From assembly GCA_022710725.1 (NCBI GenBank), contig JAKLGK010000001.1, forward strand, positions 113,010 to 177,009: a stretch of 64,000 nt of DNA. The letters are read 5' to 3'. Origin of the DNA: Verrucomicrobiota bacterium. Its GTDB lineage: Bacteria > Verrucomicrobiota > Kiritimatiellia > CAIQIC01 > JAGNIJ01. The notes beneath the pieces are model-generated. The model made no database searches and was not told the DNA's origin. It worked only from the letters and a program-made list of their open reading frames with translations. A program made the position numbers and the translations under genes. How positions within the stretch are numbered: position 1 is the first letter of the stretch; every line of letters starts with the position of its first letter. Below are positions 1-64,000 of this stretch, piece by piece.

Positions 1-177
1 TGCTGAAGAATTTCATGCGGGGGCAAGAGGCCCGAGCGCTTCCCGCGCGGCTTGGAATACCCTTCCAATGCGCCGCGATTCCGTGATCCGCCCCTCGTCG
101 TCGCCGGTTTTCACGTTGGGGGTAAATTCATCGAAACCGCCCGGCATGGCAATCTTTTTCCCGCCGGCCGGCGGGCC

Positions 178-909
178 CTATCCGTTCTCGCGCGGCGGGC
201 CCAGAAAGGGCAGCGGATTTTCCATGAAGTCGCGGTAGAAACGATAGTGCTCCGTCTCGCGGTACGCGACCGGCCGGATGGCGGGGCCGTCGAAGCCGTA
301 GAGCCGCGCGCCGGGGCACGCCAGCAGGATGGGCGAATGCGTCGCGATGATGAACTGCGCGTGGCCGTCCCGGCTCATGGCCTGGAGCAGGCGCAGCAGG
401 TCCAGTTGCCCCCGCGGCGTCAGGGCCGTCTCGGGCTCGTCCAGGAAGTACAGGCCGGGAAGGCGGTAGCGCGCGGAGAAGTAGGCCATGAGCGATTGCC
501 CGTGCGACTGGGCGCCGAAGCCCCGCGGCCCAAAAAACTCGTGCATGGCGGAATCGTGGTCGGCGACCTGCGCGAAATTGAAGAAGGTCTCGGACGAGAA
601 GAACGAGCCCGGCATCGGCCCCCGGGCCCAGCGCAACTCGACGGCGCGAAGGAACGCCTCCTCGTCGGCGGACAGGTCCGCGAACCCGCCCCAGATGAAG
701 ATCCCGGCGTTCCGGCACAAGGCCCGCAGCAGCGTCGACTTGCCCGAGCCGTTCTCCCCCACGAAGAGGACCACCCCATGGTTCAGGTCCAGTTCCGGCG
801 TATGGAGCAGGGCCGGCAGGCAAAAGGGGTAGCGTTCGCGCGAGGGGAGGCGGTCCGCGTGCAGGCGATAGCCGGCCAGGTGCATCTCACGGCCGCCCCT
901 GCGGCACAT
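178..909 (-). CDS. P-loop ATPase, COG3910-like (AAA_21/ABC-type ATP-binding protein)
   Basis: Translation has Walker A 'GENGSGKST', Walker B 'LYFLDEPE' and 'ATHSP'. Start may be the internal Met at 885 (MHLAGY...), which overlaps the upstream gene's stop by a few nt. This is the last gene of a minus-strand operon with the two activase-module genes. Confidence 0.75.
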   Translation of the reverse strand: MCRRGGREMHLAGYRLHADRLPSRERYPFCLPALLHTPELDLNHGVVLFVGENGSGKSTLLRALCRNAGIFIWGGFADLSADEEAFLRAVELRWARGPMPGSFFSSETFFNFAQVADHDSAMHEFFGPRGFGAQSHGQSLMAYFSARYRLPGLYFLDEPETALTPRGQLDLLRLLQAMSRDGHAQFIIATHSPILLACPGARLYGFDGPAIRPVAYRETEHYRFYRDFMENPLPFLGPPRENG

Positions 910-2128
910 CCGCGGGGCCGGGCTCGCGGAGATAGTGCATCACCGGCACGAGGGCCTGGTTGGGATCGCCCGAGCCGTCGTAGAACAGGCAGACCATCGG
1001 CGCGCCGGTCTCGCGCTCGACCTGCGGGAAGATGCTCGTCGTGATCGTCCCCGGCATGCAGAACATCGGGCTCGCGTTGACCACGGCCCGGGCGCCGTCC
1101 CGCCGGACGAACAGGACGGCGCGCCCGAGCGTCAGGATCGCCTCCCCCTCGAACTGCCACGGCAGGTACTTCGCACCGGCCTGGATGACCTCGGCGATCG
1201 AGTGCTCCTTCCGGTCATGCAGGACCGGCTCGGCCACCTCGTAGTAATGATGCTCCCACTTCTCGAAAAACAGGTTGCGCTCGAGCCATGTGCGCAGGTT
1301 CTCCAGGCGCGCCCGCAGGCCGCTCGTGCTGCTGGCGACGAGGGTCTGCAGGTAGTTCGTGTAGAGGATCCACTCGGAGACCGGGGCCAGCCACGCCTCG
1401 CCGCCCAGTTCCTCGATCCGGCGGCATACCTGCCCGTTGATGAACGGGTCGCACCGCACGTAGATCTCGCCGACCACGCCGACCAGCGGCCGCTTCTCCG
1501 GGCGCCGCGCGACCCGCGCGACCTCGTCCACGAGCCCCGCGAGCAGCGGGGTCACGGGCCCGACGTCCTTTTGTTCGAAGGCCTTCTCGAGGCGCCGCAA
1601 GCCCTGTTCCAGCGTCACGTCCGTCTCGCCGGGCCTCTGCTCGTACGGCCGCACCTTCATGCCCAGCTTCCGCAGGATGTCGCCGACGACGGCCGCGTGC
1701 CACAGCCGCATCCGCGCCCCGCTGTCGAGGCCCGCGTAGGCATTTTCCGCCGACGGGCTCAAGATGCGGATCCCGCCCCACCCCTGCTTCTCGAAGATGA
1801 TCGAGTCCAGCTTCGCGTACTGCCCGAACCGGCACGGCCCGCAGGCTGTCGGCATGAAGAAGATCACCCGCTCCGGCGGCAGCTTCCGGTCCTGCATGGC
1901 CTTGACCAGCGCGCCGACCGTCAGCGGGCATGGCACGCACTCGCCGCCGGACGTGTGCTTGTGCCCGATGGCCAGCGTCTCCGCGTTTTCCTCCAGCACG
2001 TACGCCTCGTACCCGACGGACCGGAAGACCGCCGCCAGCAACCGCGCGCCGCACGGGTCCATGGGCGGCACGAACAGGGTCCGCCCCTCGCCGGGTCCGG
2101 TCACGCGTTGTTCTTCAAGGTTGGGCAT
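887..2128 (-). CDS. CoA-enzyme-activase-associated domain protein (DUF2229 / HgdB-related)
   Basis: 413-aa ORF with the conserved segments of the uncharacterised domain that accompanies BadF/BcrA/HgdC-type activases. It is 17 bp downstream of the fused activase gene on the same strand. Confidence 0.7.
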   Translation of the reverse strand: MPNLEEQRVTGPGEGRTLFVPPMDPCGARLLAAVFRSVGYEAYVLEENAETLAIGHKHTSGGECVPCPLTVGALVKAMQDRKLPPERVIFFMPTACGPCRFGQYAKLDSIIFEKQGWGGIRILSPSAENAYAGLDSGARMRLWHAAVVGDILRKLGMKVRPYEQRPGETDVTLEQGLRRLEKAFEQKDVGPVTPLLAGLVDEVARVARRPEKRPLVGVVGEIYVRCDPFINGQVCRRIEELGGEAWLAPVSEWILYTNYLQTLVASSTSGLRARLENLRTWLERNLFFEKWEHHYYEVAEPVLHDRKEHSIAEVIQAGAKYLPWQFEGEAILTLGRAVLFVRRDGARAVVNASPMFCMPGTITTSIFPQVERETGAPMVCLFYDGSGDPNQALVPVMHYLREPGPADVPQGRP

Positions 2129-2145
2129 GAGAGGGGCTTCAGGGT

Positions 2146-5100
2146 TCAGGAAGAGAACGATTCACTATTCACTTCCTTGGCGGCGGGCCTCGGGATCTTG
2201 CTCCACGAATGGAAACTCTCCAGGGCCGCCTCGATGCGCGTGAGGTAACCCGCGTCCGCGCCGTGGCCGTCGAACTGGAGGCACAGGTAGGGCTTGCCGG
2301 CGCGGCCCATGATCTCCTTGAAGTACGTCAGGATGTAGCTGTCCGGCCCGCACATGAAATTCGTGAAGTACACGCCGAAGAGCCGCGGCGACCGGGCGAC
2401 GCACTCGGCCGCGGCGAGGATCTTCTGACCGTAGTGCCAGTACATATTGCGGTGGCCGGGCAGGATGTCGGCGGTGTCGAAGGGCAGCATGTCCTGGTAG
2501 AGGACATGGTAGCCCATCTGGGCCACCTTGCGGGGCAGGTCCAGGGTCAGCCCCGGGTCGGTGGTGTTGTACGGCCGGCCGAAGCACACGAGGCCCAGCG
2601 CGTTCTCCTTCTCGATCCGCTCCAGCGCCTCGCGGCCGAGTTCGATGCAGTGCCGGCGGAACGCCGCCTGGGCGTCCTTCGCCGCCCGCAGGGCCCGGCG
2701 CACCGCGGCCGCGTCGGCCTTCAGCGGTTCGCCCACGGCCAGCCCGATCGCGGCCACCTGCTCCTCCTCCGGCCGGCCCAGGTCCACCACGGGGGCCAGC
2801 AGGCGCGGCCCGAGGTTCATGCCCTCGATGGACCGGAGGACGCCCGGGTGCGCCTGGACGTAGCAGCAGAAATGCGCGTCGGTGAATCCCTCCGGGGTGG
2901 GCTCGCGCAGCATGTAGGGCACGAACAGGTAGTCCACGCCGGGATCCTCCGCCAGCGCGCGGGCATGCCCGTGGCTCATGACCACGGGGGCGCAGTACTC
3001 GGCCGTCGTGATCTCGCCGCCGCGGTGCAGGATCTTTTCCGAGGACGGCGGGGAATACACGACCGCCGCCCCGAGCTCGCGCAGAAAGGTCCGCCAGAAG
3101 GGATAGTAGCCGTACGTGCCGAGGCCCCGCAGCAGCCCGACGCGCGGTCCCGGCGCGGGAGCGGCGGGTCCGGCGCCGTCGGACCAGGCCGCCGCCCGCC
3201 TCTTCCAGAACTCGTAGGCGGAGAGGTCCCGCACGCGCATGCGCTTCTCGCCGTAGTCGCGCCCGCACTTGAGCCCCCACGCCACGACCTCGCGGCCCGC
3301 GCGGATGATGGAGAGGTTGCAGAGGTTGTGGCACAGGTCGCAGACCTCGCGGTCCACGGTCACCTTCTCGTCCGCGAAGCCCAGGCCCTTGAACCGCGCC
3401 GAGCGCTCCGCCTCGGGGACGCGCTCGCGGGCCAGCAGGGACATCCCGAGCGAGCCGGTGAGATGGCAGAACGGGCTGACCTCGATCGGCTTCTGCAACT
3501 CCGTCTCGAAGGCCGCGACCAGCGCCTTGTTGCGGGCCGTCGCCCCCTGAAAGTAGACGTGGTCGCCGATGTGCAGCCCGCCGACGACCTTGTTGAGGTA
3601 GTTGTCGCGCACGGAGTGCAGCACGGCGGCCGCGATCTGGTCCTTGCTCCAGCCCCGCGCCATCAGCAGGTCCAGGTCGCGTTCCATGTACACCGTGCAC
3701 CGGTCGGAGGTCCGGGGACAGGGCTGGCTCATCGCGCGGTCCGCGTACTCGGAGAGCGGGAGGCCCAGCTTGTGGGCCTGCTCCTCGATGAAGCTCCCCG
3801 TGCCCGCCGCGCAGACGTAGTTCATCACGGAGTTATACACCATCCCGTTCTGGAGCTGCGTGAACTTCGCGTCCTGGCCGCCCAGCTCGATGATGCTGTC
3901 CACCTCCGGGTCGATGAAGACTGCGGCGCGCGCGTGGGCGGTGATCTCGTTCATCGCCAGGTCCGCCCCGATGACCTCCTTGATCATCTTGCGGCCGGAG
4001 CCGGTCGTGCCGACGCCCCGGATGTCCAGCGTGAAGCCGCCCCGCTTCTCCATCTCGCGGAACGCCTTGAACACCAGCTGGACCGCGTGGATCGGATTGC
4101 CGGCAGTCTTGCGGTATACCCAGCCGATCACGCCGTTCCGCTCGTCGAGGACGGTCGCCTTGGTGGAGGTCGAGCCGATGTCGATGCCGAGCGCCACGCG
4201 CACGGCGCCGCGCTGCGGGGCCACGATGGCGACCTCGCTGTCGTCCTCGTTGATCCAGTGATCGTGCCACGTGAAGGCCGGGTAGCGGGAGAGCTTCAGT
4301 TCCAGGGGGGGGCGCAACGCCTCGGCGGAGGCCGATTTCGAACCCCCGGCCGGCGCCAGCCGCTCCATCCAGTCCGGCGGCAGGCTTTCGACGACGGCCT
4401 GCTGGCGCGCCACGAGGGCGGCCCCGTACGCGCCGGCCAACTCGGGCGAGTCCGGCACCACGGTCTCGACGCCGAGCTTCTCCCGGATGGCGCCGACGAC
4501 CACGGAGTTGCGCGCCATGCCGCCGATCAGCAGCGTCCTGCCGGTCAGCGCCCGGCCGTCGAGCAGGCCGTCCACCGTGGAGGCGCCGAGGCCCACGCAC
4601 AGGCCGGCCGCGATGGCCTCCACGGAGAAGCCCTCCTGCTGGAGGTGGATCATGTCGCTCTTGGCGAAGACGGCGCAACGGGTCGCGACGCCCGGCGGGC
4701 GGCCCTCGTAGCACATGGCGCACTGGGCCAGCTCGGCGGGCGGGATCTGGAGCCGCAGCGCCTGCTGGTCCAGGAACGCCCCCGTGCCGGACGCGCAGGC
4801 GCTGTTGATGCTCGACCGGCGGTAATGACCGGCCTCGTCGAGCTGGGTCAGGCTGAAAGAGCCGCCGCCGATGGACAGGATGTTGCGCGCGTCGGGCGCG
4901 AGCCGGCGCGCGGCCTCGACGCCGGCCACGATGGAATCCAGGCAGGGACCGGGCAACGGAACGGCCCGGCCGCCGGACCCCGTGCGGACGACGCCCCGGA
5001 CTTCCGCAACGGGGAAGCGCTCCAGCAAGCCCCGCACGCACTTCAGGGGCTCGCCCTGGTGGCGCAGGTACTCGCGGCGGACGATCCCGCCCTCCTCGTC

Positions 5101-5154
5101 GATCAGCACCATGCCGACAAACAGGCTGCCGACATCTACTCCCAAGTAACCCAT
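2146..5154 (-). CDS. fused double BadF/BadG/BcrA/BcrD-type ATPase (CoA-substrate-specific enzyme activase) with C-terminal 2-hydroxyglutaryl-CoA-dehydratase-component-like domain
   Basis: There are two tandem ASKHA-type activase domains ('LGVDVGS...', 'LGIDIGSTSTKATV...', 'CAAGTGSF', 'CASGTGAF'), followed by an HgdB-like Cys-rich C-terminal region. The true start is ATG at 5154 (MGYLGVDVGS). The 89 residues upstream in the 1091-aa ORF are Arg/Pro-rich GC artefact. Confidence 0.8.
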   Translation of the reverse strand: MGYLGVDVGSLFVGMVLIDEEGGIVRREYLRHQGEPLKCVRGLLERFPVAEVRGVVRTGSGGRAVPLPGPCLDSIVAGVEAARRLAPDARNILSIGGGSFSLTQLDEAGHYRRSSINSACASGTGAFLDQQALRLQIPPAELAQCAMCYEGRPPGVATRCAVFAKSDMIHLQQEGFSVEAIAAGLCVGLGASTVDGLLDGRALTGRTLLIGGMARNSVVVGAIREKLGVETVVPDSPELAGAYGAALVARQQAVVESLPPDWMERLAPAGGSKSASAEALRPPLELKLSRYPAFTWHDHWINEDDSEVAIVAPQRGAVRVALGIDIGSTSTKATVLDERNGVIGWVYRKTAGNPIHAVQLVFKAFREMEKRGGFTLDIRGVGTTGSGRKMIKEVIGADLAMNEITAHARAAVFIDPEVDSIIELGGQDAKFTQLQNGMVYNSVMNYVCAAGTGSFIEEQAHKLGLPLSEYADRAMSQPCPRTSDRCTVYMERDLDLLMARGWSKDQIAAAVLHSVRDNYLNKVVGGLHIGDHVYFQGATARNKALVAAFETELQKPIEVSPFCHLTGSLGMSLLARERVPEAERSARFKGLGFADEKVTVDREVCDLCHNLCNLSIIRAGREVVAWGLKCGRDYGEKRMRVRDLSAYEFWKRRAAAWSDGAGPAAPAPGPRVGLLRGLGTYGYYPFWRTFLRELGAAVVYSPPSSEKILHRGGEITTAEYCAPVVMSHGHARALAEDPGVDYLFVPYMLREPTPEGFTDAHFCCYVQAHPGVLRSIEGMNLGPRLLAPVVDLGRPEEEQVAAIGLAVGEPLKADAAAVRRALRAAKDAQAAFRRHCIELGREALERIEKENALGLVCFGRPYNTTDPGLTLDLPRKVAQMGYHVLYQDMLPFDTADILPGHRNMYWHYGQKILAAAECVARSPRLFGVYFTNFMCGPDSYILTYFKEIMGRAGKPYLCLQFDGHGADAGYLTRIEAALESFHSWSKIPRPAAKEVNSESFSS

Positions 5155-5213
5155 GGTTCTGCTATTTCCTTTGGACGCCGGGCGCAGGAGCCGCGTACGA
5201 ATCCGTTTCCAGA

Positions 5214-5702
5214 ATGGTCGGGATACTATATCATCCTTTTTCCAAGAACCAAGAGAACGTGAGCCCGTCCCCCGAACGCCGCTGGATTTCGCGAAGCCCG
5301 GAAGAAACCTTCCGGCTGGCCGCCGACCTGGCCCGGGAACTGCCCCGGGGCGCGGTCCTGGCGCTGCACGGCGAACTCGGGGCCGGGAAGACTGCCTTCG
5401 TCCAGGGCCTCGCCCGCGCATTGGGGATCGACCGCCCCGTCAGCAGCCCGACCTTCACCTTGATCAACGAGTATCCCGGCCCGATCCCGCTTTACCACAT
5501 CGACCTGTATCGCATCCGGGATTCCGCGGACGCGCTGGGCCTTGGCCTGGACGAGTACCTGCATGGAAACGGGATCACCGCCATCGAGTGGGCGGAGCGT
5601 ATCGCCGACTTGCTTCCCCCGGACGCGCTGCACGTCCGGCTCCAACCCGGCGAGGAGATGAATGAACGGCTCATCAGCGTCTCCGGAGGCCGTCCGTCGT
5701 GA
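5214..5702 (+). CDS. tsaE: tRNA threonylcarbamoyladenosine biosynthesis ATPase TsaE
   Basis: P-loop 'GELGAGKTAFVQGLARALG' and 'SPTFTLINEY' are typical of YjeE/TsaE. The real start may be the in-frame GTG at 5259. It is divergent from the activase operon. Confidence 0.8.
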   Translation: MVGILYHPFSKNQENVSPSPERRWISRSPEETFRLAADLARELPRGAVLALHGELGAGKTAFVQGLARALGIDRPVSSPTFTLINEYPGPIPLYHIDLYRIRDSADALGLGLDEYLHGNGITAIEWAERIADLLPPDALHVRLQPGEEMNERLISVSGGRPS

Positions 5703-6370
5703 ACCTGCTGGCCATCGAGCTTTCCTCCCGCGTCGGCAGCCTGGCGATCCTGTCGGATGCGACGGTGCGGGCGGAATGCGAACTGGCCGAGGAAGACCGC
5801 CGGAGCCGGGGCCTGTTCCGCGTGCTTCCGGACTTGTGTGATCGAGCGGGGATCGGGCTCGACGACCTGGACCTGCTGGCGCCGGGCCGGGGACCGGGTT
5901 CGTACACCGGCCTGCGCCTGGCCATGACCGTGGCGCAGGCCGTCGCCCTGCCGGCGTCGCGGACGGTGTATCCTGTCGACAGCGGTGAAGCGCTCGCATG
6001 GGAGATCATGCAATCGCGGAAGAACGACGTGGTGGCGGTGATCGGCGATGCACGGCGGGAGCGCCTTTGGCTCGGCGTGTTTGAGCAAGGCAACGACGGC
6101 CCCATGATGCGGCAGCCCTGGGCGGTTCTCCATCCGCGCGACGTACCCCGATGGGTGCCGGACGGCGCGCTGGCCGTGAGTTCCGACTGGAGTCTTCTGG
6201 CCGCCCGGCCCGAGTTTGAAGCCCTGCGCACGCTGCGGTGGATTGAAAGCGACCGATTCCCGCGGGCCCGATGGCTCGGCGCCCTGGCGGAAACCCGGCA
6301 CCGGCATGGAGCGCCCGCGGCTCCGCCGACTCCCATCTACATGCACCCGGCCGTCACGCCGCGCGCCTGA
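5699..6370 (+). CDS. tsaB: tRNA threonylcarbamoyladenosine biosynthesis protein TsaB (YeaZ)
   Basis: 'GPGSYTGLRLAMTVAQ' is the YeaZ/Kae1 inactive-homologue signature. The GTG start overlaps the tsaE stop, indicating translational coupling. Confidence 0.85.
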   Translation: MNLLAIELSSRVGSLAILSDATVRAECELAEEDRRSRGLFRVLPDLCDRAGIGLDDLDLLAPGRGPGSYTGLRLAMTVAQAVALPASRTVYPVDSGEALAWEIMQSRKNDVVAVIGDARRERLWLGVFEQGNDGPMMRQPWAVLHPRDVPRWVPDGALAVSSDWSLLAARPEFEALRTLRWIESDRFPRARWLGALAETRHRHGAPAAPPTPIYMHPAVTPRA

Positions 6371-6384
6371 GTCAGCACGGAGAA

Positions 6385-7383
6385 CTACGGGCTCTTCGAC
6401 GAAGCGGGCGCGGACAAATCCACGCGCTCGCGAAGCTTGATGGTGGCGAGCACCTTCGGCACGTACATCTGCGTTTCCGTCGGCAAGCGATCCTGGATGG
6501 CTTCAAAGGTCCGCGCGGGCGCCGATTTCAGCAGCTTCCCCACCCGCCCCTCCCCCGCGTTGTAGGCCGCGAAGGCCAGGGGCCAGGAATGGAACATCCC
6601 GTGCAAATACCGGAGGTACTTCGCCGCGGCCCCCGCGCTCTTCTCCGGCGCCAGCCGCTCGTCTTTCGGCTTCACGGACAGTCCGAAGCGCTGCGCGGTG
6701 GCCGGCATGAACTGGAACAATCCCGCCGCGCCCACCGGACTGCGCGCCTCGGGATTGAACGAGGACTCCACCTCGGCCAGCCAGATCAGTTCCGGGGGCA
6801 CGCCCTCGGCGCGAAAGATATCCTTCAGCCGCGGCGCCAGCGCCGCCGCGCGCGCCGGGGCCGGGCGGCCGGACAGTTTCGTTTCCCACTTGGAGGTGCT
6901 GCGTGCGCTTTCCATGCGCCGCTGCTGCACGGCCGGGGGCGGCGGCGCGGGTTTCGGCCGCGGCGGGGTCTTCAGTTCGCCGCGCCGGGCCGGCGGCGGG
7001 GGAGGCGGCGGCTGACCCGGCGCGGGCACCTCTCGGACCAGCGCCTCGGCCATGTCGAAGTAGTCCATGCGCTGCTGCAGCCAGTCGGCATAGGACGCGC
7101 CCTCCGGCACCATGCGCAGCATTTCGATGGCCGACTCGGCGGCCGGCTTCAACCAGGCCAGGTCGTCCAACGAACCCGTCTCCAACGTCTGCGTGAGTCC
7201 GGTCCAGAACTCGGTCCACGTTTCCGGGGAAGGCCACTCGTACTGGTCCAGCAAGTCGGCAGGCAGATGCTCCCGGGCCAGTTGCTCGCCGGCCTGCACG
7301 GCCTGCTCCAGCAGGTCGTCCGGGAGCTGGGCGGATGCGGCCAGCGGCCAGGCCAGAGCCGGAATGAGCACGATGCGCTTCAT
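6385..7383 (-). CDS. secreted lytic transglycosylase (SLT domain) with Pro-rich linker
   Basis: The C-terminal SLT motif is 'AEVESSFNPEARSPVGAAGLFQFMP...AYNAGEG'. There is a signal peptide 'MKRIVLIPALAWPLAASA' and a poly-Pro linker. Start is chosen at the signal-peptide Met (7383). The ORF extends to 7422. Confidence 0.8.
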   Translation of the reverse strand: MKRIVLIPALAWPLAASAQLPDDLLEQAVQAGEQLAREHLPADLLDQYEWPSPETWTEFWTGLTQTLETGSLDDLAWLKPAAESAIEMLRMVPEGASYADWLQQRMDYFDMAEALVREVPAPGQPPPPPPPARRGELKTPPRPKPAPPPPAVQQRRMESARSTSKWETKLSGRPAPARAAALAPRLKDIFRAEGVPPELIWLAEVESSFNPEARSPVGAAGLFQFMPATAQRFGLSVKPKDERLAPEKSAGAAAKYLRYLHGMFHSWPLAFAAYNAGEGRVGKLLKSAPARTFEAIQDRLPTETQMYVPKVLATIKLRERVDLSAPASSKSP

Positions 7384-7437
7384 CGCTGAATTAGACCGAT
7401 AAGATGCCGGATTATTCAACATCGAATTGAGCGGAGG

Positions 7438-7866
7438 TCACCACGGCACGTTGTAGTCCGGATGCAGCGTAAAGGCGTTGGGCGTGTGCCGTATTTCGGG
7501 CGTCCCCCGCCCCTCCGCGCCGATCACCTCGACGACATCGAAGCGGAAGTAGTCGGGCTTGGAGCGCATCTGCATCATGTACCGGATGGCGGCCCGCGAC
7601 AGGGCATGGCGCTTGCCGCCCTTGACCGACGCGATGGGCGCGCCGAATTCCTCGCTCGCGCGGGTCTTGACCTCGACGAAGACCAGCGTGTCGCCGTCCC
7701 GCGCGATGAGATCGATTTCGTCCCGGCGGCCTACGCGGAACCGCCGCGCCAGGATACCGAACCCAAGGCCCCGCAGGTGCCGCTCGGCCTGCTGCTCGCC
7801 CCACTTGCCCGCGCGATGCCGGGCATCTTCCGCGCCATTCTTCTTTTTTCCAAAGGGCCAGAGCAT
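7438..7866 (-). CDS. yraN: YraN family (UPF0102) endonuclease
   Basis: 'GEQQAERHLRGLGFGILARRFR...EIDLIARDGDTLVFVEVKTR' is the UPF0102 signature. It is adjacent to rnhB, as in many bacteria. Confidence 0.85.
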   Translation of the reverse strand: MLWPFGKKKNGAEDARHRAGKWGEQQAERHLRGLGFGILARRFRVGRRDEIDLIARDGDTLVFVEVKTRASEEFGAPIASVKGGKRHALSRAAIRYMMQMRSKPDYFRFDVVEVIGAEGRGTPEIRHTPNAFTLHPDYNVPW

Positions 7867-7875
7867 GGAAATACG

Positions 7876-8508
7876 CTATGACAAGGGCAATACGAGCTGG
7901 GATACCGGCGCAAAAGACCGGCGGTGGCAGGGCGAAGGTCCGAGCCGGCGCAGGGCCTCGAGGTGCTCCGGCGTTCCGTACCCCTTGTGCCGCGCCAGGC
8001 CATAGCCGGGATGGAGGCCATCCAGTTCCTGCATCAGGCGGTCCCGCGTCACCTTGGCCACGACGCTGGCCGCGGCGATGGACAGGCTCAACCCGTCCCC
8101 GCCGACGACGGCCGTGGACGGGCATGGGAGCCCGGGCACGGGCAGCCCGTCCACCAGGGCATGGTCCGGAAGGCCGGGGAGCGCGCGCAGGGCTCGGGCC
8201 ATGGCGAGGTGCGTGGCGCGCAGGATATTGAGCCGGTCGATCTCCTCGACCTCGGCCCGGCCGACGCCGATCGATAGTTCGGCGCGGTTTGCCAGCAGGG
8301 CGAAGAAATGGTCGCGCTTGGCGGGGGACAGCTTCTTGGAATCGGTCAGGCCGGCGAGTTCGCCGCGCTCCTGGGCGACCAGAAAAGCCGGGTCGAAAAT
8401 CACGGCCGCGGCGACGACGGGCCCGGCCAGCGGGCCGCGCCCGGCCTCGTCCACCCCCGCCACGCGGGCGCAGCCGGCGGACCAGGCCTGACGTTCGAAG
8501 CGCAGCAA
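7876..8508 (-). CDS. rnhB: ribonuclease HII
   Basis: The motif '[15 protein letters not shown]' is present and the 210-aa length is typical. Confidence 0.9.
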
Positions 8509-8524
8509 GCCGCGCGCCTTCCGC

Positions 8525-8878
8525 TTACATCGCGGTTTCGGTCACGCGCGACTTCTTGCCGGTGGCGCGGCGCAGGTAGTAGAGCTTGGCGCGTCGGATC
8601 TTGCCGTGCTTCTCGACCTCGATCTTCGCCACGCTCGGGGTGTGCAGCGGGAACACGCGCTCCACGCCCTCGCCGTAGGAAATGCGCCGCACGGTGATGG
8701 TCTCCGTCGCGCCCGTGCCGTCGCGGGCGATCAGGGTGCCGGCAAAGGCCTGGAGGCGTTCCTTGTCGCCTTCCTTGATTTTCACCTGGACGCGCACCGC
8801 GTCGCCGATGTGCAGCGCCGGCGCGGCTTCCTTCCGGGCCTGTTCGAGACTGATTTTTTCCAGCATCTTCGCTCTCAT
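8525..8878 (-). CDS. rplS: 50S ribosomal protein L19
   Basis: '[14 protein letters not shown]...[19 protein letters not shown]' matches L19. The start overlaps the trmD stop in an ATGA arrangement. Confidence 0.9.
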
Positions 8879-9591
8879 CCGTCACCTCGTTTTTTCAATC
8901 CATCGTCCCCGCCGCCCAGCAGGTCCGGGCGGCGTTCGCGCGTCCGCTGCAGCGACTGGCTCCGCCGCCACCGGCGGATTTCCTCGTGGTCGCCCGAAAC
9001 CAGCACGTCGGGCACCCTCATCCCCCGGAACTCCGGGGGCCGCGTGTACTGCGGGTATTCCAGACAGCCGTCGCTGAAGGATTCCTCCTCCGTCGCGCCG
9101 GCGCCGCCGAGCACGCCCGGCCGCAGCCGCACCACGGCGTCCACGACGACCGCCGTGGCGACCGCGCCGTTCGTCAGCACGTAGTCGCCGATGGAAATCT
9201 CATCGGTGGCCAGCGCCTGCCGCACGCGCTCGTCCACGCCCTCGTAATGCCCGCATACAAAGATCAGATGCGATTCGCCGGCCAAGTCCCGCGCCATCGC
9301 CTGGTCGAACCGCCGCCCCTGGGGCGTCATCAGGATCACCCGCGCGCCCGCCGGCTCCAGCGACTCCACCGCGGCGAAGATCGGCTCGGGCTTCATCACC
9401 ATGCCCGGCCCGCCCCCGTAGGGGCGGTCGTCCGTGGTCCGGTGTGCGTCGTTCGTGAAATCCCGCAGGTTGACGACCCGGAACTCCACCGCGCCCGACC
9501 GCGCGGCCCGCTTGAGCATGCTCTCGCCGAGGAACCCTTCCAGCATCCCCGGGAATATGGTCAGGATGTCAATCTTGAGCGACGCACCCAT
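8875..9591 (-). CDS. trmD: tRNA (guanine37-N1)-methyltransferase
   Basis: '[10 protein letters not shown]...[11 protein letters not shown]...[10 protein letters not shown]' is the TrmD SPOUT signature. Confidence 0.9.
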
Positions 9592-9597
9592 GCCCGC

Positions 9598-9828
9598 TCA
9601 CTCGACGACCTCCAGCATGGCCCGCTTCCCCTGCCGGGCGGCCGCCGTGCTCACCAGCGTGCGGATGGCGCCGACGGTCTTGCCGTTCTTCCCGATTACC
9701 TTGCCCACGTCCTCGGGGTGACATCGCAACTCGAAGATCACCGTGCGCTCGCCGTCCACCTCGGTCAGGCGGACGTCCTGGGGATGATCCACCAGCGCGC
9801 GGACAATATACTCCACCAGTTCCCTCAT
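9598..9828 (-). CDS. KH-domain RNA-binding protein (YlqC/UPF0109 family)
   Basis: 76-aa protein with 'VGKVIGKNGKTVGAIRTLV', lying between rpsP and trmD. Confidence 0.8.
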   Translation of the reverse strand: MRELVEYIVRALVDHPQDVRLTEVDGERTVIFELRCHPEDVGKVIGKNGKTVGAIRTLVSTAAARQGKRAMLEVVE

Positions 9829-9838
9829 AACCCCATCC

Positions 9839-10105
9839 TCAAGCGGGCGCCGCGGCCCGCCGCTGTGTCGCCCGGTTCTTTTTCAGCAGGCTTCGGACCG
9901 TGTCGGACACCTGCGCGCCCTTGTCGGTCCAGTACTCGATCCGCTCGACCTTCAGCTCGTAGTTCGAGCCCTTGCGCTTCGGATCGTACCAGCCGACGGT
10001 TTCCAGAAAACGCCCGCTGTTCGGACACCGCATGTCCGTGACCACCACCCGGAAGAAGGGCTGCTTGTTGCTGCCCATTCTCCGCAATCGAATCTTGACT
10101 GCCAT
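9839..10105 (-). CDS. rpsP: 30S ribosomal protein S16
   Basis: 'MAVKIRLRRMGSNKQPFFRVVVTD' matches S16. Confidence 0.9.
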   Translation of the reverse strand: MAVKIRLRRMGSNKQPFFRVVVTDMRCPNSGRFLETVGWYDPKRKGSNYELKVERIEYWTDKGAQVSDTVRSLLKKNRATQRRAAAPA

Positions 10106-10180
10106 AGCTTCCTCCCGACACGCCCGCCGGCGCCGCCCGCATGGGGGGCGTCGGCCCTGAACGTGACTGGCTTTGATACC

Positions 10181-11509
10181 CTACCGGCCCTTCCGGATCA
10201 ACCTTTTTTGCATGTGCTTGAACTGCCGGGCCATGCGCCGCGCCTGTTCAAACTGGTGGAGCACGGTGTTCACGTCCTGCACCGTGGTCCCGCTGCCCGC
10301 GGCAATTCTCCGGCGGCGGCCGGCGTTCAGGATGTCCGGATTCCGCCGTTCGCCCGGGGTCATGCTGCGTATGATGGCCTCGGTCCGCTTCCAGTCCTCG
10401 GTCACCTTCCCGGCCTGCTCCGGCCGGATGCGGCCGCGCAACATATCAGCCCCCGGCATCATTTCAAGCAGATTCTCCATGGGCCCCATCTTCTTGACCT
10501 GCTGGATCTGCGTCAGGAAATCCTCCAGCGTGAACCGGTCCTCCAGGAGGCGCTCCTGCATCCGCTCCATTTCCTCCTGATCCACAACCTGTTGCGCCTT
10601 TTCCACCAGGCTGATGACATCCCCCATCCCCAGGATCCGGGAGGCCATCCGGTCCGGGTGAAAAGGCTCTAGGTTGTCCAGCCGCTCCCCCGTCCCGGTC
10701 ATGAGCACCGGGCAGCCGGTAACCGCGTGAACGGACAGGGCCGCGCCGCCGCGCGCATCGCCGTCGAGTTTCGTCAGGATCAGGCCGGTCAGCCCGACCT
10801 CTTTGTGGAACGTCTCGGCCACGTGGACGGATTCCTGCCCGATGGCCGCGTCCAGCACCAGGACGACGTTTCCCGGGTTCACGGTTTCCCGCAGGGCCCG
10901 GACCTCGGCCACCAGTTCGGCATCCATTTGGGAGCGGCCGCCCGTATCAAAAAGGACAACGTCGCACGCCTCGCGGCCGGCCCGATCGAGGGCCCGCCGC
11001 CCCAGGACCGGCAAGTCCTCGCCCGGCTCCGGCGGGCAGAACGCCACCCCGGCCTGGCCGGCGAGGATGCGGAGCTGGTCCACGGCGGCCGGCCGGCGCA
11101 GATCGCAGGCCACCAGCAGGACGGACTTGCCTCTCTTCATCCAGGCGCGCGCCAGCTTGGCCGCCGTGGTCGTCTTTCCCGCGCCGTGCAGGCCCAGCAG
11201 GAGCACGGAAGCCGGCCGGCCGGACAAATCGAAATCCCGTGTGGCGCCGCCCAGCAGCGCGACCAGTTCGTCGTGCACGATCTTGACCATCTGCTGGCCG
11301 GGCGTGATGCTCTCCAGCACCTCGCGGCCCATGGCCTTCTCCTTGACCCTGCTGATGAAATCGCGGGCGACCTGGTAGTTGACGTCGGCCTCGAGCAGGG
11401 CCAGCCGGACCTCCCGCAGCGCGTCCTGGACGTTGCGCTCCGAGAGCTTGCCCAGGCCGCGCCACTTTTTGAACAGCCCCTGCAGGGCCCCTGTAAGCTT
11501 GTCGAACAT
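10181..11509 (-). CDS. ffh: signal recognition particle protein Ffh
   Basis: N-terminus is 'MFDKLTGALQGLFKK'. The G-domain has 'GLHGAGKTTTAAKLA' and 'DTGGR', followed by an M-domain. The 183-aa upstream extension in the 625-aa ORF is rejected. Start is ATG at 11509. Confidence 0.9.
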   Translation of the reverse strand: MFDKLTGALQGLFKKWRGLGKLSERNVQDALREVRLALLEADVNYQVARDFISRVKEKAMGREVLESITPGQQMVKIVHDELVALLGGATRDFDLSGRPASVLLLGLHGAGKTTTAAKLARAWMKRGKSVLLVACDLRRPAAVDQLRILAGQAGVAFCPPEPGEDLPVLGRRALDRAGREACDVVLFDTGGRSQMDAELVAEVRALRETVNPGNVVLVLDAAIGQESVHVAETFHKEVGLTGLILTKLDGDARGGAALSVHAVTGCPVLMTGTGERLDNLEPFHPDRMASRILGMGDVISLVEKAQQVVDQEEMERMQERLLEDRFTLEDFLTQIQQVKKMGPMENLLEMMPGADMLRGRIRPEQAGKVTEDWKRTEAIIRSMTPGERRNPDILNAGRRRRIAAGSGTTVQDVNTVLHQFEQARRMARQFKHMQKRLIRKGR

Positions 11510-11523
11510 GGGCGTGGGTCGGG

Positions 11524-11994
11524 TCAGCGAACCGGCCCGCCTGGTGACGGGGCGTCGGGGACAGGGTTCGTGGATTCCTCGTCCATCCGAACGAGCCCCC
11601 GGCCGCCGCACCGTTCGCAGAAATGGGGGGGATTCACCTCGTCCCAGATCCGGCTCATCCCGCCACAGGCGGGGCAGATTACGTCCCGGTTGTCCACGCG
11701 CCGGATGTACGCGCCCCCGCGGCCCTGGCAGATCGGGCACAGCGTGCGCTCGCCGGGCTTGTCCGCGGACGGAATGAAACCCATCTGACCGCACAGCTCG
11801 CACGGCAGGCGCTCGACGTACCAGGACGCCCCGACCCGGAACAGGGATTGCTTGTTCTGCGTGATCCAGCGCCACTGCATGAGGGCCACGAAAAACAGGA
11901 AAGGCAGCAGAATCGCCACGGCCAGTTGCTGCTTCCGGCCGAAGGCGGCGCGCTGTCCCAGGAGCGGTCCCGAGATTTTCCTGTACGGTTTCAT
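11524..11994 (-). CDS. membrane-anchored DnaJ-type zinc-finger (CxxCxGxG x4) protein
   Basis: One predicted TM helix (AVAILLPFLFFVALM) is followed by four CxxCxG motifs (CELCGQMG, CPICQGRG, CPACGGMS, CERCGGRG). Start is ATG at 11994 (MKPYRK). The GC-rich N-terminal extension of the ORF is rejected. Confidence 0.55.
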   Translation of the reverse strand: MKPYRKISGPLLGQRAAFGRKQQLAVAILLPFLFFVALMQWRWITQNKQSLFRVGASWYVERLPCELCGQMGFIPSADKPGERTLCPICQGRGGAYIRRVDNRDVICPACGGMSRIWDEVNPPHFCERCGGRGLVRMDEESTNPVPDAPSPGGPVR

Positions 11995-12854
11995 GTCCTG
12001 GCCCCGCAAACCACCCGATCGTGCCCGCCCAGGTCCTTCCGGACCTCGACGGACGCAAACCGGTCCGCTTCCAGCCGCCGGCGCACCGCGTCCGCCTGCC
12101 CGCGGCCCACTTCCAGAAATACTATCCCTCCCGACCGCAAGGATGTAAAGGCCTGCGGCACGAGACGCCCGATCACGTCCAGCCCGTCCTTCCCGCCGTC
12201 CAGGGCCGACCGGGGTTCGAAGTCGCGCACGGACCGGTCCAACTCCGCCCACTCCGCCGTGGGCACGTAGGGCGCGTTGGCGATCACGGCGTCCAGCGAG
12301 CCCGGCGGCACGCCTTCCAGCAGGTCGCCTTCCTCGAACTCGATCCGGCCTGCCAGCCCGAGCGCCGCCGCATTCTCCCGGGCGAGGGCCAGCGCTTCAG
12401 GCCGGAGGTCGCGGGCGAGATACCGCGCCCCGGGCCGCCTGGAGGCCAGCGCCAGGACGATACAGCCGGTCCCGGTGCCGATGTCGGCGATGGCCGGCCG
12501 CCGGCCGGACGCCCACAGCGCCGGGTGCGCCAGAACCGTCTCGACGAGCAACTCGGTTTCCGGCCGGGGAATCAACGCCCGGCGGTCCGTTTTCAGGACC
12601 AGGCCCATGAACTCCGCGTCGCCCAGGACGTACTGCAGCGGCTCGCTCTCCGCCAGCCGCCGGACATGGCCCTCGAACATGGACTCGACGGACAGGGGCA
12701 TGGCCTCGCGGGCGTGGAGCGGCAGTTCCAGCCGGCGGCATCCCAGCGCGCGGCCCAGGGCCCACTCGGCCTTGAGTCGCGCCTCGTCGATGCCGGCGGA
12801 TTCGAGGCGGCGCACCGCGACGGCCAGCACGTCGGAAACGAGGGGTTGGGACAC
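11991..12854 (-). CDS. prmC: release factor glutamine N5-methyltransferase PrmC/HemK
   Basis: Has the AdoMet motif 'IADIGTGTGCI' and 'VIANAPYV' (an NPPY-like motif). It is directly downstream of prfA. Confidence 0.85.
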   Translation of the reverse strand: MSQPLVSDVLAVAVRRLESAGIDEARLKAEWALGRALGCRRLELPLHAREAMPLSVESMFEGHVRRLAESEPLQYVLGDAEFMGLVLKTDRRALIPRPETELLVETVLAHPALWASGRRPAIADIGTGTGCIVLALASRRPGARYLARDLRPEALALARENAAALGLAGRIEFEEGDLLEGVPPGSLDAVIANAPYVPTAEWAELDRSVRDFEPRSALDGGKDGLDVIGRLVPQAFTSLRSGGIVFLEVGRGQADAVRRRLEADRFASVEVRKDLGGHDRVVCGART

Positions 12855-12867
12855 GCGGGACTCCCGG

Positions 12868-13950
12868 TCAGGTTTTCATCAATTGCTGGATTCTCGATCC
12901 GATATCGTACTCGCGCAAGGCCTCGACCACCGGCTCCAACCCGCCCTCCATGACGCGGTCCAGCGTGTAGATGGTCAGGTTGATCCGGTGGTCAGTCAGG
13001 CGGTTCTGCGGGAAATTGTAGGTGCGGATCCGCTCGCTGCGGTCGCCCGAACCCATCTGCGTCTTGCGCTCGTTGGACAGGCGGGCCTGTTCGGCGCTGC
13101 GGACCTGGTCGAGGATGCGGGCGCGCAGCACGCGCATGGCCTTCTCGCGGTTGCGCTGCTGGGACCGCTCGTCCTGGCACGTGACCACGGTATTGGTGGG
13201 CAGGTGGACGATCCGCACGGCGGAATCCGACTTGTTCACGCTCTGGCCGCCGGGCCCGGAGGCCCGGCAGTACTCGATCTTCAGCTCCTCCGGCTTGATC
13301 TCCACGTCCACCTCCTCGGCCTCGGGCAGCACGGCGACGGTCGCCGCGGAGGTATGGATGCGCCCGCCGGCCTCGGTCACCGGGATGCGCTGGACACGGT
13401 GCCCGCCGCTCTCGTAGCGCAGCGTGCGGAACACGTTCCGGCCCTCGACGGAAAAGATGATTTCCTTGTAGCCGCCGAGGCTCGACGGGCTGGCGTCGAT
13501 CAGGCCGGTCTTCCAGCCGCAGCGCTCGGCGTACTTGGTGTACATCCGGTAGAGGTCGCTCGCGAAGAGCGCGGCCTCCTCGCCGCCGGTGCCGGCCCGG
13601 ATTTCCATGATGGTGTTCCGGCTGTCGGCGGGATCGGACGGCAGCACGGTTTCGAGCAGCGCGCGCTCCGCCGGCGGCAGCTCGCGGTCGAGGCGCTCGA
13701 CTTCGGCGCGGGCCATTTCCAGCAGGTCCGGATCGCCCCCTTCCGCGCGGAGCATCGCCTCGCTGTCCTCGCGCTCCTTCTGCAGCCGGAAGTAGATGTC
13801 GGCGGCGCGGCGGATCTCCAGCAGGCGCGCGTGCTCCTGCAGCAGTTCCTGGAACCGCCTCTGGTTGGCGGCCGTCGCGGGATCGGCCAGCAGCGACTCG
13901 ATCTCCGCCAGCCGCGCCAGCCAGGCCTCGATATATTTGCGGTCCAGCAT
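12868..13950 (-). CDS. prfA: peptide chain release factor 1
   Basis: 'GGQ' lies in '[17 protein letters not shown]', with '[13 protein letters not shown]' also present. Start is chosen at Met-15 of the ORF (13950), giving 360 aa and an N-terminal spacing that matches RF1. Confidence 0.9.
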
Positions 13951-14136
13951 CTCTTCATCCGGGGAGTTCGCCACGGAGGACACAGAGGCCACGGAAGGAC
14001 CGGACCGGATTCGCCATCCGGCCGGACTCGCCTCGGCGCCCTCTGCGAACTCTGCGGTTCATCCGTCTTCGGGATTGGCCGGGAAAACAAAACGGGCCAG
14101 CCGTGTCCCGCGACATGACTGGCCCGCGAAAGGAAG

Positions 14137-14343
14137 CTAGCGAGCAGGCTTGGCGTAGCGCTTGCGGAAACGCTCGATGCGCCCCTCGGCGTCCAGGATC
14201 TTGGCCTGGCCCGTGAAGAACGGGTGGCAGCGCGAGCACGTGTTGATGTGCATTTCGCGCACGGTGGAACGGGTCTTGATCACGTTCCCGCACGCGCAGG
14301 AAATCGTGGCCTCCCCGTACTCGGGATGAATATCCTTTTTCAT
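14137..14343 (-). CDS. rpmE: 50S ribosomal protein L31
   Basis: 'MKKDIHPEY...[12 protein letters not shown]...[10 protein letters not shown]' matches L31. Confidence 0.9.
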
Positions 14344-14483
14344 AACGCTCTCACAACCCTCGTGTTCCAGCCGCCCCGCGCGGCCGGGTTCTCGGACGAA
14401 GAGCGTGTACCATACCGTCCGCCCCGCCGCAGTTCAAGGCCCTTTTTTGCGGTTTTTTCGGCGTTTTTCCGCGCTCGTCCAAC

Positions 14484-14512
14484 TTGCCTGCCCCGGCCCG
14501 GTAACGTAGAAT
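14484..14512 (+). promoter_or_regulatory. putative sigma70 promoter (TTGCCT-17 bp-TAGAAT) for the cyclophilin gene
   Basis: -35 TTGCCT is at 14484-14489 and -10 TAGAAT at 14507-14512, with a 17-nt spacer. An AGGAG RBS precedes the ATG at 14560. Confidence 0.4.
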
Positions 14513-14559
14513 GCCGGGAAGTTCCGTTGTTTCGTTTCAACGCACAAACACAGGAGTCC

Positions 14560-15192
14560 ATGATGAGGTCCATCCTTGCCCCGTTCGGCCTGTTTCTTGT
14601 CCTCGGGTTTGCCGCCAAGGCCCAGCCGCCTGCCGAACCGCCCGCCGCGCCCGGGGAGACTCCGGCCCCGCCGCCGGAAGCAGCCCCCGCCGCCGCGCCC
14701 CGCGTGAAACTCCAGACCAGCATGGGCGACATCGTTCTCGAACTGGATCCCGCGAAGGCGCCGCTCTCGGTCGAAAACTTCCTGAAGTACGTGGACGACG
14801 GGCACTACAACGGCACGATCTTCCACCGCGTCATCAACGGCTTCATGATCCAGGGCGGCGGCTTCACCCGGAACATGCAGCAGAAACCGACCCGCGGGCC
14901 GGTCCGCAACGAGGCGGACAACGGGCTCAAGAACGCCCGCGGGACGATCGCCATGGCGCGCACCTCCGATCCCCACAGCGCGACGGCCCAGTTCTTCATC
15001 AGCGTCGTGGACAACGCCTCCCTGGACCACACGTCGCCCGACCCGCGCGGCTACGGCTACTGCGTGTTCGGCCGCGTGGTCGAGGGCCTGGACGTGGTGG
15101 ACAAGATCAAGGCCGTCCAGACGACCCAGCGCGGGCCGTTCGCGGACGTCCCGGCGGAGCCAATCGAGATCGTCGAGGCGAAGAGGCAATAG
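14560..15192 (+). CDS. ppiB: peptidyl-prolyl cis-trans isomerase, cyclophilin type (secreted)
   Basis: '[15 protein letters not shown]' and '[20 protein letters not shown]' are cyclophilin motifs. There is an N-terminal signal peptide. The upstream 112 codons of the ORF are rejected. Confidence 0.9.
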
Positions 15193-15218
15193 TAGGACGC
15201 GCTGGCCCAGCACACCGC

Positions 15219-15239
15219 GGCGGCTTGAGCCAAGCCGCC
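15219..15239 (+). terminator. short GC hairpin downstream of ppiB (no U-tract)
   Basis: GGCGGCTTG-agc-CAAGCCGCC is a 9-bp perfect stem with a 3-nt loop, 27 nt after the stop. It is followed by an A-rich rather than a T-rich tract, so its function is uncertain. Confidence 0.3.
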
Positions 15240-15274
15240 CTACCCGGACGCGCCCGAAACAAAAAAGGACTCGC

Positions 15275-16276
15275 ATGGCTTCCAACAAGAACAAGCGCTA
15301 TTGGGTCGGCTTCGACCTGGGCGGCACGAAGATGATGGCGACGGTCTTCAACGAGGGATTCAGGCCGCTGGCTTCGGAAAAGGTCAAGACCCGCGCACAG
15401 AGCGGTCCCCGGCAGGTGCTGTCCCGCCTGCTGGACACCATCCAGGCCGCCGTGGGCCAGGCGCATCTCAAGATGTCCGAGATAGCGGGCATCGGCGTGG
15501 GGTGCCCGGGCCCGCTGGACCTCGACCGAGGGGTGATCCTGACGGCGCCGAACTTGGGGTGGCGCAATGTGCCCCTGAAGAACACGTTGGAGAAGAGGTT
15601 CGGCTGCGCGGCAACGATCGCAAACGACGTGGACGCAGGGCTGTACGGCGAGTTCCGGTTCGGCGCGGCGCGGAAGGCCCGCTGCGCGCTGGGCGTTTTC
15701 CCGGGCACGGGCCTGGGCGGCGCCTGCGTCTACGAGGGGAAGCTGTTCCGGGGCAAAAAGGGCTCCTGCATGGAGATCGGGCATATTCCGGTCGAACGGG
15801 GCGGCCGGTTGTGCGGCTGCGGGCAGCGGGGGTGCCTCGAAACCGTCGCCAGCCGTCTGGCCATCGCGGCGGAGGCCGCCATGGCCGCGCACCGGGGCGA
15901 GGCTCCGCACCTGCTGGGACTCGCGGGCACCGACGTGGGCGCCATGAAGAGCGGCACACTGGCCAAGGCCATCGAGGCGGGGGATCGCGTGGTCGAGCAG
16001 ATCGTGCGCAACGCCGCGCAGAAGCTCGGCGGCGCCCTGGCCGGCGTGGTGAACCTGCTCGCGCCGGATGTCCTCGTCCTGGGCGGCGGGCTGGTGGAAG
16101 CCATGCCCAACCTGTTCCTGGGCGAAGTCCGCAAGGTGATCGAGGACAAGGCGATGAAGATGTACGCGGACGACCTGAAGATCATGCCCGCGAAGCTCGG
16201 CGACGCGGCGACGGCCATGGGCGCCGCCGCGCTCGTCGCCGACATGATCAAGGCGCGGGAGGAAGAGGACGCATGA
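15275..16276 (+). CDS. glk: ROK-family glucokinase (possibly polyphosphate/ATP-dependent)
   Basis: 'GFDLGGTK' ATP-binding motif and ROK Zn motif 'CGCGQRGCLE'. Confidence 0.85.
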   Translation: MASNKNKRYWVGFDLGGTKMMATVFNEGFRPLASEKVKTRAQSGPRQVLSRLLDTIQAAVGQAHLKMSEIAGIGVGCPGPLDLDRGVILTAPNLGWRNVPLKNTLEKRFGCAATIANDVDAGLYGEFRFGAARKARCALGVFPGTGLGGACVYEGKLFRGKKGSCMEIGHIPVERGGRLCGCGQRGCLETVASRLAIAAEAAMAAHRGEAPHLLGLAGTDVGAMKSGTLAKAIEAGDRVVEQIVRNAAQKLGGALAGVVNLLAPDVLVLGGGLVEAMPNLFLGEVRKVIEDKAMKMYADDLKIMPAKLGDAATAMGAAALVADMIKAREEEDA

Positions 16277-17886
16277 GCCCGGATCCCGTCCCGGCGCCCG
16301 AGAGCCCCGCGCCCCCGCGGAACGTCCGCATGGCCGCCGTCATCGACATCGGCGCCACGGCGATCCGCATGGAGATCGCCGAGATCGACAATCAGGGCGG
16401 CGTGCGCAAGCTGGACAGCCTCTCGCACGGCGTCCAGTTGGGCAAGGACACGTTCACCCGCGGGCGGATCCAGCAGTCCACGATCCAGGAGTGCGTGGAC
16501 GTCCTCAAGGGATTCCGGCGGGTCATGGACGAGTACGGCATCACGAAGCCGGAGCAGGTCCGGGCCGTGGCGACCAGCTCGGTGCGCGAGGCGCAGAACC
16601 GGGACACCTTCCTCGACCGCATCTACATCACGACGCGCATCAACGTGCGGGCGATCGACGAGGCGGAGGAGAACCGGCTGACCTTCATGGCCGCGCAGAC
16701 CGTCCTGGCGGACGAGCCCGAGTTGGAGACCGGGTCGCTCCTGGTCGCCGACGTGGGCGGCGGGAGCACGGAGCTGCTGCTGCTCCAGGAGGGGCACATC
16801 GTATTTTCGGATTCGTACCGGCTGGGCTCGCTCCGCATGCGGGAAACCCTGGAGACGCACCGGGCGACCACCGAACGCGTGCGGACCATCCTCGGCCAGC
16901 ACATCCAGCGGCTCGTCGAGCAGGTCGTGCGCAACCTGCCGGTCTCCACGGTCCCCGTCCTGGTCGCCATGTCGGGCGACGCGCATTTCGCCGCCGCGCA
17001 GCTCTGCCTGGACTGGTCCGAGCGGAAGACGGCGCGCCTCGACTACAAGGCCCTCGCGGGCCTCAACGACAAGCTGCTCCCGACCAGCGTCGCGAAGCTC
17101 GTGGGCAAGTACCAGCTGACCTACCAGGAGGCCGAGACCGTCGGCCCGGCGCTGCTGGTGTACCAGCACCTGGCGCTGGCGTTCAAGGCCGAGCACATCC
17201 TCGTGCCGAAGGCCAGCTTCCGGGACGGCCTGCTCAAGGAGATGACGCTGCGCGGCTACTGGACCGGCTCGTTCGCGGACCAGGTCCGCCATTCCGCCCT
17301 GGCCCTGGCGGAGAAGTACAACGTGGACGCCGCCCACGCGGCGCACGTCGCGGACCTGTGTGTGCGGCTGTTCCGGGAGCTGCAGCCCGAGCACCAGCTG
17401 GACCAGCGCTACGAACTCCTGCTCGAGGTCGCCGCGCGCCTCCACGAGGTCGGCGGCTTCATCAGCAGCCGCAGCCACCACAAGCACTCGCTCTACATCA
17501 TCCAGCACAGCGACCTCTTCGGCCTGACGCGCGAGGACCTGGCCATCGTCGCCCTGGTCGCCCGCTACCACCGGCGCGCCCTGCCCGCCGCGACGCATCC
17601 CGAGTACATGGCCCTGGGGCGCGACGACCGGATCACGGTGTCGAAGATGGCCGCGCTGCTCCGCGTCGCCGACGCGCTGGAGCGCAACCACCTGCAGCAG
17701 GTCCGCGACCTGGACTTCGCGCGCGAGCCGGGGCAGTTCGTCATCCGCGTGCGCAACGTCGAGGACCTGACCCTGGAGCGCCTGGCCCTCAAGGAAAAGG
17801 GCGGCCTGTTCGAGGAGGTCTACGGCATGCCGGCGGTGCTGAAGGAGGAGCGGTTCGAGGACGCGGAGGCGCGCGATGGCGCCTAA
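16273..17886 (+). CDS. ppx: exopolyphosphatase / guanosine pentaphosphate phosphohydrolase (Ppx/GppA)
   Basis: ASKHA N-terminal 'AAVIDIGATAIRMEI' and 'VADVGGGSTEL', plus a C-terminal HD-like region. ATG at 16273 overlaps the glk stop. The upstream 324 codons of the ORF are rejected. Confidence 0.85.
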   Translation: MSPDPVPAPESPAPPRNVRMAAVIDIGATAIRMEIAEIDNQGGVRKLDSLSHGVQLGKDTFTRGRIQQSTIQECVDVLKGFRRVMDEYGITKPEQVRAVATSSVREAQNRDTFLDRIYITTRINVRAIDEAEENRLTFMAAQTVLADEPELETGSLLVADVGGGSTELLLLQEGHIVFSDSYRLGSLRMRETLETHRATTERVRTILGQHIQRLVEQVVRNLPVSTVPVLVAMSGDAHFAAAQLCLDWSERKTARLDYKALAGLNDKLLPTSVAKLVGKYQLTYQEAETVGPALLVYQHLALAFKAEHILVPKASFRDGLLKEMTLRGYWTGSFADQVRHSALALAEKYNVDAAHAAHVADLCVRLFRELQPEHQLDQRYELLLEVAARLHEVGGFISSRSHHKHSLYIIQHSDLFGLTREDLAIVALVARYHRRALPAATHPEYMALGRDDRITVSKMAALLRVADALERNHLQQVRDLDFAREPGQFVIRVRNVEDLTLERLALKEKGGLFEEVYGMPAVLKEERFEDAEARDGA

Positions 17887-19990
17887 GGCCGACCGGTTTT
17901 TCAACCGGGAGTTGAGCTGGCTCGCCTTCAACCGGCGCGTGCTGGAGGAGGCGCAGGACGCCTCCCTGCCCCTGCTGGAGCGCCTGAAGTTCCTCGCCAT
18001 CACGAGCTCCAACCTCGACGAGTTCTTCATGATCCGGGTCGGCGGCCTCCAGCAGCTGCGGGCGCAGGGCTGGGACGGCGCGGACGCCTCCGGGCTGACC
18101 GTGAAGGAGCAGCTCGCCGAGATCGGCCAGGCCGTACGCGGCCTGATGGCGGACCAGTACGCGTGCCTGCTGAACGGCCTGGAGCCGCGGCTGGCCGAGC
18201 AGGGCATCCGCCGCATGGATCGCGGCAGCCTGACGCCGGAGCAGGACGGGTACGTGGAGGCGGTGTTCGAGCACGAGATCTTTCCGATCATCACGCCGAT
18301 GGCGGTGGACATCGAGGAGCCGTTCCCGCTGCTGCCCGGCCTCGGGCTCAACCTGTGCGTCCGGCTCAAGGCCGTCCGCGGCGCCGAGCTGCCGCGCTTC
18401 GCCGTCATCCCCCTGCCCCGCGGCCTGGCGCGGTTCGTCACCGTGCCCACCGACGCAGGCTTCCACTACCTGCCGATCGAGGACCTGGTCACCGCCTACC
18501 TCGACCGCGTGTTCCCCGGCGAGCCGATCCTGGAGTGCATCCCCTTCCGGATCACCCGCAACGCGGACTTGAGCGTGGCCGAGGACGCCGCGAGCGACCT
18601 GCTCTCGCAGATGAAGGAAGTCCTGACCGAGCGCAAGCGCAGCCCGTGCATCCGGCTCGAGATCGGCGACAAGCCGTCGGACATCCTGCTCGGCTTCCTG
18701 CGCAGCGCCCTCGACCTGTCGGACCAGGAGGTGTACCCCGCGCCCGGGCCGCTGGACCTCGCGGCATTTTACCGGCTGGCGAGCATGACGGGCTTCGACC
18801 ACCTGAAGATCGAGGACTGGCCGCCGCAGGCACCGCCGGACCTCCCGCCGCAGGAGCCGATGGTCGACGTCCTGGCGCGGCGCAACGTTCTGCTCTACCA
18901 CCCCTACGACAGCTTCGACCCGGTGGTGCGGTTCATCGAGGAAGCGGTGAACGATCCCAACGTGCTGGCCATCAAGCAGATCCTTTACCGGACGAGCGAG
19001 AACAGCCCGGTGGTCGCCGCCCTGGCGCGCGCGGCCGACCGCGGCAAGCACGTGACCGTGGTCGTGGAGCTCAAGGCCCGCTTCGACGAGGCGCGCAACA
19101 TCGGCTGGGCCACCGCGCTCGAGCACGCCGGCGTCCAGATCATCTACGGATTGAAGGGGCTGAAGACCCATGCGAAGATCTGCATCATCGTGCGCCGCGA
19201 GCCCGGCGGGATCCGCCGCTACGTGCATTTCGGGACCGGCAACTACAACGAGAAGACCGCGCGCCTGTACAGCGACATCAGCTTCATGACCTCGGACGAG
19301 GATTACGGCGCCGACGCGTCCTCGTTCTTCAACACCATCACCGGCTACTCCCAGCCCGTCCGCTACCGCAAGATCGAGGCCGCCCCCATCGGCCTGCGCG
19401 ACCGGCTCCTGGACCTGATCCAGAACGAGATCGAGCGCTGCAAGCAGGGCCAGCCCGCGCGGATCATGGCCAAGTTGAATTCCCTGGCCGATCCCGAGCT
19501 GATCCAGAAGCTCTACGAGGCCTCGAAGGCCGGCGTGAAGATCGAACTCAACGTTCGCGGTATCTGCTGCCTACGGCCCGGCGTGCCGGGCTTGAGCGAC
19601 CACATCACGGTCATCAGCATCCTGGACCGGTTCCTCGAGCACAGCCGCCTCTTCTACTTCCACAACGGCGGCGAGGAGCTGGTCTTCATCTCCAGCGCGG
19701 ACTGGATGCCGCGCAACCTCGACCGCCGCGTCGAGCTGCTGGTCCCGGTCGAGGATCCGGAAGGCCGGGCCCGCCTGGTATCGATCCTCGAAACGAGCCT
19801 CCAGGACAACGTCAAGGCGCGGCGGCTGCGTCCGGACGGGACGCACGAACGCCTGTCGGCCCCGGCGAAGCAGAAGGCCGTCCGCAGCCAGGAGGTCTTC
19901 TATCGCCGGGCCGTCGAGACCGCCCGCGCGGCGGCCTCCGCGTCGGGGCCCGTCTTCGAGCCGCACCGGCCGGCCGGGGCCCAGCCGTGA
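17876..19990 (+). CDS. ppk: polyphosphate kinase 1
   Basis: 'FFNRELSWLAFNRRVLEEA', with two PLD-like HKD regions ('THAKICII'). Start overlaps the ppx stop. Confidence 0.9.
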   Translation: MAPKADRFFNRELSWLAFNRRVLEEAQDASLPLLERLKFLAITSSNLDEFFMIRVGGLQQLRAQGWDGADASGLTVKEQLAEIGQAVRGLMADQYACLLNGLEPRLAEQGIRRMDRGSLTPEQDGYVEAVFEHEIFPIITPMAVDIEEPFPLLPGLGLNLCVRLKAVRGAELPRFAVIPLPRGLARFVTVPTDAGFHYLPIEDLVTAYLDRVFPGEPILECIPFRITRNADLSVAEDAASDLLSQMKEVLTERKRSPCIRLEIGDKPSDILLGFLRSALDLSDQEVYPAPGPLDLAAFYRLASMTGFDHLKIEDWPPQAPPDLPPQEPMVDVLARRNVLLYHPYDSFDPVVRFIEEAVNDPNVLAIKQILYRTSENSPVVAALARAADRGKHVTVVVELKARFDEARNIGWATALEHAGVQIIYGLKGLKTHAKICIIVRREPGGIRRYVHFGTGNYNEKTARLYSDISFMTSDEDYGADASSFFNTITGYSQPVRYRKIEAAPIGLRDRLLDLIQNEIERCKQGQPARIMAKLNSLADPELIQKLYEASKAGVKIELNVRGICCLRPGVPGLSDHITVISILDRFLEHSRLFYFHNGGEELVFISSADWMPRNLDRRVELLVPVEDPEGRARLVSILETSLQDNVKARRLRPDGTHERLSAPAKQKAVRSQEVFYRRAVETARAAASASGPVFEPHRPAGAQP

Positions 19991-19991
19991 C

Positions 19992-20876
19992 ATGAACGCG
20001 CCGGGGATCCAGCCTTCGGAATCGGCCGCCGAGTTCCTTCGACGTCACATCCTCGCGCAGGCCGAGGTCATCCGGCGGACGGAGGACGGCGTTCGGGCGG
20101 GACGGGAGGGCCCGCTGCACGACATGCGGGTGGCCATCCGGCGGCTGCGCACGCTCCTGCGGGCTTTCCGCAAGCCGCTGGCGGAGACGCGTGCCGCCGC
20201 GGTAGAGGAAGGATATGCCCGCCTGCTGAAGGAACTCGGCCCCGCCCGCGACACGGACGTCTGGATGCTGTTCCTGAAGCGCCACCCCGTGCTACGGCGC
20301 GGCGCGTCGGCGCGCTTCCTGGCCGCGCAGAAGAGGGAGAAAGCCCGCCGGCAGCAGCAGGTCCGCGAACGGCTGGAGAGCGCGGAGAATGGCGCGCTGA
20401 AAGGAGCGCTGGCGCGGCTGATCGACGAGGATCTCAAGCCCGGCACGCTTCGCGTCCAGCCGAACCCGGCGGCCGACCTCGGGCGCCGGGCGCTGCGCAA
20501 GGCGCTGAAGCGGATCCACCGGCGCGCGCGGGGGCTACCGCGCCTGTCGCCGGAAAAGATGCACCGCCTGCGCATCGCGTGCCGCAAGGCGCGGTACGTC
20601 GCCGAATTCCTCTCCGGCGCGTGGGACGCCCCGCTGGACGCGCTGGCCCGGCGGTTCAAGGCCATCCAGGACGTCCTGGGCGACGTGCACGACCAGGACG
20701 TGTACCTCGCGCACCTGCGGACCTGCCGGCCCCGGCCGCCGGCGCGGATGCTCCGGTCCATCCATCTCCAGCGCGACCGCGACCGGCTCCGGTTCGAGGA
20801 GGACTGGGCCCGCTTCGTGAAGCCGCGCTACCAGCGCAGGCTGGATCGCATCCTGTCCCCGCGCCGTTCGCCCTGA
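19992..20876 (+). CDS. CHAD domain-containing protein
   Basis: Conserved His/Arg helices 'HDMRVAIRRLR' and 'HRLRIACRKARY'. It starts 1 nt after the ppk stop. Confidence 0.8.
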   Translation: MNAPGIQPSESAAEFLRRHILAQAEVIRRTEDGVRAGREGPLHDMRVAIRRLRTLLRAFRKPLAETRAAAVEEGYARLLKELGPARDTDVWMLFLKRHPVLRRGASARFLAAQKREKARRQQQVRERLESAENGALKGALARLIDEDLKPGTLRVQPNPAADLGRRALRKALKRIHRRARGLPRLSPEKMHRLRIACRKARYVAEFLSGAWDAPLDALARRFKAIQDVLGDVHDQDVYLAHLRTCRPRPPARMLRSIHLQRDRDRLRFEEDWARFVKPRYQRRLDRILSPRRSP

Positions 20877-20880
20877 TGGC

Positions 20881-20914
20881 GGGCTGGCCACACTTTGCAA
20901 AGTGTGGCCAGCCC
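20881..20914. repeat. perfect 34-bp palindrome (GGGCTGGCCACACTTTG|CAAAGTGTGGCCAGCCC)
   Basis: Read directly from the sequence, 5 nt after the CHAD stop and ~80 nt before the kinase start codon. There is no U-tract on either strand. It could be a terminator-like hairpin or a dyad-symmetric operator. Confidence 0.55.
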
Positions 20915-20995
20915 CTCTCCGCCGCCGAATCATGGCCGCGGGGCGGGTTTGACCTTGAATCCGGCGGCGCGGAGGGGCAGATTCATGGGCGCGCC

Positions 20996-22708
20996 ATGAG
21001 CAGGGCCCGCGATACAGCCTCGGCCGCGCCGGGCGTGGAGGCCTCGGCCGGCAAGTACCCCGGCAAGGGCTTTCACATCGGCGAATACGTGATCACGGAT
21101 TTTCTCGGCCACGGCTCGATGGCCTCCGTGTATCTGGCGGTGGACGGCACCGGCCACGAGGTGGCCCTCAAGGTTTTCCAGGAGGGCCCCGGCGTCTCGG
21201 CGACCATGCTCGAGCGGTTCCGCCGGGAGGCGGAGGCCTCCAAGAAGCTGCGCCGGCATCCCAACATCATGCCGATCTACGGCACCGGGCGCGACGGCCC
21301 CTACCACTACATCGCCATGGAGTCCATCCGGAACAGCCGCACGCTGGAGGCCGCGCTGGAATCCACGCCGATGAGCCTCCTGCGCGTCGTCGAGATCGCG
21401 ATCCGCATCGCCCGCGCCCTCCAGTACGCCCACACGCACAACATCGTGCACCGCGACGTCAAGCCGACGAACATCATGATCGACGAGTTCGAGGAGCCGC
21501 TCCTCTCCGATTTCGGCGTCGCGGAGCTGATGGACTGGCCGTCCTGCACGCTCACGGGCGCGCTGACGGGGACGCCGCTCTACATGTCGCCCGAGCAGGC
21601 CCGCGGCGAGCGGGTCGGGCCGGCCAGCGATATCTACTCGCTGGGCGTCGTGCTGTACGAGGCCGTGACGGGCGTGATGCCCTACGCCATCCAGCACGGG
21701 TCGCCCGTGAAGGACGTGCTGGAGGCCGTGAAGAACGAGTTGCCGCGGCGGCCGCGCCTGTTCCGCAAGGAGATCTCGCCCGACCTCGAGGCGGTCCTGT
21801 TCAAGGCGCTGGAGAAGGAGCCGCGGGACCGCTACGTGGACGCCGAGGCCTTCGCCCGCGATCTCGAGCGGGTCCAGGCGGGCCGTCGCGTCAGCGCCCA
21901 CCGGTTTTCGATCCTCGCCTACCTGCGGCACCTCGCACGGCGCCACCAGCAGGGGTTGCTCATCTTCCTGGCCATGGCCGCGCTCCTGTCGGGAGCCGGC
22001 TTGCTCTTCCGGCAGCGGCTGCTGCGCACGCGCTTCGAGGAGGTCGTGCGCCGCGCCCAGTTGAAGAACGCCCTCTACATGCTGGCCGAAGCCGAGAACG
22101 GCGCCGGCTTCGAGCGGGAGACCCCTCGGGCGTGGAACGATATCCGGCTGGCGCGCAAGGCCATGATCGGCAGCGATTGGTCCGCCGCGCGGGACGGTTT
22201 CCGGGCGGCGGCGGACATCAGCCGCTCCGTGGGCGACACCCGGACCGCGGCCATCGCCGAACTGGACCAGGCCCGGTGCGAAATCATGCTGCAGGACCGG
22301 GCGGCCGCCCAGGCCCTGTACCACCGCATCCTGACCAACCCCGACGCCTCGCCGGCGATCGCGAACATGGCCCAGATGGAAAGCATCGAACTGGCCCTGC
22401 TCGCGGGCGACCGGCCCCGGGCGTTCGAGGTGCTGATGCTGCGCACCCCGCCCGCCGAAGGGCCGATCCGGACCGCGATCAAGGGGCTGGCCGGCGACCT
22501 GTCCAGCCGGGCCGTCGCGGAGTCGGTGGAGCGCATGCAGCACCCGTTCCAGAACGACGCGTACGTGGCCGCGGCCATCCGGGCCTACCTGGACGGCGAA
22601 ATCCGTCTTGCGGTCGGGTATATGAGGCGCGCCATCGAGCTATCGTCGCCGCCCTCGGAATGGCCGGCGCCCTTCGCGCGCCAACTCTTCAACGAGGTGG
22701 ACCGCTGA
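20996..22708 (+). CDS. membrane Ser/Thr protein kinase (Hanks-type) with extracytoplasmic TPR-like domain
   Basis: 'HRDVKPTNIM', 'DFGVA' and 'SPEQ', then a TM segment 'LLIFLAMAALLSGAGLLF' and a ~230-aa C-terminal domain. Start is ATG at 20996. The 139 upstream codons of the ORF span the palindrome and are rejected. Confidence 0.85.
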   Translation: MSRARDTASAAPGVEASAGKYPGKGFHIGEYVITDFLGHGSMASVYLAVDGTGHEVALKVFQEGPGVSATMLERFRREAEASKKLRRHPNIMPIYGTGRDGPYHYIAMESIRNSRTLEAALESTPMSLLRVVEIAIRIARALQYAHTHNIVHRDVKPTNIMIDEFEEPLLSDFGVAELMDWPSCTLTGALTGTPLYMSPEQARGERVGPASDIYSLGVVLYEAVTGVMPYAIQHGSPVKDVLEAVKNELPRRPRLFRKEISPDLEAVLFKALEKEPRDRYVDAEAFARDLERVQAGRRVSAHRFSILAYLRHLARRHQQGLLIFLAMAALLSGAGLLFRQRLLRTRFEEVVRRAQLKNALYMLAEAENGAGFERETPRAWNDIRLARKAMIGSDWSAARDGFRAAADISRSVGDTRTAAIAELDQARCEIMLQDRAAAQALYHRILTNPDASPAIANMAQMESIELALLAGDRPRAFEVLMLRTPPAEGPIRTAIKGLAGDLSSRAVAESVERMQHPFQNDAYVAAAIRAYLDGEIRLAVGYMRRAIELSSPPSEWPAPFARQLFNEVDR

Positions 22709-22710
22709 CC

Positions 22711-23253
22711 ATGGCCCCGCATCCTCCAGACCCCGGCCGCGCACGGACGCACCGGCGCCGCGGCTTCACGCTGATCGAGCTCCTCGTGGTCGTGCTGATC
22801 CTGGCCATCGGCATCGTCTGGACCGTCCACCACGTGCGGCAGCAGCGACTCACGCGCCGGTGCGCGGAGCAGCTGTGGCACATCTACACGGCCCTGGAAA
22901 TGTACGAAATCGACCGGGGCACGCTGCCCCGGCTGGCCTTTTTCCCAAACGATCCGAAGCAGGACGCCGACAGCCTCTTCACCGTGATCCAGCCCTACAC
23001 CGCGTCGGAGGGGCTGACGGTATGCCCGGCCCTGCCCCCGGCCCAGCGGGCCCTCGGCCTGACCTACGTCTGGAACGTGGAGAACAACGGGCGCAAGCTG
23101 CATCCTCCGGGCGTCGCCAGATGGATGCTCGTGGAGATCAGCGCGCTGTCGGATTCCGTGCCCCCTCCGCACGAGGGGCGCTACCACATCCTGTACTCGG
23201 ACGGCCAGGTGGAGCTGTCCGAAAATCCCCCGCCCGACCTGCGGCGGCTGTGA
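22711..23253 (+). CDS. prepilin-type N-terminal cleavage/methylation domain protein (type II pseudopilin-like)
   Basis: 'RRGFTLIELLVVVLILAIGI' is a class III signal peptide. It starts 3 nt after the kinase stop. Confidence 0.75.
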   Translation: MAPHPPDPGRARTHRRRGFTLIELLVVVLILAIGIVWTVHHVRQQRLTRRCAEQLWHIYTALEMYEIDRGTLPRLAFFPNDPKQDADSLFTVIQPYTASEGLTVCPALPPAQRALGLTYVWNVENNGRKLHPPGVARWMLVEISALSDSVPPPHEGRYHILYSDGQVELSENPPPDLRRL

Positions 23254-23262
23254 CCTTCCCCG

Positions 23263-24144
23263 CTACTGGATCGTGCTCTTGGTGGCCTTGACCAGCGCCT
23301 TCCAGAGCTGCTCGGGGGTTTCCGCCTCGAACAGCCGGTCGCGCGCGTCCTCTTCCTGGAACGTCTGGGCCAGGCCGGACAGCAGCTTGAGGTAGAAGGC
23401 GCTCGCGGCCGTGGGGATGACCATGAAGAACACGATCCTCGTGAGCGCCCGGCCTGGCCCGCCGAAACGGATGCCCTTGCGGTGCAGGCCCAGCGCGAGC
23501 GTCAGGCCCCCGCCCTCCACGCCGCGGACGTGGGGAAAGGCCAGCCCATGCTCTACGGCCGTGCTGATGATGGCCTCCCTTTTCAGCGCCTCCTCCTGCA
23601 GCCGGCCCGCGTCGTCCACGAAGCCTTCCGCCTCCATCTTCTGGCACATCTCCGCGATCACCTCGTCGCGCTCCTGCGAGACCAGCTGGGGGATCATCAG
23701 GTCCACGGACGAGAAGCGGTCGATCCCGACCTTGGCGGGCTCGCTGCGCCGTTTCCGGCGCCCGATATGTCGGGGTAACAACTCGGGGTAGTACAGCATG
23801 CGCGCGCAGTTCGGACAATGATGCAGCGAATCGGCGGCATGAACGGCGTGCACCAGGCTCACCGGCAGCGACATGCCGCACGCCGAGCACACCCCGTTCG
23901 CCACGGGCACGATGGCCAGCAGGCCCTTCTTCTCGATCTTCTGGTAGCGGGCGGCGATCTCGGGGGGAAGCTGTTCGACCAGGGTCTGAATGGAGGCATC
24001 CAGTTGGGAGAGGCGGGCGCCCTGCATGGAGGCCTCCTGTTGGGCGCGGGCCACGCGCAGCTCCTGCAACTGGATCAAGTGATTGATGACGCGGTGCATG
24101 CTTCCTTTCTTATGCGCGGCAGCGATAACAACGGAATCGCTCAT
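23263..24144 (-). CDS. fusion protein: coiled-coil/C4 zinc-ribbon (COG1579-like) + PTS EIIA type-2 (PtsN-like) domain
   Basis: N-terminal half has 'CSACGMSLP...HHCPNCARMLY'. C-terminal half has 'DLMIPQL...GLAFPHVRGVEGGGLTLALGL', with a His in the PtsN phosphorylation-site context. Confidence 0.65.
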   Translation of the reverse strand: MSDSVVIAAAHKKGSMHRVINHLIQLQELRVARAQQEASMQGARLSQLDASIQTLVEQLPPEIAARYQKIEKKGLLAIVPVANGVCSACGMSLPVSLVHAVHAADSLHHCPNCARMLYYPELLPRHIGRRKRRSEPAKVGIDRFSSVDLMIPQLVSQERDEVIAEMCQKMEAEGFVDDAGRLQEEALKREAIISTAVEHGLAFPHVRGVEGGGLTLALGLHRKGIRFGGPGRALTRIVFFMVIPTAASAFYLKLLSGLAQTFQEEDARDRLFEAETPEQLWKALVKATKSTIQ

Positions 24145-24305
24145 ACACGCCCTTCGCCCGCCTTCCGGGGACAGGCCGAGTGACGGTTTCTTCTACCAAA
24201 TGCAACCCCGCCCTGTAAAGACATTCCGGCGAGGAGCGTGGAAGCCGGATGGGCGCGAATGAACAGGCGCCCGGGGGCGGCCGCGCGGCAGAATGGTTGC
24301 GTGTT

Positions 24306-24920
24306 TTATGAACCGAAATAGGCCGGGGCGTTGCCGGGTTTCCACTTGATATTGCAGCCGAGGCTCGGTTTCTGGTCGGCGGACGCCGGGCGGCCCGCGA
24401 GCACGGCGTCCAGGGCCGCGCGCAGGTCGCGGCCGGTCACCGGCCGGCCGTTCCCGGGCCGGCTGTCGTCCAGTTGGCCGCGGTAGGCCAGCCGGCGGCC
24501 GTCATCGAAGAGGAAGAAGTCGGGCGTGCACGCGGCCGTGTAGGCCTTCGCCACGGCCTGGCTTTCGTCGTAACAATAGGGAAAGGCGAACCCGAGTTCC
24601 CCCGCCATCTCCTTGAGCTGCGCCGGCGCATCGTCGGGGTGCCGGTCCGCGTCATTCGAGCTGATGGCCACCATCCCGACGTCGCGCCCCGCGTAGTCGC
24701 GCCCGATCCGGGCGATCTCGCGCTCCACGTGCCGGACGTACGGGCAATGGCGGCAGATGAACATCACCAGCAGGGCGCGGCGGCCGGCGAACGACGCGAG
24801 GGATACCGGCTTTCCGCTGACGGTGTCCGTCAGGCTGAAATCCGGCGCGGGGGTGCCCAGCGGCAACATCGTGGACGGCGTGGCGACCATGGCGGCTCCT
24901 TTTTCAGGAATAAAACCCAT
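24306..24920 (-). CDS. thioredoxin-like (redoxin/AhpC-TSA family) thiol-disulfide oxidoreductase
   Basis: CxxC motif 'CRHCPYV' in a thioredoxin-fold context ('LLVMFICRHCP...AISSND'). The start is ambiguous between in-frame Mets at 24920 and 24890. Confidence 0.75.
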   Translation of the reverse strand: MGFIPEKGAAMVATPSTMLPLGTPAPDFSLTDTVSGKPVSLASFAGRRALLVMFICRHCPYVRHVEREIARIGRDYAGRDVGMVAISSNDADRHPDDAPAQLKEMAGELGFAFPYCYDESQAVAKAYTAACTPDFFLFDDGRRLAYRGQLDDSRPGNGRPVTGRDLRAALDAVLAGRPASADQKPSLGCNIKWKPGNAPAYFGS

Positions 24921-24953
24921 TTCCCGGAAGAATCAAGGCCCGCTCTTCTCCCT

Positions 24954-27900
24954 TCAATAATCCCGCCCCCACTTGAGCCGGAGCCCTTCGCGCAACTGCG
25001 GGCTGCTGATGGTCTGCAGGCGCAGCGAGCGGGACAGCTCCAGTTCCATCGTGACGGCATCGGCCTGGCCCGTCAGGCTCTTTTCCCCCTCGACGTAGAC
25101 GCGGTCCCCCACGTACTTCCCGACGGCGATCGAGGTCAGGGCGGGATCCTCGGCGTCCTGCCGGATGTCCAACTGGTCCACGCGCAGGAGGTTCTGGCCC
25201 TGGCCGAGGACGTCCAGCGTGGCGCCGCCGCCGTGCAGGAGGTTCAGGCCATAGGCCAGGCGCAGGGCCTGCAGGGCCGTGATCCGGTCCGCCTCCCGGT
25301 TGAAGAGCAGCTGCGCCATGATTTCGTCCTCCGGCTGCGGCGGGTCGGAGGTCAGGGTCCAGGCCGGGGCGCTCAAGGAGCCGGCCAGATCGAGCCGCGC
25401 GGTCAGCCTCCCGGTTTCCACGGTCGCGCGGATGTCCAGCTGCGGATCGGGCGGCGAGCGGCCGTCCAGGTTGATCGCAGCGCTCTCCAGGTTGAAGCGT
25501 CGGCCCAGGAATACGAACCGCCCGCGCAGCACGCTGAAGGAGCCGGCCAGCGCCGGTTCGGCCGCCGTTCCCCGGATGCGCAGCTGGCCTTTCCATTCGG
25601 ATTCCAGGCCGCGTCCCCGGATGTACACGCGGGCCGGGGCGCGGATGTCCAGGTCCAGCGACAACGCCGGCGTCAAGCTGCGGGCGGCCGCCGCCTCCCC
25701 CGCCCGCTCCGGACCGTTGATCTCCGCCACGTCCAGTTGCGGGATGGACGCCGCCGGCCGGTCCACGGATTCGTAGTCGAGCTCGCGCACGTCGATGCGG
25801 CCGGACAGCCGGTTGCCGGCCAGCGAGCCGTCCAACTGCACCTCGCCGTCGGCATCCAGCCGGAAGTGGTCCTCGCGCGCCAGCGCGGTGTCTTCAAAGC
25901 GGATGGCCACCTGGTACGGAAAATGGCGGGCGGGCGCATAATCCAGCCGGCCGGTCAGCGCGATCTTGCCCTGGCCGCCATCCGAGGCTGTGGCCCGGGT
26001 GATGGTCAGGCTCGACAGGTCGGAGCGGGCCTCGATGTCCACGTCCCGGAGCACGACGCCCAGGTCCAGGTTTTCATAGTAACCGTTCTGCAGCGCCAGC
26101 GCGCCCTCGATATCCGGGGCCTCCAGGCTCCCCCCGAAGGTCAGGCCGGCGTGCAGCTTTCCGCGAATCACGCGGTCCGCAAGATAAGACGCCGGCACGA
26201 GGCGGGCCAGGTCCACGTCGGCGTCCATTCGCCCATCCAGCGGCGCCGCCGGCCGCACCTCCAGAGACCAGGGGCGCAGGGACCACCGGAACGGGATGCC
26301 CACGGAGCCCGAACCCTGCACGGGACCCGAAACCGCCCAGTTCGCGCGCAGCACACCGTCCGCGAGGCAGACACGCAGTTCGGCATCCGCCGGTTTAAGC
26401 GGGATCAGCAGCGCCTCCCCGGGCCGAACCGCGGACAGATTCAACTGCAATTCAGCCGCCGGATCATCCACCTGGCCCTGCAGTTGGATCGCGCCCTCCG
26501 CCCGCCCCTCCATCGGCGGGCCACCCAGATCGGCGATTACACCCAGGGGAACGCCTTCGAGCCGGGCCATGGCCCGGATCATCCCTCCCGTGATCGAACC
26601 GGCCGTCCGGAAGCGACCGGCGCCGACATGTCCCTTCAGGGGCTGCCAGGCGATCCAGCCGTCGCCCCACTCCACTCGAGCCGGCTCATCCAGGACGAAG
26701 TCGCCGGGCCCGCACCGGCCGTACGCCTCGCGCACGGTCAGAACGGTGCCGGGCTCCGAGGCATCCCAGCGCCCGGCCGCGGCCAGTTCGAAAGGCCGGG
26801 CCAACCGGCCGTCGGCCCGCACCGACCAGTCGCACGCGGACCGGGAACCGTCCACGCGAACGGCCAGGTTCGAAATCGAGGCTCGCTTTGCGCCGACGTC
26901 CCGGGCCACCACCTCCACGCGGCCGGTCGGGTCGGGACCCAGCGGGCACATGTCGGCCTCCATGCGCAGTTCTTCCGCCGAAGCCCACGGGGTCGTCACG
27001 TTACGGACCCGGCCGCTGGCCCGGACGCGCTGCTCGCCGCCCGACGGGTCCAGGTCCACGTCCAACCGGGCTTCCCCGCCGACGGGCCAGCCGAGACGCG
27101 CCGCCGCGTCGGAGAGATAAGGCAGTTCGGCGGACAGGCGGCCCTTCGCCAGCCGGGCGGCCGGATCGAACTCCAGTCCGCCGGTAACGGACAGGGCGCC
27201 GCAGCGCGCGTCGAGATCCCGTATTTCGACGCGGCGATCCGCGTAACGGACCGCGGCCCGCGCCACGACCACGTCTTCCCCGCGCTGAACGCGCGCCGCC
27301 ATTTCCCCCTCCGGCTGCTCCAGCAGGCGGCGCAGCGCGCCGTCCAGTTCCACGCGCTCCACGTCCCGCCGCAACAGTCCGTCGTTCTCCAACTCCGCGT
27401 GAAACGACACGGCCAGCGGCGGGCGCGCATCCAGCGTGAAGGAGCCGCCCAGCCGGCCGGCCCCCGCTGCGTCGGCCTCGAGGGTCCCCTGGCACGATTC
27501 GAGAGGCCCCCTCGCCCCCACCCGCGCCCTGAGCGGTCCGGTCGGTTTCGCCGGCAGATGCCGGGCCAGCGGGCCGCCGACCGCATCGAGGAGGTCCACG
27601 CCCAGGCGCCACCCCTTCGAACGGGACCACGCAAGGGTCGCGTGCGCCGCGCCCGGCAGGGCATCGGTTCGCTCGCCTTGAATGGCTCCGGCGAAGCCCG
27701 CGACGGGGTCCCACGAGGCCCGTCCGAGGACGCGCAATCGAAGGCGCGCTCCCGCGACGGGCTCTTCCAGCGCCAGGCCTTCCACCCGGAGATGATCCAC
27801 GGCCATCGGCCAACGAGGGGGCCCGGTCTTTCGCGTTGCGGACGTCGGCTCGGCCGCCGGGAGTTCCGGGCGGCGGAGGACGTGCACCGTGCGCGCCGAT

Positions 27901-28196
27901 AGTTCGCGCGCGACCAGCCGTCCCGCGCAGAGTTCTCCCGCGGAGAGGCGCAGGCGCACCCCGGCGGCCTGCAGCCACTCGCCCCCGGCATCCGACAGGC
28001 GGATCTCGTCCAGGCGGAGTTCGAACGGCAGCCGGCCATCGAGCCGGCCCAGGCTCACCCTCCACCCGGGCGCGCTCCACCGGCGGGCCAGGACGGCGGC
28101 CAACCGGTCCTTCGCCCAGGGGGTCTGCAGAAGCGCCAGGCCGCCCGCGGCAACCAGGAGCAGACCGCCCAGCGCGCGGAGCAGCCCCTTCCGCAT
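24954..28196 (-). CDS. tamB: translocation and assembly module subunit TamB (DUF490/AsmA-like)
   Basis: N-terminal TM anchor 'LLRALGGLLLVAAGGLALL', a long beta-rich body and the C-terminal DUF490 end '...GLRLKWGRDY'. Start is ATG at 28196. The 112 upstream codons are rejected. Confidence 0.8.
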   Translation of the reverse strand: MRKGLLRALGGLLLVAAGGLALLQTPWAKDRLAAVLARRWSAPGWRVSLGRLDGRLPFELRLDEIRLSDAGGEWLQAAGVRLRLSAGELCAGRLVARELSARTVHVLRRPELPAAEPTSATRKTGPPRWPMAVDHLRVEGLALEEPVAGARLRLRVLGRASWDPVAGFAGAIQGERTDALPGAAHATLAWSRSKGWRLGVDLLDAVGGPLARHLPAKPTGPLRARVGARGPLESCQGTLEADAAGAGRLGGSFTLDARPPLAVSFHAELENDGLLRRDVERVELDGALRRLLEQPEGEMAARVQRGEDVVVARAAVRYADRRVEIRDLDARCGALSVTGGLEFDPAARLAKGRLSAELPYLSDAAARLGWPVGGEARLDVDLDPSGGEQRVRASGRVRNVTTPWASAEELRMEADMCPLGPDPTGRVEVVARDVGAKRASISNLAVRVDGSRSACDWSVRADGRLARPFELAAAGRWDASEPGTVLTVREAYGRCGPGDFVLDEPARVEWGDGWIAWQPLKGHVGAGRFRTAGSITGGMIRAMARLEGVPLGVIADLGGPPMEGRAEGAIQLQGQVDDPAAELQLNLSAVRPGEALLIPLKPADAELRVCLADGVLRANWAVSGPVQGSGSVGIPFRWSLRPWSLEVRPAAPLDGRMDADVDLARLVPASYLADRVIRGKLHAGLTFGGSLEAPDIEGALALQNGYYENLDLGVVLRDVDIEARSDLSSLTITRATASDGGQGKIALTGRLDYAPARHFPYQVAIRFEDTALAREDHFRLDADGEVQLDGSLAGNRLSGRIDVRELDYESVDRPAASIPQLDVAEINGPERAGEAAAARSLTPALSLDLDIRAPARVYIRGRGLESEWKGQLRIRGTAAEPALAGSFSVLRGRFVFLGRRFNLESAAINLDGRSPPDPQLDIRATVETGRLTARLDLAGSLSAPAWTLTSDPPQPEDEIMAQLLFNREADRITALQALRLAYGLNLLHGGGATLDVLGQGQNLLRVDQLDIRQDAEDPALTSIAVGKYVGDRVYVEGEKSLTGQADAVTMELELSRSLRLQTISSPQLREGLRLKWGRDY

Positions 28197-28215
28197 GCCG
28201 CGGGCCACCCGCCGA

Positions 28216-30012
28216 TCAGAAAGCCTGGCCGATGCTGACATAGAATTGGTAATCCTCATCCACGTCCGGGCGCTGGTCCAACGGGACGGCGACGTCCACG
28301 CGAACCAGGCCGAAGGACGTGTAGTAGCGCCAGCCGACGCCGGCGCCCCACAGGTAGTTCTCGTCGAAATCCGGCACGTTGGACTCGAAGGCGGAGCCGC
28401 CGTCCGCGAACAGGACGAGGCCCATGCTGCGCGTCGCGCGCCAGCGCATCTCCACCGAGGATTCCAGCAGCGATCGTCCGCCGAGCGGGTCGTCGCCCTC
28501 GTCGAGCGGCCCGACCTCCTGGTAGGCATAGCCTCGGATGGACCCGCCGCCCCCGGCGTAAAAGCGCTCGTCGGCGGGGATATCCCCGCGCGACGGGCCC
28601 AGCAGGCTGCCCGCGGCGAACCGCCAGGCCAGCACGAGCAAAGGCTGCCGGGCCAGGCGCCAGTAGCCGGCCGCCGAGACCTGCGCGCGGAAGAAGGCCA
28701 TTTCGCCGTTGAGCAGGTCGTACGTCGGCGCCCCCAGGAAGGAGAGCCGCGTGCCCCGCGTCGGATCCAGCAGGTCGTTGGAGGTGTCGCGGATCAGGCG
28801 CGCGGGCAGCGCCCACAGGAAATAGTCCTCCCGTTCCTCCTGTTCGACCTCGGAATACCGGAGGGACAACCCGCCCTGCGCGCGGAGCTTCGGCGACAGC
28901 TCCCGTTCCAGCCCGGCGGCCGCCCGCACCCACTGGCTTGTATAGGCCTCCGCGGATTCGCTCTGCGCCTTCAGGTCCAGCAGCAGGTCCTGGTCGGGCC
29001 TCCCGAACTGGGGCCGACGGAATGAGGCCTCGGCGAACAGGAGGGATTCAGACACGCCCAGCTGCAACTCGAGCTGCTCGGCGCCGCCGAAGAGGTTGCG
29101 ATGCAGCCACGACGCGCGGGCGTCGGCGCCCCCGTCGGTCGCGTAGCCGACACCCAGTTCGACGCGGCGGCGCTTGCGCTCCTTCAGGATAAGCGCGACC
29201 GGGATCTCGTCGCCGTCGGCCGCCGCGCGCCCGGCGTCGATCTCCACCGCGGAAAGCGGGCCGCTCAGCGCCAGGCGGTCGCGCAGCCGGTCCACCCGCC
29301 GGATGTCGTACCAATCCCCTTCGCGCCAGGGAATCAGCCCGCGGACGAAGGACTCGCGGAGACGGTTCAGGCCACGGATCCGGACGGGGCCGAAGCGGAC
29401 CCGCGGGCCCGGTTCGACCCGGAAGCGGACATCCGCGACGCGCCCGGCGTGGTCCACGGTCACGGCCGGGCCCGCCAGCCGCGCGGCCGGGTAGCCGCCC
29501 GCCTGGAACGCGCGGAGGACCTGCGCCTCGGCGTCGAGGACCTCCTGCGCAAGGAGGGGCCGGCGGGCCACGAGGCCCAACCGCGCGGGCGACGGGACCG
29601 CGACGGATTCGGGCGGCGCGCCGGTGACGGCCTCAACGGACACGGAACGGATGAGATAGACAGGGCCCGGCCGGATCCGGAAGGTGATCCGGGGTTTTTG
29701 GCGATGCCGGGAATACGCGGGCTCCACCGTCGCGGCATAGTAGCCTCGGGCCCGGAGGGCCGCCTGCAGCGGGACGACATCCTTCTCGGCCCGGCGGAGC
29801 AGGAGGCGCTGGGTCGGCGGAGGCTTGTGACGGAGCAGCCAGGTTTCCGTGACCGACAGGAGTTCCTTTCGCAAGGCGCGGCCGGGCGCGCCCTCAATGC
29901 GGACGTCGCAGGGCGGAACGGTTTCGGCGCCGAGAACGGTCCGCGCCGCCAGCAGCAGGATCGCCGTTCGCCAACAGATACGCCCGGGCCATGCTGGACG
30001 GCCAACCTTCAT
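28216..30012 (-). CDS. tamA: TamA / Omp85-family outer-membrane protein
   Basis: Signal peptide, POTRA-like N-terminus and a C-terminal beta-barrel ending 'YQFYVSIGQAF'. It is immediately upstream of tamB. Confidence 0.85.
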   Translation of the reverse strand: MKVGRPAWPGRICWRTAILLLAARTVLGAETVPPCDVRIEGAPGRALRKELLSVTETWLLRHKPPPTQRLLLRRAEKDVVPLQAALRARGYYAATVEPAYSRHRQKPRITFRIRPGPVYLIRSVSVEAVTGAPPESVAVPSPARLGLVARRPLLAQEVLDAEAQVLRAFQAGGYPAARLAGPAVTVDHAGRVADVRFRVEPGPRVRFGPVRIRGLNRLRESFVRGLIPWREGDWYDIRRVDRLRDRLALSGPLSAVEIDAGRAAADGDEIPVALILKERKRRRVELGVGYATDGGADARASWLHRNLFGGAEQLELQLGVSESLLFAEASFRRPQFGRPDQDLLLDLKAQSESAEAYTSQWVRAAAGLERELSPKLRAQGGLSLRYSEVEQEEREDYFLWALPARLIRDTSNDLLDPTRGTRLSFLGAPTYDLLNGEMAFFRAQVSAAGYWRLARQPLLVLAWRFAAGSLLGPSRGDIPADERFYAGGGGSIRGYAYQEVGPLDEGDDPLGGRSLLESSVEMRWRATRSMGLVLFADGGSAFESNVPDFDENYLWGAGVGWRYYTSFGLVRVDVAVPLDQRPDVDEDYQFYVSIGQAF

Positions 30013-30066
30013 GCGATCCGCCGAACGCTCATGGCCGCGCGGGGCCTGAAGCGCGGGGAAGACACG

Positions 30067-32037
30067 CTACGGGGCGGCGGGCGCTTCCATGCCGGAGCGG
30101 AAGCGCTCCGCGAGCGCCGGGTTGAGCTTCCGCCCCTTCTCGAACGCCCGTTCCGCATCCTGGGCCATGCCGGCGCCGGCATAGGCCCGGCCCAACTGCA
30201 GCCAGAACATGGGATCGCGCGGCCGGCGGCGGCATGCCTGCTCGAGGGCGGTCGCGGCGAGATCGAATTTCCCGAGCTGCATCCGGACCATGCCCAGGCT
30301 GTACCAGGCGCTGACCATGGCGGGGGAGCCCCGGGTCAGCAGGTCATAGACGAGTTCGGCCTCGGGGAAACGGTCCAGGGCCAGGTAGAAGGTCCCGGCG
30401 CCGATCAGCCGCGGCGAGACCACGGGACGCGCGCAGCAGGCCATGCGCCGCTGGTACTCCCGGCGCTCCTGCTCCAGGACGAGCAGGCCGGCCTTCTGGA
30501 TCTCCTCGTTGGACAGCCAGGCCTGGTTCGCCGCGGTGGGCCGGATGAGGAGGGCGGACGTGCCGTCCAGATAGGCGAGCGCCCAGCGCCGGCTCTCCAG
30601 CAGCATGCGGAGCAGCGGGCCCGCGCCCAGCGCGCAGCCGTTCAGCAGCACCGATTCCGGCTCCCACTTCTTCTCCAGCGCGTCCCAGGCCTCGGCCTCT
30701 CCGTTCAGGCTGCGGGCGACGGCCTCAAAAAACTCGGGGGCGTGCAGGTCCGCGCGCTGGTCCACGAAGACGGGGCGCCCCGGCGCGGCCCACAGGAGGA
30801 AATTGCCGTCCTGAAAGAGATGAACGGTCTTCGCGGGGAAGCCCGGCTTCGCCAGGATCTCCGCGGCCTTCTCGGGGTAGAGCCCGCTCGCCACGCCGAA
30901 CCCGGTCACGGAGGGCGAGCCGACGCTCTCGTAGAAATGATTGGAGAGAACGGCCGCGGCGGAACCGGCGGCGAGGAGCAGGACCAGCAGCGCGCCGGCG
31001 CGGGACCACCAGGCCGCCCGGGTCCCGAGGGCGGGCCGCACCCGGTCGCCCAGGTAGGCCCCCGCCGCGGAGCCGCTCAAGGCCAGGAAAGGAAAGGCCA
31101 GCAGCGCGAAGAACTCCACGTGCCGCAGCGAACGGACGACGAGGAAGGCGCCCAGCACGGCCAGGCTGGTCATCGCGATCGGCAGCTTCCGCTTTTCGGT
31201 GATCAGCCCGATCGCCCCGATGAGCAGGGCCAGCGTCACGATGTTCTTCACGAAAAAGGCGCGCTGGAATTGAAGACTGAACGGCGAGATCCATTCCTGG
31301 ACGTACGCGAACACCACGAGGCTCCAGTCGCGGAATGTCTGGGTGAAGACCGCCGCGCCGAAGGGATTGAGCAGGCTCACAACGAGGGCCGCGGGGATCA
31401 TCGCCGCCGCCCAGCCCACCGCCTTCTTGTCCTGCGACTCCCGGTTGCCGTGCCAGCGCTCGATGGCGAACAGGAGGAAGAGGATGGGGCCCAGCACGAA
31501 GCTCCCGTGCACGTTGGCCCACAGCCATTGGACGGGCAACAAGGTCACCGGCATCCAGGCGCGCGGGCTCTCCGAGAGCACACGGATGAACAGCGCCGCG
31601 AACAGGAGCGAGGGCAGCACCGGGGAAACCACGAAGCGAACGCTCAACAGCCAGGCGCAGCCCAGCAGGGCCAGGGCCGTGCCCACCGGCCCGGCCAGGC
31701 GCCGCGCGGGCCGGATCAGCAGGCCGAACGCCAGGACCACGAAGGCGGCGTGCAGCAGGGTCACCAGGGCGGCCCCGCCGAGGTTCCAGAGGCCGTACAG
31801 CAGGCGATCGTAGAGCCAGGACGTGTTGACCCAGGGCAGGCCGGCCGCGGTAAACGTGAAGGCGTCGGCCCGAGGGATCCCCTGCTCGGCAATCGCCCGC
31901 CCGGTGGCCAGGCGAAGCCAGATGCTGCTGTGCCCGATGGTGCGAATGCCCCACAAGGCCAACACGGCCAGCCCGACCCAGGCCAGCCAGCCGCCGCCCT
32001 GTTTCTGTTCCCCCGCCTGCGGTGACGTCTCGTTCAT
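30067..32037 (-). CDS. polytopic membrane protein with C-terminal TPR repeats (putative GT-C-type glycosyltransferase, family uncertain)
   Basis: More than 10 hydrophobic helices in the N-terminal 420 aa, with C-terminal TPR repeats ('AWYSLGMV...', 'FWLQLGRAYAGAG'). Confidence 0.6.
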   Translation of the reverse strand: MNETSPQAGEQKQGGGWLAWVGLAVLALWGIRTIGHSSIWLRLATGRAIAEQGIPRADAFTFTAAGLPWVNTSWLYDRLLYGLWNLGGAALVTLLHAAFVVLAFGLLIRPARRLAGPVGTALALLGCAWLLSVRFVVSPVLPSLLFAALFIRVLSESPRAWMPVTLLPVQWLWANVHGSFVLGPILFLLFAIERWHGNRESQDKKAVGWAAAMIPAALVVSLLNPFGAAVFTQTFRDWSLVVFAYVQEWISPFSLQFQRAFFVKNIVTLALLIGAIGLITEKRKLPIAMTSLAVLGAFLVVRSLRHVEFFALLAFPFLALSGSAAGAYLGDRVRPALGTRAAWWSRAGALLVLLLAAGSAAAVLSNHFYESVGSPSVTGFGVASGLYPEKAAEILAKPGFPAKTVHLFQDGNFLLWAAPGRPVFVDQRADLHAPEFFEAVARSLNGEAEAWDALEKKWEPESVLLNGCALGAGPLLRMLLESRRWALAYLDGTSALLIRPTAANQAWLSNEEIQKAGLLVLEQERREYQRRMACCARPVVSPRLIGAGTFYLALDRFPEAELVYDLLTRGSPAMVSAWYSLGMVRMQLGKFDLAATALEQACRRRPRDPMFWLQLGRAYAGAGMAQDAERAFEKGRKLNPALAERFRSGMEAPAAP

Positions 32038-32117
32038 GAATTCAGCCCTCCACGCTTCTTCGAACTCGGTTCATTCTGTGGGATGCCCGGCGCGGCGGCA
32101 AGAGGTAAAAAGCCCGG

Positions 32118-33062
32118 TCACGGGCCCGGCCCGCCGGCCGCCTCGGCCCGCACCTGCTCGACGTCCAGCGCGATCTGCACGCGCAGCGATTCCAGGCTGT
32201 CGAAGCGGCGCACCTCCCGCAGCCGGCGCCCGAACCGGATCTCCATGTCCCGCCCGTAGAGTTCGCCCCCGCTGAAATCCAGGAGATGGACCTCGACCAG
32301 GTTCACCCCGGCCGGAAGGCCCTCGTGCGGCTTGCTGTCCAGGAACGCCGCGCCCGTCCAGGCGCCGTCCTTCATCTCGGCGCGGACCGCATAGACTCCG
32401 GGCGGCGGCAGCGCCTCGTTATGCGGGTCCAGGTTGGCCGTGGGGAAGCCCAGCCGCGTGCCGACCCGGCGGCCGGCCATGACGGTGCCCAGCAGGCTGT
32501 ACGGCCGGCCCAGCATGACCGCGGCATCGTCCAGGCGCCCCTCCTGCACCGCGCGGCGGATCCGCGTGCTGGAGATGGCGAGGCCGTCCCACAGGACGGG
32601 CTCCACGATGGTCGCCTGCAAGCCCTGCGCGGCGACCCACTTCCGCAGCAGGTCCGCGTTGCCCCGCCCGCGATGGCCGAAGGTCCAGTTGGACCCCACC
32701 ACCAGCTGGCGCGCGCCCGGCCAGGCCCCGGTGAGCCGCGCCAGGAACGGCCCCGGATCGAGGGCCGCCAGTTCGGGCGTGAACGCCAGCACGAGGCAGC
32801 CCTCGATCCCCAGCTCGTGCAGGAGCCGGATCTTGTGGGGCGTGGAGGTCAGCGAGAGGGGCGCTTCCCGCGGGCGCAGGATCTTCATGGGGTGCGGATC
32901 GAACGTCAGCACCCAGGCCGTTCCGCCCATGGCCGCCGCCTGATCCAGCGCGGCGCGCACGACGCCCTGGTGGCCGCGGTGGACCCCGTCAAAGGTCCCG
33001 ATGGCCACGGTGCTGGGGCCGGGCTCTCGGGACATCTCCTCCAGGGCCCGACGCAGCTTCAT
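32118..33062 (-). CDS. ribF: bifunctional riboflavin kinase / FMN adenylyltransferase
   Basis: 'VAIGTFDGVHRGHQ' is the FAD synthetase motif, with a C-terminal riboflavin kinase region ('GFPTANL'). Confidence 0.9.
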   Translation of the reverse strand: MKLRRALEEMSREPGPSTVAIGTFDGVHRGHQGVVRAALDQAAAMGGTAWVLTFDPHPMKILRPREAPLSLTSTPHKIRLLHELGIEGCLVLAFTPELAALDPGPFLARLTGAWPGARQLVVGSNWTFGHRGRGNADLLRKWVAAQGLQATIVEPVLWDGLAISSTRIRRAVQEGRLDDAAVMLGRPYSLLGTVMAGRRVGTRLGFPTANLDPHNEALPPPGVYAVRAEMKDGAWTGAAFLDSKPHEGLPAGVNLVEVHLLDFSGGELYGRDMEIRFGRRLREVRRFDSLESLRVQIALDVEQVRAEAAGGPGP

Positions 33063-33811
33063 CCGGGCGACCCTCCCGCGAGGAATCCGTGCAGGGGAAG
33101 GACCCGCTCCGCGACGCGGTCCACGTCCATGCGCAGGATGTCGTCCAGCGGCGCGGCGGCCTCCACGGCCAGGGCGCCGGCCCGCGTCCGGCGCAGCGCC
33201 TCCAGGAAGGCCCCGCAGCCGAGCGCCCGGCCGATGTCGGCGCAGAGCGTCCGGACATAGGTGCCCTTGGTGCAGCGCAGGACGAACCGGGCCCGGGGCG
33301 GCTCGAAGGCCAGGAGCCGGAACTCGTAGACATGGATCAGCCGGGGCTCCCGCTCGACGGTCTGGCCCTTGCGCGCGAGCTTGTACAGCGGGACCCCCTG
33401 CTTCTTTACGGCGGAGACCATGGGCGGCGTCTGCATGAGGTCGCCCACCCGGGCGGCCATTTCCCGCTCCACCGCCTCCCGCGTAACGTGCTCCCAGGGG
33501 GCCTCGGCCAGGATCTGCCCGTCCACGTCCTCGGTGTCCGTCGTCGCGCCGAGCTTCAAGGTCCCCTCGTACGTCTTGTCGGAGGCCATGACGCGGTCGG
33601 ACAGCTTGGTGCCGCGCCCGAGCAGGATCACGAGCAGCCCGGTCGCCATCGGGTCAAGCGTGCCGCCGTGGCCGACCTTCCGGAACCCGAACCGGCGGCG
33701 GATGGCGTCGACGACGTCGTGGGACGTCATGCCCGCGGGCTTGTCGACCAGCAGCAGGCCCTCCCAAGGCTCGATGACGGGAGGCGGGGCGGCATAGCGG
33801 CCCCCGCTCAT
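33059..33811 (-). CDS. truB: tRNA pseudouridine(55) synthase
   Basis: 'GLLLVDKPAGMTSHDVV' and 'GHGGTLDPMATGLLV' match TruB. Confidence 0.9.
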   Translation of the reverse strand: MSGGRYAAPPPVIEPWEGLLLVDKPAGMTSHDVVDAIRRRFGFRKVGHGGTLDPMATGLLVILLGRGTKLSDRVMASDKTYEGTLKLGATTDTEDVDGQILAEAPWEHVTREAVEREMAARVGDLMQTPPMVSAVKKQGVPLYKLARKGQTVEREPRLIHVYEFRLLAFEPPRARFVLRCTKGTYVRTLCADIGRALGCGAFLEALRRTRAGALAVEAAAPLDDILRMDVDRVAERVLPLHGFLAGGSPG

Positions 33812-34200
33812 GTCGCCGGGCTCCCGCCCGCGCCGCCCGCGCCCAGTTCGCCGGCATTCTCCATCTTGTGCAGGATATGCAGGACGCGATCGCCCTTCTC
33901 GATGGATTCGTCCAGCTCGAAGGAAAGCCGCGGCGTGTATTTCAGGATGACGTGGCGGTGCAGGATCTCCTGGATCTCGCCCCGGTGCCGGTACAGCCGC
34001 TTGAGCATGTCGCCCCGCTCCGCCCGGTGGTCCCGGATGGACACGCGCACGACCGCCGTCCTCAAGTCGCTGCCGACCTCGACCCCCGTGACCGTCACGG
34101 CCGTCAGGTCGAACCCCGACTCGTTCATCACCCGGAAAAGCGCGTCCGCGATCTCGCGCTTGAGGAGTTCGTTCACCCTGACCATGCGCTGATGACTCAT
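33808..34200 (-). CDS. rbfA: ribosome-binding factor A
   Basis: 'RMVRVNELLKREIADAL' matches RbfA. Start is ATG at 34200. The long upstream part of the 545-aa ORF overlaps infB out of frame and is rejected. Confidence 0.85.
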   Translation of the reverse strand: MSHQRMVRVNELLKREIADALFRVMNESGFDLTAVTVTGVEVGSDLRTAVVRVSIRDHRAERGDMLKRLYRHRGEIQEILHRHVILKYTPRLSFELDESIEKGDRVLHILHKMENAGELGAGGAGGSPAT

Positions 34201-34247
34201 GACCGACTCCGGGATGCAGGCGCCGCGGCAGAAACGACGGCCTCGGT

Positions 34248-36314
34248 TTAAAGCGGCTGCTCGATCTTCTGAACTTCGTAACACTCGATGACGTCGCCCG
34301 GCTTGAAATCGGTGAAACGGTCGAGCCGGATACCGCACTCCAGGCCCTCGCGGACCTCGGAGGCGTCGTCCTGGAAGCGCTTCAGGGAGACCACCGCGCC
34401 CTCGTAGAGCACGTCGTCCGCCCGCTTCACGCGGGCGCGCGCGTGGCTCGTTATGCGGCCGTCCGTCACCATGCAGCCGGCCACGTTGCCCTTCTTGCCG
34501 ATCTCGAAGACCTGTCGGATTTCCGCGTGCCCGATCACGGTCTCCTTGATCACCGGCTCCAGCAGGCCCACCATCGCGTCGCGGACCTCGTCCAGCAACT
34601 GGTAAATCACGCTGTAGAGGCGGATCTCCACGCCCTCGCGCTTGGCCAGGGCGGCGACGCCGTCCTCCTTGCTGACGTGGAACCCGACGACGATCGCGTT
34701 GGACGCGCTGGCCAGCAGCACGTCGTTGCCGGTGATGTTGCCGACGCCCGCCAGGGCGATCCGCAGCAAGACCTTGTCGCTCTTGATTCCCGACAGCGCC
34801 TGCCGGATGGCCTCGAGCGACCCCTGCACGTCCGCCTTGAGCACGATGGCCAGCTCCGTGCGCTGCTGTGTCTCGGCCGGCTTGAGCAGGTCGTCGAGGG
34901 ACGCCCGGCGCGGCGCGGAAATCGCCTGGAGCCGGCTGGCCGCCTCCCGCTCTTCCGCGATCGCGCGCGCCTCGCGGTCGTTGGGATATACCACGAACTC
35001 CATGCCGGGCTCGGGCACGCCGTTCAGGCCCAGGCACTTCACGGGGATGGAAGGCCCGGCCGTGCGCACCTTGATGCCCTGGTCGTTGATCAGCGCCTTG
35101 ACCCGCCCCCAGCAGCGGCCGCACACGATGGCGTCGCCCACCGAGAGGGTCCCCTGCTTCACCAGCAGGTTGGCCGTCGGCCCGCTGCCCGCCTCGAGGC
35201 GCGCCTCGATCACGAAGCCCTGCGCCGGCCGCCGCGCATTGCCCTTGAGCTCCAGCATCTCGGACTGCAGCAGGATCATCTCCAGCAGGTGGTCGATGCC
35301 GTCGCCGGTGACCGCGCTGACCGGGCAGCAGATGGTCTGGCCACCCCAGTCCTCGGGGGCCAGGCCCTCGTGCTGGAGCTGCCTCTTCACGCGGTCCACG
35401 ACCGCGCTCTTCAAGTCTATCTTGTTGATGGCGACCATGATGCACACGTTGGCCGCCCGGGCGTGCTGGATGGCTTCCTTCGTCTGCGGCATCACGCCGT
35501 CGTCCGCGGCGACGATCAGCACGGCGATATCCGTCAGGTTCGCGCCGCGGGCGCGCATGGCCGTGAAGGCCGCGTGGCCCGGCGTATCCAGGAACGTGAT
35601 CGGGTGGTCGCGGTAGGTCACCGTGTACGCGCCGATGTGCTGGGTGATGCCGCCGTCCTCGGACTGCACGACCTTGCTGTGGCGGATGCGGTCCAGCAGG
35701 GACGTCTTCCCATGGTCCACGTGGCCGAGGAACGTGACGACCGGCGGGCGCGGCTGGATGTCCTCGGGGCGCGGCTCCTCGACCTTCGGCTCGACCTTCT
35801 TGACCGGCTTCGGCTCGGGGGCCTTCTTCTCGTGCTCGATCGAGGCCCCGTGGCGGGAGGCCAGCTGCTGGGCCACCTTGAACTCGATGCGCTCGTTGAT
35901 CGAGGCAAACACGTTCATCGTCATGAGCTCGGCGATCAGCAGGTTGGGCTTCAGGCCCAGCTGCTCGGCGAACTCCTTCACGATGATCGGCCCCTTGACG
36001 ATGATCACCTTGGGCGCGGGCGGCGGGGGAGGCGGAGGCGGGGCGGCCGGCGCAGGGGGCGGAGGCGCCGCGGGCTTGGCCGGCGCGGGGGCGGCCTTCG
36101 CCGGCGGCGCGGCCTTGGGCGCCGGTTTTGCGGCGCCGGTTTCCGCGGGCGCCGCGGCGGCGGCCGGAGCGCCGACGGCCTTGCGCACCAGGGCCACCTG
36201 CTCGGGCGACAGGGCGGCGAAATTGTTCCGGACCTCCACGCTCATCGCGTGGAGCCGGTCCATCAGCTCCTTGCTGGTCAGCCCCAGTTCCTTGGCCAGT
36301 TCATGAACTCTCAT
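34248..36314 (-). CDS. infB: translation initiation factor IF-2
   Basis: N-terminal 'MRVHELAKELGL', an Ala/Pro-rich linker, a GTPase domain ('GHVDHGKTSLLD', 'DTPGH', 'NKID') and a C-terminal domain. Start is at 36314. Confidence 0.9.
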   Translation of the reverse strand: MRVHELAKELGLTSKELMDRLHAMSVEVRNNFAALSPEQVALVRKAVGAPAAAAAPAETGAAKPAPKAAPPAKAAPAPAKPAAPPPPAPAAPPPPPPPPAPKVIIVKGPIIVKEFAEQLGLKPNLLIAELMTMNVFASINERIEFKVAQQLASRHGASIEHEKKAPEPKPVKKVEPKVEEPRPEDIQPRPPVVTFLGHVDHGKTSLLDRIRHSKVVQSEDGGITQHIGAYTVTYRDHPITFLDTPGHAAFTAMRARGANLTDIAVLIVAADDGVMPQTKEAIQHARAANVCIMVAINKIDLKSAVVDRVKRQLQHEGLAPEDWGGQTICCPVSAVTGDGIDHLLEMILLQSEMLELKGNARRPAQGFVIEARLEAGSGPTANLLVKQGTLSVGDAIVCGRCWGRVKALINDQGIKVRTAGPSIPVKCLGLNGVPEPGMEFVVYPNDREARAIAEEREAASRLQAISAPRRASLDDLLKPAETQQRTELAIVLKADVQGSLEAIRQALSGIKSDKVLLRIALAGVGNITGNDVLLASASNAIVVGFHVSKEDGVAALAKREGVEIRLYSVIYQLLDEVRDAMVGLLEPVIKETVIGHAEIRQVFEIGKKGNVAGCMVTDGRITSHARARVKRADDVLYEGAVVSLKRFQDDASEVREGLECGIRLDRFTDFKPGDVIECYEVQKIEQPL

Positions 36315-37578
36315 GAGATTCCTCTTGTCCGTGCAGGTGTTCGCAGGCCTTCTCGACGCCCTGCAGCACCTCGCGGGCCGCCGCGGCATCAATGCCTTCC
36401 ACCGCTTCCAGGTCCGCGGGCTCGGCCGCCAGCAGGCCTTCCAGCGTCAGGAATCCCGCATGCACCAGTTTCTCCGCCCGCTCGGGGCCGATGCCGTCCA
36501 CGACGGCCAGCGCGGCCACGGCGCGCGCCACCTTCTCCTCGAAGCTGACGTCGCTCTCGTCCCGCAGGATGTCGATCTTCCAGCCCGTCAGCTTGGACGT
36601 CAGGCGGGCGTTCTGGCCCTTCTTCCCGATCGCCTGCGACAGGTGCTCCGCATCCACCACCACCTGGACCGATTGCGCTTCCGTGTCCACCGTGACGCGG
36701 ATCAGCTTGGCCGGCGCCAGCGCGTTCGTCACGAACGTCTTGATGTCATCGTGCCAGCGCACGATGTCGATCTTCTCGCCGGATAACTCCCGGACGATAT
36801 TTTTCACGCGGATGCCGCGCATGCCCACGCAGGCCCCCACCGGGTCGACCTTGGGATCGTGCGAAACCACGGCGATCTTGCTGCGGAACCCCGCCTCGCG
36901 GGCGATGCCCTTGATCTCGACGGTCTTGTCCGCGATCTCGGAAACCTCGAGCTCGAACAGCCGCCGCACGAAATCCGGGTGGCTCCGGGTCAGGATGATC
37001 TCCGGGCCCTGCGTCCGGCTTTCCACCTTGAGGATGAGGGCGCGCAACCGGTCGCCGATCTGGTACCGCTCCGTGGGCACCTTCTCCGCGACCGGCATCA
37101 GGCCCTCGGCGCGCCCCAGGTCCAAGATCACGTCGCTGCGCTCGATCCGGCTGACCGTGCCGCTGACGATGTCCCCCGCCCGGTCCTTGTACTCGCCGAA
37201 GACGCGCTCCTTTTCAGCCTGCCGGATTTTATGGAGGATGGCCTGCTTGGCGGTCTGGGCCGCGATCCGGCCGAAATTCTTCGGTGTGACCTCGATCTCC
37301 ACGGTATCGCCCAGCTGGGCGTCCGCCTTGATCCGCCGGGCGCTGGGGAGGGTGATCTCGTCATGCGGGGCGTTGACCTTCTCCGCGACGGTCACCTTGG
37401 CCAAAGCCCGGATCCGGCAGGTTTTGCGGTCGATCTCAATGCGCAGGTCCTTGGACGGACCCACGCTCTTCTTCGAGGCGCTCAACAGGGCGGCTTCCAC
37501 GGCCGTAAGAAGGGTCTCGCGATCGATGCCCCTCTCCCGCTCCATGTAATCTATGACAGCCAACAGGTCGTTGTTCAT
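36301..37578 (-). CDS. nusA: transcription termination/antitermination factor NusA
   Basis: Has S1 and KH domains ('VGACVGMRGIRVKNIV', 'AIGKKGQNARL'). Start is ATG at 37578 (MNNDLLAV). It overlaps the infB start by 14 nt. Confidence 0.9.
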   Translation of the reverse strand: MNNDLLAVIDYMERERGIDRETLLTAVEAALLSASKKSVGPSKDLRIEIDRKTCRIRALAKVTVAEKVNAPHDEITLPSARRIKADAQLGDTVEIEVTPKNFGRIAAQTAKQAILHKIRQAEKERVFGEYKDRAGDIVSGTVSRIERSDVILDLGRAEGLMPVAEKVPTERYQIGDRLRALILKVESRTQGPEIILTRSHPDFVRRLFELEVSEIADKTVEIKGIAREAGFRSKIAVVSHDPKVDPVGACVGMRGIRVKNIVRELSGEKIDIVRWHDDIKTFVTNALAPAKLIRVTVDTEAQSVQVVVDAEHLSQAIGKKGQNARLTSKLTGWKIDILRDESDVSFEEKVARAVAALAVVDGIGPERAEKLVHAGFLTLEGLLAAEPADLEAVEGIDAAAAREVLQGVEKACEHLHGQEESHESS

Positions 37579-37633
37579 GACCACCACCCCGCTTTGGGGG
37601 CCGCTTACGCAACCCACTACCACCAAGCGCGAT

Positions 37634-37663
37634 ACACAAAAGAGTGGGTGCGGACCCACTCTT
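37634..37663 (-). terminator. rho-independent terminator downstream of mazG
   Basis: On the minus strand: AAGAGTGGGT-CCGC-ACCCACTCTT followed by TTTGTGT. It is 117 nt past the mazG stop and upstream of nusA. Confidence 0.6.
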
Positions 37664-37779
37664 CAGCGTCACCGGCATGGTGTACTGGCAAACAATACTT
37701 TCTACTACAGAGACCTGGGGCGGTCAAGGTTTGTTTTGCGCGGCCGCAACCGCCGGGGCGACCAGCCTTTCCCCGGCCT

Positions 37780-38574
37780 CTACTCGGCGGCCTTGATTTC
37801 GTTCCAGATGGCGTCGAGCTCGGCCAGCTTGCACTCCGTCATCTTCCGGCCCTGGGCGTGCAGCCGCTCCTCGATGCCCTGGAATCGGCGGGTGAATTTC
37901 CGGACGGTATCCTCGAGCGCCTCCTCGGCGCTGTGGCCGAGGAACCGGCTCAAATTGACGGCGGCGAACAGCAGGTCGCCGATTTCCTCTTTGACCTTCT
38001 TCGGGTCGCCGCCGGCCATCGCCTCCCGGACCTCGCCTACTTCCTCCTCCACCTTGGCCATCACCTGGTGGACCGTGTCCCAGTCGAACCCGACGCGCGC
38101 GGCCCGCTTCTGGATCTGCTGGGCCTTATGCAGGGCGGGCGCGCTCCGCGGCACGCCGTCGACGGCGGACTTGCGGGGCGGCCCCTTCTCGCCCTTCTTG
38201 ATGGCCTCCCAGTTCCGGATCACCTCGGCCGAGTCGCTGACCTGGACCTCGCCGAAGACATGCGGGTGGCGGCGGACCAGCTTGTCGGAGATCGCCGTGG
38301 CCACGTCGTCGAAGGTGAAGCTCCCCTCCTCGCTGGCCACCTGCGCCTGGAACACCACCTGGAGCAGGACATCCCCGAGTTCGTCGCAGAGCCGGGCGCG
38401 GTCGCCGCTTTCGAGGGCGTCCATGGCCTCGTAGCACTCCTCGAGCAGGAAAGGCTTGAGCGTCTGGAGCGTCTGTTCGCGGTCCCATGGACAGCCGTTC
38501 TCCGCGCGAAGCATGCGCATCACTTCGCGCAGCCGGTCGATCGGCTTTCCGCCCGGATCTTTGGCCTGAACCAT
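37780..38574 (-). CDS. mazG: nucleoside triphosphate pyrophosphohydrolase MazG
   Basis: Tandem MazG repeats ('EECYEAMDAL...ELGDVLLQVV', 'EEVGEV...EIGDLLFAAVNL'). Confidence 0.85.
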   Translation of the reverse strand: MVQAKDPGGKPIDRLREVMRMLRAENGCPWDREQTLQTLKPFLLEECYEAMDALESGDRARLCDELGDVLLQVVFQAQVASEEGSFTFDDVATAISDKLVRRHPHVFGEVQVSDSAEVIRNWEAIKKGEKGPPRKSAVDGVPRSAPALHKAQQIQKRAARVGFDWDTVHQVMAKVEEEVGEVREAMAGGDPKKVKEEIGDLLFAAVNLSRFLGHSAEEALEDTVRKFTRRFQGIEERLHAQGRKMTECKLAELDAIWNEIKAAE

Positions 38575-38600
38575 AATATAAATGGCGGGAAAGGGTTACA

Positions 38601-39314
38601 TCATATCTGGCGGAACAGGGAGCCGATGATTTCGGAGGGCGAGGCGTCGCCGGGCGTCTCGATCACCAGGGCGGTTCCGCCGAAGTCCTCGAAGACGGTG
38701 AGTTCGTCGGGCAGCGCGACGCAACTCATGCCGGCCATGACCGCGCCGCGGGCGACCCGCCCGCTGGCGGCCAGCGCGCCGCAACCGCGGGGCCGCCGCT
38801 GGATCGAGCGCGCGGCCTTGACCCACGTATCCGGCGTCGGGAAATCGGCCGCGGCATCCTTGACAAGGAACAGCGTGACGCCCATCTCCTCCAGGCCCAG
38901 CCGCCCGGCGATCGCGCGGGCTGCATCTTCCGGCAGGCTCGTCAGGGCCAGGGCGGGGATGCGGCGCTGGGCGGCGGCCTTCAGGACGCTGGCCAGGGCG
39001 GGATTCAGCCCGGCCTTGTCGGCCGCCAGCTTGTCCAGGACGCGCTGCTGGACCGCTTTTTGCGATTCCGCGTCGCCGCCCAAAATCGCGGGCAGGCTGG
39101 CCGCCGGCGAACCCGTCAGGCCGTGGCGCATGAACAACCGGTCGTCAAACTTCTCCTTGCTCTCCTGGGCGTGGCGGCGAAGCGCGTCGGAGAGGACCTG
39201 CCGGCCGTTTACAGCCAGGTCTTCGAGGACGAAGAGCAGCGCATAGGGAACAACGGCTTCATTCTTGTCCCCGTCATTTTCGGCGACCGGCTTGGCTTCC
39301 GTCTTTGCGACCAT
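38601..39314 (-). CDS. HAD-fold (beta-phosphoglucomutase-like) protein with degenerate catalytic motifs
   Basis: The C-terminal 'PTPDTW...RRPRGCGALAASGRVARGAVMAGMSCVALPDE' aligns to HAD subfamily IA motifs III/IV. Motif I reads 'FVLEDLAV' instead of DxDG, and motif IV ED/DS is replaced by AAS. Confidence 0.5.
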   Translation of the reverse strand: MVAKTEAKPVAENDGDKNEAVVPYALLFVLEDLAVNGRQVLSDALRRHAQESKEKFDDRLFMRHGLTGSPAASLPAILGGDAESQKAVQQRVLDKLAADKAGLNPALASVLKAAAQRRIPALALTSLPEDAARAIAGRLGLEEMGVTLFLVKDAAADFPTPDTWVKAARSIQRRPRGCGALAASGRVARGAVMAGMSCVALPDELTVFEDFGGTALVIETPGDASPSEIIGSLFRQI

Positions 39315-39411
39315 GGCGGCGTTGCTCCTTCTATCTGGGGGTTCTCCCCGCGACTACCGGCCGGTCAGGCCACGAGGGCTTCCGGCCGGGAACATGAAAA
39401 GCGCGGACAGT

Positions 39412-39882
39412 CTAGGGGCTCGAGGGCCCGCGGTCAAGCGTCGACTCCGGCGGCGGGGCGCCGGGCGGGGGGCCGGACAAGCCCTCCAGCGCGCGCTGGT
39501 AGCATTCGGGGCAGACGCCGTGCGTGAACTCGGCCAGCGTGCGGGTCTCGATGAAGTCCTCCATGCGCCGCCAGGCCTGCTCGTCCACCTGCACGCGCCG
39601 GCAGTAGGAGCAGATCTTGATGAGGCCCTTGAGCGCCCGCTTCTGCTGCACGTAGGCGTGGCCGATCGAGACGAAGCCGACCACGATCACGGCGGCCGTC
39701 AGCACGCAGGCGCGGTACCAGTTGAACCGGCCTTCGGGCAGCCGGAAAAGCAGGTTCGGCAGGTCCAGCACCGCGTCCGCCCAGATCAGGCTGACCAGCA
39801 GGAGAAAGGCCATGAACTGCCAGAAGGCGATATACGCGAGCGGCCCGCCTGGGCGCTGCCGCTTGACCTTCCGCCCGGGCAT
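39412..39882 (-). CDS. small membrane protein with C-terminal CxxC...CxxC zinc-ribbon
   Basis: Two hydrophobic helices are followed by 'CSYCRR...CPECYQ'. It lies 4 nt downstream of the esterase gene. Confidence 0.5.
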   Translation of the reverse strand: MPGRKVKRQRPGGPLAYIAFWQFMAFLLLVSLIWADAVLDLPNLLFRLPEGRFNWYRACVLTAAVIVVGFVSIGHAYVQQKRALKGLIKICSYCRRVQVDEQAWRRMEDFIETRTLAEFTHGVCPECYQRALEGLSGPPPGAPPPESTLDRGPSSP

Positions 39883-39885
39883 ACC

Positions 39886-41010
39886 CTACCCCTTTCCGTA
39901 CAGGAAGCGGAGCCAGGCGCCGGTATGGCGGGCCCAGGACTCCTCGTGGTGCCGCCCCTCGAGGTCCTCCACCACGGCCAACCGCGCGCCCGGCTCCACG
40001 CCCCGCGTTTTCAGCAAGGCCAACATCTCGGACATCCCCTCGGCCAGTTCCCGCTCGAGCGGATCGCCCAGCCCGCAGTAAAGGAACAGGCGGATGCCGG
40101 GGACCGCCGCCGCGTTCCGCACCAGGTCCGGGCAGAAACGGTCGCCTTGGAAACGGAAGGCCGGGGAGAGGCAGGCCGCGGCGGAGAACACGTCGGGCCG
40201 GCTCCACGCGAGGAAGAAGGAGATGGTTCCGCCCAGCGACGCGCCGGCCACGGCCGTGGAGGCCGCCCCCGGCAGCGTCCGGTACTCCCGGTCCACCCAC
40301 GGCTTGAGCTCCTCGACCAGGAACCGCGCGTAGGACGCGCCGGCCAGCGATGGATGATACTCCGGCTCCCGGTCGGCGGTGGAATAGACGGCCACGGCGA
40401 TGATCTCCTCCATTTCGCCGGCGGCCATCAGCCGCGCGCACCACTCGTCCACTTCCCAGTCCTGGTTCCCGGACGAAGTCTGCGGGTCGAACACCTGCTG
40501 GCCGTCCTGGAGATAGCACACCGGGTAGCGCCGGTCGGGCTGCTGGGCATAGGACGGCGGCAGCCAGACGATGACGGTGCGGTCGAAGCGGAGGAACGCG
40601 GAACGGAATCCCTCGTGAACCCGGTAGCTCCCCGTGATCTTCGGCGTCCGGGCCCGGGCGGCGTCCCGCCAGCGCAGGACCGTGCGCCGCACCACGGCCT
40701 CCCCGCCCGGTTCCAGCCTGTGGTTCTCCGGGATCTTCCCGTCGTCCCCGACCTCCTCGGTATCCCACGAGCCCCGGGTGATCTTGAATTCCAGGGGCTC
40801 CCGGGAAGAACAGGCGGCCGCGCCGACCCACAGGTCATCCGAGGCCCTCGTCAGGGGCAGGCCGTCCGGCCGCCACGAACCGACGACCTCCTGGCTGCCG
40901 GCGACGAACACCTGCTCGCCGGCCGGGAGCGGCGCGCGGGTGCTGATCTCGAATCGTACGAGCCTGGGTTTCGACATGGCCAGCGCCTCCGGATTTTCGC
41001 CCGGGCCCAT
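39886..41010 (-). CDS. secreted alpha/beta-hydrolase esterase (PF00756-type) with N-terminal Ig-like/carbohydrate-binding domain
   Basis: N-terminal beta-sandwich 'VRFEISTRAPLPAGEQVFVAGS...EFKITRGSWDTEEV' (CBM20/E-set-like). The esterase core has the nucleophile motif 'AGASLGG' and 'PWVDREYRT'. An alternative start is the Met at 40977. Confidence 0.75.
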   Translation of the reverse strand: MGPGENPEALAMSKPRLVRFEISTRAPLPAGEQVFVAGSQEVVGSWRPDGLPLTRASDDLWVGAAACSSREPLEFKITRGSWDTEEVGDDGKIPENHRLEPGGEAVVRRTVLRWRDAARARTPKITGSYRVHEGFRSAFLRFDRTVIVWLPPSYAQQPDRRYPVCYLQDGQQVFDPQTSSGNQDWEVDEWCARLMAAGEMEEIIAVAVYSTADREPEYHPSLAGASYARFLVEELKPWVDREYRTLPGAASTAVAGASLGGTISFFLAWSRPDVFSAAACLSPAFRFQGDRFCPDLVRNAAAVPGIRLFLYCGLGDPLERELAEGMSEMLALLKTRGVEPGARLAVVEDLEGRHHEESWARHTGAWLRFLYGKG

Positions 41011-41049
41011 TATGGACCAACGCCGCCGGCATGGCTAGCCCGCAGACGG

Positions 41050-41085
41050 CAAAAAAGAAGAGGCGGGCCGCCGCCGGCCCGCCTC
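41050..41085 (-). terminator. rho-independent terminator of the giant gene
   Basis: On the minus strand: GAGGCGGGCC-GGCGGC-GGCCCGCCTC followed by TTCTTTTTTG. It begins 25 nt after the stop at 41110 and separates the giant gene from the esterase gene. Confidence 0.7.
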
Positions 41086-41109
41086 GCGAACGCCACCCGG
41101 GGCCGCCCG

Positions 41110-44100
41110 CTACGGATTCATCAGGCGAGTGGGCAAGCTGTACGGCGGCACGTTGGTCCACGTCCACGGCGTGGTGGACCCGCGCGTCCAGATCAGGAAC
41201 CCGTCGTCCGGCGAGATGGTGAAGCCGGCCGCCGACGAGTTGTTGACGTATTCCCACCGCGAGCGCGTGGTGTTGTAATACACGTCAAAGCCGACGCCCT
41301 GTTGCTGCCGGTTGAGCTTGCGGATTCGGTCCGCGGACATCGAGCCTACGCCGCCCTTGAAACCGGAGGCCAGCAGGTTCATTTGAGCCGGGCTCATCGT
41401 GCAGGGCAGGCGCATGTTCACGAGGTTATACGCTCCGTTCGGCTGGATGACCTGCGTCTGGTTGTTCGTCGGCACCCGGCCGATGAACATGAGGAGATAG
41501 GTCTGCGTCTCGTTGGTCGGGATGTTGATGGCCACGCTCTCGTCGAACGGGAACGCATAGTGGTCGGCCACTTGGTTCATGCCGCCCCAGCCCTGGCCCG
41601 TGCGCCACTCGTTGGAGGAGCCCCAGTCCAGGAGGTAGACATCCTTCTGCACCGTCTCGTTGGTCAGGCGGCTGTACCAGGTCACGATCGTGCTGTGCGG
41701 ATCGGTGTACGCCGAGCCGCCCGGCAGGTAATGGCCCAGCACGTTCTTCAGCGTGTTGGAGTCCGGGACCACCGGCAGGCCGACCCAGTTCTGGCCGGGA
41801 TACAGCGTGACGGTCCGCAGGCCGTACACCTCCTCGCTGGCCACGCGCGGCGAGCGGTTGGTCATCCAGCGGTCCTTGGAGGCGGCGCGGTAGAAGCGCA
41901 TGTTGGAGGTCAGCAGCGTCGGCGCCGTGCGATTCAGACCGCCCGTGTCGGACAGCGAGTTGGTGAACCCGCTCTGCAGGAACTGCCACTGGTTGGACAT
42001 CCCGTCGTTGAAGCTGCTGCCGTCCACCCACAGCAGGTCGTACTCGCGGTTCACCCCGCCGGACTGGTTCGTCGCGGCCACCCAGAAGATCTCCGAGTAG
42101 CGGATGTCCCCGCTGGTGGCCTTGACCAGGCCCTGCGTGACGTTGAAGCCCGGGAGCACGATCACCACCTCGTCCGACAGCGGCCCCTCGTTGCCCGCCC
42201 GGTCGCGGCCGACGATGCGGAACTTGTAGTCGGAGCCGAAGATCAGGTTCGACAGGGTGACCGTCGAGACCGACATGTTCGTCAGGGCCGCCTGCCCCGT
42301 GTACCCGTCGAAGTAGGCGCTGCTCGTGGTCACGGTGGACCCGTCTTCGCTGAAGTAGATCCGGTACGAGTTCCACGGCGACAGCGTCGCGCCGTCCGGC
42401 CGGTTGCCGGCGTTGGCCGCGGCGGTCCAGTTCAACTCGACCTCCGTGGTCGGGTCCTCGCCCTCGTCCACCGTGATCCCCATGATCTGCGGCGGGGCGT
42501 GCTGGTCCAGCCGCGTGACGAAGTTGGTCGTCTCGCTCATCTGGCCGTCGAAGGCGCGGTCGTGGTCGGCGTCCACGGCGAAGAGCCGGTTGGTGATCTC
42601 GCCTTCGGCCACGCCGGTGATGATCCGGCTCACGGGCATCTCCGTGCCGTTGGTCAGCGAAGCGGGCGCGTTCGTGTCGTACCGGTAGTGCAGGATCCCG
42701 GACGCGTCGCTGGAATCGGTGAACGACAGCGTGAACGAGTTGGCGTTCGTCCAGTCGGTCGGGCTGACGCTCAACGCCGTGGGCGCGGTCGGCGCGTTGG
42801 TGTCGTCGTCGTACACCACCAGCCAGCCGGCGTTGAGGTTGGTGCGGGCCTGGTCGCCCGGCCGGTCGTTGTCCGAATCCAGCGCGTGCAGCACGATGGC
42901 GTTGCTGTGGCCGGCGGCATCCCAGAACTGGCCCACCTGGTTGGAGGTGAACGTGGTGAACGCCCAGTAGCTGGTCGCGTTCTGGGCGGCGATGCGGGTC
43001 TCGCCGATGGACGAACTCCAGCCCGAGCTGTAATTCGCGGTGTTGCTGGACACCACGGAGCCGATGCTGATGTGCGTGTTCGTCAGGGTGCGCCCGTCCG
43101 AAGTGGTCGTCGCGGTCGTATCGCGCTGCAGGCCCAGGACGTTGTCGTCGCCGAGGTCGTAGCTGTGGAAGCCGAGCATCAGCTGGCTCGATCCGGACAC
43201 CCCGGCCAGTTCGCCGTCGGACACGGCATACACCTGGTTGGACGCGTCTTCCGGGTGCGTGGAATAGGTCCACAGGTTGGACGTCGGGGCGCCGGGGCTC
43301 GGCCCGAGGAGCACGGTCAGCGCGTTCGTGTTCGCGGTCTGATTCGTCGGGAACTGCAGGATCGCCGGCGACGGGTCGTTGTCCTTCCAGGCGATGTACC
43401 CGACCTGGTAGGCCGTCAGCACCGAGGCGTCGTCCGGGCGGTCCTTGTCCGTGTCGGAGACGCTCACCGTGACCTTGCTCGTCGTGCCCACGAAGCTCAT
43501 GTCCCCGAACGAGGTGAAGACCCAGACGTTGGTCGCCGCGGGGTTGTTCGTCGTGCTGGCGCTGCTCGAGGCCAGGGAGAGGTAGGAGACATCGTTCGTG
43601 ATGAAGCCCTCGATGGTCAGGGTCAGGTTCGACAGGGCCTCCGTCCCGCTGCGGTGGTAGCCGCTCTCGTCGTACAGGTTGATGTGCAGGTACGGGGTGT
43701 TCGTGCTGCCCACGTTCTGCATCATGCGGTCGTTCAGGCTCCAGCGCCGGTTCGTCGAGACGCCCGCTGCCGAGGCGTTGGTCGTGCCCTGGTACAGCAC
43801 CATGGGCCCGTGCAGGTTCGGGTAATCGAACGGCTTGTCTTTCGTCATGCTCTGGAAGATCGTCCCGCCCACCGGCGGATTGGTGTCGTCGTCGATGACC
43901 GTCACGGCGATCTGCTGCGTGTACTGAAGGTTGTCGTCCGGCCGGTCGTTGTCGGCGTCCGCCGCGTACACGCTGGCGGTGTGCACGCCCAGCACGATGT
44001 TCGCGAACGCCACCGACAGGTTCGTCGCGTAGAGGTTCGCCCACTCGCCGATGGTCTGGCTGGCGTTGGTCGGGCCGATGTTGAACGGCTGCTGGTTGAA

Positions 44101-47100
44101 CAGCGAGGCGCCGGCCGGGGTCACCAGGTCGAACCGCGTCCCGTACGTCGGGTGGCGGTTGCTGTAGACGCCGCTGGTCGCGTCCGTGACGCGCGCGGTG
44201 ATCGACAGCGTGCCCTGGTTCAGGTCCTGGTCGCTGACCAGGCCGGAGCCCGGCAGCGGGGCCAGGCTGCCCTGCAGCCGCAGGTTGTCCACGCGCCACG
44301 ATCCGGTCGAGCCCGTCGCGTTCGTCGCGTGCAGGCGGAAGGTGACGGCGCCCTCCAGCGACGACAGGCTCAACGCCGTGCTGTTCGTCTTCCAGTTCGT
44401 GTCGGCGTGGTTGCCGCTGGCCAGGGCGGTCGCGTAGCTGTCGCCGCTGTACAGGAAGTACCAGTCGGTGGGGCCGGTGCTGGAGCGGTTGTCCATGAAC
44501 GTCAGGTTCGTCACCGTCAGCGCGTAGCCGGACTCCACCGTCAGCGTGAAGTCGAGGTACTGGTACGCCTGGTAGAACTTGCTGGTGACCGCGCAATAGC
44601 CCGGATTGCCCGTGCCCTGGTTGATGGCGTCCACGCCCCCGCCGAGGACCGCGCCGGCGGTGACATGGGCGACGACCGTGTCCGCGTTGGTCGTGAACGT
44701 GTACGTCGTTTCATCGACGGGGATGTCGAAGTCGTACAGCACCATCGTGCCGTTCTCGGTCAGCCCGGCGCCCGTACCGAGGGCCGTCAGGTTCGTGAAC
44801 AGCGGCGCGTCGGCGTCGTCGTCGGTGACGGCCACCGGCATGGCCAGCGAGCCGTCCTGGTTGTCGTTGAGCCGGTCGAAGTCGAAGTCCGTGACGTAGA
44901 CCACCGCGCTGTACGTGCCGATGTTGATGTAGTTCCACATGCCCGTGGATGCCGTCCGCGTCAGGGCCTGGGTCGTCACGGGCACCCCGTTCGGGAAACC
45001 CACCGACATCGCGTTGGACAGCGCCATGTCGCCGTCCGCGTTATACAGCAGGAAGTGCGGCGCGCTCGCGTAGGCGTTGTTCGTGGCCAGCAGGCCGGAG
45101 GTGTAGTCGGACACCACGTCCACCACCGTGTACTGGCCCGTGGACACCTGCGCGTCCGTCAGGTTCGGCGTCTGCCACTCCATGCCGCCCTGGCTGGTGA
45201 CGCTGAACGCGAAGTTACTGAAATTCAGATCCGTTGCGCTAGCCGCCACCTGCCAGTTGTTGGAGTCGCTGATTGAGGCGAGCAACTCGGAGGACGAGCC
45301 GGTCAGCCTCCCCGTGTAGATAATATTGACCGACTCGGCACCGCCCACGCTGACGGCGGTCACGCCGTTCGTCAAACCACGGTACAGGGCCGAGCACAAG
45401 TTGTTGGTCGGAACGATCGGCAGGTACCACCCGTCCGCCTGTGGCGCGGTGTTCGTGCCGAGCATGTTGACGGCGTACAGGAACGTGACGCGGTCCGGAT
45501 CGTTGGAGGCGTTGACCGAGCCGTTGTACTGGTACACGGTGACCTGGTCGCCGCCCGAGTTGATGTCCTGCAAGCCCAGTTCGAACACCTGCCCGACGTC
45601 CGCGTCGCCCGTCGCGATCCACAGGTTCGTGTGGAACTCGGTCACGCGGTGCCAGTTGGTCCCCGCGTTGTCCGCCCAGCCGCAGTCGGTGAAGTGGACG
45701 ATCGTCCCCGCCGGGAACGGGGCCAGGACCACGAAGGCGAACTTCTCGATCTTGGCGCTGGGCGAGCCGTTGACGCCGACGACGGCGATGTTGCCGGGCA
45801 GCAGGTTGGTGCTGCCGTACCCGCCGACGCCGTCGATGGTGAACTGGGTATGGCTCGGGGCGACCGAGTCGTCGTCCGTGACCTGGAGGTAGCCGAAGAC
45901 GACGTTGGAGGCCACGCTCGCGTCGTCGGTCCGGTCGTGGTCGGTGTCGCGCAGCGTCAGCATCACCGGGTTGGTTTCGCCGGCGGAGCCCGACCCGTCG
46001 CCGGCCCAGAGGGCCGTCATGTCGCTGAAGGCCAGCGAGTCCCAGTGCCAGGCCAGGACCGTGTTGGTCTCGGTCGTGTCGCCCACCGTGCTGCGGCTGG
46101 CGCTGTAGTTGGCGATGTTGTTGGTCTGCCAGCTCGAGGAACCGACGGAGAGCGAGGTGTTCGTGTCCGCGGAGCCCGCGGCGCTCAACTGCAGGCCGCT
46201 GTAGTAGTCGTAGGCGTTGAACAGCAGCGTCAGCGGCGTGCCGGTCATGCCGCCGTCCGTGCCCGTGTAGATCACGGACTGGCCGGAGCCCGAGGCGGTC
46301 AGCAGGGCCGTGGCGTTGGACGCCAGGAGCGTACGGCTGCTCGCCCACTGCGCGCCGTAGGCGAACGTCGGCACGTCGTCGTCGTCGTCCGTGACGTTGA
46401 TCCGGATCAGCTCGTTCGTGCTGACGTTGCGCGCCGTGTTGGGCCCGTCCTCGCAGTAGCCGCCGTAGGTGGCGGCCGGCGCCCCGTAGCTGTTCCACGA
46501 GCCATACGCCGCCCAGCTCCCGTTCTCGGTGCACCCGTCCTCCGAGCTGACGGTCAGGTAGTACTCGATCGTCTCGTCATAGCCGCTGATGGTGAAGGCG
46601 TTGTGCACCCAGGCCGTGATGCTCGGCGAGGAGTTCCCCGCCGACGAGGCGATGTTGCTGCCGTAAAACACCGCGTCGTAACCCAGTTCGTTGGAGGAGC
46701 CGTCCGAATAGAGGCGGAACACGTCCCAGTTCGGCGACACGCGGCCGTCGTCGGAGACGATGTTCCACGTGAAGTTACTGGGCGCAGGCCCGCTGTTGTT
46801 CTGCCTGTTCGTCGCGTACACGCCGCTCGGGTCCTCGATCTTGATGGCGAACCCGATCGCGTTGACCGCCTGCTGGATCTCGGCGTCGGTGATGGACTGG
46901 ATCGGCCCGTACTTGTCGATGTGCGCGTCGAAATCCCCGGCTAGATAGCCCGTCAGGTTGGTGCCGATGTACAGCAGGGTGTGCAACGGCCCCGTGATGT
47001 CGCCCTTGCCGCCGATGCGGAACATCTGGATCTGGCCGCTGGAGAGCGCGCCGGCCGTGTCGCGCGCCCGGACGCGCCACCAGTACTGCGTCGCCGACGT

Positions 47101-50100
47101 GGAGAGGGTGTAGTTCGTCTGGGTCGCCGGCAGGTTCACGCGGAGGAAGATCGAGCCGTTCTCCGTCGTGCCGCTCTCGCCGTTCAACGTTTCGTTCGTC
47201 CCGACCTCCAGGAAGTAGCCGGTGACCTGGCCGTCGCTGTCGGTCGAGGCGTTCCACCACAGCGTCGGGTTGGCGGTCGCGGCATAGTTGTTGGTCGGGA
47301 AGCCGACCGCCGGCGTGCTCGGGATCGAGTTGGCCACCACGCCGTTGGCGTCAAAGACGACGTCGAACCAGAAGTCGATGCTGTTGTCGCTGATGTCCTC
47401 CTGCCAAGCCGACTGCGAGAGGTCGCCGTCGTTGACCTGCTCCGGCGCGATGGAGGCCGCGTCGGCGGCGTCCGGCGTGCCCGCGAGGATCTGGACCGTG
47501 CCGTCGCCCGAGTTGTTCCACAGGTCGTTGTTCAGGAAGCTGGCGACCGTGAACCGGGCCGTGACGGGGCTGCTGACCAGCAGGTCGGAGCGGTTGATCC
47601 AGAACTCCATGGCGTTGTTCGCCGCGCTGGCCGCCGCCGCCGAGCCGGCCGGCGGGCCGTACCAGGTGCCGCCGTCGTCGGCGTACACTTCCACCTGCAT
47701 GGCGCCGTCGGCGCGGTGCACCGTGATGTTGCGCTGCGCGTAGTGCACGGCGGCCTGGCCACCGGCGAAGTAATTGCCGCCGTAGAAGGTCCCGGAGTCG
47801 TCGCCGATCCAGTTCATCGCGCCGCTCGCCGAGGACCGCCGCGTGTCCAGGCCGATGTTGATGTACGGGTGCTGGTCGGACGTGACGTCCCCGTACTTCA
47901 CCAGGAAGTAGACGTTGGTCGTGTCCGCGTAGATGCGGACCTCGCGGATGTCCGCGTTGGTCGTGTTGGCCACGTCCTTGCGCTCCTCGCCGCACTTGTC
48001 CTTCCAGATGAACTCGTTACGCGACACGGTCGACGCGTTGTAGGTGGAGCCCGCCGTGCCCTGCCAGTCCGCCGGGTTGCCGTCCACCACGATGGCCTGG
48101 CTGCCGCCCAGGGTCGAGGCGCTGTCCACCGTGCCGGTCGAGTAGTAGCTGTAGTTCTCGGAGTAGAACCGGTAGTAGTACGTCTGGGAGGACGCCAGGC
48201 CGGTGTCGTCGAAGCTGGACGCGTTGCCGCGGTAGACCACCGTGTCCGAGCCGAGCGTTTCGCCCGCGTAGTAGGCCGTGCCCGGCGTCGGCGCGGTGAA
48301 GCTGCCCGACGTGTTCCGGACGATCATCACGTCGTGGCCCACCGTGTTCTTGGTCCACGCCAGGTTGATCTGGCTGTTGGTGTTGACCGAGTCGCGCGTG
48401 GCCGAGACGGGATTCGGGTTGACCAGGGCATTGACCGTCAAGCTGCCGGACGGATTGGTGCTGATGACGCTGCAGCTCCCGCCGTAGGCGAGGTACACGA
48501 AGTCGTGCACGCCGGTCTTGGTCATCTGCGCGCTGTAGCTCCACCAGCTGTTGTTATTGTGGTTCGACGACCAGGCCATCGAGTAGGTCGAGGTGGTCTG
48601 GTCGGTCCAGCGGATCTGCAGGTCCGCGCTCTGGCCGGAGCCGATCGGGTAGGTCTGGCACTCGAACGTCAGCGAATTGCCGAGGTTCGTCACCGCCACC
48701 GGCACGTTGTTGCTGCCGATCCACGTGGGGCAGGTGACGCCGACCAGCTGCGACCAGTTCGTCGCCAGCCGGATCTCGTCGAAGTACACGTCGCCGATGC
48801 TCCCGCAGTCCGGGTTCAAGGCGCCGACGTTCAGCCGGATGCGGTCCACGGAATCGATGCCCGTGCCCAGCGTCCGGGTAACGTCCCAGCTCGTCGGCTC
48901 GCTGCTCGGGAACTCCGTCGCCGTCGGCAGGTTGTACGCGTTGGCCTGCAGATTCTTCGTGCTGAAGTCGTACTTGCCCAGCACGAGGTAGACGCTGCCC
49001 GTGTGCGCCTCGGCGCCGCCGCCGTACGGCCGCAGATCGTAGCCGGACCACGCGGTTCCGCCGTCGCCCGCCACCCCCAGGGTGTACCAGTTGGCGCCGC
49101 TGGCCTTGCCGAAGAACGCCTTCTCGGTCGCGCCGTTGTAGAAGCTCAACCCGGCCCACTTGTTCGAGCCGTAGTACTGGTAGGCCATCATGAAGGCGAC
49201 GTAGATCTGGCCGGAGTTGATCGCCGCGCCCAGGCTGCGCTCGGCGTAGCCGCTCGAGCCGTTGCCGAGGCCGGTGATCCGCATCAGGTTGCCCGCCATG
49301 TCCGTGTAGCCCTCGATGTTCACGAAGCGCGGGATCGCCGCGGCCTCGGCCGTAGGCGAGTTGGTCCGGATGCCCCAGCTGCCGCTGACCGCCCAGTAGT
49401 TGTCCCCGAAGCCCTTGCCGCCTTTCGTCGCGGTGCCCGGGGCCGTCGCGTTGGTATACGAGAACGGGTTGACGATCTCGTAGCTCTGGTAGCTCCCCAT
49501 CGTCACGTTCGCCGTCAGGCCCGTGGAGTAGTAGTTGACGGCGTTGTACGAGTAGAATTGGTAATACGCGCTCGACCCGTCCGCCACGACGTGCTCCAGC
49601 GTGTCCCCCGTGCCCTTGTAGATGACCGTCGCGCCGTCGATCGTGTCGTTCAGGCTGTAGGTCGTGCCGTCCGTCGGGTCGGTCGAGATGGCGCTGGTCT
49701 TGTACAGGATCATGACGCCGTTGCCGGCGCCGTTCTTCTCCCAGCCCAGCCGCACCATCTCGTTGCCGTCCGCCGTCGCCGACGCGCTCACCGGGTCTTC
49801 CGGTTTCGACGGGACCACGGCCAGCAGCTCGGACCAGTTCGTCGCTACGCGGACCTCGTCGAAGTACACCACGCCCGGCGTGCCGTACCCCTCCGACGCC
49901 CCGGCCCGCAGGCTGATGCCGTCGATCTGCGTGACGCCGCCGACGTTTAGGTACTCCGCGTCCCACGAGCCCGGCTCGCTGTCCGGCACGGAGTCGGCCC
50001 CGATCTTGTACGCCGACGCGTGGGCGTCGTCCGTCGAGAAGTCGTACCGCATGATAATGACGTAGTCGTTGCCGGAGCCGTAATCCAGCTTCTTGGTGCT

Positions 50101-53100
50101 GACGGCGTTATGGACGCCCAGCGTCGCGCTCGCGCCCCAGCACTCGCCGAAGAAAATCTTCTCCGTCGCGCCGTGCATCAGGCTGGCGCCGGCCCACTTC
50201 TGCGCGCCGTCCCACGTGAAGTTCATGATGAAGGCCGCGTACACCTTGCCGCTCGTCCGCGCGGCGAACGAGCGCGATACGTACAGGCCCGCGTTATTCG
50301 AGGGCACCATCACGATCTTATTGCCCGTCGGCGTCGGGTAGTTCGTCTGGCCCGAGAAGCTGCCCGCGTGGTTCGTGACCCAGCCGGTGTTGCCCGACCA
50401 TGCCCCGCTCCAGTCGTTGCTGCCCGCGCAGTTCGCCAGCGTCGTGCCGTTGGTGTACGAGAACGTGTCCACGATCTCCTGCGCGGCGAACTGCTCCGTC
50501 GTCTCGGAATCCGTCAGGCCGGCGGAATAGTGGTTGTTGTTCACGGAGTAGAACGCGTAGTGGTGCTCCGTGCCGGACGCGACCATGTGCTCCAGGCTCG
50601 AGCCCGAGCCCTTGTAGATCACCGTGCCGCTGCCGCAGGAATCCCCAATGTTGTACGTCGTGCCTTGCGTCGGCGCCGTCGAGGCCGCGCCCGGCCGGTG
50701 GACGATCATCACGTCGTACGTGGCGTTCTTCGTCCACGCCAGGTCCATCAGGGTCTTGCCATCCGCCGTCGCGGTCGCCACCGACGGATCGGGGATGTTC
50801 GTCAGGACCAGGACGGCCTGCACGACCTGCGGGCTGTTCGTCGCCGCGTCGTTGCCCGCGCCGGTGTTGGTCACCGTGTTCGTGCCGTAGTAGGTCCCCG
50901 CGGACAGGCCCGTCGCCACAAAGAAGTTCGTGTGGACCTTGCTCGCGCCGTTCGCCAGGCTGCTGCCCGTCAGCGGCCGCACGGTCAGCCAGGCCGCGTT
51001 GGTCGAAAGCACGTACGACAGCGCCCCGCCGCCGATGTTCGTCACGGCGAAGGTGTGGCTCGTCGGCGTGGACCCTACCACGCCGTACACCGCCAGCGCC
51101 GCGCCCACGCCGATGCCCGGGTGGCTCTTCAGCGTCACCGTGCCCGTGGCGGAATTGACGCTCGTGCACAGGGTGTTCGTCCCGCGCACGCGGTAGTAGT
51201 ACACCCCGCCCTCCGTCAGCCCCGTCACCGCGTTGCTCGTCGCCGATACCGCCACGTTGGAGTAGCCGGTCGCATAGGCGATCGCGTTGGACGTGCCGCC
51301 GACGATCACGTCGTCGAAGGCCAGGTTGCCCGCGCTCTTGGTGTAGGTGAAGCGCAGCTTCGTGACCGATCCCGACAGCGGCATGTTCGTGTTCTCGCCC
51401 GTGGTCGGCAGCGGCATGATCGTGGACACCGTGCTCCAGCTGCCGGCATAACCCTCCACCAGCAGCGACGAACTCGCGTCCGTGCCGTTGCCCTTGACCC
51501 AGATCGTCACGCCCGTCGGGCTGCCGCCCAGCGTCGGGGTCTCCACCGCGTCGCCCGTGGCGTCCATCTGCAGCGACGGCGAGCCGCGGCCGTAATTGCC
51601 ATCGGAGGAATAGGTTCCGCCGATGGCGGTGAAGGTCCAGCCGCCGGGCGGGGTCGTCCCGCCGTCAAACGCCTCGTCGATCAGCAGGGCGGCCACCGTG
51701 CTGCCCTGGTAGACATCCAGCTGGTACCCGGTCGCGCCGGCCAGCGCGCTCCAGTTGGCCGTGAAGTCCGCGAAGTTCGTCGGGTTGGCGTAGAGGCCGA
51801 TCGGCCCGTTGGTGAAGCAGGACGCGACGTTCGTGACCACGTAGCCGTAGCCCGCCCCGATCGTGTTGGTCGCGTAGGCCCGGACGTAGTAGGTCTGGCC
51901 GGGCGTCAGGTTGGCCATCGTCGCCGAGAACTCGCCCAGACCCGAGCCGTTGGTCGTGCAGGGGTCGGCGATCGTCGGCGGGTTGGACGTGCTCCAGCAG
52001 ACGCCGCGCCGGGTGACCGTCGCGCCCTTCTCGTCCGTCACGTTGCCGCCGCTCACGGCGGAGCCCGGGATGTTGTTGCTGATCGCGAAGGTCGTCACGG
52101 CCGGCGTGTCCAGCGGGGCCTGGCTGCCCGTCCGCGGGTCGCTGGTCCGGTAGTTCTGGAGCCCGTCGTCGCCGTTGAACTCGTAGATCGCCACGTGGTA
52201 CGTCACGCCGGCGGTCAGGGCGGACATCACCACGCTGGTCCCGCTGCCGATGTACACGACGTAGTTGCCCGTGCCGAGCTGTGTGCCGCTGCCGAAGGCC
52301 GCGTTGTTCGTGTAGCCCATCCCGTCCGCCGGGTTCGAGTCCACCGCGCTCCCCTGCTTGACCACCACAATGGAGTTCGCGCCGTCCCCGCCGGACCAGC
52401 CGATCTGGAAGCTCGTCGCCGTGATGAGCGTGAAGGCCACCGCCGTCGGGTTCGCCGAAGGCTCCGCCGCGAAGGTCGTCGCGTTCGCCGTCGGGATCGT
52501 CGCCGCCGTCAGGTAGTTGTAGGTCTGCCATTGCCCGCCGTCGGCGTTGAACGGGACGATCGAGAAGTTGTACTGCGTGCTCGCCGTCAGGTTGCTGACC
52601 GTCGTGCCCGTCTCGGCCCCGCCGGTGACGATGTTCACCAGGGTCGCGTCGCCGAAGACCGTGGCGAGGGCGTAGTTCGTGCCGTCCGTCGGCGTGCCCG
52701 TCGGGTCGGCGCCCTGCCGCCGGAGGATCAGGTAGCCGTCCACCGGCGCGGACGCCGCCGTCCACGACAGGTTGATCGTCGAGGCCGAGGCCGCCGCGGC
52801 CGCGAAGCTGCCCGCGTGGCCCGCCGGCTCCGCGCTCAAGGTGTACGCCGTGATGACGTTCGAGTTCGAGCTCGCGCCGCTGGCGTTCTCCGCCCGCACC
52901 CGGTAGTAGTACGTCGCGCCCGCGGCCAGGTTGGTCACCAGCTCCGTCGTCGCGCTGACCGAGCGGTTCGAGTAGCCGGGGACGTAGGAATCGCCGGCGG
53001 AAATGCCCCGCAGCAGGACGTCGTCCACGCGCATGGCCGTGCCGCCCGTCTTGACCCAGCGCAGGCTCAAGTTGGCGCTGATCGCCTCCGCGGCCAGCCC

Positions 53101-56100
53101 GAGGTTGGTGACCATGTACCAACCGGCGCCGTCCCCCTCCGCCGGCATATTCGACACGGTGACGGCGTTCCACGCCGTTCCGCTATTGGTGGACCACTCC
53201 AGGTTGAACGTCGCGTTGTTGCCCGCGGCTTCCTTGCGGTACCCGAAGTTCAACTGGAGATAGGCGTAGCCCGTCGAGTCGATCCCGGCGATGCTGAACC
53301 CGTAGTCGCCGGACGTGGAGGTGTGGTAGACGTTGGCCGCGTCGGAGGCCGCGTTGCCGGCCGGGTCGGTGTACCCGCTGGACGAGCTGGTGGCCCGGAG
53401 ATCCGCCGGGCTCGCGGCGCCGCCGTCGGACATGGTGTACCCGTCGTTATCAAAGCCGTTGGCCGATTCGTGCGACGCTATGGTCGTCGTGCCGCCGACC
53501 GTGCCCATGGTCTCGCGGAACACCGTTGTGGTCGTGCCGCCGCCCGAGCTGAAGTCCGAACTCGTGGCCACGTCCAGCCGGTAGCCCGTGGCGCCGGAGA
53601 CGGCGTTCCAGTTGGCCCAGAAGTTGGCAGTGGTCCAGTTCGTCGCCGCCGTGGCGATCGGCGCGGCACAGAGGGTCAGGGCCGTGTTGGTCGTCGAGTA
53701 GACGCTGATGCCGCCGCTGTCCTGGGCGCGCAGCCGCCAGTAGTAGGTCGTCGCCGCAGTCAGGCCCGTGACGCTGAAGGTCGTCACGTCGCCGATCACG
53801 CGGGCCGAGTAGCCGTTGACGAAGCCGGCGAACGTCGAGGACGCGGAGGCGTCGAGCAGGTAGTTCGTCGCCCCCGTCGCCGCGCTCCAGTTGGCGGAGA
53901 AGCTGGCGACCGCCAGGTCCGACGCCGCGCTCAAGACCGGCGCGTCGGGCACGGTCCAGAAGGAGCCGTCGGCCGAGTAGGCCTTGCCCTGCGTGTTGCT
54001 GGCCCAGCCGCGGAAGTAGATTAGCGTGCCCGCGGGCAGGCCGCTGCGCGCGTGCGAGAAGACGCCCGTCGCCGTGCCGCCCTCGCTCGCTTCGTTGGCC
54101 GTCGGCGTCGCCGAGGTGTCCCACACCGTGCCGCGCGAGCCGAGCGCCACGCCGCCGTTGGTCGAGATCTCCGCGCCCAGCGTCGCGCCGTTGGCCGTGA
54201 CCGAGGCGTAGGTCGGGTTGATCACCGTCGGCGCGGCCTGGCTGGCGCGCCGGCCCGGCTCGCCGCTGGCCTGGAAGTCGCCCCGGCTGGCGCTCGTGTT
54301 GTTCGTCGCCCGCACCCAGTAGTAGTACTGCTGGCCCGCCGTGGCGCTCGTGTCGTCGTAGTTCGTCGTGCCCGCCGTGACGCTGGCCAGGAAGGAGGCC
54401 GAGCCGGAAGCGTCGGAGGTGTGCCGCCAGATCCCGTAGCTCGTTTCGCCCGCCAGGTCACCCCACTGCAGCGCCACCCGGTCGGAGTACAGGTCGTCGC
54501 TGGCCACGACGTTCGAGACGATCATGAGCTTCCGGTAGCCGCTGTCGGAGGCGCTGAAATCGCTCTGGCTGGAGGTCACGTTGTTCGTCGCCCGCACCCA
54601 GTAGTAGTAGAGCTGGCCGAAGTCGGCCGTGGCGTCGTCGTAGCCCGTGGCGTCCGCGGCCGCGCTGCCCAGGAACGTCGCGCTCCCGGAATCGTCCGCC
54701 GTGTGGCGCCAGATCCCGTAGCTCGTCTCGCCCGCGCCGTCCGTCCAGGCGACGGCCACCTGCACGGTGGAGGCGCCGTCCCCGGCCGTCACCCCGCCGA
54801 CCGTCGCCAGCTTCCGGTAGCCGGCCGAGCCGCTGGCCTGGAAGTCGCTCTGGCTCGAGCTCGTGTTGTTCGTCGCACGCACCCAGTAGTAGTACTGCTC
54901 GCCCGCCGTCGCCGATGTGTCGTTGTACGTCGTCGAACCCGCCGCCACGCTGGCGACGAACGACGCCCCGCCCGAGGCGTCCGCGGTGTTCCGGTAGATC
55001 GCGTAGCTCGTCTCGCCCGAGATGTCCGTCCAGTCCACCTGCACGTGCGCCGTGCTCGTGCCGTCCGACGCCCCCGTCACCGACACCGTCGCCATCTTCC
55101 GGTAACCGCTGTCCGACGTGCTCTCCGCGCTCGAGCCGGCCGGGTTCGTCGCCGTGACCCAGTAGTAGTAGAGCTGGCCCGCGGTCGCCCCGGTGTCGTT
55201 GTAGGTGAGGGTGTTCGCCGCGTTGGTGTAGATCGCCGTCGAGCTGGCGAAGGTGTCGACCGTGTTGCGCCACAGGACGAAGCCGGTCTCGCTGGAGACG
55301 TCGTTCCAGCTGTTGCTGACGTGCGCCGTGGAGCTGCCGTCCGAGGCCGCGAGGCCGGTCGGCGCCGCGGGCGCCACCTGGCTCGTCGTCACCGTCTGCG
55401 TCGTGGAGTCGGCGCTGACGCACGACCCGCCGCCCACCGCCCGCACGCGGTAGTAATACGCCGTGTCCGCCGTCAGCCCCGTCACCACCTGGCTCACCGC
55501 CGAGACGGAACGGTTGGAGAAGCCGGGGACGAAGCTGGAGCCGCCGCCCAAAGAGGTGACGATGATATCGTGCACGTAAACGGCGCCGGAAGGCTCCGAC
55601 AGACGTAATTCGACGCTCGAATTGGCGTCGTTCACGTAGTTCGAAAACACGGCGCCCGTGGTCGTGGGGTCGAAGGTGGTGACATCCGTCCAGCCCCCGC
55701 CGTTGACGTTCTTCTGGAGCTTGATCGTGCGGCTCGCGCCGGCATCCAGATGAAAGACCGCCGACCCGACGGTATTGAGGGCCGGCAAGGCCAGGATGCC
55801 ATTGGCGGCTTTCAATTGGACTCGCCCCACGGTGCAAGGCCCATCGGCGGAAGCGCTGGGCTGGATGATGCAACGGGTCATCGTGACCGTGCCGGCCGCG
55901 ATGATCTCCGTATACGAACCATAACTGGCTTGAGCCGTCCAACTCTGGATGTTCTCCGAAACCAGCGTGCTCGGCGCCCCGCCGCCGAATGTTCCGTTCG
56001 TGGCGACGTCCAGCTGGTAGCTGGCCGCGCCGCCGAGGGCGGTCCAGTTGGCGGTGAAGTTGGTGGAGCTGATGGCGCTGCCCGCCGCGCTGGTCGGCGC

Positions 56101-59100
56101 GACCTGGAAGCAGTCGGCCACGAAATTCGACTCGTCGCCGTATCCGGTGGGCGAGGCCTCGCTGTTCTGGGCGAAGGCGCGGACGTAGTAGGTCTGGCCC
56201 GGGGTCAGGCCGGTGATGTCGCTGTAGAAGATGCCGGTGCCGGTGCCGTTGGTCGTCCGGGCGTCGGCAATGGTCGGCGTGCCGCCGGTGTTCCAGCACA
56301 CGCCGCGGTTGGTGACGGCGGAGCCGCCCTGCAGGCTGATGTTGCCGCCGCTCTTGATGCTGGTCGGCAGGCTGTTGCTGAACGCGGCCGTGGTCAGCGT
56401 CGGCGGCCCGCCCGCCGGCGTGAAGGTCAGGACCAGGCACCCGCCGCTGGCGGCCAGCGAGAACCCGCCGCCGCCCAAACCCAGGCTCCACGCGCTGCTC
56501 GAGTCCAGGCTGAAATTCGCGGCGGACGAGATGCCGCCGCCGATCAGCACCCAGGAGTACGCGTTCGCGTTGTTGAAGTTCGACGTCACGTCGTCGTCGA
56601 TGACAATCGTCGTCGTCGCGTTGATCGTCGCCGTGCCGGTGCTGTTGGTCACGTAGTCGCGGTCGAGCGTATCGGAGCAGTTCCCGATCTGGAAGACCGC
56701 CTTCGAGCCGTTGTTCATCGTCAGCGAGGACACGAGCAGGCGCCCGATGGCGTTCGACGTCGCGCCCGGGTACATCGTGCCGGCCACGGTCAAGCCGCCC
56801 ACGCTGCCGGAGCCCGTCAGCGTGCCCGCGGCGTTGACCGTGATGGCGGAGCTGGTGTTCGTGCCGTTCATGATCAGCGTGCCGGCGCTGACCGTCGTCG
56901 CGCCGCTATAGCTGCTGGCGCCGGTGAGCTTCAGCGTGCCGGTCAGGAGCTTGTTCAGCGTGTTCCCGCCGCTGATCGCCCCGCTCAAGGTCAGCATGTC
57001 CAGCGACACGCCGATGGACGTCGCGGCGTTCAGCGAGATCGTGCCGGACACCGTGTTGTTGCCCGCGACGTTGCGCAGCGCGCCGAACAGGCCGCCGCCG
57101 GTGCCGCTCAACACCAGGTTCTCCGCCGAGGTGATGTTGTTGGTCAGCTCCAGCCGCCCGCCGCTGGCGACCGTGGTGCTGCCCGCCGAGGTGCCCAGGC
57201 CGTTGTTGTGCGCGATCCGGATCGTGCCCGCGTCGATCACGGTCCCGCCGCTGTAGCTGTTGTTGTTGGTGAACAGCACCATCCCGGCGCCCCGGTTCGT
57301 CACGTAGCCGGTGCCGCTGATGACGCCGAGGTAGTTCGTGTCGTCCGTGCGGTAGAACGCGAGGGCCGAGTTGTTGACGATGCTGGCGGCCGTCACGGCG
57401 CCGGCCGTGCCGTTGGCGCCGAGCTGCACCGCGCCCGCGCTGATCGTCAGCGCGCCGCTGAACGTGTTGTAGCCGGTCAGGGTCAGCAGGCCCGCCCCGT
57501 CCTTGGTCACGGTCCCCGCCCCGGTCCCGATGGCGCTGCTGACCACGATGTTCGAGGCGCCGCCGAAGGTGAGGTTGTAGCCGCTGCCGGAAATGGCCGT
57601 CGCGGAGTTCAGCGTCAGGATGCCCGAGTCGGAATTGATCCGCACGCCCGTGCTCTGCAGCGTGATCGCGCCGGCGAAGGTGTTGTTGCCGCTGATGTTC
57701 CGCAGCGCGCCGCCGCTGGCGATGCCCGTGCCGTTCAGGAACAGCGGCTCCGCCGCCGTCGTGATCCCGCCCGCCAGCTCCAGCGCGCTGGCGGTCGAGT
57801 TGGCGACGTAGGTGTTCCCGCCCGTTCCGCCCAGGCCGTTCGCGTTCGTCACCCGCACCACGCCCTGCGTGATGGAGAGGTTGCCGCTGAAGGTGTTGTT
57901 GCCCGCCAGGATCAGCGTGCCCTTTCCGATGTTCGTCCAGGCCGCCGAGTTCTGGATCACGCCGTTGACCGTCGCCGTGCTGTCCGGCGCCACCCAGATC
58001 CGCGGGCCGGCGGTGGTTCCCAGCTCGATGGTCCGGTTCGCGTGCAACGTGAAGACGTTCGTGAAGCCCAGCGTGCCCGTGCTCCAGACGTTGATCTTCT
58101 CCCCCGCGCCGCCCGGCACCGGGCCCGCCGCCAGGTCCGCCCCGAACGCCAGGATGCCCGCCGTAATGTGCGCCACGCCCGAGTTGGTGTTGAACCCCGT
58201 CAGCGTCAGCATTCCCGACTCCACTTTCTGCCAGTTCGCCGTCCCCACCATGCTGCCGCCGTAGCTCACCGCGTTCCCGCTGGTCACGCCCAGCTTCGGC
58301 GTGGCCACGTCCCCCAGCCGTATGCCGCGGTTGGCGTTCAGGGCGAAGGATCCCGTGAACTGCAGCGTGCCGCTCGACCAGACCTCGAAGTGGTTGGTCA
58401 CCAGCGAGGCGGGCGCCGCGCCGAAGCACAGGTCCGCCGAGCCCTGCAGGATGCCGTTTTCCGCCGCCGAACCGCCCGTGTAGGTGTTGGTCGTGCAGCC
58501 CAGCGTGATCGTGCCCGTGCCGATCTTGTAGAGGCGGTTGGCCGTCGTGCCCGACGCGCAGGCCGCGCCCAGGCCGTCCGTGATCAGGCCGTTGATCGTG
58601 GACGTGCCGTTGCCCCCGCCGAACTCCACCGCGCCGGTGTCTCGCACGGTGGCCGTCTGCTTCCAGTAGGAGTTCTGGCGGTTGTCACCCCAGTCCCACT
58701 GGTACCGCCGGTCGTCATTCAGGAAGATCGAGTAGGCGTCGATGCGGGCCGACGTCGCCGGCGAACCCGCCATCGTCCAGTCGTATTTCGTCTTCCCGTT
58801 CAGGTCCACGTTGAACGTCGAGCTGGAGGTGATCTTGACCTTGACCGTGTAGTTTGCCGCCGACGAGCCCGCGGGCGTGTTCGTGAAGGATTCCCCCGCC
58901 CCGCTGCCGATCGCGTACCACGACCCGATGCCCCCGCCCGACCCGTAGTTCCCGCCGTCCTGACGGACGGACAGTCGCGACCCGCTGACCCGGTTCGCCC
59001 ACGGCGTGCCGGTCGAGCCGCCGTCGTTCAGCGACACGCCGATCTCGCCGTAGTAGCAGCCGTAGCTGTACACGGTGATGCTGAACTCGTCGCCCACCTG

Positions 59101-59880
59101 CAGCTCGCGCGCGGAGGAGGTCGTCGCGCTGGCCGTGCGGAACGTCTTCCAAGCCACCGTGTAGCCCTGGTCGCCGCCCGCCCACATGCCCAGTTCGGTG
59201 CTCCCCCCCGTGTCGAACGTGCCGGCGCCGCTATCCCACCGCGTGTCGTACTGGCTCTGCTGCTGGAGATTCGTGACCGCGGAGAGGTTCTCGCAGGTGT
59301 TCATCTTGTACAGCTCAACATACGTTGAGGCGCTGGAATAGGCGGCAAACCGGGGCGAGCTCGAGTTGTACTGCAGTTTGCGCGCAGACGCGGCGCCCAC
59401 ATTTTGAATCAAGAACCGGCTGGACGCAGTGGTGGCGAACGTCCAGTGCCAGATTGTCGCAGAGCTGGCGGAAGCGGATCTGATCATGCCGTTGGCGGCG
59501 GGGGCGCCGATGTAGATGCTGCCAGCCTCATTGTAGATGCCATAGCTGCTCGAAACCGCATCGATTCTCCACACGCGCCCGACGGCCGGGTCCACAATGG
59601 CGCTGGCGGTGATGGTGACCGCCTGGGCGGAGAGGGCTGCCGTGGATACCGTCGCGAGCGCCGAAGACGCCATCGCGTTGGCGGTGCCGCCGCCGACGAA
59701 GACGTAGTAGCCGCCGGAGGTGATGTCGGCCGTGGACGTGATCAGGGTGAACGTCCCCGACCCGGAGTAGGCGGCCTCGGACCGCATCGGCGCGAGGCAC
59801 CAGGCCGCCGCTGCGATCGCCAGCGCCAACGGCCGCCAGCCGCGCCGGGCGACAGGCTTCGACATCGTTTCATGCTTCAT
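41110..59880 (-). CDS. giant secreted Ser/Thr/Gly/Asn-rich surface protein (6256 aa): signal peptide, PATR (autotransporter-associated beta-strand) repeats, FN3-like arrays, large internal repeats, D-x-D-x-D-R modules
   Basis: It is a single uninterrupted ORF, and I counted all 6256 residues. The N-terminal 'MKHETMSKPVARRGWRPLALAIAAAAWCLAPMRSEAAY' is a signal peptide. Residues ~440-1160 are PATR repeats such as 'GTLILAGNNTFSGNLSITQGVVRV' and 'GMVLFTNNNSYSGGTVIDAGTIRI'. FN3-like modules recur with '...TYYYRVRA / YYYWVRATN'. A GGAGGAG RBS lies 8 nt before the ATG at 59880. Confidence 0.85.
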   Translation of the reverse strand: MKHETMSKPVARRGWRPLALAIAAAAWCLAPMRSEAAYSGSGTFTLITSTADITSGGYYVFVGGGTANAMASSALATVSTAALSAQAVTITASAIVDPAVGRVWRIDAVSSSYGIYNEAGSIYIGAPAANGMIRSASASSATIWHWTFATTASSRFLIQNVGAASARKLQYNSSSPRFAAYSSASTYVELYKMNTCENLSAVTNLQQQSQYDTRWDSGAGTFDTGGSTELGMWAGGDQGYTVAWKTFRTASATTSSARELQVGDEFSITVYSYGCYYGEIGVSLNDGGSTGTPWANRVSGSRLSVRQDGGNYGSGGGIGSWYAIGSGAGESFTNTPAGSSAANYTVKVKITSSSTFNVDLNGKTKYDWTMAGSPATSARIDAYSIFLNDDRRYQWDWGDNRQNSYWKQTATVRDTGAVEFGGGNGTSTINGLITDGLGAACASGTTANRLYKIGTGTITLGCTTNTYTGGSAAENGILQGSADLCFGAAPASLVTNHFEVWSSGTLQFTGSFALNANRGIRLGDVATPKLGVTSGNAVSYGGSMVGTANWQKVESGMLTLTGFNTNSGVAHITAGILAFGADLAAGPVPGGAGEKINVWSTGTLGFTNVFTLHANRTIELGTTAGPRIWVAPDSTATVNGVIQNSAAWTNIGKGTLILAGNNTFSGNLSITQGVVRVTNANGLGGTGGNTYVANSTASALELAGGITTAAEPLFLNGTGIASGGALRNISGNNTFAGAITLQSTGVRINSDSGILTLNSATAISGSGYNLTFGGASNIVVSSAIGTGAGTVTKDGAGLLTLTGYNTFSGALTISAGAVQLGANGTAGAVTAASIVNNSALAFYRTDDTNYLGVISGTGYVTNRGAGMVLFTNNNSYSGGTVIDAGTIRIAHNNGLGTSAGSTTVASGGRLELTNNITSAENLVLSGTGGGLFGALRNVAGNNTVSGTISLNAATSIGVSLDMLTLSGAISGGNTLNKLLTGTLKLTGASSYSGATTVSAGTLIMNGTNTSSAITVNAAGTLTGSGSVGGLTVAGTMYPGATSNAIGRLLVSSLTMNNGSKAVFQIGNCSDTLDRDYVTNSTGTATINATTTIVIDDDVTSNFNNANAYSWVLIGGGISSAANFSLDSSSAWSLGLGGGGFSLAASGGCLVLTFTPAGGPPTLTTAAFSNSLPTSIKSGGNISLQGGSAVTNRGVCWNTGGTPTIADARTTNGTGTGIFYSDITGLTPGQTYYVRAFAQNSEASPTGYGDESNFVADCFQVAPTSAAGSAISSTNFTANWTALGGAASYQLDVATNGTFGGGAPSTLVSENIQSWTAQASYGSYTEIIAAGTVTMTRCIIQPSASADGPCTVGRVQLKAANGILALPALNTVGSAVFHLDAGASRTIKLQKNVNGGGWTDVTTFDPTTTGAVFSNYVNDANSSVELRLSEPSGAVYVHDIIVTSLGGGSSFVPGFSNRSVSAVSQVVTGLTADTAYYYRVRAVGGGSCVSADSTTQTVTTSQVAPAAPTGLAASDGSSTAHVSNSWNDVSSETGFVLWRNTVDTFASSTAIYTNAANTLTYNDTGATAGQLYYYWVTATNPAGSSAESTSDSGYRKMATVSVTGASDGTSTAHVQVDWTDISGETSYAIYRNTADASGGASFVASVAAGSTTYNDTSATAGEQYYYWVRATNNTSSSQSDFQASGSAGYRKLATVGGVTAGDGASTVQVAVAWTDGAGETSYGIWRHTADDSGSATFLGSAAADATGYDDATADFGQLYYYWVRATNNVTSSQSDFSASDSGYRKLMIVSNVVASDDLYSDRVALQWGDLAGETSYGIWRHTSDASGSASFLASVTAGTTNYDDTSATAGQQYYYWVRATNNTSASRGDFQASGEPGRRASQAAPTVINPTYASVTANGATLGAEISTNGGVALGSRGTVWDTSATPTANEASEGGTATGVFSHARSGLPAGTLIYFRGWASNTQGKAYSADGSFWTVPDAPVLSAASDLAVASFSANWSAATGATNYLLDASASSTFAGFVNGYSARVIGDVTTFSVTGLTAATTYYWRLRAQDSGGISVYSTTNTALTLCAAPIATAATNWTTANFWANWNAVSGATGYRLDVATSSDFSSGGGTTTTVFRETMGTVGGTTTIASHESANGFDNDGYTMSDGGAASPADLRATSSSSGYTDPAGNAASDAANVYHTSTSGDYGFSIAGIDSTGYAYLQLNFGYRKEAAGNNATFNLEWSTNSGTAWNAVTVSNMPAEGDGAGWYMVTNLGLAAEAISANLSLRWVKTGGTAMRVDDVLLRGISAGDSYVPGYSNRSVSATTELVTNLAAGATYYYRVRAENASGASSNSNVITAYTLSAEPAGHAGSFAAAAASASTINLSWTAASAPVDGYLILRRQGADPTGTPTDGTNYALATVFGDATLVNIVTGGAETGTTVSNLTASTQYNFSIVPFNADGGQWQTYNYLTAATIPTANATTFAAEPSANPTAVAFTLITATSFQIGWSGGDGANSIVVVKQGSAVDSNPADGMGYTNNAAFGSGTQLGTGNYVVYIGSGTSVVMSALTAGVTYHVAIYEFNGDDGLQNYRTSDPRTGSQAPLDTPAVTTFAISNNIPGSAVSGGNVTDEKGATVTRRGVCWSTSNPPTIADPCTTNGSGLGEFSATMANLTPGQTYYVRAYATNTIGAGYGYVVTNVASCFTNGPIGLYANPTNFADFTANWSALAGATGYQLDVYQGSTVAALLIDEAFDGGTTPPGGWTFTAIGGTYSSDGNYGRGSPSLQMDATGDAVETPTLGGSPTGVTIWVKGNGTDASSSLLVEGYAGSWSTVSTIMPLPTTGENTNMPLSGSVTKLRFTYTKSAGNLAFDDVIVGGTSNAIAYATGYSNVAVSATSNAVTGLTEGGVYYYRVRGTNTLCTSVNSATGTVTLKSHPGIGVGAALAVYGVVGSTPTSHTFAVTNIGGGALSYVLSTNAAWLTVRPLTGSSLANGASKVHTNFFVATGLSAGTYYGTNTVTNTGAGNDAATNSPQVVQAVLVLTNIPDPSVATATADGKTLMDLAWTKNATYDVMIVHRPGAASTAPTQGTTYNIGDSCGSGTVIYKGSGSSLEHMVASGTEHHYAFYSVNNNHYSAGLTDSETTEQFAAQEIVDTFSYTNGTTLANCAGSNDWSGAWSGNTGWVTNHAGSFSGQTNYPTPTGNKIVMVPSNNAGLYVSRSFAARTSGKVYAAFIMNFTWDGAQKWAGASLMHGATEKIFFGECWGASATLGVHNAVSTKKLDYGSGNDYVIIMRYDFSTDDAHASAYKIGADSVPDSEPGSWDAEYLNVGGVTQIDGISLRAGASEGYGTPGVVYFDEVRVATNWSELLAVVPSKPEDPVSASATADGNEMVRLGWEKNGAGNGVMILYKTSAISTDPTDGTTYSLNDTIDGATVIYKGTGDTLEHVVADGSSAYYQFYSYNAVNYYSTGLTANVTMGSYQSYEIVNPFSYTNATAPGTATKGGKGFGDNYWAVSGSWGIRTNSPTAEAAAIPRFVNIEGYTDMAGNLMRITGLGNGSSGYAERSLGAAINSGQIYVAFMMAYQYYGSNKWAGLSFYNGATEKAFFGKASGANWYTLGVAGDGGTAWSGYDLRPYGGGAEAHTGSVYLVLGKYDFSTKNLQANAYNLPTATEFPSSEPTSWDVTRTLGTGIDSVDRIRLNVGALNPDCGSIGDVYFDEIRLATNWSQLVGVTCPTWIGSNNVPVAVTNLGNSLTFECQTYPIGSGQSADLQIRWTDQTTSTYSMAWSSNHNNNSWWSYSAQMTKTGVHDFVYLAYGGSCSVISTNPSGSLTVNALVNPNPVSATRDSVNTNSQINLAWTKNTVGHDVMIVRNTSGSFTAPTPGTAYYAGETLGSDTVVYRGNASSFDDTGLASSQTYYYRFYSENYSYYSTGTVDSASTLGGSQAIVVDGNPADWQGTAGSTYNASTVSRNEFIWKDKCGEERKDVANTTNADIREVRIYADTTNVYFLVKYGDVTSDQHPYINIGLDTRRSSASGAMNWIGDDSGTFYGGNYFAGGQAAVHYAQRNITVHRADGAMQVEVYADDGGTWYGPPAGSAAAASAANNAMEFWINRSDLLVSSPVTARFTVASFLNNDLWNNSGDGTVQILAGTPDAADAASIAPEQVNDGDLSQSAWQEDISDNSIDFWFDVVFDANGVVANSIPSTPAVGFPTNNYAATANPTLWWNASTDSDGQVTGYFLEVGTNETLNGESGTTENGSIFLRVNLPATQTNYTLSTSATQYWWRVRARDTAGALSSGQIQMFRIGGKGDITGPLHTLLYIGTNLTGYLAGDFDAHIDKYGPIQSITDAEIQQAVNAIGFAIKIEDPSGVYATNRQNNSGPAPSNFTWNIVSDDGRVSPNWDVFRLYSDGSSNELGYDAVFYGSNIASSAGNSSPSITAWVHNAFTISGYDETIEYYLTVSSEDGCTENGSWAAYGSWNSYGAPAATYGGYCEDGPNTARNVSTNELIRINVTDDDDDVPTFAYGAQWASSRTLLASNATALLTASGSGQSVIYTGTDGGMTGTPLTLLFNAYDYYSGLQLSAAGSADTNTSLSVGSSSWQTNNIANYSASRSTVGDTTETNTVLAWHWDSLAFSDMTALWAGDGSGSAGETNPVMLTLRDTDHDRTDDASVASNVVFGYLQVTDDDSVAPSHTQFTIDGVGGYGSTNLLPGNIAVVGVNGSPSAKIEKFAFVVLAPFPAGTIVHFTDCGWADNAGTNWHRVTEFHTNLWIATGDADVGQVFELGLQDINSGGDQVTVYQYNGSVNASNDPDRVTFLYAVNMLGTNTAPQADGWYLPIVPTNNLCSALYRGLTNGVTAVSVGGAESVNIIYTGRLTGSSSELLASISDSNNWQVAASATDLNFSNFAFSVTSQGGMEWQTPNLTDAQVSTGQYTVVDVVSDYTSGLLATNNAYASAPHFLLYNADGDMALSNAMSVGFPNGVPVTTQALTRTASTGMWNYINIGTYSAVVYVTDFDFDRLNDNQDGSLAMPVAVTDDDADAPLFTNLTALGTGAGLTENGTMVLYDFDIPVDETTYTFTTNADTVVAHVTAGAVLGGGVDAINQGTGNPGYCAVTSKFYQAYQYLDFTLTVESGYALTVTNLTFMDNRSSTGPTDWYFLYSGDSYATALASGNHADTNWKTNSTALSLSSLEGAVTFRLHATNATGSTGSWRVDNLRLQGSLAPLPGSGLVSDQDLNQGTLSITARVTDATSGVYSNRHPTYGTRFDLVTPAGASLFNQQPFNIGPTNASQTIGEWANLYATNLSVAFANIVLGVHTASVYAADADNDRPDDNLQYTQQIAVTVIDDDTNPPVGGTIFQSMTKDKPFDYPNLHGPMVLYQGTTNASAAGVSTNRRWSLNDRMMQNVGSTNTPYLHINLYDESGYHRSGTEALSNLTLTIEGFITNDVSYLSLASSSASTTNNPAATNVWVFTSFGDMSFVGTTSKVTVSVSDTDKDRPDDASVLTAYQVGYIAWKDNDPSPAILQFPTNQTANTNALTVLLGPSPGAPTSNLWTYSTHPEDASNQVYAVSDGELAGVSGSSQLMLGFHSYDLGDDNVLGLQRDTTATTTSDGRTLTNTHISIGSVVSSNTANYSSGWSSSIGETRIAAQNATSYWAFTTFTSNQVGQFWDAAGHSNAIVLHALDSDNDRPGDQARTNLNAGWLVVYDDDTNAPTAPTALSVSPTDWTNANSFTLSFTDSSDASGILHYRYDTNAPASLTNGTEMPVSRIITGVAEGEITNRLFAVDADHDRAFDGQMSETTNFVTRLDQHAPPQIMGITVDEGEDPTTEVELNWTAAANAGNRPDGATLSPWNSYRIYFSEDGSTVTTSSAYFDGYTGQAALTNMSVSTVTLSNLIFGSDYKFRIVGRDRAGNEGPLSDEVVIVLPGFNVTQGLVKATSGDIRYSEIFWVAATNQSGGVNREYDLLWVDGSSFNDGMSNQWQFLQSGFTNSLSDTGGLNRTAPTLLTSNMRFYRAASKDRWMTNRSPRVASEEVYGLRTVTLYPGQNWVGLPVVPDSNTLKNVLGHYLPGGSAYTDPHSTIVTWYSRLTNETVQKDVYLLDWGSSNEWRTGQGWGGMNQVADHYAFPFDESVAINIPTNETQTYLLMFIGRVPTNNQTQVIQPNGAYNLVNMRLPCTMSPAQMNLLASGFKGGVGSMSADRIRKLNRQQQGVGFDVYYNTTRSRWEYVNNSSAAGFTISPDDGFLIWTRGSTTPWTWTNVPPYSLPTRLMNP

Positions 59881-60077
59881 GGCTTTTCACTCCTCCGGGC
59901 TCGCGAACGCCCGTCGCCCCCTTGGACTAGAACAACGGCTTCCGGTCCATTTCCGGCTGATCAACTCATCGGCTCTTTTCCTGACAGAAATACATTACCG
60001 TCCCCATAAGGAGACAGCTCACGCATAAAGGAGTTCTCCCTGCCGATCCGAGGGAAATCCCTTTTTTACTTACTAGT

Positions 60078-60107
60078 ATTAATACCTAGAATGCCGTTGG
60101 GCGTCAA
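60078..60107 (-). promoter_or_regulatory. near-consensus sigma70 promoter (TTGACG-17 bp-TATTAAT) in an AT-rich island, driving the giant gene
   Basis: The minus strand reads ccaTTGACGcccaacggcattctaggTATTAATactag. The -35 is at 60102-60107 and the -10 at 60078-60084. A local AT-rich stretch lies at 60061-60095 in an otherwise ~70% GC context. The implied 5' UTR is ~190 nt. Confidence 0.5.
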
Positions 60108-60353
60108 TGGATTGTGGACCGGCGCGACGCGGTTTCAGGCCCTGCGGAGACCCGGCGCCGGCGCCGGCGCGAAGAACGGCTCGCAGCGCCATCGCATCGT
60201 CACAATTTGCTATCAATAAGGAGATTCCGTATGTCGAAATTGAACGGGGTGTCTTGGAGGCCGTTCCAGGCCGGCTTGGACGCCGTTGACCCTATTGGGC
60301 CAAAGCACTACAAAGGCAGCGATATGGCGGCCTGCTGCACTCCGGACGGACGC

Positions 60354-62546
60354 CTACTCGATCCAGGCTTTCCCCGCCCGATACGATGCCAGCCGGGCCT
60401 CGATCTGCGCCGCCAGGTCCAGGCCGCCCCCCTCCCGCGCGAGTTCGGCGCCGCGTTTCGCCGCCTGGATCGCCCCGGGGAAGTCGCCGGCGTTCGCGCG
60501 CGCCGCGCCGAGCGTGTCCCACGCCGTGGCGGCCTTCCCGCCGTCCAGCTCGACCGCGCGCGCCGCCCATTCCACCGCCTTCGCGGGCCACTCCTCCATG
60601 CTGGCGTGGTTGACATCGACCGGCTTGGCCGTGGCGAGCAGCCACGCCATGTTGTTGAACGCCACGGCGTCCCGGGGATGCCGCTTCACGTACTCGAGGA
60701 AGTAGCCGTAGGCGTAGCCCCGCGCCCCGTCCAGCCAGATCTGCGCATAGCAGGGGAACAGGTCGCCCCAGGTGCGCCGGGGCTTGCCCGCCGCCTTGGT
60801 CATGCGCTCGGCTGCTTCCGCCGCCTCGTTCGTGCGGCCGGTCTCGTGGCAGACGCGGAGGTATTCCGCCACCGCGAAGGCCGTCGGGTCCTTTTCGAGG
60901 GCGACGGCCTCCTTGAACGCGCCGAACGCGCCGTCGAGGTCGCCCCGCGCCTGCATGCATTGCCCGCGGATGCGCCAGATGAAAATCCGCTCCAGGGGCC
61001 GCTGGTCCCGGACGGCTTCCATCAGGGTCTTGCCGAGCCCCTTCTCGAACCGGGGCCAGGCGTCCTCGGTCAGGTTCGGCCAGCCGCAGCAGTTCCAGAT
61101 CATGCACAGGCGCAGGAAGCAATGGGTGTCGTAGAACGCGCTGCCGGCCTCGTATGCGCGCATCGCCTGCGCCCAGTTCTTCTGGGACAGGTGGCCATCC
61201 CCGCCGAGCATGCAGGCGACCGGGTGGCCCGGGTTGTACGTCCATACCCAGATGCCGAAATGGTCGCGGCTCCGCCAGTGCCGCGACAGGGCCAGCGACA
61301 TCCCGCCCCACACGGCCAGGACCAGCGCGCAGGCGGCGGCGCCCCGCCGCGCGCTCCAGCCGCGCGAACGAATCCAGTCCGCCGCCGCCCACGCCGCGGC
61401 CAGCGTCAGGCCGATCTGCGGCAGGTACATGAACCGCGTAGCCACCCGCTCCGCCCCGGCCCAGATCACGCCGCTCAACGGGAAGAGCAGGCCCGCGAAC
61501 CAGAGCCAGCCCCAGAGCGCGAGGGGGAACCGGTGGCGCAGGCGCCACGCCCCCCAGGTCAGGCCCGCCAGCACGCAGAACGCCCCGGCGAGGAGTTCCC
61601 ACCACGACGGCAGGTCCGGCTGCAGCGGCATCAGCCGCGTCGGCCAGGCCAGCTTGGCCAGGTAGAAAAGGTAGTGGACGGGGATCATCCCCACGCGGTG
61701 CAGCACGGGCACGCTCACCACGGCCTTCCGCGCCACGTGGAACGCGATGGGCAGCGAGGCGAACCCGATCGCCAGGAGCCAGAACGCCCACTTCTCCGCG
61801 ATCAGTCGCCCCGCGTCCTTCCAGAAGCGACTCCAGTCCGTGCGGCCCAGCGGCCAGATGTCCAGCAGCAGGAAGGCCACCGGCATCACGATGACGACCT
61901 GCTTGGCCATGCCCCCGAGGAGCATGCAGAGCCAGGAGAGGAGGATGTACGAGGACGAGGAGGAGGACGAGGAAGAGGAAGAGGAGGAGGATTGGCGGGA
62001 GGCGGTGTAGAACCAGAAACCGAGGAGGATGAAAACCCCGCTCAACACGTCCTTCCGCTCGGTGATCCAGGCCACGCTCTCCACGCGCGTCGGGTGGAAG
62101 GCCCAGAGCAGCGTCGTCGCCAGCGCCAGGCCCACGCGGCCCGTCCAGCGCCGGATCAGCAGGAAGAGCAGGCCGACGTTCAGCGAGAAGAGGATCACGT
62201 TGGTCAGGTGGCAGCTCCACGGCGGCCCGCCGGAGATCTCCATGTCCAGCATGAAGCTCATCCAGAGCAGCGGCGCCCAGTAATTCTCCGGCGCCGTGGT
62301 CCACGCCAGCCGGAGGCCCTTCCAGGAGAAGCCGTCCCCGACCACCGGGCTGGTCTCCACGTAGATCGGGTCGTCCAGGGTGACGAAATCGTAGCCGATG
62401 GTCGGCGCGTACAGCGCAAAGGCGGCCGCCATCGCCAGGAGGCACGCCCCGGCGGCGCGCCCGCGCCCGCTGAAAAGACGACGGGGCTGATCGCGCGTCG
62501 GTTCAGCCAGCTTGCGTTTATCCGCTCTCATGTCTTTCGCCGTCAT
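60354..62546 (-). CDS. TMTC/PMT-like (DUF1736-type, GT-C fold) membrane protein with C-terminal TPR repeats; putative protein O-mannosyl/glycosyl-transferase
   Basis: N-terminal loop motif 'YDFVTLDDPIYVETSPV' (F-x-x-D-D) and 'AFHPTRVESVAWITERKDV' (HP..E.V..I..R.D) are the conserved TMTC/PMT loop signatures. There are more than 9 TM helices and a C-terminal TPR block. A 13-residue poly-Ser run is present. Confidence 0.7.
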   Translation of the reverse strand: MTAKDMRADKRKLAEPTRDQPRRLFSGRGRAAGACLLAMAAAFALYAPTIGYDFVTLDDPIYVETSPVVGDGFSWKGLRLAWTTAPENYWAPLLWMSFMLDMEISGGPPWSCHLTNVILFSLNVGLLFLLIRRWTGRVGLALATTLLWAFHPTRVESVAWITERKDVLSGVFILLGFWFYTASRQSSSSSSSSSSSSSSYILLSWLCMLLGGMAKQVVIVMPVAFLLLDIWPLGRTDWSRFWKDAGRLIAEKWAFWLLAIGFASLPIAFHVARKAVVSVPVLHRVGMIPVHYLFYLAKLAWPTRLMPLQPDLPSWWELLAGAFCVLAGLTWGAWRLRHRFPLALWGWLWFAGLLFPLSGVIWAGAERVATRFMYLPQIGLTLAAAWAAADWIRSRGWSARRGAAACALVLAVWGGMSLALSRHWRSRDHFGIWVWTYNPGHPVACMLGGDGHLSQKNWAQAMRAYEAGSAFYDTHCFLRLCMIWNCCGWPNLTEDAWPRFEKGLGKTLMEAVRDQRPLERIFIWRIRGQCMQARGDLDGAFGAFKEAVALEKDPTAFAVAEYLRVCHETGRTNEAAEAAERMTKAAGKPRRTWGDLFPCYAQIWLDGARGYAYGYFLEYVKRHPRDAVAFNNMAWLLATAKPVDVNHASMEEWPAKAVEWAARAVELDGGKAATAWDTLGAARANAGDFPGAIQAAKRGAELAREGGGLDLAAQIEARLASYRAGKAWIE

Positions 62547-63034
62547 GCCTCTTGCTCGTCCCCGCGCTCCTTCACTCCCTCGTTCTCGTCCTCTTCCTCG
62601 TCCTCGTTCTCGTCCTCGACCTCATACTCCATTCCGGCTTCCATCACCCGATCCGTTACAGAGAAACGATCCACCAATTTTGTGAGCATGGCAACAATCC
62701 GGACCAGCAGCATCTTTCCCTGCTCAACACGTTTTTCGGAACAAGCGTGTTTCGCGACCAACGCGTCGAGGCACGCCGCGCATTCCGTGGCCGAACCCCG
62801 GGCATCATCGAAGAACTTGGCCCGGGTTTTCATCGGCCGCTTGCCATTGCCCTCCGCCGTATTGAAAAGAGAGGAAAGACCGGCCCGGTCCAGGTGATCA
62901 CAGACCTCCGCAATCCTGCGCCCCCGGGCCTCGGCAGACTCGACCAGTTCCACCATCAAATCCGTTGACCATTCGACGAACCGCAGTTCGACCTGGTAGA
63001 CATCAAGGTTCTCGTGGTCCAACTCGTTTTGCAC
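62543..63034 (-). CDS. four-helix-bundle protein (TIGR02436-like, '23S rRNA intervening-sequence protein' family) with acidic C-terminal tail
   Basis: 'LDVYQVELRFVEWSTDLMV...SATECAACLDALVA' are conserved helices, and the tail is 'EYEVEDENEDEEEDENEG'. The GTG start at 63034 is preceded by an AGGAAAGGA RBS. Its stop overlaps the start of the TMTC-like gene. Confidence 0.75.
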   Translation of the reverse strand: MQNELDHENLDVYQVELRFVEWSTDLMVELVESAEARGRRIAEVCDHLDRAGLSSLFNTAEGNGKRPMKTRAKFFDDARGSATECAACLDALVAKHACSEKRVEQGKMLLVRIVAMLTKLVDRFSVTDRVMEAGMEYEVEDENEDEEEDENEGVKERGDEQEA

Positions 63035-63049
63035 GGAGGTTTCCTTTCC

Positions 63050-63285
63050 TCTCGTCCTCGTACTCCTCCTCGTCCATCGTTCCCGATCTCATCCCCTGCT
63101 CTTGTCGAGTACGACGGACGATAACGAGGACGACCGGAAATTCGCGTTTATTCGGCCGCAATCCTCCCCCATCGTTCCCGGTCTCCTCCTCGTCCATCGT
63201 CCTCGATCTCACCCCCCCCCGCTCTTGTCGAGTACGGGGGACGAGAACGAGGACGACGGGAAATAAGCATTCCTTCGGCCGCGAT
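63050..63285. repeat. tandem direct repeat, 2 copies of a ~118-bp unit, each with an internal imperfect inverted repeat
   Basis: The units at ~63050-63167 and ~63168-63285 share TCCTCCTCGTCCATCGT...GATCTCA...CCGCTCTTGTCGAGTAC...GGACGA.AACGAGGACGAC.GGAAAT...TTCGGCCGC.ATC. Within each unit TCGTCCTCG pairs with CGAGGACGA, and GTACTC with GAGTAC. Confidence 0.6.
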
Positions 63286-64000
63286 CATTCCCGCCACGCC
63301 AGGCCCATCCGGTATTTCAGGATGCGCTTTTCGATATCCGTTGCCAAGGCGTCATCCTTTTTCTCCTTGGCCAGGTCCCGCGCCTTCTCCGCCGCGCGGA
63401 CGGCGCCCGTGGAATCGCCCGCGTTGGCGCGCGCGGCGGCCAGCACGTCCCACACGCCGGGGAGCGACGGGTCGCCCGATGCGAGCGCGAGTTCCGCCCA
63501 GCGCACCGCGGCCTGCGGCCACTCCTCCATCCGCGCGTGGGCCAGGCCGTCCGGCATGGCCGTGGCCAGCAGCCAGGCCATGTAGTTCAGGTTGACGGCG
63601 TCCCCGGGAAACCGTTTCGCGTACTCGGCCAGGTAACCATACGCATACCCGCGGGCCCCCCGCTTCCACATCTCCGCGTAAAACGGGAACAGGTCGCGCC
63701 ACGCGCGGACGCGGACGTCCCCCGCGGCCGCCAGGCGCTCGGCCGCCTCGGCGCCCTCCTCCGGGCGGCCGGCCTCGTGGCAGGCGCGAAGGTAGTCCGC
63801 CACGACCAGGGCCGCGGGATCGGGCTCCCACCGGACGGCTTCCTTCAGCGCCGCGATCGCGCCGGCATGGTCGCCCCGGGCGAGCAGGACCTGCCCGCGC
63901 ACGCTCCAAGCCAGTTCCCGCTCCGGGGCCGGCTCCCAATCGGCGAAGCCCAGCAGCGGGAGGCCCCACTTCCGTTCGAACTCGACCCAGGCCGCCGCCG
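63285..64000 (-). CDS. TMTC/PMT-like TPR membrane protein, paralog of 60354..62546 (3' part only; gene continues beyond the window)
   Basis: The C-terminal 205 aa align residue by residue with the C-terminal TPR region of the neighbouring paralog ('LFPFYAEMWKRGARGYAYGYLAEYAKRFPGDAV' against 'LFPCYAQIWLDGARGYAYGYFLEYVKRHPRDAV'). The frame stays open to nt 64000. Confidence 0.65.
   Translation of the reverse strand, partial: AAAWVEFERKWGLPLLGFADWEPAPERELAWSVRGQVLLARGDHAGAIAALKEAVRWEPDPAALVVADYLRACHEAGRPEEGAEAAERLAAAGDVRVRAWRDLFPFYAEMWKRGARGYAYGYLAEYAKRFPGDAVNLNYMAWLLATAMPDGLAHARMEEWPQAAVRWAELALASGDPSLPGVWDVLAAARANAGDSTGAVRAAEKARDLAKEKKDDALATDIEKRILKYRMGLAWRE

Follow-up and report, generated by a model that had tools for sequence, protein, structure and literature searches.

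In the standard arrangement of ArsR/SmtB repressors, an inverted repeat lies over the -10 element of the repressor's own promoter. The CIRCE/HrcA system likewise pairs a perfect, widely conserved inverted repeat with a winged-helix repressor; the CIRCE element, TTAGCACTC-N9-GAGTGCTAA, is confined to a few heat-shock operons per genome and has been reported to serve as an operator in DNA and, after transcription, as a hairpin in the mRNA. REP elements are short extragenic palindromes, dispersed and sometimes clustered, that are species-specific and, in REP/REPIN-RAYT systems, flank a gene for a Y1 (HUH) transposase. Intrinsic terminators and the U-tract-less hairpins of high-G+C bacteria place a G+C-rich hairpin right after the stop codon that ends an operon. 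The GTAG/CGTC tag of REPs has been defined in a survey that treats other repeat types (PMC3733652). Here we describe a palindrome that, by analogy, appears to resemble, at its home gene, an ArsR/SmtB autoregulatory operator and, in its distribution, REP elements. As far as comparison of sequences can tell, one copy of it, located after a polyphosphate kinase (ppk) operon, is most likely a site where a conserved ArsR-like protein binds, as opposed to a one-off operator or an ordinary terminator.

This copy lies in a 64-kb stretch of DNA (68.7% G+C), referred to in its whole length as the window, from a member of the Kiritimatiellia and hence within the phyla of the palindrome family described below; the NCBI name of the window's CHAD protein refers to a Kiritimatiellia bacterium MAG, and the genome was assembled from anaerobic-digester and wastewater metagenomes. 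The upstream operon was delineated from Pfam matches and from called genes on the source contigs. The features around the palindrome are:

15275-16276, forward strand: ROK-family kinase
about 16273-17886, forward strand: Ppx/GppA
17876-19990, forward strand: polyphosphate kinase
19992-20876, forward strand: CHAD protein, stop codon TGA at 20874-20876
15275-20876, forward strand: the whole upstream operon, ROK/Ppx/ppk/CHAD
20881-20914, no strand: perfect 34-bp palindrome, 17 + 17 with zero spacer, GGGCTGGCCACACTTTG followed directly by CAAAGTGTGGCCAGCCC
20889-20906, no strand: family core CACACTTTGCAAAGTGTG, arms CACACTT/AAGTGTG around the centre TGCA
20943-20999, forward strand: conserved block, putative kinase promoter or Shine-Dalgarno plus uORF, near-invariant in five orthologous spacers
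20996-22708, forward strand: Ser/Thr protein kinase gene (Pkinase match), start codon ATG at 20996

The palindrome consists of the 18-nt family core (G+C 44%, against 69% for the genome) and 8 additional complementary pairs per side. A reading made from the letters of the window before any database search (the sequence-only reading) had judged that so perfect a dyad was very unlikely to have arisen by chance, and this is borne out: 17 of 17 positions in the arms are complementary, the site is the sole match in the window with up to three mismatches allowed, none of 100 dinucleotide shuffles contains a match, and the runner-up among perfect palindromes in the window (41060-41085) has arms of just 11 bp, which leaves the 34-bp palindrome as the longest. 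That reading had also proposed a search for further copies of the half-site GGCCACACTTTG; within the 64-kb window, neither exact nor degenerate copies occurred above chance. The palindrome was found in 8/8 contigs fetched for the species from NCBI, JGI, ENA and Logan assemblies. Over the aligned spacer, the longest five of these contigs do not differ from the window, so the element is real DNA and not an assembly artefact. It is also non-coding. Gene callers split on the length of the kinase (610 aa versus 570 aa), and in the alignment of four related species the kinase protein is conserved from MS(R/K)A at ATG 20996 onward only. An alternative kinase start at the in-frame ATG 20876 was rejected, the orthologues being diverged and unalignable as protein upstream of MS(R/K)A; the 'MAGWPHFAKCGQP' ORF extension, already suspected of being spurious, is just that. 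De Bruijn assemblers typically break at palindromes, and three Logan contigs terminate exactly at this one.

The position and stability of the palindrome raise the possibility that it works as RNA. It starts 5 nt past the CHAD stop codon (12 nt to the start of the core), as a G+C-rich hairpin right after an operon-end stop would in an intrinsic or U-tract-less terminator, and its predicted hairpins are very stable relative to shuffled sequence (RNA in an 81-nt context, z = -5.2; DNA over 42 nt, -19.6 kcal/mol, z = -5.9). A 15-bp G+C-rich hairpin at the end of the ppk-CHAD mRNA might then terminate transcription without a U-tract, make the polymerase pause or protect the 3' end, with its likeness to a wider family being secondary. 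The absence of a U-tract speaks against this: as the sequence-only reading had pointed out, the site is no canonical terminator, a terminator scan of the palindrome region returned no site, and the 3' sequence, CTCTCCGCCGCC, has no T run.

Downstream of the palindrome, the conserved block at 20943-20999 may be read in two ways. It could be the kinase promoter, with a -35 hexamer TTGAAT (20955-20960), a 17-nt spacer and CAGATT (20978-20983), in which case the kinase ATG lies a few bases past the expected transcription start. Alternatively, it may hold a GGAGG Shine-Dalgarno sequence and a 4-codon uORF from ATG 20985 to TGA 20997-20999 that overlaps the kinase ATG. The palindrome itself overlaps no -35 or -10 element and no regulator gene adjoins it; at the would-be -35 positions stand GATGG and TCTCC, neither of them a -35 partner. 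A sigma-54 promoter (TGGCAC-N5-TTGC, with GG and GC doublets 10 nt apart) was rejected because the doublets in TGGCCACACTTTGCA are separated by 9 nt; the GG doublet is also unconserved across the alignment of the palindrome family.

The gene order ROK-ppx-ppk-CHAD-kinase, followed by an N_methyl-domain (prepilin-like) gene, is kept in four relatives, and the fate of the palindrome in the CHAD-kinase spacer differs among them:

L121, CHAD identity 87%: GGCCATACTTTGCAAAGTATGGCC, both arms altered in a compensatory manner (CACAC to CATAC and GTGTG to GTATG)
L123 and L124, CHAD identity 85%: decaying copy with 3-5 symmetry-breaking changes
L125, CHAD identity 77%: two perfect copies separated by 56 nt of AT-rich DNA, the first copy providing the CHAD stop codon
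L127, the most distant, CHAD identity 63%: family copy absent, its place taken by an unrelated G+C-rich hairpin

Part of the clade has retained the post-CHAD copy (the three related species represented by L121, L123 and L125), and within the clade its core has changed less than the spacer around it. Where the copy is single (the window, L121 and L123), the core starts 12-14 nt past the CHAD stop, and the distance from the core to the promoter-like block of the kinase is 57.5 nt in the window, 70.5 nt in L121 and 54.5 nt in L123; the two copies in L125 are 35.5 and 109.5 nt from that block. The fixed distance to the CHAD stop and the variable distance to the kinase block argue that the element is anchored to the CHAD 3' end and not to the kinase promoter. 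A consensus fold of the spacers retains a helix at the palindrome position, the hairpin of L127 included, and both this helix and the replacement of the family copy by a different G+C-rich hairpin are what would be expected if a hairpin in the mRNA were the selected feature.

These distances bear on a classical local operator, that is, a site at which a dimeric regulator controls the kinase gene or the ppk/CHAD operon. The perfection of the dyad, its location 57 nt upstream of the conserved promoter-like -35 box of the kinase, and the fact that the same motif does occupy a promoter-operator position at the gene of a regulator (below) would all suit such a role. However, the distance to the kinase block ranges from 35.5 to 109.5 nt across species while that to the CHAD stop stays constant where there is a single copy, the site overlaps no -35 or -10 element, it is degenerating in one species whose promoter block stays intact, and the motif is dispersed among many unrelated contexts. 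We consider a private operator of the kinase unlikely, and give a local operator for either transcription unit a very low probability.

In a collection with one genome per species, at least 112 stretches contain the exact 18-mer CACACTTTGCAAAGTGTG, where chance would give about 9 (our estimate for the whole 596-Gb collection). Among the matches listed, 89 of the 112 stretches (about 80%) are labelled as members of the PVC superphylum, the group of Planctomycetes, Verrucomicrobia and Chlamydiae with their sister phyla; the labels are Verrucomicrobiota, Lentisphaerota, Kiritimatiellota and, in one case, Omnitrophota. The richest assemblies among these matches hold 18, 17 and 10 exact copies. Several oddly labelled bins among the 18-mer matches bear PVC-type genes. 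No copy was found in viral contigs. The window site, with a core that matches the consensus at every position, belongs to this mainly PVC family. The family appears to be undescribed: our literature search found no paper with ACTTTGCAAAGT and none linking PVC bacteria, ArsR and a palindrome, and Rfam gave no match at the gathering score, the sub-threshold ones being chance hits such as sX13 (26 bits, cut-off 50 bits) and a few miRNA models.

Beyond the conserved core, the flanks differ in sequence from copy to copy yet remain complementary. Across 124 distinct copies, the first five positions on either side of the core form Watson-Crick pairs in 81, 77, 77, 59 and 52% of cases (26-37% after shuffling), and from the sixth position outward pairing falls to chance level; the covariation score of 0.316 exceeds that of shuffled alignments (0.118 +/- 0.009), was reached by none of 500 shuffles and compares with 0.08-0.13 for slid controls. 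The family formula is CACACTT-N4-AAGTGTG with about 5 covarying pairs per side, and a typical element is a palindrome of about 28 bp with a centre conserved in sequence and a covarying base; the 34 bp of the window copy place it among the longest. The G.T and A.C mismatches of the stems are free of strand bias (25 against 27), which argues that symmetry is constrained at the level of DNA rather than RNA. A few copies have A/T tracts that make them resemble bidirectional terminators (L081 at 1917, L165 at 4563).

For a hairpin acting at the end of the ppk-CHAD mRNA, these patterns are mostly unfavourable. The few copies with A/T tracts speak for it, as do those downstream of the home gene of the family (below), which begin at a similar distance past a stop codon. 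Against it, G.U wobble on the sense strand is unfavoured, the constraint on the family is equal on both strands, copies also lie between divergent genes, and a plain terminator needs no sequence-conserved apical stem and loop across phyla. We therefore regard an RNA-level role of this kind as rather unlikely.

The dispersal of the family is one argument for the main rival of the binding-site explanation, a REP-like palindrome that would be selfish or neutral and spread by copying, gene conversion or template-switch, such that the copy after CHAD would be a relic of spread with no specific local function. Such a repeat is compatible with protein binding, although binding would then serve the family and not ppk, CHAD or the kinase. 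The sequence-only reading had held that many dispersed identical copies would mark the element as REP-like, and at the level of the family such copies do exist. Many copies per genome in some assemblies, the occurrence of some copies in tandem arrays or larger composite repeats (L045, with a period of about 85 nt, and L065), and lower stems that are often common within one genome, as variants of REPs and REPINs often are (GGTC...GACC in Lentisphaeria JAFGRS01; CGAT...ATCG in JBDNHZ01), all fit this explanation. So do the two copies around the AT-rich insert in L125, one of them giving the CHAD stop, the decay of the copy in L123/L124 and its absence from L127. By contrast, REPs are species-specific, whereas the 18-nt core here is identical over three phyla; the GTAG/CGTC tag is absent from both ends of the window copy and from the family alignment; the core outlasts the spacer within the clade, with a compensatory double change in one species; and the window holds a single family copy in its 64 kb.

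A protein partner for the palindrome was suggested by its genomic neighbours. Clustering of the ORFs near 134 palindrome copies revealed one recurrent neighbour, present at 9 loci in all three phyla, which encodes a protein of about 190 aa with two winged-helix domains, HTH_20 and HTH_5 (ArsR) in Pfam, and with the invariant motifs PTLWRTCR and TAFTHPRR (hereafter fused-ArsR). When 80 metagenome loci were fetched by similarity to this protein alone, 77 had the palindrome just upstream of the gene, counted at up to 4 mismatches to the motif and over partly redundant loci with 64 distinct upstream regions. A 78th locus shows an obvious arm variant upstream of the gene. In these home-gene copies the arms CACACTT/AAGTGTG are conserved, and the centre varies (TGCA, TGTA, TATA, CGGA, TCGA and others). 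With the 64 distinct upstream regions oriented by the gene, a conserved TTGAC occupies positions -14 to -10 relative to the core, and a 17-nt spacer from it puts a -10 hexamer, CAAAGT, within the palindrome. The fused-ArsR ATG lies 3-4 nt past the core and 7-8 nt past CAAAGT, at the expected transcription start, so that the gene appears to be leaderless. The upstream palindrome accordingly forms the spacer and -10 region of the fused-ArsR promoter, a position that is classical for the operator of an autorepressor and matches the ArsR/SmtB arrangement. Copies at the promoter precede the inferred start of transcription and are thus not transcribed as hairpins, a further point against a role at the level of RNA.

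A second copy follows the gene. Sixty-one loci reach at least 300 nt past fused-ArsR, and 49 distinct downstream copies were found, 41 of which begin 9-30 nt after the stop codon (median about 19 nt); they have neither -35 boxes nor trailing T-tracts. The palindrome family is tightly tied to the fused-ArsR gene, at its promoter and after its stop. Half-site variants specific to lineages (CATAC, CACACC, CAGAC, CACACAT, CGGAC) are common to the upstream and downstream copy at 10 of 19 loci, compared with 3.0 +/- 1.4 for shuffled partners, and at 20 of 48 loci the two copies agree in at least 25 of 28 positions; such near-identity suggests concerted evolution and would also be expected of a REP-like repeat. 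The flanked gene nonetheless sets the family apart from REP/REPIN-RAYT systems, in which copies likewise flank a gene: here it encodes a winged-helix DNA-binding protein without a catalytic domain, its Pfam matches being confined to HTH_20, HTH_5 and related winged-helix families, and not a Y1 (HUH) transposase. Fused-ArsR has no conserved neighbours, neither an operon partner nor a transposase.

The fused-ArsR family has at least 2024 members at E <= 1e-15, which, if named, are named just 'ArsR family' or 'HTH', and we found no account of the protein's function in the literature. The recognition helices of its two winged-helix domains differ. The predicted structure is of high confidence (pLDDT 94.2). 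Each half matches the ArsR/SmtB family (SmtB, CzrA, CadC, NolR, HlyU, SqrR) by sequence and fold, superposing on SqrR, HlyU, NolR, SmtB and CzrA, and no full-chain match to the model was found among solved structures. Several features distinguish the system from typical ArsR/SmtB autoregulation: two ArsR-like domains are fused in one chain of about 190 aa; the operator is near-invariant over three phyla and has a second copy past the stop; and there are many intergenic orphan copies (copies away from the fused-ArsR gene, the window copy being one) with covarying flanks, of which that in the window overlaps no promoter. The combination of a perfect inverted repeat conserved over wide phylogenetic distance with a winged-helix protein (here a putative binder) recalls CIRCE, although CIRCE is not dispersed, not arrayed and not found on both sides of the repressor gene. 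A tblastn search of the 64-kb window found no fused-ArsR homologue.

The orphan copies share little of this promoter architecture. Their flanks hold a -35 box no more often than background, and they are not enriched near start codons relative to random positions. Classified by intergenic orientation, 23 are tandem leftward, 22 convergent, 21 tandem rightward and 17 divergent, so that divergent regions are as copy-rich as other kinds, as a terminator would not lead one to expect. Orphan copies are mostly intergenic, with at most about 22% inside genes; this is an upper bound, and the intergenic statistics are rough, as they come from a crude gene caller based on G+C at third positions that placed the window copy inside the over-extended kinase ORF. 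Neighbouring genes, read by eye, include trpA-like, thioredoxin-like, ABC ATPase, alanine dehydrogenase, FabD and UbiD genes, and no functional theme emerged among these unrelated housekeeping genes. The lack of -35 boxes, the lack of orientation bias and the unrelated neighbours make the orphan copies look more like a dispersed repeat than a coherent regulon. The suggestion of the sequence-only reading that the palindrome is a dyad operator for a dimeric regulator holds in part: the core is the motif that lies over the promoter of an ArsR-type gene at 77 of 80 loci, but as a private operator of ppk/CHAD or of the kinase it has against it the missing -35 box, the variable distance to the kinase and the dispersal of the 18-mer.

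Taken with the cross-phylum identity of the core, the absence of REP tag and transposase, and the link to fused-ArsR, a purely REP-like origin of the post-CHAD copy seems to us possible but doubtful. We favour the explanation that the window palindrome is an orphan binding site of the fused-ArsR regulator that serves as a boundary after the ppk-CHAD operon, which on the sequence evidence is probably correct. Under this explanation, the fused-ArsR protein would bind the dyad, repress its own leaderless gene and occupy orphan copies too. The perfect two-fold symmetry of the site and the unlike recognition helices of the protein favour a symmetric dimer over a single-chain pseudo-dimer, which suggests that fused-ArsR acts on the dyad as a two-fold symmetric dimer. 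In the window, with the site 12 nt past the CHAD stop and about 40 nt 5' of the promoter-like block of the kinase, the glk-ppx-ppk-CHAD unit would be delimited at its 3' end, and the kinase promoter protected against read-through, by the bound protein, by the very stable hairpin where the site is transcribed, or by both. The decay of the copy in L123/L124, its replacement in L127 by an unrelated G+C-rich hairpin and the lack of a fused-ArsR gene in the window count against this explanation, and a single chain with unlike recognition helices would have no evident preference for a perfect dyad. Simple binding to the duplex also leaves the covarying flanks unexplained. These could stem from recognition of a hairpin or cruciform, from whole elements being copied inside one genome, or from quasi-palindromes being corrected by template switching, which is a known mutational process.

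A broader scheme is conceivable, though we think it quite unlikely, in which Verrucomicrobiota, Lentisphaerota and Kiritimatiellota share a dedicated system made of a double-ArsR protein and a palindrome that spreads in the manner of REPs without a transposase. Operons would be punctuated by bound copies, which would serve as DNA-bridging sites or as factor-dependent transcription boundaries of the roadblock or insulator type, possibly under a redox or metal switch that involves the invariant Cys17 and the near-invariant His119 of the protein, and the post-CHAD copy would gate read-through from the polyphosphate operon into the kinase. If true, this would constitute a new class of genome punctuation.

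Bacteria of the PVC superphylum are abundant in soil, water, guts and digesters, and to our knowledge very little is known about their gene regulation. The fused-ArsR protein and its palindrome form a pair of protein and DNA motif that is conserved at the scale of phyla and has a defined promoter architecture; if the orphan copies are occupied, the pair would amount to a global regulon or else to an intergenic boundary of a new, protein-marked kind. At a practical level, the palindrome accounts for recurrent contig breaks and for mis-called gene starts, the latter recognizable as ORF extensions that contain 'HTLQSV' or, in the frame of the window, 'WPHFAKCGQ'.

Copies of the palindrome, which belong to a PVC family with the core CACACTT-N4-AAGTGTG, recur at the edges of assembled sequence: three contigs end at a copy (L006, L007 and L008) and five others start or end no more than a few bases from one (L031, L079, L111, L116 and L206), which shows that assemblers break at the element. 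Gene callers, too, carry ORFs on across the palindrome, yielding 'HTLQSV' peptides (for example, the protein P0125 and several stop-to-stop ORFs). The palindrome further occurs inside tandem arrays with a period of ~85 nt and inside larger composite repeats of ~270 nt (L045, 700-960; L065, 3600-4060), and one array unit carries a mutated loop and arm (ccacactttgcaggctgtgg).

At several Verrucomicrobia loci, the palindrome sits between the fused-ArsR gene, which encodes a double winged-helix protein of ~190 aa, and a divergent gene. The product of the latter is a conserved hypothetical protein of ~400 aa (MAFRIHDSVVRGEIDNR...; L057, L064, L080 and L017) with no Pfam match; the Haliangiales and Bifidobacterium labels on two of these bins are probably wrong. 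Outside PVC, the central 18 nt of the window copy adjoin a second ACTTTGCAAAG motif in the actinomycete Kitasatospora putterlickiae (L040, 4340-4380; L096, 6600-6640), and these occurrences look unrelated to the PVC palindrome family.

In a related species (L125, 6903-6994, and L126), the CHAD–kinase spacer holds two palindrome copies, the first of which provides the CHAD stop codon (gtgTGAtat). The 56-nt segment between them is AT-rich, the rest of the spacer being G+C-rich, and from its composition it looks like an insertion. Nearer the kinase gene, a block at window positions 20943-20999 is near-invariant in all five orthologous spacers. Its sequence reads as a promoter, with a putative -35 element TTGAAT (20955-60) followed after 17 nt by CAGATT (20978-83); alternatively, it may comprise a GGAGG Shine-Dalgarno motif and a short upstream ORF before the kinase gene:

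20985 (ATG) to 20997-99 (TGA): candidate upstream ORF of 4 codons, MGAP/MCAP

The TGA of this ORF overlaps the kinase ATG at 20996. Public annotations give the same kinase gene as 610 aa (from 20876) or 570 aa (from 20996), and conservation supports the shorter form.

Directly after the palindrome lies another inverted repeat, an imperfect one (20911-20979; CCCCTCTCCGCCGCCGAATCATGG / CCTTGAATCCGGCGGCGCGGAGGGG), in which a C-rich stretch could base-pair with the GGAGG that precedes the kinase gene. Chance Rfam miRNA matches alone brought this repeat to light, and the RNAalifold consensus fold of four species did not contain it in this form.

Elsewhere in the window, the N_methyl (prepilin-like) and Zn-ribbon/PTS-EIIA genes converge with stop codons 9 nt apart (23253-23263), so that a terminator hairpin cannot fit between them. 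The second-best perfect hairpin of the window is as follows:

41060-41085: GAGGCGGGCCG CCGC CGGCCCGCCTC, with 11-bp arms

Follow-up and report, generated by a model that had tools for sequence, protein, structure and literature searches.

Here, we found that a 6256-residue protein encoded in a 64-kb window (the whole stretch of DNA analysed, 64,000 nucleotides) ends in a conserved, previously undescribed module of ~350 residues, the C-terminal domain (CTD), which defines a protein family and is almost always placed at the extreme C-terminus. From these features we infer both location and function, and read the protein, with a probability of roughly 60%, as a Sec-exported, non-enzymatic, modular giant surface fibre of adhesin-like type from an uncultured Kiritimatiellia bacterium, in which the CTD would serve as a lineage-specific anchoring or sorting module.

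The giant gene and its integrity

The giant ORF is a real, intact and functional gene, as the first-pass annotation had held. It runs uninterrupted over 18.8 kb with no internal stop (Table 1), and its GC1/GC2/GC3 values of 0.53/0.54/0.956 (genome GC ~68%) identify the coding frame; long stop-free ORFs on the opposite strand (e.g., 39265..45276 on the plus strand, 2003 aa) are a by-product of the GC3 bias. The identical protein is present on 5 contigs, and its GenBank entry carries the automatic name [quoted passage not shown]. A second, independent metagenome assembly (ENA ERZ795054) holds the same 18,771-nt gene with 10 substitutions (7 synonymous and 3 non-synonymous) and 0 indels, which argues against both a pseudogene and a misassembly, while DNA repeats within the gene do not exceed 85% identity (over 78–225 nt), making assembly collapse unlikely. 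The probability of a pseudogene remnant, or of a chimeric misassembly driven by repeats, is negligible: it is a very long repetitive gene out of a metagenome assembly and one homologous locus (L002) is broken into several ORFs, but these points stand against the equal length and near-identical, indel-free sequence of the independent copy, the occurrence of the identical protein on five contigs, the low identity of the internal repeats, a GC3 of 0.956 across the whole ORF with opposite-strand ORFs that shadow the GC3-rich frame, and the protein-level conservation of every module across many further clusters.

The strong ribosome-binding site and the gene's own terminator, both proposed at first reading, were found again, the terminator, a strong intrinsic one, with a T-run of TTCTTTTTTG after the hairpin (41085-41060). 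A promoter of its own had also been claimed; a by-eye match stands, but the sigma-70 consensus scan made no minus-strand call at that site. The N-terminus (MKHETMSKPVARRGWRPLALAIAAAAWCLAPMRSEA followed by AYSG) has the basic n-region, hydrophobic h-region and AxA-like site of a Sec-type signal peptide, in keeping with the earlier description of it as credible, and the family protein P0009 has a homologous cleavage site (AHA followed by AYSGSG). No further hydrophobic segment occurs anywhere in the 6256-aa protein. Within the 64-kb window, no tRNA or Rfam elements were found. The taxon is given by NusA, which shows 93–94% identity to Kiritimatiellae MAG proteins.

Table 1. Positions in the window of the giant gene, its expression signals and the modules of its product
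Feature	Residues	Positions	Strand	Basis or remark
Candidate promoter TTGACG-17-TATTAA		60079..60107	-	By-eye match only
Shine-Dalgarno-like GGAGGAG		59890..59896	-	9 nt upstream of ATG; sequence read
Complete ORF		41110..59880	-	6256 codons + stop, ATG start; identical to GenBank HSA16857.1
Signal peptide, predicted cleavage between SEA and AY	1-36	59773..59880	-	Sequence features
N-terminal head, orphan domain	37-408	58657..59772	-	No Pfam match at E<=10
PATR / TIGR02601 beta-strand repeat stalk, ~8 repeats	~409-1150	56431..58656	-	Pfam, NCBIfam, self-comparison
RGVCW...PTIAD...GQTYYVRA module, copy 1	1160-1297	55990..56403	-	Motif, self-comparison
Four tandem FN3 modules, 53-60% identical	1501-1880	54241..55380	-	Pfam fn3, self-comparison
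RGVCW module	1884-2019	53824-54231	-	Motif, self-comparison
RGVCW module	2593-2728	51697-52104	-	Motif, self-comparison
BACON/ASH-like Ig module, weak match	~2920-3010	50851..51123	-	Pfam BACON_2, E 0.009
Two ~340-aa paralogous blocks	3013-3355, 3346-3715	48736..50844	-	Self-comparison, alignment A4
Third copy, FN3-like first part of block only	3814-3933	48082..48441	-	Self-comparison
Orphan module, kept in ~20 loci	3925-4195	47296..48108	-	Homology search
Orphan module, in >50 family proteins	4290-4500	46381..47013	-	Homology search
Six modules, each ending D-x-D-x-D-R	~4500-5790	42511..46383	-	Motif scan, self-comparison
FAFVVLAPFPAGT..FTDCGW orphan domain, inside DxDxDR region	4672-4900	45181-45867	-	Homology search
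Final Pfam fn3 domain	~5797-5905	42166..42492	-	Pfam
CTD sub-domain 1	~5912-6005	41866..42147	-	FN3-like by structure only
Terminal ~250-aa all-beta part of CTD	6006-6256	41113..41865	-	Ends in conserved tail WTWTNVPPYSLPTRLMNP-COOH
Intrinsic terminator, 11-bp stem (10 G-C), then T-run		41060..41085	-	Terminator scan

A body of beta modules

Upstream of the CTD, the body of the protein combines a stalk of PATR beta-repeats with beta-sandwich modules that number several dozen, among them FN3 and Ig-like units and many family-specific orphans. The architecture drawn in the first-pass annotation, with its PATR stalk, FN3 modules, three paralogous blocks, six D-x-D-x-D-R modules and final FN3, was largely right, and the PATR and fn3 matches together with self-comparison bore out the view that these are repetitive beta modules typical of surface fibres. 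HMM searches of the segments matched PATR, TIGR02601 and fn3, and left about half of the protein with no match in Pfam, NCBIfam or PDB; Pfam and NCBIfam found no enzyme domains. The stalk contains five Pfam (PF12951) and four TIGR02601 stretches, the family scores lying above the cut-offs (68.5 bits vs 27 and 75.8 vs 19.85, respectively), with eight N(T/S)(Y/F)(S/T)G cores between residues 465 and 989. The N-terminal head has only two homologs in a search of 5.8e9 proteins, and residues 1–200 are common to only 2 of 154 family proteins, as compared to 143–147 of 154 for the CTD.

The three RGVCW modules share 34–50% mutual identity, while the two paralogous blocks are ~40% identical and are common to ~60 of the 154 family proteins. 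Each block opens with an FN3-like unit and continues into a ~220-aa orphan beta domain that has YFDE(V/I)R(V/L)ATNW at its end; in the third copy, the match is limited to the first ~120 aa. Among PDB sequences, profiles built for three orphan modules (A4, A5 and A6) had no match, and Pfam searches at E<=10 with eight isolated orphan modules returned a single weak match, to Reelin_subrepeat-B at residues 2110–2300.

The six D-x-D-x-D-R motifs, at residues 4645, 4998, 5308, 5476, 5668 and 5770, compare with 0.06 expected in shuffles, and each has a V-x-D-D-D-x-x-x-P motif ~20 aa further on. This conserved pattern at module ends is reminiscent of the DxNDNxP sites that bind Ca2+ between cadherin domains, and of DxDxDG loops. 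The likeness is at the level of the motif, with the Gly of DxDxDG replaced by Arg, and models of the Cadherin, Cadherin-like, Big, VCBS and RTX families found no match in the giant protein. On the model of cadherin and DxDxDG-type sites, the acidic motifs may bind Ca2+ and stiffen the proximal stalk. Across the CTD family, the last DxDxDR motif lies at a fixed distance of ~505 aa from the C-terminus (IQR 485–596).

Two properties suggested for the protein earlier found no support. Heavy glycosylation gains none from the sequon density, with 116 N-x-S/T sequons vs ~96 expected from composition (1.2x). The upstream 730-aa multi-pass membrane and TPR protein was considered as a glycosyltransferase of PMT/TMTC-like type that would modify the giant protein, but it matched no GT family. 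The description as S-layer-like gained no supporting match.

The conserved C-terminal domain

The first-pass annotation had left the C-terminal domain as one of unknown type; it indeed matches no Pfam or NCBIfam family, but the annotation missed that it is a conserved, family-defining module and the most informative part of the protein. A CTD HMM matches the window at E 4e-132, and a search of 1.84e9 representatives placed relatives in at least 411 sequence clusters at E<=1e-3, with 243 reaching E<=1e-30. The match reaches the protein's final residues in nearly all of the 150 matches listed. In GTDB species genomes we counted 59 CTD loci, up to three per MAG; in 51 of the 59, the canonical tail directly precedes the stop codon. 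Conserved motifs include RFYR, PGxNW, VPTN and PDD, followed by a tail of the form P(T/G)(K/R)N(M/F)xP or LPTRWMGx; the terminal Pro of the former (type A) is kept in 113 of 113 cases, and the giant protein itself ends in ...PYSLPTRLMNP-COOH. SP-like N-termini were found in 58 of 77 full-length members. A literature search on the family found nothing.

An AlphaFold model of the CTD, built on a 30-sequence alignment of database proteins, has a pLDDT of 88.6 and a pTM of 0.86, and is all-beta and not a membrane barrel. The model confidently predicts a well-folded domain of soluble type with an exposed conserved tail. In fold matching, only the first ~100 aa resemble a known fold (FN3); the terminal ~250 aa, searched as part of the whole CTD, gave no structural or sequence counterpart, and a BFVD fold search with the CTD gave no match. 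Provisionally, the modelled terminal part thus appears to be without a known fold. Within it, hhalign gave a weak signal of internal duplication (E 5e-4, probability 30%).

The CTD is carried by unrelated passengers: six to ten DUF11 repeats with Gly_rich_2, 17 SdrD_B repeats with SpaA, or the PATR and FN3 modules described here. All passengers examined are structural repeats, none an enzyme, and for this reason the CTD could be an integral part of the fibre and not a general sorting tag.

Export, attachment and competing explanations

The first-pass annotation assigned the protein no secretion or anchoring route, and our searches found no signal for a recognised one beyond the Sec-type signal peptide. 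The signal peptide lacks a lipobox ([LVI][ASTVI][GAS]C) at its end; the C-terminus has no PEP-CTERM or LPXTG tail (motif, TM helix and basic tail) and no corresponding NCBIfam match, the sole LPxTG-like string being internal (residue 2824). Neither beside the 59 family loci nor beside the window gene is there a conserved partner gene such as a translocator or a sortase-like protein, so the anchoring or sorting machinery is hypothetical. Clustering of the ORFs downstream of the 59 loci showed only ortholog-group synteny, which extended to no more than 12 of the 59 loci and did not include the window, and the neighbours of the window gene do not recur near family loci.

In the reading that we prefer, the protein would be exported by Sec, cleaved by signal peptidase I near residue 36, and taken across the outer membrane by a route outside the recognised ones. 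It would then be kept at the surface through a conserved C-terminal unit of DxDxDR module, FN3 and CTD, and if the fibre stays attached in this way the CTD would be a lineage-specific anchoring or sorting module. The CTD thus probably anchors or sorts giant proteins at the cell surface. The pattern of conservation suggests that the C-terminus is proximal and the N-terminus distal, an orientation opposite to that of T1SS adhesins; the N-terminal head, which is rare and variable, would extend outward together with the PATR stalk and form the binding end. Kiritimatiellia abound in guts, sediments and digesters as anaerobic degraders of polysaccharides, and given this lifestyle the likely ligands would be polysaccharides or other cells.

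A bolder version, which we regard as possible but hold tentatively, takes the CTD with its exposed, near-invariant C-terminal peptide as the cargo tag of an undescribed pathway of outer-membrane translocation and/or covalent surface attachment, specific to Kiritimatiellia and related PVC bacteria. Such a pathway would serve a repertoire of giant surface fibres and be functionally analogous to the CTD/PorU system of T9SS. T9SS cargo of Bacteroidota likewise begins with a Sec signal peptide, carries highly variable passengers and closes, at its extreme C-terminus, with a folded all-beta domain that is conserved; there are several paralogs per genome, and the cargo is confined to one lineage. However, T9SS CTDs are ~80–100 aa long, as compared to ~350 aa here, and belong to FCB bacteria, whereas this CTD is found in PVC bacteria and the passengers examined include no enzymes. 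The giant protein's CTD has no sequence match to Por_Secre_tail (Pfam, E<=10) or TIGR04183-type domains (NCBIfam, E<=0.01), and the machinery genes PorK/L/M/N, SprA and PorU/V are absent from the 64-kb window.

It is also conceivable, though rather unlikely, that the CTD is the functional end of the fibre, acting in ligand binding or in self-association and polymerisation, while the protein is released (e.g., by T2SS) or held N-terminally and builds an extracellular matrix or biofilm scaffold. A beta domain modelled as soluble, whose conserved tail is exposed, would suit such a role, as would the lack of any anchoring signal of known kind or of conserved neighbouring machinery, and passengers that are all structural repeats. 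In adhesin families, however, variability is usually highest at the binding tip, and here it is highest in the N-terminal head, whereas the C-terminal unit is the best conserved part. The same CTD also occurs on three unrelated passenger types and on several paralogs per genome, which again favours anchoring or sorting over a functional end.

Two known export systems fare much worse. Secretion of type V, with the C-terminal ~250 aa as a divergent outer-membrane beta-barrel exporting a PATR passenger, is largely refuted and very improbable. Like classical (type Va) autotransporters and PVC PATR proteins (TIGR02601/PF12951), the giant protein combines a Sec signal peptide with a PATR stalk above thresholds, besides a conserved C-terminal domain and the GenBank name. 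It has, however, no recognisable barrel translocator, as had been noted at first reading, and its C-terminal domain is modelled as a beta domain of soluble type: Pfam (Autotransporter, PF03797) and NCBIfam found no 12-stranded barrel, the isolated CTD matched no Autotransporter, OMP or POTRA family even at E<=10, and the terminal residue is Pro, not an aromatic beta-signal residue. The PATR portion also accounts for only ~12% of the residues, close to the N-terminus and ~4,700 aa away from the C-terminal domain.

It is highly improbable that the protein is a giant RTX/Bap-like adhesin of the LapA, SiiE or MpIBP type, secreted by a type I system through a signal at the C-terminus and retained by an N-terminal module. 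Its multi-thousand-residue size, tandem Ig/FN3-like modules, acidic putative Ca2+ motifs and conserved C-terminus recall those of the giant Ca2+ adhesins, including cadherin-like ones. Unlike these, the giant protein is Sec-dependent, with a cleavable-type N-terminal signal peptide, and has no retention module, no GGxGxD nonapeptide repeats and no HemolysinCabind match; ABC, MFP and TolC genes are absent from the 64-kb window and from beside homologs, and the C-terminal domain is modelled as a folded 350-aa unit, not an unstructured signal.

The protein shares its very large size, predicted extracellular location, PVC lineage and proposed role in adhesion or cell-cell interaction with other PVC giant genes. 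To place it among the largest bacterial proteins, as was done initially, is an overstatement: 22 of 152 family representatives among the matches listed reach at least 6,000 aa, with a maximum of 7,684 aa, and PVC phyla often encode proteins of 5,000–10,000 aa or more (West-Roberts et al. 2023, bioRxiv 10.1101/2023.11.21.568195; PMC12057145). These studies centre on Omnitrophota and related groups, with proteins of >30,000 aa that carry TM anchors, dockerin or peptidase domains; the West-Roberts text does not mention Kiritimatiellia, and the CTD family is not described there.

The giant gene is one of hundreds that share one conserved terminal domain and have no recognised secretion or anchoring signal. 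To our knowledge, almost nothing has been described of the cell surface of Kiritimatiellia. If the CTD is only a structural end-piece, the protein would be an ordinary giant adhesin with many orphan modules. If it is an anchor or sorting tag, it would give the databases a protein family, and probably also a fold, that are new to them, provide a simple inventory of the phylum's surface fibres, and offer a handle on its missing outer-membrane machinery.

The C-terminal domain family

That PVC bacteria encode giant extracellular proteins is well established (West-Roberts et al. 2023; PMC12057145), so the size alone of the 6,256-aa giant protein is unremarkable, and the protein had already been deposited and automatically annotated by its PATR repeats. 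What is new, judging from sequence comparison, is the family defined by its last ~350 aa (the C-terminal domain, CTD), together with many orphan modules. Neither Pfam (2025 copy), NCBIfam (2026) nor the PDB contains the CTD family, and our literature search found no paper on it or on the orphan modules. We regard the protein as a giant surface fibre ending in a hitherto undescribed module.

The last 1,656 aa, used as a query, retrieved only five relatives among 5.8 billion proteins, all sharing the same ending, and an exhaustive search of 1.84 billion cluster representatives with a CTD profile returned 411 clusters at E<=1e-3, of which 243 reach E<=1e-30. In nearly all matches listed, the CTD match reaches the last residues of the protein. 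Hosts among the matches listed are up to 7,684 aa long; 77 of the 152 listed reach 3,000 aa or more, 38 reach 5,000 aa and 22 reach 6,000 aa. One peptide pattern alone located 59 CTD loci in GTDB species genomes (up to three per MAG), all from MAGs labelled Kiritimatiellia, Verrucomicrobiota, Lentisphaerae, Opitutia or Spartobacteria. In 51 of the 59 the canonical tail runs directly into the stop codon, and in eight it is followed by 130-370 extra aa (~130 aa in L011, L016, L019, L022, L023, L030 and L060; 368 aa in L024); the extra conserved ~130-aa domain ends 'EYNGTG..NYLT...' and makes an otherwise terminal tail internal. Tails are of type A, the giant protein's own (WTN..(L/P)Y..P(T/G)(K/R)N(M/F)xP-COOH, with terminal Pro in 113 of 113), or type B (FYxLPTRWMG(E/Q/N)).

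The CTD is attached to unrelated passengers. Some divergent members have 6-10 DUF11 repeats plus Gly_rich_2, others 17 SdrD_B repeats plus SpaA-type domains, and only ~9% of the 4,098-aa homolog P0115 (~370 aa, about the size of the CTD) aligns with the giant protein. Common to the family proteins are the CTD (143-147 of 154) and the preceding FN3 (114 of 154); blocks 3000-3700, 4300-4700 and 5200-5700 each occur in ~60 of 154 and residues 1-200 in 2 of 154, while the N-terminal head has only two homologs among 5.8 billion proteins. Since the distance between the last DxDxDR motif and the C-terminus is fixed at ~505 aa across the family, the conserved terminal unit comprises a DxDxDR module, FN3 and the CTD. 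The closest CTD relatives (CTD identity 64-66%) are P0007 (2,647 aa, MBP7830351.1) and P0008 (6,221 aa, MBP7830352.1), which are probably encoded by tandem CTD-bearing giant genes, because their accessions are consecutive and both lie on one 54.9-kb contig of a related Kiritimatiellia MAG.

AlphaFold gave a pLDDT of 43 with four input sequences and a confident model with 30 family sequences (pLDDT 88.6, pTM 0.86), all-beta with short strands, in which the final ~12 residues, carrying the conserved tail, are unstructured. Foldseek of this model against the PDB returned nothing at E<=1e-3 (TM <=0.22), and against BFVD a sole match at that threshold (3.6e-4, TM 0.17). As modelled, the CTD consists of an extra FN3-like unit and ~250 residues without a solved counterpart; from the whole-CTD search of PDB and BFVD, these terminal residues are provisionally regarded as a new fold. 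For the same residues, hhalign gives a weak signal (E 5e-4, probability 30%) of a diverged tandem duplication with a ~120-aa unit.

Integrity of the giant gene and its surroundings

Because the window is ~68% G+C, long stop-free frames are expected by chance; the minus-strand frame is settled by codon-position composition (GC1/GC2/GC3 of 0.53/0.54/0.956), which follows the pattern of other real genes in the window. Position, length and absence of stops are all as the first-pass annotation stated, and its signal peptide, ribosome-binding site and terminator, a strong one, were likewise recovered. The N-terminus (MKHETMSKPVARRGWRPLALAIAAAAWCLAPMRSEA/AYSG, slash at the cleavage-type site) shows the n-, h- and c-region layout typical of signal-peptidase-I substrates; a motif scan found no lipobox in it, and the whole protein contains no other hydrophobic segment. 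The weakest claim was that of an own promoter: a candidate is visible by eye, and a consensus scan called none on the coding strand of the 473-bp upstream spacer. On the opposite strand, the gene's 96% GC3 gives rise to spurious stop-free ORFs as long as 2,003 aa (39265-45276, 50020-54024 and 55750-59328, all +, and others), a possible source of error for gene callers.

The exact protein is GenBank HSA16857.1, 'autotransporter-associated beta strand repeat-containing protein [Kiritimatiellia bacterium]', present on five contigs (longest 547 kb), and a second 6,256-aa variant is HRZ11592.1. The variant gene, taken from the independent assembly ENA ERZ795054 (521-kb contig, L062), is also 18,771 nt and shows 10 differences from the window, 7 synonymous and 3 non-synonymous, none of them an indel; over the 3 kb upstream, the two sequences agree exactly. 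Repeats within the gene share no more than 85% identity over 78-225 nt, too diverged for assembly collapse to be likely. The comparison with an alternative assembly, proposed in the first-pass annotation as a way to refute an intact gene, together with the diverged repeats, thus favours a real gene, and a pseudogene or misassembly is largely excluded. All three residue differences (A341G, N343D, I350V) fall in one 10-residue stretch inside the head (encoded at 59773-58657); residues 341-350 may be a variation hotspot at the putative binding end, the counts being too small to interpret. On a JGI contig (L002, 3340-15158), a homologous giant gene adjoining a sulfatase gene cluster is split among several ORFs (two fragments with PATR, 1,134 aa, 1,773 aa (P0001)), through frameshifts, assembly errors or decay of the copy.

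The surroundings are ordinary core chromosome, and the window's NusA is 93-94% identical to that of 'Kiritimatiellae bacterium' MAGs. Downstream on the same strand are the CBM20 esterase, small ORFs without assignment, MazG, nusA, infB, truB and ribF; other genes are prfA, ppk1, a ROK kinase, an SLT transglycosylase and the double CoA-activase, after which comes a 413-aa ORF that matches DUF2229 faintly. No secretion-system genes, tRNAs or Rfam elements were found within the 64-kb window. Of the family loci only L054 has an esterase of this kind, 47% identical to the window's and ~5 kb downstream of its CTD gene. Two of the three TPR paralog-like genes stand in tandem just upstream of the giant gene; the 730-aa protein there carries a multi-pass membrane region at its N-terminus and a run of 13 Ser residues. 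In all three, family matches are confined to the TPR parts, and neither a glycosyltransferase nor any other assignment emerged. In the identical flank of L062, the 163-aa protein is annotated as PF05635 (23S rRNA intervening-sequence protein family). The 1,279-aa and 616-aa ORFs occupy the window's most GC-rich stretch (0.72-0.73).

Features of the window (nucleotide positions) and of the giant protein (residues)
Feature	Position	Strand	Details
Fusion of two BcrAD_BadFG/CoA-activase ATPase domains and DUF2229	2146-5421	-	1,091 aa
Large ORF	24954-28793	-	1,279 aa; coding-type GC3
Large ORF	28216-30066	-	616 aa; coding-type GC3
C-terminal-TPR paralog-like protein	30067-32037	-	TPR match
Esterase, N-terminal CBM20 starch-binding domain	39886-41010	-	directly downstream of giant gene's terminator
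Intrinsic terminator	41085-41060	-	3' of stop; 11-bp stem, 10 G-C, then TTCTTTTTTG
Giant ORF	41110..59880	-	6,256 codons, ATG, no internal stop
SD-like GGAGGAG	9 nt before ATG	-	sequence read
Candidate promoter TTGACG-17-TATTAA	~60107-60079	-	by eye
C-terminal-TPR paralog-like protein	60354-62546	-	TPR match
163-aa protein	62543-63034	-	very acidic tail EDENEDEEEDENE; between two TM+TPR paralogs
C-terminal-TPR paralog-like protein	63285-63902	-	TPR match; towards window end
PATR/TIGR02601	residues ~409-1150		8 repeat cores; Pfam, NCBIfam
RGVCW...GQTYYVRA modules			three; self-comparison, motif scan
Tandem FN3	residues 1501-1880		four copies, 53-60% identical
Paralogous ~340-aa blocks	residues 3013-3355, 3346-3715		two, ~40% identical
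Third, partial block copy	residues 3814-3933		first ~120 aa; self-comparison
D-x-D-x-D-R motifs	residues 4645-5770		six; motif scan
Final fn3	residues ~5797-5905		
Matchless regions	residues 37-408 (head), 3125-3355, 3925-4195, 4290-4670, 4672-4900 ('DCGW' domain), 5030-5210, CTD		

Modules, with proposed export and anchoring

Self-comparison and motif scans bore out the module map of the first-pass annotation. In the giant protein, Pfam and NCBIfam recognise only PATR/TIGR02601, fn3 scattered along the protein and a weak BACON-like Ig match (Pfam). About half of the protein is matchless in Pfam (E<=10), NCBIfam and PDB sequences, profiles included, and no enzyme domain was found in it. It is rich in T/A/G/S/N and acidic (D+E 487 vs K+R 269). 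The D-x-D-x-D-R motifs (6 observed vs 0.06 expected from shuffles) are followed ~20 residues later by V-x-D-D-D-x-x-x-P in five of six cases, and this two-part signature lies at module ends. Interdomain Ca2+ sites are known from cadherins and DxDxDG loops; the signature recalls both, although cadherin-type family models gave no match. In L001 (9344-10201), a 285-aa TSP3_bac (bacterial thrombospondin type-3 Ca2+-binding) protein is encoded directly downstream of homolog P0002, possibly a thematic link to the acidic motifs; no such protein is present in the window.

Our results show the CTD to be a portable, conserved, folded C-terminal domain, and the beta modules to be repetitive and non-enzymatic. 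We propose that the protein would be exported by Sec, cross the outer membrane by a route outside those recognised and be retained at the surface through its conserved C-terminal unit. The distal, binding end would consist of the PATR stalk and the rare head, and the acidic motifs, by analogy, would probably bind Ca2+ and make the proximal part stiffer. T9SS cargo and autotransporters follow the same logic as this family, in which the base is conserved and the tip variable, a genome holds several paralogs, the distribution is restricted by lineage and an invariant C-terminal peptide is exposed, but the giant protein is a member of neither.

Two results count against this proposal: the passengers examined are all structural, and no conserved partner gene was found near the 59 family loci, where the window's neighbours do not recur. 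The main rival, rather improbable in our estimate, treats the protein as a released matrix fibre, with the CTD as its functional or self-associating end. Pfam, NCBIfam and motif scans found no RTX repeats, C-terminal TM segment, PEP-CTERM/LPXTG-type tail, autotransporter barrel or T9SS CTD. An autotransporter, of which the first-pass annotation had likewise seen no C-terminal barrel, is largely excluded by the lack of a barrel match and by a CTD model that is not an outer-membrane barrel, and T1SS export by the missing RTX repeats and the Sec-type signal. A bolder reading, with a probability of about one in four, would make the CTD the tag of a sorting or attachment pathway not yet described, which, if true, would be of high interest.

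Follow-up and report, generated by a model that had tools for sequence, protein, structure and literature searches.

Acidic loops and linkers define an uncatalogued Ig-like domain family in a giant Verrucomicrobiota protein and suggest calcium-stiffened junctions between its copies

A single giant ORF of 6,256 aa occupies positions 41110-59880 of the 64,000-nucleotide stretch of Verrucomicrobiota DNA that we analysed (the window), on the minus strand and with a GC3 of 0.96. The C-terminal region of its product carries recurrent acidic motifs that a preliminary description took for a possibly new calcium-binding repeat, and we asked what these motifs are and how they might act. The protein begins with a leader that resembles a signal peptide in sequence, continues with PATR/autotransporter-associated beta-strand repeats (best stretch aa ~791-820) and fn3 domains, and then enters the motif region (nt 42541-45963 of the window, residues 4640-5780); it is probably a secreted, extracellular surface protein. 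The host is a Kiritimatiellia-like (PVC) bacterium, and a 6,221-aa protein from a Kiritimatiellia MAG (P0019) is 69-79% identical to the window protein across long N-terminal blocks and shares its six-copy layout.

A motif scan of the whole protein found D-x-D-x-D-R exactly six times, at residues 4645, 4998, 5308, 5476, 5668 and 5770, and at no other site. Given that only 0.03 occurrences are expected from composition, and that 5,000 shuffles yielded a maximum of 2 in the whole protein and 1 in the C-terminal region, the six copies described earlier are real; the sites are the same, although some had been placed one residue too low. The Asp at +8 of DxDxDRxxD is invariant in these copies, but +7 is occupied by D, N, D, D, G and F in turn, and the R-x-D-D of the original signature was over-specified as a result. 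The trailing DDD-x-x-[AP]-P is likewise canonical in four copies only (4669, 5020, 5330 and 5691), being degenerate at 5499 (KDNDPSP) and missing in the sixth copy (LDQHAPP). Successive motifs are separated by 353, 310, 168, 192 and 102 aa, so that the reported fall in spacing holds overall but is not monotonic (168 then 192). The motif is kept in the relatives P0001 and P0002 and across 531 further copies of the domain described below.

The six occurrences had been read as six modules. They are not homologous units of 100-350 aa: the repeating unit is a ~125-aa Ig-like domain, present in six clear copies and one degenerate copy between residues ~4330 and 5800, and the copies are separated by unrelated inserts and short linkers. 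(All features that follow lie on the minus strand; i-Evalues are those of the family HMM.) The marginal, degenerate copy 0 (46360-46896, aa 4329-4507; i-Evalue 0.032, full-length alignment) has CEDGPNTARN in place of the DxDxDR loop, and the motif scan places its linker, DDDDDVP, at aa 4498-4504 (nt 46369-46389). Copy 1 (45844-46269, aa 4538-4679; 1.8e-29) carries the loop DTDHDRTDD (aa 4645, nt 45922-45948) and the linker DDDSVAP (aa 4669, nt 45856-45876). It is followed by an unrelated insert of ~225 aa (45169-45843, aa 4680-4904), which has no Pfam match, is found again in 40 of 152 family proteins (50 copies in all) and has a conservation profile with motifs that include FTD.GW, GDQ..YQ and NW. 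Copy 2 (44791-45168, aa 4905-5030; 3e-23) has the loop DFDFDRLND (aa 4998, nt 44863-44889) and the linker DDDADAP (aa 5020, nt 44803-44823), and precedes a second unrelated domain of ~180 aa, supported by a conservation profile (44245-44790, aa 5031-5212); this insert recurs in 17 family proteins and resembles the N-terminal region of P0003, whose match spans 8% of the query.

Copy 3 (43861-44244, aa 5213-5340; 3e-32) contains the loop DADNDRPDD (aa 5308, nt 43933-43959) and the linker DDDTNPP (aa 5330, nt 43873-43893), and copy 4 (43354-43743, aa 5380-5509; 1.4e-20) the loop DTDKDRPDD (aa 5476, nt 43429-43455) and the degenerate linker (aa 5499, nt 43366-43386). The long variant, copy 5 (42778-43230, aa 5551-5701; 7.3e-21), has DSDNDRPGD (aa 5668, nt 42853-42879) and DDDTNAP (aa 5691, nt 42790-42810). 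The last and shortest, copy 6 (42484-42774, aa 5703-5799; 4.3e-8), has DADHDRAFD (aa 5770, nt 42547-42573), no DDD linker, and an fn3 domain next (42166-42492, aa ~5797-5905; PF00041, E 2.9e-7, 31 bits against a cut-off of 25) with the classic D-R-A-G-N-E F-G motif. The protein ends in a further conserved domain (41113-42165, aa 5906-6256) with the tail W-T-N-x-x-x-Y-x-x-P-T-R-x-M-x-P. This domain is found in 87 of 152 family proteins, is terminal in 80 of 88 matches, and is matched by neither Pfam nor NCBIfam; its homologues carry no annotation.

A 126-position profile of the Ig-like domain retrieved 403 representative proteins at E <= 1e-3, 251 at E <= 1e-10 and 112 at E <= 1e-30, and a single protein could contain as many as 27 matched stretches. 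Among the 531 copies from outside the window, conservation is highest at G25 (96%), at P122 (97%) and D116-118 (89-98%) of the linker, and at D21 (92%) and D102 (90%), followed by D94, D96 and D98 (86%, 85% and 84%), D5 (85%) and R99 (77%). Pfam showed no family over the motif modules (whole protein; six copies at E up to 10; 60 diverse copies), NCBIfam matched none, and PDB sequence profiles gave nothing for the domain at E up to 10. Thus, the motif marks an uncatalogued domain family, albeit one of a familiar kind, and the earlier view that it fits no nameable family stands: a refuting match to an existing Pfam family (Cadherin-like, Calx-beta, TSP3 or BIg) was looked for and none was confident. 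The suggestion that the motif could define the family holds for the profile but not for a bare DNA-level regular expression, which is not specific at genome scale because 116 of the 120 loci that it matched lie in unrelated high-GC genomes without the domain.

The single-domain AlphaFold2 model of copy 3 (pLDDT 92.8, pTM 0.83) is a seven-strand beta-sandwich in which DxDxDRxxD covers the last part of strand F together with the F-G loop, and DDD comes directly after strand G. In a tandem model, copy 5 has the same strand order (per-block pLDDT mostly >90, blocks 81-96) and copy 6 is of low confidence (mostly 50-70). The predicted strand order puts the B-C and F-G loops at the N-terminal pole of the domain and places its C-terminal pole where strands A and G end. 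The conserved acids fall at these two poles. The N-terminal one has an Asp that follows strand B, in V-x-D-x-x-S-G, together with the D-x-D-x-D-R-x-x-D of the F-G loop; the C-terminal one has an Asp that follows strand A, in T-D-x-x-L, and, beyond strand G, the linker D-D-D-x-x-x-P.

The signature had been treated as one site, yet its halves vary independently. Across 1,129 copies (counts that are not phylogenetically independent, and that are affected by the under-detection of motif-less copies by the family HMM), D21, D94, D96, D98, R99 and D102 are kept or lost jointly within a copy (Fisher p 1e-23 to 1e-105), and D5, D117, D118 and D119 form a second group (p 1e-2 to 1e-18) that is almost unlinked to the first (p 1 to 1e-4). 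Within copy n, DDD and the loop are anticorrelated (odds ratio 0.13), but the DDD of copy n is strongly linked to the loop of copy n+1 when the gap is <=25 aa (odds ratio 25, p 1.5e-16, from copies that are not independent by kinship); when each protein contributed a single pair, the odds ratio had a median of 11.7 and p a median of 0.0025. Control pairings with copies n+2 and n-1 gave odds ratios of 0.39 and 1.07. At many family junctions, 40-225 aa of inserted sequence separate the two copies; across gaps of >100 aa the odds ratio for n to n+1 was 6.8 (p 7e-5), with DDD kept in 88% even there. Moreover, the loop and DDD are kept in 42% and 98% of first copies, in 80% and 90% of middle copies, and in 93% and 29% of last copies. 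The window protein fits this junction rule exactly: its DDD-type linkers at 4498, 4669, 5020, 5330, 5499 and 5691 each precede one DxDxDR loop, copy 0 has no loop and copy 6 has no DDD. Judged by co-variation, DxDxDRxxD has its partner in the DDD linker one copy before it, not in the DDD that lies 22 aa downstream.

We consider it probable that the acidic clusters of copies n and n+1 form a shared Ca2+ junction that stiffens a rod of domains, and cadherin-style calcium sites between consecutive domains are, from the sequences, the most likely role of the conserved Asp residues. In particular, the C-terminal cluster of one copy and the N-terminal cluster of the next would combine, with about nine Asp and one Arg, into a single junction that most likely chelates two or three Ca2+ ions and so locks consecutive domains into a stiff rod, in the manner of the EC repeats of cadherins and the extenders of RTX adhesins. 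Because junction residues are retained across inserted domains, an insert may bulge sideways from a continuous stalk.

The positions of the Ca2+ ligands in E-cadherin are textbook knowledge. EC repeats (PF00028) and the new domain alike are seven-strand beta-sandwiches of ~110-125 aa arranged in tandem, in proteins that are extracellular or, here, probably so, and the acids occupy topologically analogous positions: E11 in cadherin and D5 here at the end of strand A, DxD and V-x-D-x-x-SG at the end of strand B, the Asp of A-x-D in both at the end of strand F, and DxNDNxP and DDDxxxP in the linker after strand G. The linker of cadherins has been shown to act with the B-C and F-G loops of the next repeat, and for the new domain co-variation supports the same arrangement. 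Since this inter-domain logic is cadherin-like, with acids at two beta-sandwich poles that co-vary across domain junctions, calcium-stiffened junctions offer the best explanation, and in this respect the earlier analogy to cadherins was borne out. The motifs themselves differ: of the cadherin set LDRE, DxD and DxNDNxP (PMC6691240), the new domain has a single Asp after strand B instead of DxD and DDDxxxP instead of DxNDNxP, and its E-F loop is without a conserved acid (positions 78-84; D80 17%). RTX extenders (MpIBP RII, MhLap 6XI3, AhLap 6XI1 and SiiE BIg) are Ca2+-rigidified beta-sandwich repeats with motifs unlike those of the new domain. They form near-identical arrays, whereas the repeats here are few (6-7), ~20-40% identical and interleaved; moreover, the leader of the window protein resembles an N-terminal Sec signal rather than a C-terminal T1SS signal, its C-terminus is a different conserved domain rather than a T1SS C-terminus, and no Big_* or RTX (HemolysinCabind) Pfam match was found in the 6,256 aa. 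The likeness to TSP3, a Cys-stabilised, non-globular DxDxDGxxDxxD calcium wire, was not sustained, the new domain being a beta-sandwich with Arg for Gly in its loop, no conserved Cys (0.5% Cys in the whole protein) and no Pfam TSP_3 match.

We also weighed the possibility that each pole binds cations, or stabilises itself, within its own domain, with no site shared. This would account for the tight co-variation of D21 with the F-G loop inside one domain, for the persistence of DDD before long gaps and for the 1-3-5-9 ligand spacing, which matches self-contained loops of the Dx[DN]xDG type (EF-hand-like, integrin FG-GAP, dockerin and TSP3). Like those loops, in which position 3 may also be N, S or T and position 5 N, all six window copies have Asp at 1, 3 and 5, and a later acidic ligand is present (D102, loop position 9, 90% Asp); 2 of 60 diverse copies even gave weak FG-GAP_3 matches through the DxDxDR loop. 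Nevertheless, we regard independent poles as unlikely, given that DDD goes with the loop of copy n+1 and against that of its own copy, and that autonomous sites would not be expected to lose the loop in first copies and DDD in last ones. Unlike Dx[DN]xDG loops, moreover, the motif here sits in an Ig-like F-G hairpin coupled to the linker of the neighbouring domain, and its position 6 is Arg in 73-77% and Gly in ~2% of copies (of 1,081, 792 have Arg, 68 Trp, 30 Ser, 29 Tyr and 21 Gly), whereas Gly is present in every metal-binding loop surveyed (PMC3123361). With Arg in the Gly position the loop cannot adopt the canonical conformation unchanged. The same Arg, which co-varies with D96 and D98 (p 1e-83 to 1e-92), could neutralise the acids in place of a cation, and the junction might then be a metal-free zipper of Arg/Asp salt bridges and hydrogen bonds, or might take a ligand other than Ca2+ (Mg2+, lanthanides, mineral surfaces or cationic glycans), all the more as the family lies outside every characterised Ca-binding family by sequence. 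To this we also assign a low probability: a single Arg is insufficient to balance about nine Asp per junction, and extracellular interfaces of comparable charge density are always cation-filled in the known cases, namely cadherins, MpIBP, SiiE and MhLap (PMC7493085).

A chance origin of the pattern, from low-complexity sequence rich in Asp in a gene of high GC, is virtually excluded; the regular expression did match unrelated high-GC genomes (Actinomycetota and Myxococcota), but the shuffles, the conservation of residues across 403 representative proteins and the fixed position of the motif in a confidently modelled domain refute a compositional origin. It is also quite improbable that the modules are diverged members of Cadherin, Calx-beta, TSP3, Big, Y_Y_Y or fn3 with a known site. 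Compact relatives do show sub-threshold Pfam matches, of which the best to Cadherin reaches 22.8 bits against a cut-off of 28.8, and Y_Y_Y (PF07495) exceeds its cut-off there by summed score, although no single stretch passes. Y_Y_Y, Big_7 (PF17957) and Big_3_5 share an E-F signature (pG-x-Y...V-x-A-x-D) with the new domain (L-G-x-[YW]-T-x-x-V-x-A-x-D) but are without the DxDxDRxxD/DDDxxxP pair; no single domain passes for any of them, the window protein has zero matches, and at domain level Y_Y_Y appears in 2 of 60 copies at E 0.09. PF00028 matched neither the window protein, nor its six copies (E up to 10), nor the 60 diverse copies. Profile-profile homology to classical EC domains was not found either: hhalign, run against four EC domains (E-cadherin EC1-2, whose sequence was confirmed by 3q2v_A at E 6e-149, and N-cadherin EC1 and EC2), gave a probability of 6% for A3 (P 0.006), in which only the F-G hairpin is in register with that of cadherin, and 27.5% for the compact repeats. 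Foldseek returned weak matches, several protocadherins among them.

Beyond the calcium junctions that we favour, there is a slim chance that the family is an ancient true homologue of cadherin EC domains. It would then be their prokaryotic sister lineage, with members in Asgard (Lokiarchaeota) archaea as well, and would have the Ca2+ architecture of the junctions in common with them (acids where strands A, B, F and G end) but have diverged beyond routine sequence detection. If true, this would be relevant to a pre-eukaryotic origin of cadherin-type adhesion.

The giant gene (window positions 41110-59880, minus strand) encodes a protein of 6,256 residues and has a third-position GC content of 0.96; window positions 42541-45963 correspond to residues 4640-5780 of this protein. 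A pattern scan of the whole protein identified D-x-D-x-D-R at exactly six sites (residues 4645, 4998, 5308, 5476, 5668 and 5770), with no seventh elsewhere in the 6,256 residues. The number expected by chance from composition is 0.03, and the maximum in 5,000 shuffles was two for the whole protein and one for the C-terminal region. The six-fold acidic motif claimed in the preliminary description is real, non-random and family-defining, although its wording required correction. The first half is constant in the six copies as DxDxDRxxD, whereas the residue at position +7 varies; four copies carry the second half, DDD-x-x-[AP]-P, in canonical form, one has a degenerate version (KDNDPSP) and the last lacks it (LDQHAPP). 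An additional DDDDDVP occurs at residue 4498 without a preceding DxDxDR. (Note that an ORF of 2,003 residues at 39265-45276 on the plus strand, opposite the giant gene, was taken to be an antisense shadow typical of high-GC DNA because it is missing from the list of ORFs with GC3 of at least 0.80 whereas the minus-strand gene has a GC3 of 0.96.)

The C-terminal modules had been described as spaced from ~350 down to ~100 residues apart, but self-comparison gave no simple repeat of 100-350 residues; simple sequence repeats were rejected, the similarity seen in self-BLAST being weak and driven by composition. Alignment of the ~110 residues upstream of each motif revealed extra shared positions (T-D-x-x-L, V-x-D-x-x-S-G-[LIV] and L-G-x-x-T). 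When the window protein was scored with the family profile HMM, six clear copies were found at residues 4538-4679 (copy 1, i-Evalue 1.8e-29), 4905-5030 (copy 2, 3e-23), 5213-5340 (copy 3, 3e-32), 5380-5509 (copy 4, 1.4e-20), 5551-5701 (copy 5, 7.3e-21) and 5703-5799 (copy 6, 4.3e-8), together with a marginal copy 0 at residues 4329-4507 (0.03). The uneven spacing of the motifs arises from two unrelated domains that interrupt the series of copies, and from linkers of ~40 residues; across the family, the distances between copies peak at ~100-200 and ~300-350 residues. The first insert (45169-45843, minus strand; residues 4680-4904, ~225 residues) is found 50 times, in 40 family proteins, contains the conserved motifs L-x-aGD-x-A, F-T-D-x-G-W, G-D-Q-x-x-x-Y-Q and N-W, and gave no Pfam match. 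The second (44245-44790, minus strand; residues 5031-5212, ~180 residues) recurs in 17 family proteins, has a conserved T-G-P-x-x-W ... W-R-x-D-N-L, and is similar to the N-terminal region of P0003, a related protein of 739 residues that carries PF17963 (Big_9).

Relatives recovered by sequence search (P0001 and P0002) retain the same motifs, and with the C-terminal region as query such a search returned three proteins only. A 126-position profile, built from 14 copies and searched against 1.84 billion representative proteins, matched 403 proteins at E <= 1e-3, 251 at E <= 1e-10 and 112 at E <= 1e-30, many of them 3,000-8,000 residues long and with up to 27 matched stretches each. A renewed search of the best 152 proteins gave 1,056 matches for the first profile, of which 545 were full length; a deeper profile gave 1,129. 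In the 531 copies considered, which exclude the window protein and the two relatives nearest to it, conservation was 85% for D5, 92% for D21, 96% for G25, 88% for G84, 86, 85 and 84% for D94, D96 and D98, 77% for R99, 90% for D102, 94, 89 and 98% for D116, D117 and D118, and 97% for P122; no conserved stretch of 7-10 columns is present in the family alignment. It is as a domain profile that the motif marks a family. The bare pattern is unusable as a family definition: a DNA-level regular expression with GAC codons only, run over GTDB genomes, returned at least 120 loci, the listed matches were mostly unrelated Actinomycetota and Myxococcota, and the domain was present at only four of the listed loci (three in Verrucomicrobiota MAGs and one in Fimbriiglobus).

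The idea that the motif lies outside any nameable family also held. No Pfam-A family covered the modules, whether we searched the whole protein, the six copies alone (E up to 10) or 60 diverse copies; NCBIfam found only the N-terminal autotransporter-associated repeats of the giant protein and nothing on the modules; and the profiles matched none of the PDB sequences at E up to 10. In their source annotations the relatives are a 'hypothetical protein' or an 'autotransporter-associated beta strand repeat-containing protein'.

The named relatives are proteins of Kiritimatiellia, Lentisphaerae and Verrucomicrobiota MAGs, of Fimbriiglobus (Planctomycetota) and further Verrucomicrobiota and, outside the PVC bacteria, of Lokiarchaeota and Gemmatimonadetes. 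The six-copy layout of the window protein recurs in P0019, a Kiritimatiellia MAG protein that shares 69-79% identity with it over long blocks. In P0103 and P0066 (both from Lokiarchaeota MAGs, Asgard-archaeal), P0038 and P0076 the repeats are compact and in tandem, at ~98-120 residues each (~98 in the Lokiarchaeota proteins), and belong to the same family by hhalign (98.4% probability over the F-G hairpin). Copies of partial length, with motifs at larger and irregular distances, occur in the cluster of P0018, one member of which is a Gemmatimonadetes protein named T9SS C-terminal target domain protein. Some lineages have Trp or Tyr in place of the Arg after the third Asp. On L001, the metagenome contig of P0001, the giant gene is apparently broken up into several ORFs that adjoin or overlap each other (3340-15158), namely PATR fragments, a 1,134-residue LTD/Ig ORF and then the 1,773-residue P0001, which suggests frameshifts or assembly errors in one giant gene; its neighbours there are sulfatases and a two-component system.

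The giant protein is mosaic, combining repeats of at least four types. Its N-terminal part (53881-59880, minus strand) contains PATR/autotransporter-associated beta-strand repeats (PF12951, TIGR02601; residues ~790-1500), and its central parts gave several fn3 and PhoD_N-like Ig matches. A C-terminal domain of ~350 residues (41113-42165, minus strand; residues 5906-6256) is common to 87 of the 152 family proteins and finishes in the tail W-T-N-x-x-x-Y-x-x-P-T-[RK]-x-M-x-P-COOH; of 88 matches, 80 are at the very C-terminus. The domain matched nothing in Pfam or NCBIfam, its homologues from sequence search are all unannotated, and it may serve PVC giant surface proteins as a signal for sorting or anchoring. 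The giant gene is followed downstream (32118-41010, minus strand) by an esterase that carries a starch-binding CBM20 domain, a pair of ORFs without a Pfam match, MazG, nusA-infB, a stretch of ~440 bp and truB-ribF (encoding NusA, IF-2, TruB and RibF), and genes for TPR-repeat proteins lie upstream (60354-63902). The surroundings are chromosomal housekeeping and not a mobile element.

An AlphaFold2 model of residues 5208-5340, made with a 60-sequence alignment (pLDDT 92.8, pTM 0.83), is a seven-strand sandwich. In the model strand A is followed by a short helix starting at the T/S-D Asp, then by strand B with the V-x-D-x-x-SG loop after it, and by strands C, C'/D, E and F. The first Asp of DxDxDR closes strand F; an F-G loop of 10 residues leads into strand G, directly after which comes DDD. 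Read from this strand order, the B-C and F-G loops lie at the N-terminal pole, and the ends of strands A and G at the C-terminal pole.

Co-variation over 1,129 aligned copies separates the conserved charged positions into two groups that coincide with the two poles of the model. D21, D94, D96, D98, R99 and D102 are kept or lost together (Fisher p 1e-23 to 1e-105), as are D5, D117, D118 and D119 (p 1e-2 to 1e-18), whereas the groups are almost unassociated with one another (p 1 to 1e-4). Within one copy, an intact DDD linker and an intact loop tend to exclude each other (odds ratio 0.13, p 3.9e-11), whereas the linker of copy n is strongly coupled to the loop of copy n+1, both for gaps of up to 25 residues (odds ratio 25, p 1.5e-16) and across inserts of more than 100 residues (6.8, p 7e-5). 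The controls gave odds ratios of 0.39 for loop n+2 (p 0.015) and 1.07 for loop n-1 (p 0.75). The n/n+1 coupling is seen for each individual cross-junction position pair, and sampling one pair per protein gave a median odds ratio of 11.7 (median p 0.0025). Loop and linker are intact in 42% and 98% of first copies, 80% and 90% of middle copies, and 93% and 29% of last copies, respectively. The window protein conforms exactly to this rule: its six DDD-type linkers (4498, 4669, 5020, 5330, 5499 and 5691) each precede one loop (4645 to 5770), copy 0 having a linker without a loop and copy 6 a loop without a linker. Since linker n pairs with loop n+1, the signature as originally described is not a single unit and straddles two different junctions.

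A likeness to cadherins or thrombospondin type-3 repeats had been proposed. Acids of the family match four of the five Ca-motif positions of cadherins (those where strands A, B, F and G end), whereas the cadherin LDRE is without an equivalent. F-G hairpins of classical EC domains align in register with those of the family, at a probability of only 6% (hhalign), and the Cadherin Pfam model scores the compact repeats at 22.8 bits, below its cut-off of 28.8; cadherin Ca-binding motifs are defined in PMC6691240. The compact forms reach the whole-protein score of Y_Y_Y only through summed partial matches. Membership in Cadherin, DxDxDG/EF-hand-like, TSP3, RTX-BIg or Y_Y_Y is not demonstrable, at least one defining feature of each having been tested and found to be absent. 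What stands of the likeness is the junction, which by analogy would work as it does in cadherins and in the extenders of adhesins. A domain with isopeptide or ester cross-links was considered and rejected, the sole hint being FctA at E 0.22 and a conserved Lys or Gln partner being absent; acid-labile Asp-Pro cleavage was discarded too, since the Pro comes at least three residues past DDD.

Each junction brings together about nine Asp and one Arg contributed by two adjacent domains, and cations would fill it and stiffen the chain. The N-terminus of the giant protein is signal-peptide-like, and from its sequence the protein is probably extracellular. We favour Ca2+-dependent rigidification as the most likely function, and think it fairly probable, because the characterised junctions of this type, for example those of cadherins, MpIBP, SiiE, MhLap and AhLap, are all cation-filled, with a stiffened chain (PMC7493085). 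In its 1-3-5-9 spacing the loop agrees with Dx[DN]xDG calcium sites, but these require Gly where the family has Arg (PMC3123361), and it is mainly for this reason that we are cautious about calcium binding. The Arg after the third Asp is the most distinctive feature of the family.

These findings define an uncatalogued Ig-like domain with a precisely statable junction rule and a putative calcium dependence. The domain, missed by current catalogues, is present in no fewer than 403 protein clusters, many with lengths of 3,000-8,000 residues, in hosts that include PVC bacteria, Gemmatimonadetes and Lokiarchaeota. No current view is overturned, and the kind of system is already well known. The linker n/loop n+1 rule predicts the start and end of each stalk segment, and the residues to mutate. 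If calcium binding is true, the family would represent another independent way of stiffening giant surface proteins, and a natural test of a DxDxD-R loop replacing the canonical DxDxD-G calcium loop.

Follow-up and report, generated by a model that had tools for sequence, protein, structure and literature searches.

A tandem pair of TMTC-like GT-C glycosyltransferase homologues near a giant Ser/Thr-rich secreted protein in Kiritimatiellia

The window, a 64,000-nucleotide stretch of DNA from a member of the Kiritimatiellia, carries two paralogous genes, here called GT-A and GT-B, which lie upstream of a gene for a giant secreted protein. We read their products as inner-membrane GT-C glycosyltransferases that belong to the TMTC/PMT lineage and form an ancient pair with a conserved gene order; their preferred acceptors in this clade would be the adjacent giant proteins. 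As a whole, this reading has a probability of about one half. Judged from sequence, the enzymes probably glycosylate secreted proteins, and a dedicated adhesin glycosylation module, as proposed in an earlier note on this DNA, is plausible.

GT-B (also labelled GT1; 60354..62546, minus strand, as are the other genes given with coordinates here) encodes a TMTC-like GT-C glycosyltransferase homologue of 730 aa. The GC3 of the open reading frame (0.91) is typical for genuine genes in the region, and homologues number in the thousands (best E 1e-236). A membrane domain of 11 helices makes up the N-terminal part of the protein (approximately residues 1-425, nt 61272..62546) and a TPR domain the C-terminal part (approximately residues 427-723, nt 60357..61268), in which Pfam TPR models match residues 523-705. 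The structure model is entirely helical, without a beta domain. The first predicted periplasmic loop reads Y-D-F-V-T-L-D58-D59 and ends in an acidic pair (codons 62370..62375) that is a putative catalytic base or metal site. The second loop carries H151-P-T-R-V-E-S-V-A-W-I-T-E-R-K-D166 (codons 62049..62096) with an RxD motif inside. Across 41 aligned homologues D58 and D59 show no variation, and H151, P152, R154, V155, E156, S157, V158, W160, R164, K165 and D166 are invariant, as are K215 and R371, which are kept in both paralogues. The motifs named in the earlier note are thus present in GT-B, with a spacing of F-x-x-x-D-D and HP-x-x-x-E, one residue longer than it had given. With a basic N-terminus, Arg/Lys-rich predicted cytoplasmic loops (231-252, 336-340 and 395-398) and 11 transmembrane helices, GT-B is predicted to expose the loops bearing DD, RKD, K215 and R371, and also the TPR domain, to the periplasm. 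Between TM4 and TM5, the cytoplasmic loop contains a run of 14 Ser (residues 186-199, 61950..61991) encoded by a TCC/TCT/TCG triplet repeat; among the 41 homologues, no other protein has more than three Ser in a row. An E366-R367 pair sits 4-5 residues before R371.

Sequence comparison supports a TMTC-like identity of GT-B. HHalign aligned the N-domain of GT-B (A1) globally with that of TMTC3 (Prob 99.66, E 2.3e-24); the local alignment of the same pair gave Prob 98.9 and E 1.1e-17 (reversed control 0.1). We compared the two using the TMTC motif list M1-M7 of PMC7801869 (Table 4). In M1 (DD, EL1) D58 and D59 align with TMTC3 D31 and D32, in M3 (RxD, EL2) R164-K-D166 aligns with R143-A-E145, and the H151-P152...E156 loop aligns with H130, P131 and E135. 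M4 (KE(T/Q)xxT, EL3) is kept in part: K215 corresponds to TMTC K188, the metal-binding Glu is replaced by Gln216 and the Thr at +5 is missing. In M6 (PxxP, TM9) P356 corresponds to the second Pro, P361, the first being missing, and in M7 (ERxxY, EL5) R371, Y374 and P376 correspond to R376, Y379 and P381, with TMTC E375 replaced by T370. K215 and R371 line up with the Lys and Arg that bind phosphate in TMTC (PMC7801869), and Y374 and P376 are invariant or nearly so among the homologues. M2 (SHKSYRP, EL1) is incomplete: only Y89 and P92 match TMTC Y70 and P72, and H67/K68, proposed to touch mannose and phosphate, are replaced by P86/E87. M5 (DW, EL4, the DUF1736 loop) is not present and falls within an alignment gap because the EL4 loop of GT-B is shorter. 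Since residues proposed to contact mannose or metal are missing (the His/Lys of SHKSYRP, the Glu of KE and the DW), sugar and chemistry may differ from those of TMTC.

In the profile searches the outcome was mixed. No match to PF02366, PF13231 or PF08409 (PMT, PMT_2 and DUF1736) was found in GT-B or 40 close homologues; PF08409, present in every true TMTC3 retrieved, is absent from GT-B at E<=1 and from 41 family members at E<=10, and a MIR (beta-trefoil) domain was not matched in GT-B either. Distant members do reach these profiles, however: two of ten remote representatives match Pfam, P0446 to PMT_2 (E 2.5e-7, above cutoff) and P0302 to PMT (E 5.8e-4, below threshold). The top fold match of GT-B is a protein O-mannosyltransferase, and the protein combines a polytopic GT-C-fold N-domain with conserved acidic residues in the first extracytoplasmic loop, as in the GT-C superfamily. 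Of the TMTC features, GT-B has the profile-level homology, the predicted topology with 11 TM helices and a TPR domain, and the DD and RxD motifs, and it lacks a full M2, the DW and PF08409; of the PMT features, it lacks the Pfam match and MIR.

Of GT-A, the C-terminal 237 aa, a TPR domain, lie within the window (63285..64000), the gene running past its end. This part is 52% identical to GT-B residues 496-730 (235 aa, E 2e-62), which bears out both the paralogy and the C-terminal TPR repeats claimed for the two proteins. The DD and HP motifs ascribed to GT-A are invisible in the window because only this tail is inside. They are seen on the public contig L090, which is 99.991% identical to the window over 10.7 kb and encodes a full-length GT-A of 712 aa, 57% identical to GT-B, with LVDD, HPARVESVAWITERKD, AKQ and ERVAVRFLYLPQ. 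The A-type proteins and the B-type proteins each make up an orthologous group of their own, with identities of 62-78% within and 49-58% between the groups. Both genes share the strand of the giant gene and lie 5' of it, but GT-A does not adjoin GT-B in the window. Between them lie a gene for a 163-aa four-helix-bundle protein of the 23S rRNA IVS protein family with an acidic tail (62543..63034; PF05635, E 4e-11; TIGR02436, E 7.5e-11), whose TGA overlaps the GT-B ATG as ATGA, and, on the side of this gene towards the GT-A stop, two direct repeats of about 120 nt (63042..63292), each a long hairpin, with RNAfold energies of -52 and -58 kcal/mol. The four-helix-bundle gene is missing from the orthologous loci L001, L003 and L004, where the A and B genes overlap by 4 bp.

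The giant gene (41110..59880) encodes a candidate acceptor substrate, a secreted protein of 6256 aa with a signal peptide, PATR repeats and fn3 domains, named 'autotransporter-associated beta strand repeat-containing protein' (Kiritimatiellia) at NCBI. Its Ser/Thr-rich character holds (22.3% Ser+Thr, compared with 9.3% in neighbouring proteins), as do the DxDxD sites, of which there are eight; six C-terminal modules carry DxDxDRxxD...(V/I)xDDDxxxP motifs. The cadherin-like modules claimed for it were not confirmed, with no match to Pfam cadherin models even at E<=10 across the DxDxD region; the resemblance to cadherin is at the motif level only and appears linker-like. A spacer of 473 bp (59881..60353) with a low-GC stretch inside separates the giant gene from GT-B. 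It contains weak consensus sites only and has no Rfam match; a spacer, of 214-555 bp, is found in the orthologous loci L001, L003, L004 and L089 too. A promoter or 5' leader belonging to the giant gene itself probably lies here, which counts against a module of GT genes and giant.

The earlier note had also drawn in a third TPR membrane protein (30067..32037), a GT-C-fold protein of 656 aa whose alpha/beta domain is periplasmic and whose TPR tail is short. We rejected it as a paralogue of GT-A and GT-B, to which neither BLASTP nor HHalign detected a match; it belongs to a different GT-C family. Its gene sits immediately upstream of TamA and TamB, and between it and the giant gene there are eight others, including five core housekeeping genes (MazG, NusA, IF-2, TruB and RibF); the protein was rejected as a module member too.

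In the mechanism that we propose, a cytoplasmic GT2 encoded outside the window would charge polyprenyl phosphate with a hexose, and the lipid-linked sugar would flip to the periplasmic face. There the GT-C domain may grip the lipid phosphate via K215 and R371, and the D58-D59 loop would pass the sugar to hydroxyls on Ser/Thr residues of secreted proteins emerging in the periplasm, the acceptor being held by the periplasmic TPR solenoid. The likeliest preferred acceptors in the Kiritimatiellia clade would be the adjacent giant Ser/Thr-rich PATR/fn3 proteins. GT-A and GT-B perhaps act as a heterodimer, like Pmt1-Pmt2, or differ in site specificity without redundancy, like TMTC1-4.

Gene order among relatives bears on whether the giants are indeed the acceptors. 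The order GT-A, GT-B, giant PATR/fn3 gene is kept in four orthologous loci (L001, L003, L004 and L089; 71-76% identity) despite differing upstream flanks, and the giants there are homologous, with a conserved N-terminal domain in common. Synteny with a giant gene was also scored as present in L005 (with L004) and in the near-identical L090, which is from the same organism and holds a second giant paralogue, both giants being interleaved with membrane-protein and GT genes. The expected synteny thus exists in part: the giant gene is missing beside a 65%-identical pair (L088) and beside 56%-identical pairs (L006/L007), and was found at 0 of 80 loci of the wider, more distant family. The link appears confined to close relatives, so a dedicated module would at best be a specialisation of this one clade within a very large family. 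The strongest form of the idea, a periplasmic, heterodimeric TMTC-like pair dedicated to giant adhesins in which beta-sandwich modules are repeated and carry cadherin-linker-like Ca-binding motifs, a counterpart of TMTC and cadherin in this clade, seems to us rather doubtful.

The same loss of synteny favours an alternative that we consider possible, if on the unlikely side, in which the pair serves general periplasmic O-glycosylation of many Ser/Thr-rich secreted proteins, e.g. PEP-CTERM proteins, and adjacency to the giant is a lineage-specific accident. The separate transcription suggested by the 473-bp spacer would fit this too. The family has 51,662 representatives and tandem arrays are common, with as many as 9 copies in 20 kb; such numbers and arrays favour broad rather than dedicated roles. 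No neighbour gene is universally conserved across the family. More generally, the family associates with Ser/Thr-rich PEP-CTERM proteins and with GT2 genes resembling donor synthases. In other lineages PEP-CTERM proteins are enriched beside family genes: family-wide, 10 of 15 PEP-CTERM-like Ser/Thr-rich ORFs directly adjoin a family gene, against 3.5 expected (P ~3e-4, from crude ORF calls in partly related genomes), an enrichment that also favours the preferred reading. In 8 loci covering Kiritimatiellia, Lentisphaerae, Planctomycetota and Verrucomicrobiota, a GT2 gene of 245-264 aa directly adjoins a family member on the same strand, and one more, divergently oriented, adjoins the 65%-identical pair. 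The NCBIfam models that match these GT2 genes best (Dol-P-hexose transferase, AglJ, PpgS, ArnC) liken them to polyprenyl-phosphate-sugar synthases, which indirectly favours the donor of the mechanism proposed above; within the 64-kb window there is no GT2 donor synthase. What a general system explains less well is the triad held in the four orthologous loci and the two interleaved giant paralogues on L090, which speak for the giants as preferred acceptors.

It is improbable that the sugar goes from polyprenyl phosphate to a non-protein acceptor (lipid A/LPS core, exopolysaccharide or peptidoglycan), as with ArnT, Aft or GtrC-type enzymes, the TPR domain docking envelope machinery. TMTC is the best profile-level relative and a protein O-mannosyltransferase the top fold match, the TPR domain at the C-terminus serves as a protein-binding module, and the neighbours are enriched in Ser/Thr-rich secreted proteins, not in LPS/EPS genes. 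Inactive scaffolds or chaperones, whose TPR domain aids export or folding of the giant with the GT-C domain a mere membrane anchor, would account for a TPR domain conserved as strongly as the membrane domain, extreme C-terminus included, and for the missing TMTC residues, but are very improbable given that neither the two paralogues nor the 41 homologues vary at D58, D59, R164, D166, K215 and R371 and that polyprenyl-P-sugar-synthase-like GT2 genes recur as neighbours.

Among known systems, the pair preferred here as protein glycosyltransferases differs from the PMT family (GT39: Pmt1-Pmt2, Pmt4, POMT1/2 and actinobacterial Pmt with Ppm1) in having a C-terminal TPR domain instead of MIR and an acidic pair DD instead of DE. 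ArnT of the two-step ArnT/ArnC (GT-C/GT2) systems acts on lipid A and lacks a TPR domain, and unlike in such systems no GT2 gene adjoins the pair in the window. HMW1C-HMW1, GtfA/B-SRRP and Aah/TibC-AIDA/TibA embody the same concept, a glycosyltransferase gene beside the giant or repetitive adhesin that it modifies; their enzymes, however, are soluble, cytoplasmic and of the GT-B/GT41 enzyme type and use nucleotide sugars before export, whereas our candidates are membrane GT-C proteins that would act after translocation. We found no biochemically characterised bacterial member of the family in the literature. If the rather doubtful strongest form of the idea is true, the family, dark to Pfam and with over 50,000 representatives, would more broadly supply the O-glycosyltransferase still missing for the Ser/Thr-rich PEP-CTERM and PATR proteins on the surface of PVC bacteria. 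The closest likeness is to animal TMTC1-4 (CAZy GT105), ER O-mannosyltransferases acting on cadherins and protocadherins. In both, a GT-C domain with 11 TM helices precedes a TPR domain that lies, in GT-B by prediction, on the non-cytoplasmic side. Also in common are the DD, HP...E and RxD motifs, the Lys in KE(T/Q)xxT, the latter of the two Pro in PxxP, the Arg/Tyr/Pro of the EL5 motif, several non-redundant paralogues per genome and, putatively, a large substrate in which beta-sandwich modules are repeated and carry acidic motifs resembling Ca sites. Identity of GT-B to TMTC is only ~19%, the host is bacterial, with the periplasm in place of the ER and a putative polyprenyl donor, and unlike TMTC the genes form translationally coupled tandem pairs. 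Were the strongest form of the idea true, the pair with its giant adhesins would be a counterpart in bacteria of the pathway by which TMTC enzymes O-mannosylate cadherins in animals, and perhaps related to it by evolution.

The genes under study, that is GT-A and GT-B, a four-helix-bundle gene and a giant gene, all lie on the minus strand and have a high third-position GC content, as real genes do (genome GC 69%). In reading direction, GT-A (63285..>64000) is cut by the window end, with its last 237 codons present. It is followed by a 250 bp spacer (63042..63292) containing two ~120-nt hairpin repeats, the four-helix-bundle gene (62543..63034, 163 aa; PF05635 and TIGR02436), GT-B (60354..62546, 730 aa), a 473 bp spacer and the giant gene (41110..59880, 6256 aa). 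Core chromosome genes are found elsewhere in the window (ffh, prfA, prmC, rpmE, ppk, trmD, rplS, rnhB, nusA, infB, truB, ribF). No GT2, flippase or donor synthase is encoded among the genes of the 64-kb window. Consensus scans for promoters and terminators yielded nothing informative. Neither a riboswitch nor a leader turned up in an Rfam scan of 59500..64000; its only matches were fortuitous ones to miRNA-like hairpins, within the repeats. Long plus-strand ORFs across 60114..62897 were ruled out as antisense artefacts of the high GC content. One plus-strand ORF opens with an AAGGAG-ATG start at 60228 in the spacer between GT-B and the giant gene, has its first ~40 codons in intergenic sequence and runs on through GT-B; it is almost certainly a high-GC artefact as well.

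Pfam and NCBIfam scans of GT-B, the GT-A fragment and 41 homologues gave TPR matches only and none to the membrane domain, and PDB searches (phmmer and profile) likewise retrieved TPR proteins only. The earlier note had proposed alignment to PMT and DUF1736 profiles. PMT, PMT_2 and DUF1736 are matched by none of the 41 family members, but two of ten more distant family representatives do match Pfam, either PMT_2 (above cutoff) or PMT (below cutoff). The AlphaFold model of GT-B is confident (pLDDT 89.2, pTM 0.84). When the membrane domain of the family was aligned by HHalign to that of TMTC3 database proteins, all with PF08409, the probability reached 99.7% in global and 98.9% in local mode (E 1e-17) over about 390 columns, compared to 0.1% for the reversed-sequence control. 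Structure and profile-profile comparison settle the identity of the membrane domain, where HMM searches see the TPR part alone. Together with motif conservation they predict that GT-A and GT-B are a pair of GT-C enzymes of the TMTC/PMT lineage, as the earlier note had recognised.

The motifs described for GT-B are present, with a spacing one residue longer than had been written: they read F54-x-x-x-D58-D59 and H151-P-x-x-x-E156-x-V-x-x-I-x-x-R164-x-D166. When GT-B is aligned with 40 homologues (43-77% identity), D58, D59, H151, P152, E156, R164, K165, D166, K215 and R371 are invariant. The C-terminal TPR repeats, also noticed before, span approximately residues 427-723. Helix order in the model and Arg/Lys-rich inner loops put the TPR domain and all conserved loops on the periplasmic side, so that the modelled topology is that of TMTC. 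A third TPR membrane protein (656 aa, 30067..32037, minus strand) had been noted nearby. As a paralogue of GT-A and GT-B it was rejected, with negative results in BLASTP, single-sequence HHalign and profile HHalign; nevertheless it has a GT-C fold.

The GT-A tail within the window is 52% identical to GT-B (E 2e-62), which makes it a clear paralogue, in line with the earlier note; its motifs, however, fall outside the window and were seen in a near-identical contig, L090. This contig comes from a Kiritimatiellia MAG of the same organism (GCA_035913195.1), shares 99.991% identity over 10.7 kb and carries the locus further upstream. There, full GT-A has 712 aa and 57% identity to GT-B over the full length. 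The paralogue P0036 is labelled 'hypothetical protein' by NCBI. Upstream of GT-A, at 323..10001 of L090, lie the genes for a polytopic membrane protein (529 aa) and for a second giant with PATR and fn3 domains (2677 aa), the latter 56% identical to parts of the 6256-aa giant. Since both precede GT-A, the cluster is larger than the window shows. The 529-aa protein contains a 'YRPL' motif and has no Pfam match; as a relative of either GT-C family it was rejected, for lack of significant HHalign similarity.

The TGA of the four-helix-bundle gene overlaps the ATG of GT-B (ATGA), by which the two genes are translationally coupled. Its product belongs to the four-helix-bundle/23S rRNA IVS family (PF05635), a family that includes the Avd proteins of DGRs, and ends in an acidic EDENEDEEEDENE tail. 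The gene is missing from orthologous loci and therefore looks like a lineage-specific insertion into the operon. Directly upstream of it, the two ~120-nt direct repeats (63042..63292) are 80-83% identical and fold into long hairpins (-52 and -58 kcal/mol); they may represent a small mobile or structured element brought in with the insertion. A GAGGACGAG-type triplet repeat occurs in four copies within 1.3 kb (61950..61991, 62567..62627, 63051..63075 and 63171..63195); it codes for the acidic tail and, inverted, for a run of 14 Ser in a cytoplasmic GT-B loop; of the 41 homologues compared, only GT-B has this run.

The giant protein is, as the earlier note had stated, rich in Ser and Thr (22.3%, versus 9.3% for its neighbours). 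Besides a signal peptide, it contains four PATR repeats and several fn3 domains. The cadherin-like modules ascribed to it hold at the level of motifs only: residues ~4498-5691 (42800..46390) comprise six modules, each with DxDxDRxxD followed ~20 residues on by (V/I)xDDDxxxP, a pattern resembling the Ca2+ sites of cadherin inter-domain linkers, but a Pfam search for cadherin over the DxDxD region found nothing even at E<=10. The N-terminal domain of about 170 aa (residues 31-204, 59270..59790) has no Pfam match and is the best-conserved part (48-55% identity) of the otherwise shuffled giants at four orthologous loci, and could have a role in secretion or anchoring.

At these loci (L001, L003, L004/L005 and L089; orthologues 71-76% identical), the A-type and B-type genes overlap by 4 bp and are followed, after a spacer of 214-555 bp, by a giant gene on the same strand. 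The giants measure 12,857, 8,429, 12,524 and 6,935 aa and carry PATR and fn3 domains; one shows weak cadherin-like and Calx-beta matches. The upstream flank of L003 differs from those of the other syntenic loci. By orthology the A-type proteins fall into one group and the B-type proteins into another, hence the duplication is old and the gene order fixed. The proposed synteny with large surface proteins stands at close range but is lost further out. Where the pair is 65% identical (L088), RtcB follows and a GT2 gene lies divergently upstream; at 56% (L006/L007), two unknown ~500-aa genes follow; and an adjacent ORF of at least 1500 aa was found in none of 80 loci from species-representative genomes. 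If the association with the giant is a local accident of gene order, the pair amounts to nothing more than ordinary representatives of a GT-C family that is widespread. We consider a candidate dedicated adhesin glycosylation module plausible for this Kiritimatiellia clade.

The family is indeed widespread. A search with the membrane domain alone retrieved 51,662 representatives (50% clustering) at E<=1e-3 and 9,177 at E<=1e-30, mostly from Verrucomicrobiota, Planctomycetota, Kiritimatiellia and Lentisphaerae. At least two adjacent same-strand copies are present in 48 of 84 non-duplicate loci, and some loci hold up to nine within 20 kb. No universal conserved neighbour was found. The commonest, a TonB-dependent-receptor-like gene (14 loci), was rejected as a conserved partner, being convergent and confined to related Udaeobacter-like genomes. 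A GT-C enzyme working with a polyprenyl-phosphate monosaccharide would be expected to have a GT2 as its partner. Small co-oriented GT2 genes (245-264 aa, PF00535) adjoin family members in eight loci across several phyla; their best NCBIfam matches, all below curated cutoffs, are Dol-P-hexose transferase, AglJ, PpgS and ArnC. Of 15 PEP-CTERM-like Ser/Thr-rich ORFs, 10 lie immediately next to a family gene, where 3.5 would be expected (P about 3e-4, from crude ORF calls in partly related genomes). Elsewhere among PVC genomes (L086, 4409..10131; L006, 7045..12112; several other loci), a GT2 gene, two GT-C genes of the family and a gene for a small Ser/Thr-rich PEP-CTERM protein are packed into compact units, which suggests a general link of the family to PEP-CTERM proteins. 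As a whole, the GT-C family is not adhesin-specific. Some members are named 'protein O-mannosyl-transferase' by JGI, and prokaryotic TMTC homologues are mentioned in passing in the literature (PMC7801869). We found no functional study of any bacterial TMTC-like enzyme and no reported link of such enzymes to PATR or PEP-CTERM proteins.

In the mechanism we infer, a GT2 would attach a hexose to polyprenyl phosphate, and the resulting lipid-linked sugar would then be flipped. The GT-C domain would bind the phosphate via K215 and R371 and, by means of its D58-D59 loop, pass the sugar on to Ser/Thr residues of proteins entering the periplasm, with the TPR solenoid selecting the acceptor. The adjacent giants would be the best candidate acceptors in this clade, and A and B may heterodimerise, as Pmt1-Pmt2 do. 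The locus combines two conserved paralogues with an adjacent Ser/Thr-rich giant, and other lineages have GT2 genes resembling donor synthases as well as PEP-CTERM proteins next to family members. Together these elements give a concrete enzyme-substrate hypothesis that can be tested, for a very large family of bacterial proteins that lacks annotation and escapes Pfam. If true, it would explain the glycosylation of abundant Ser/Thr-rich surface proteins in PVC-group bacteria.

How GT-C enzymes O-mannosylate proteins has been well studied in eukaryotes and actinobacteria. To our knowledge, no bacterial member of the TMTC branch has been characterised and no structure from this branch has been solved; if the hypothesis is true, these proteins would provide tractable prokaryotic models for TMTC structure, for TPR substrate recognition and for how the cadherin O-Man pathway arose. 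Compared to the seven TMTC motifs defined by Eisenhaber et al. (PMC7801869), GT-B lacks the DW motif and the His/Lys of SHKSYRP, has Gln in place of the Glu in the KE motif, and its DUF1736 loop is shorter. The DD pair, RxD and the Lys of KE(T/Q)xxT are kept, as are the second Pro in PxxP and, in the EL5 motif, Arg, Tyr and Pro.
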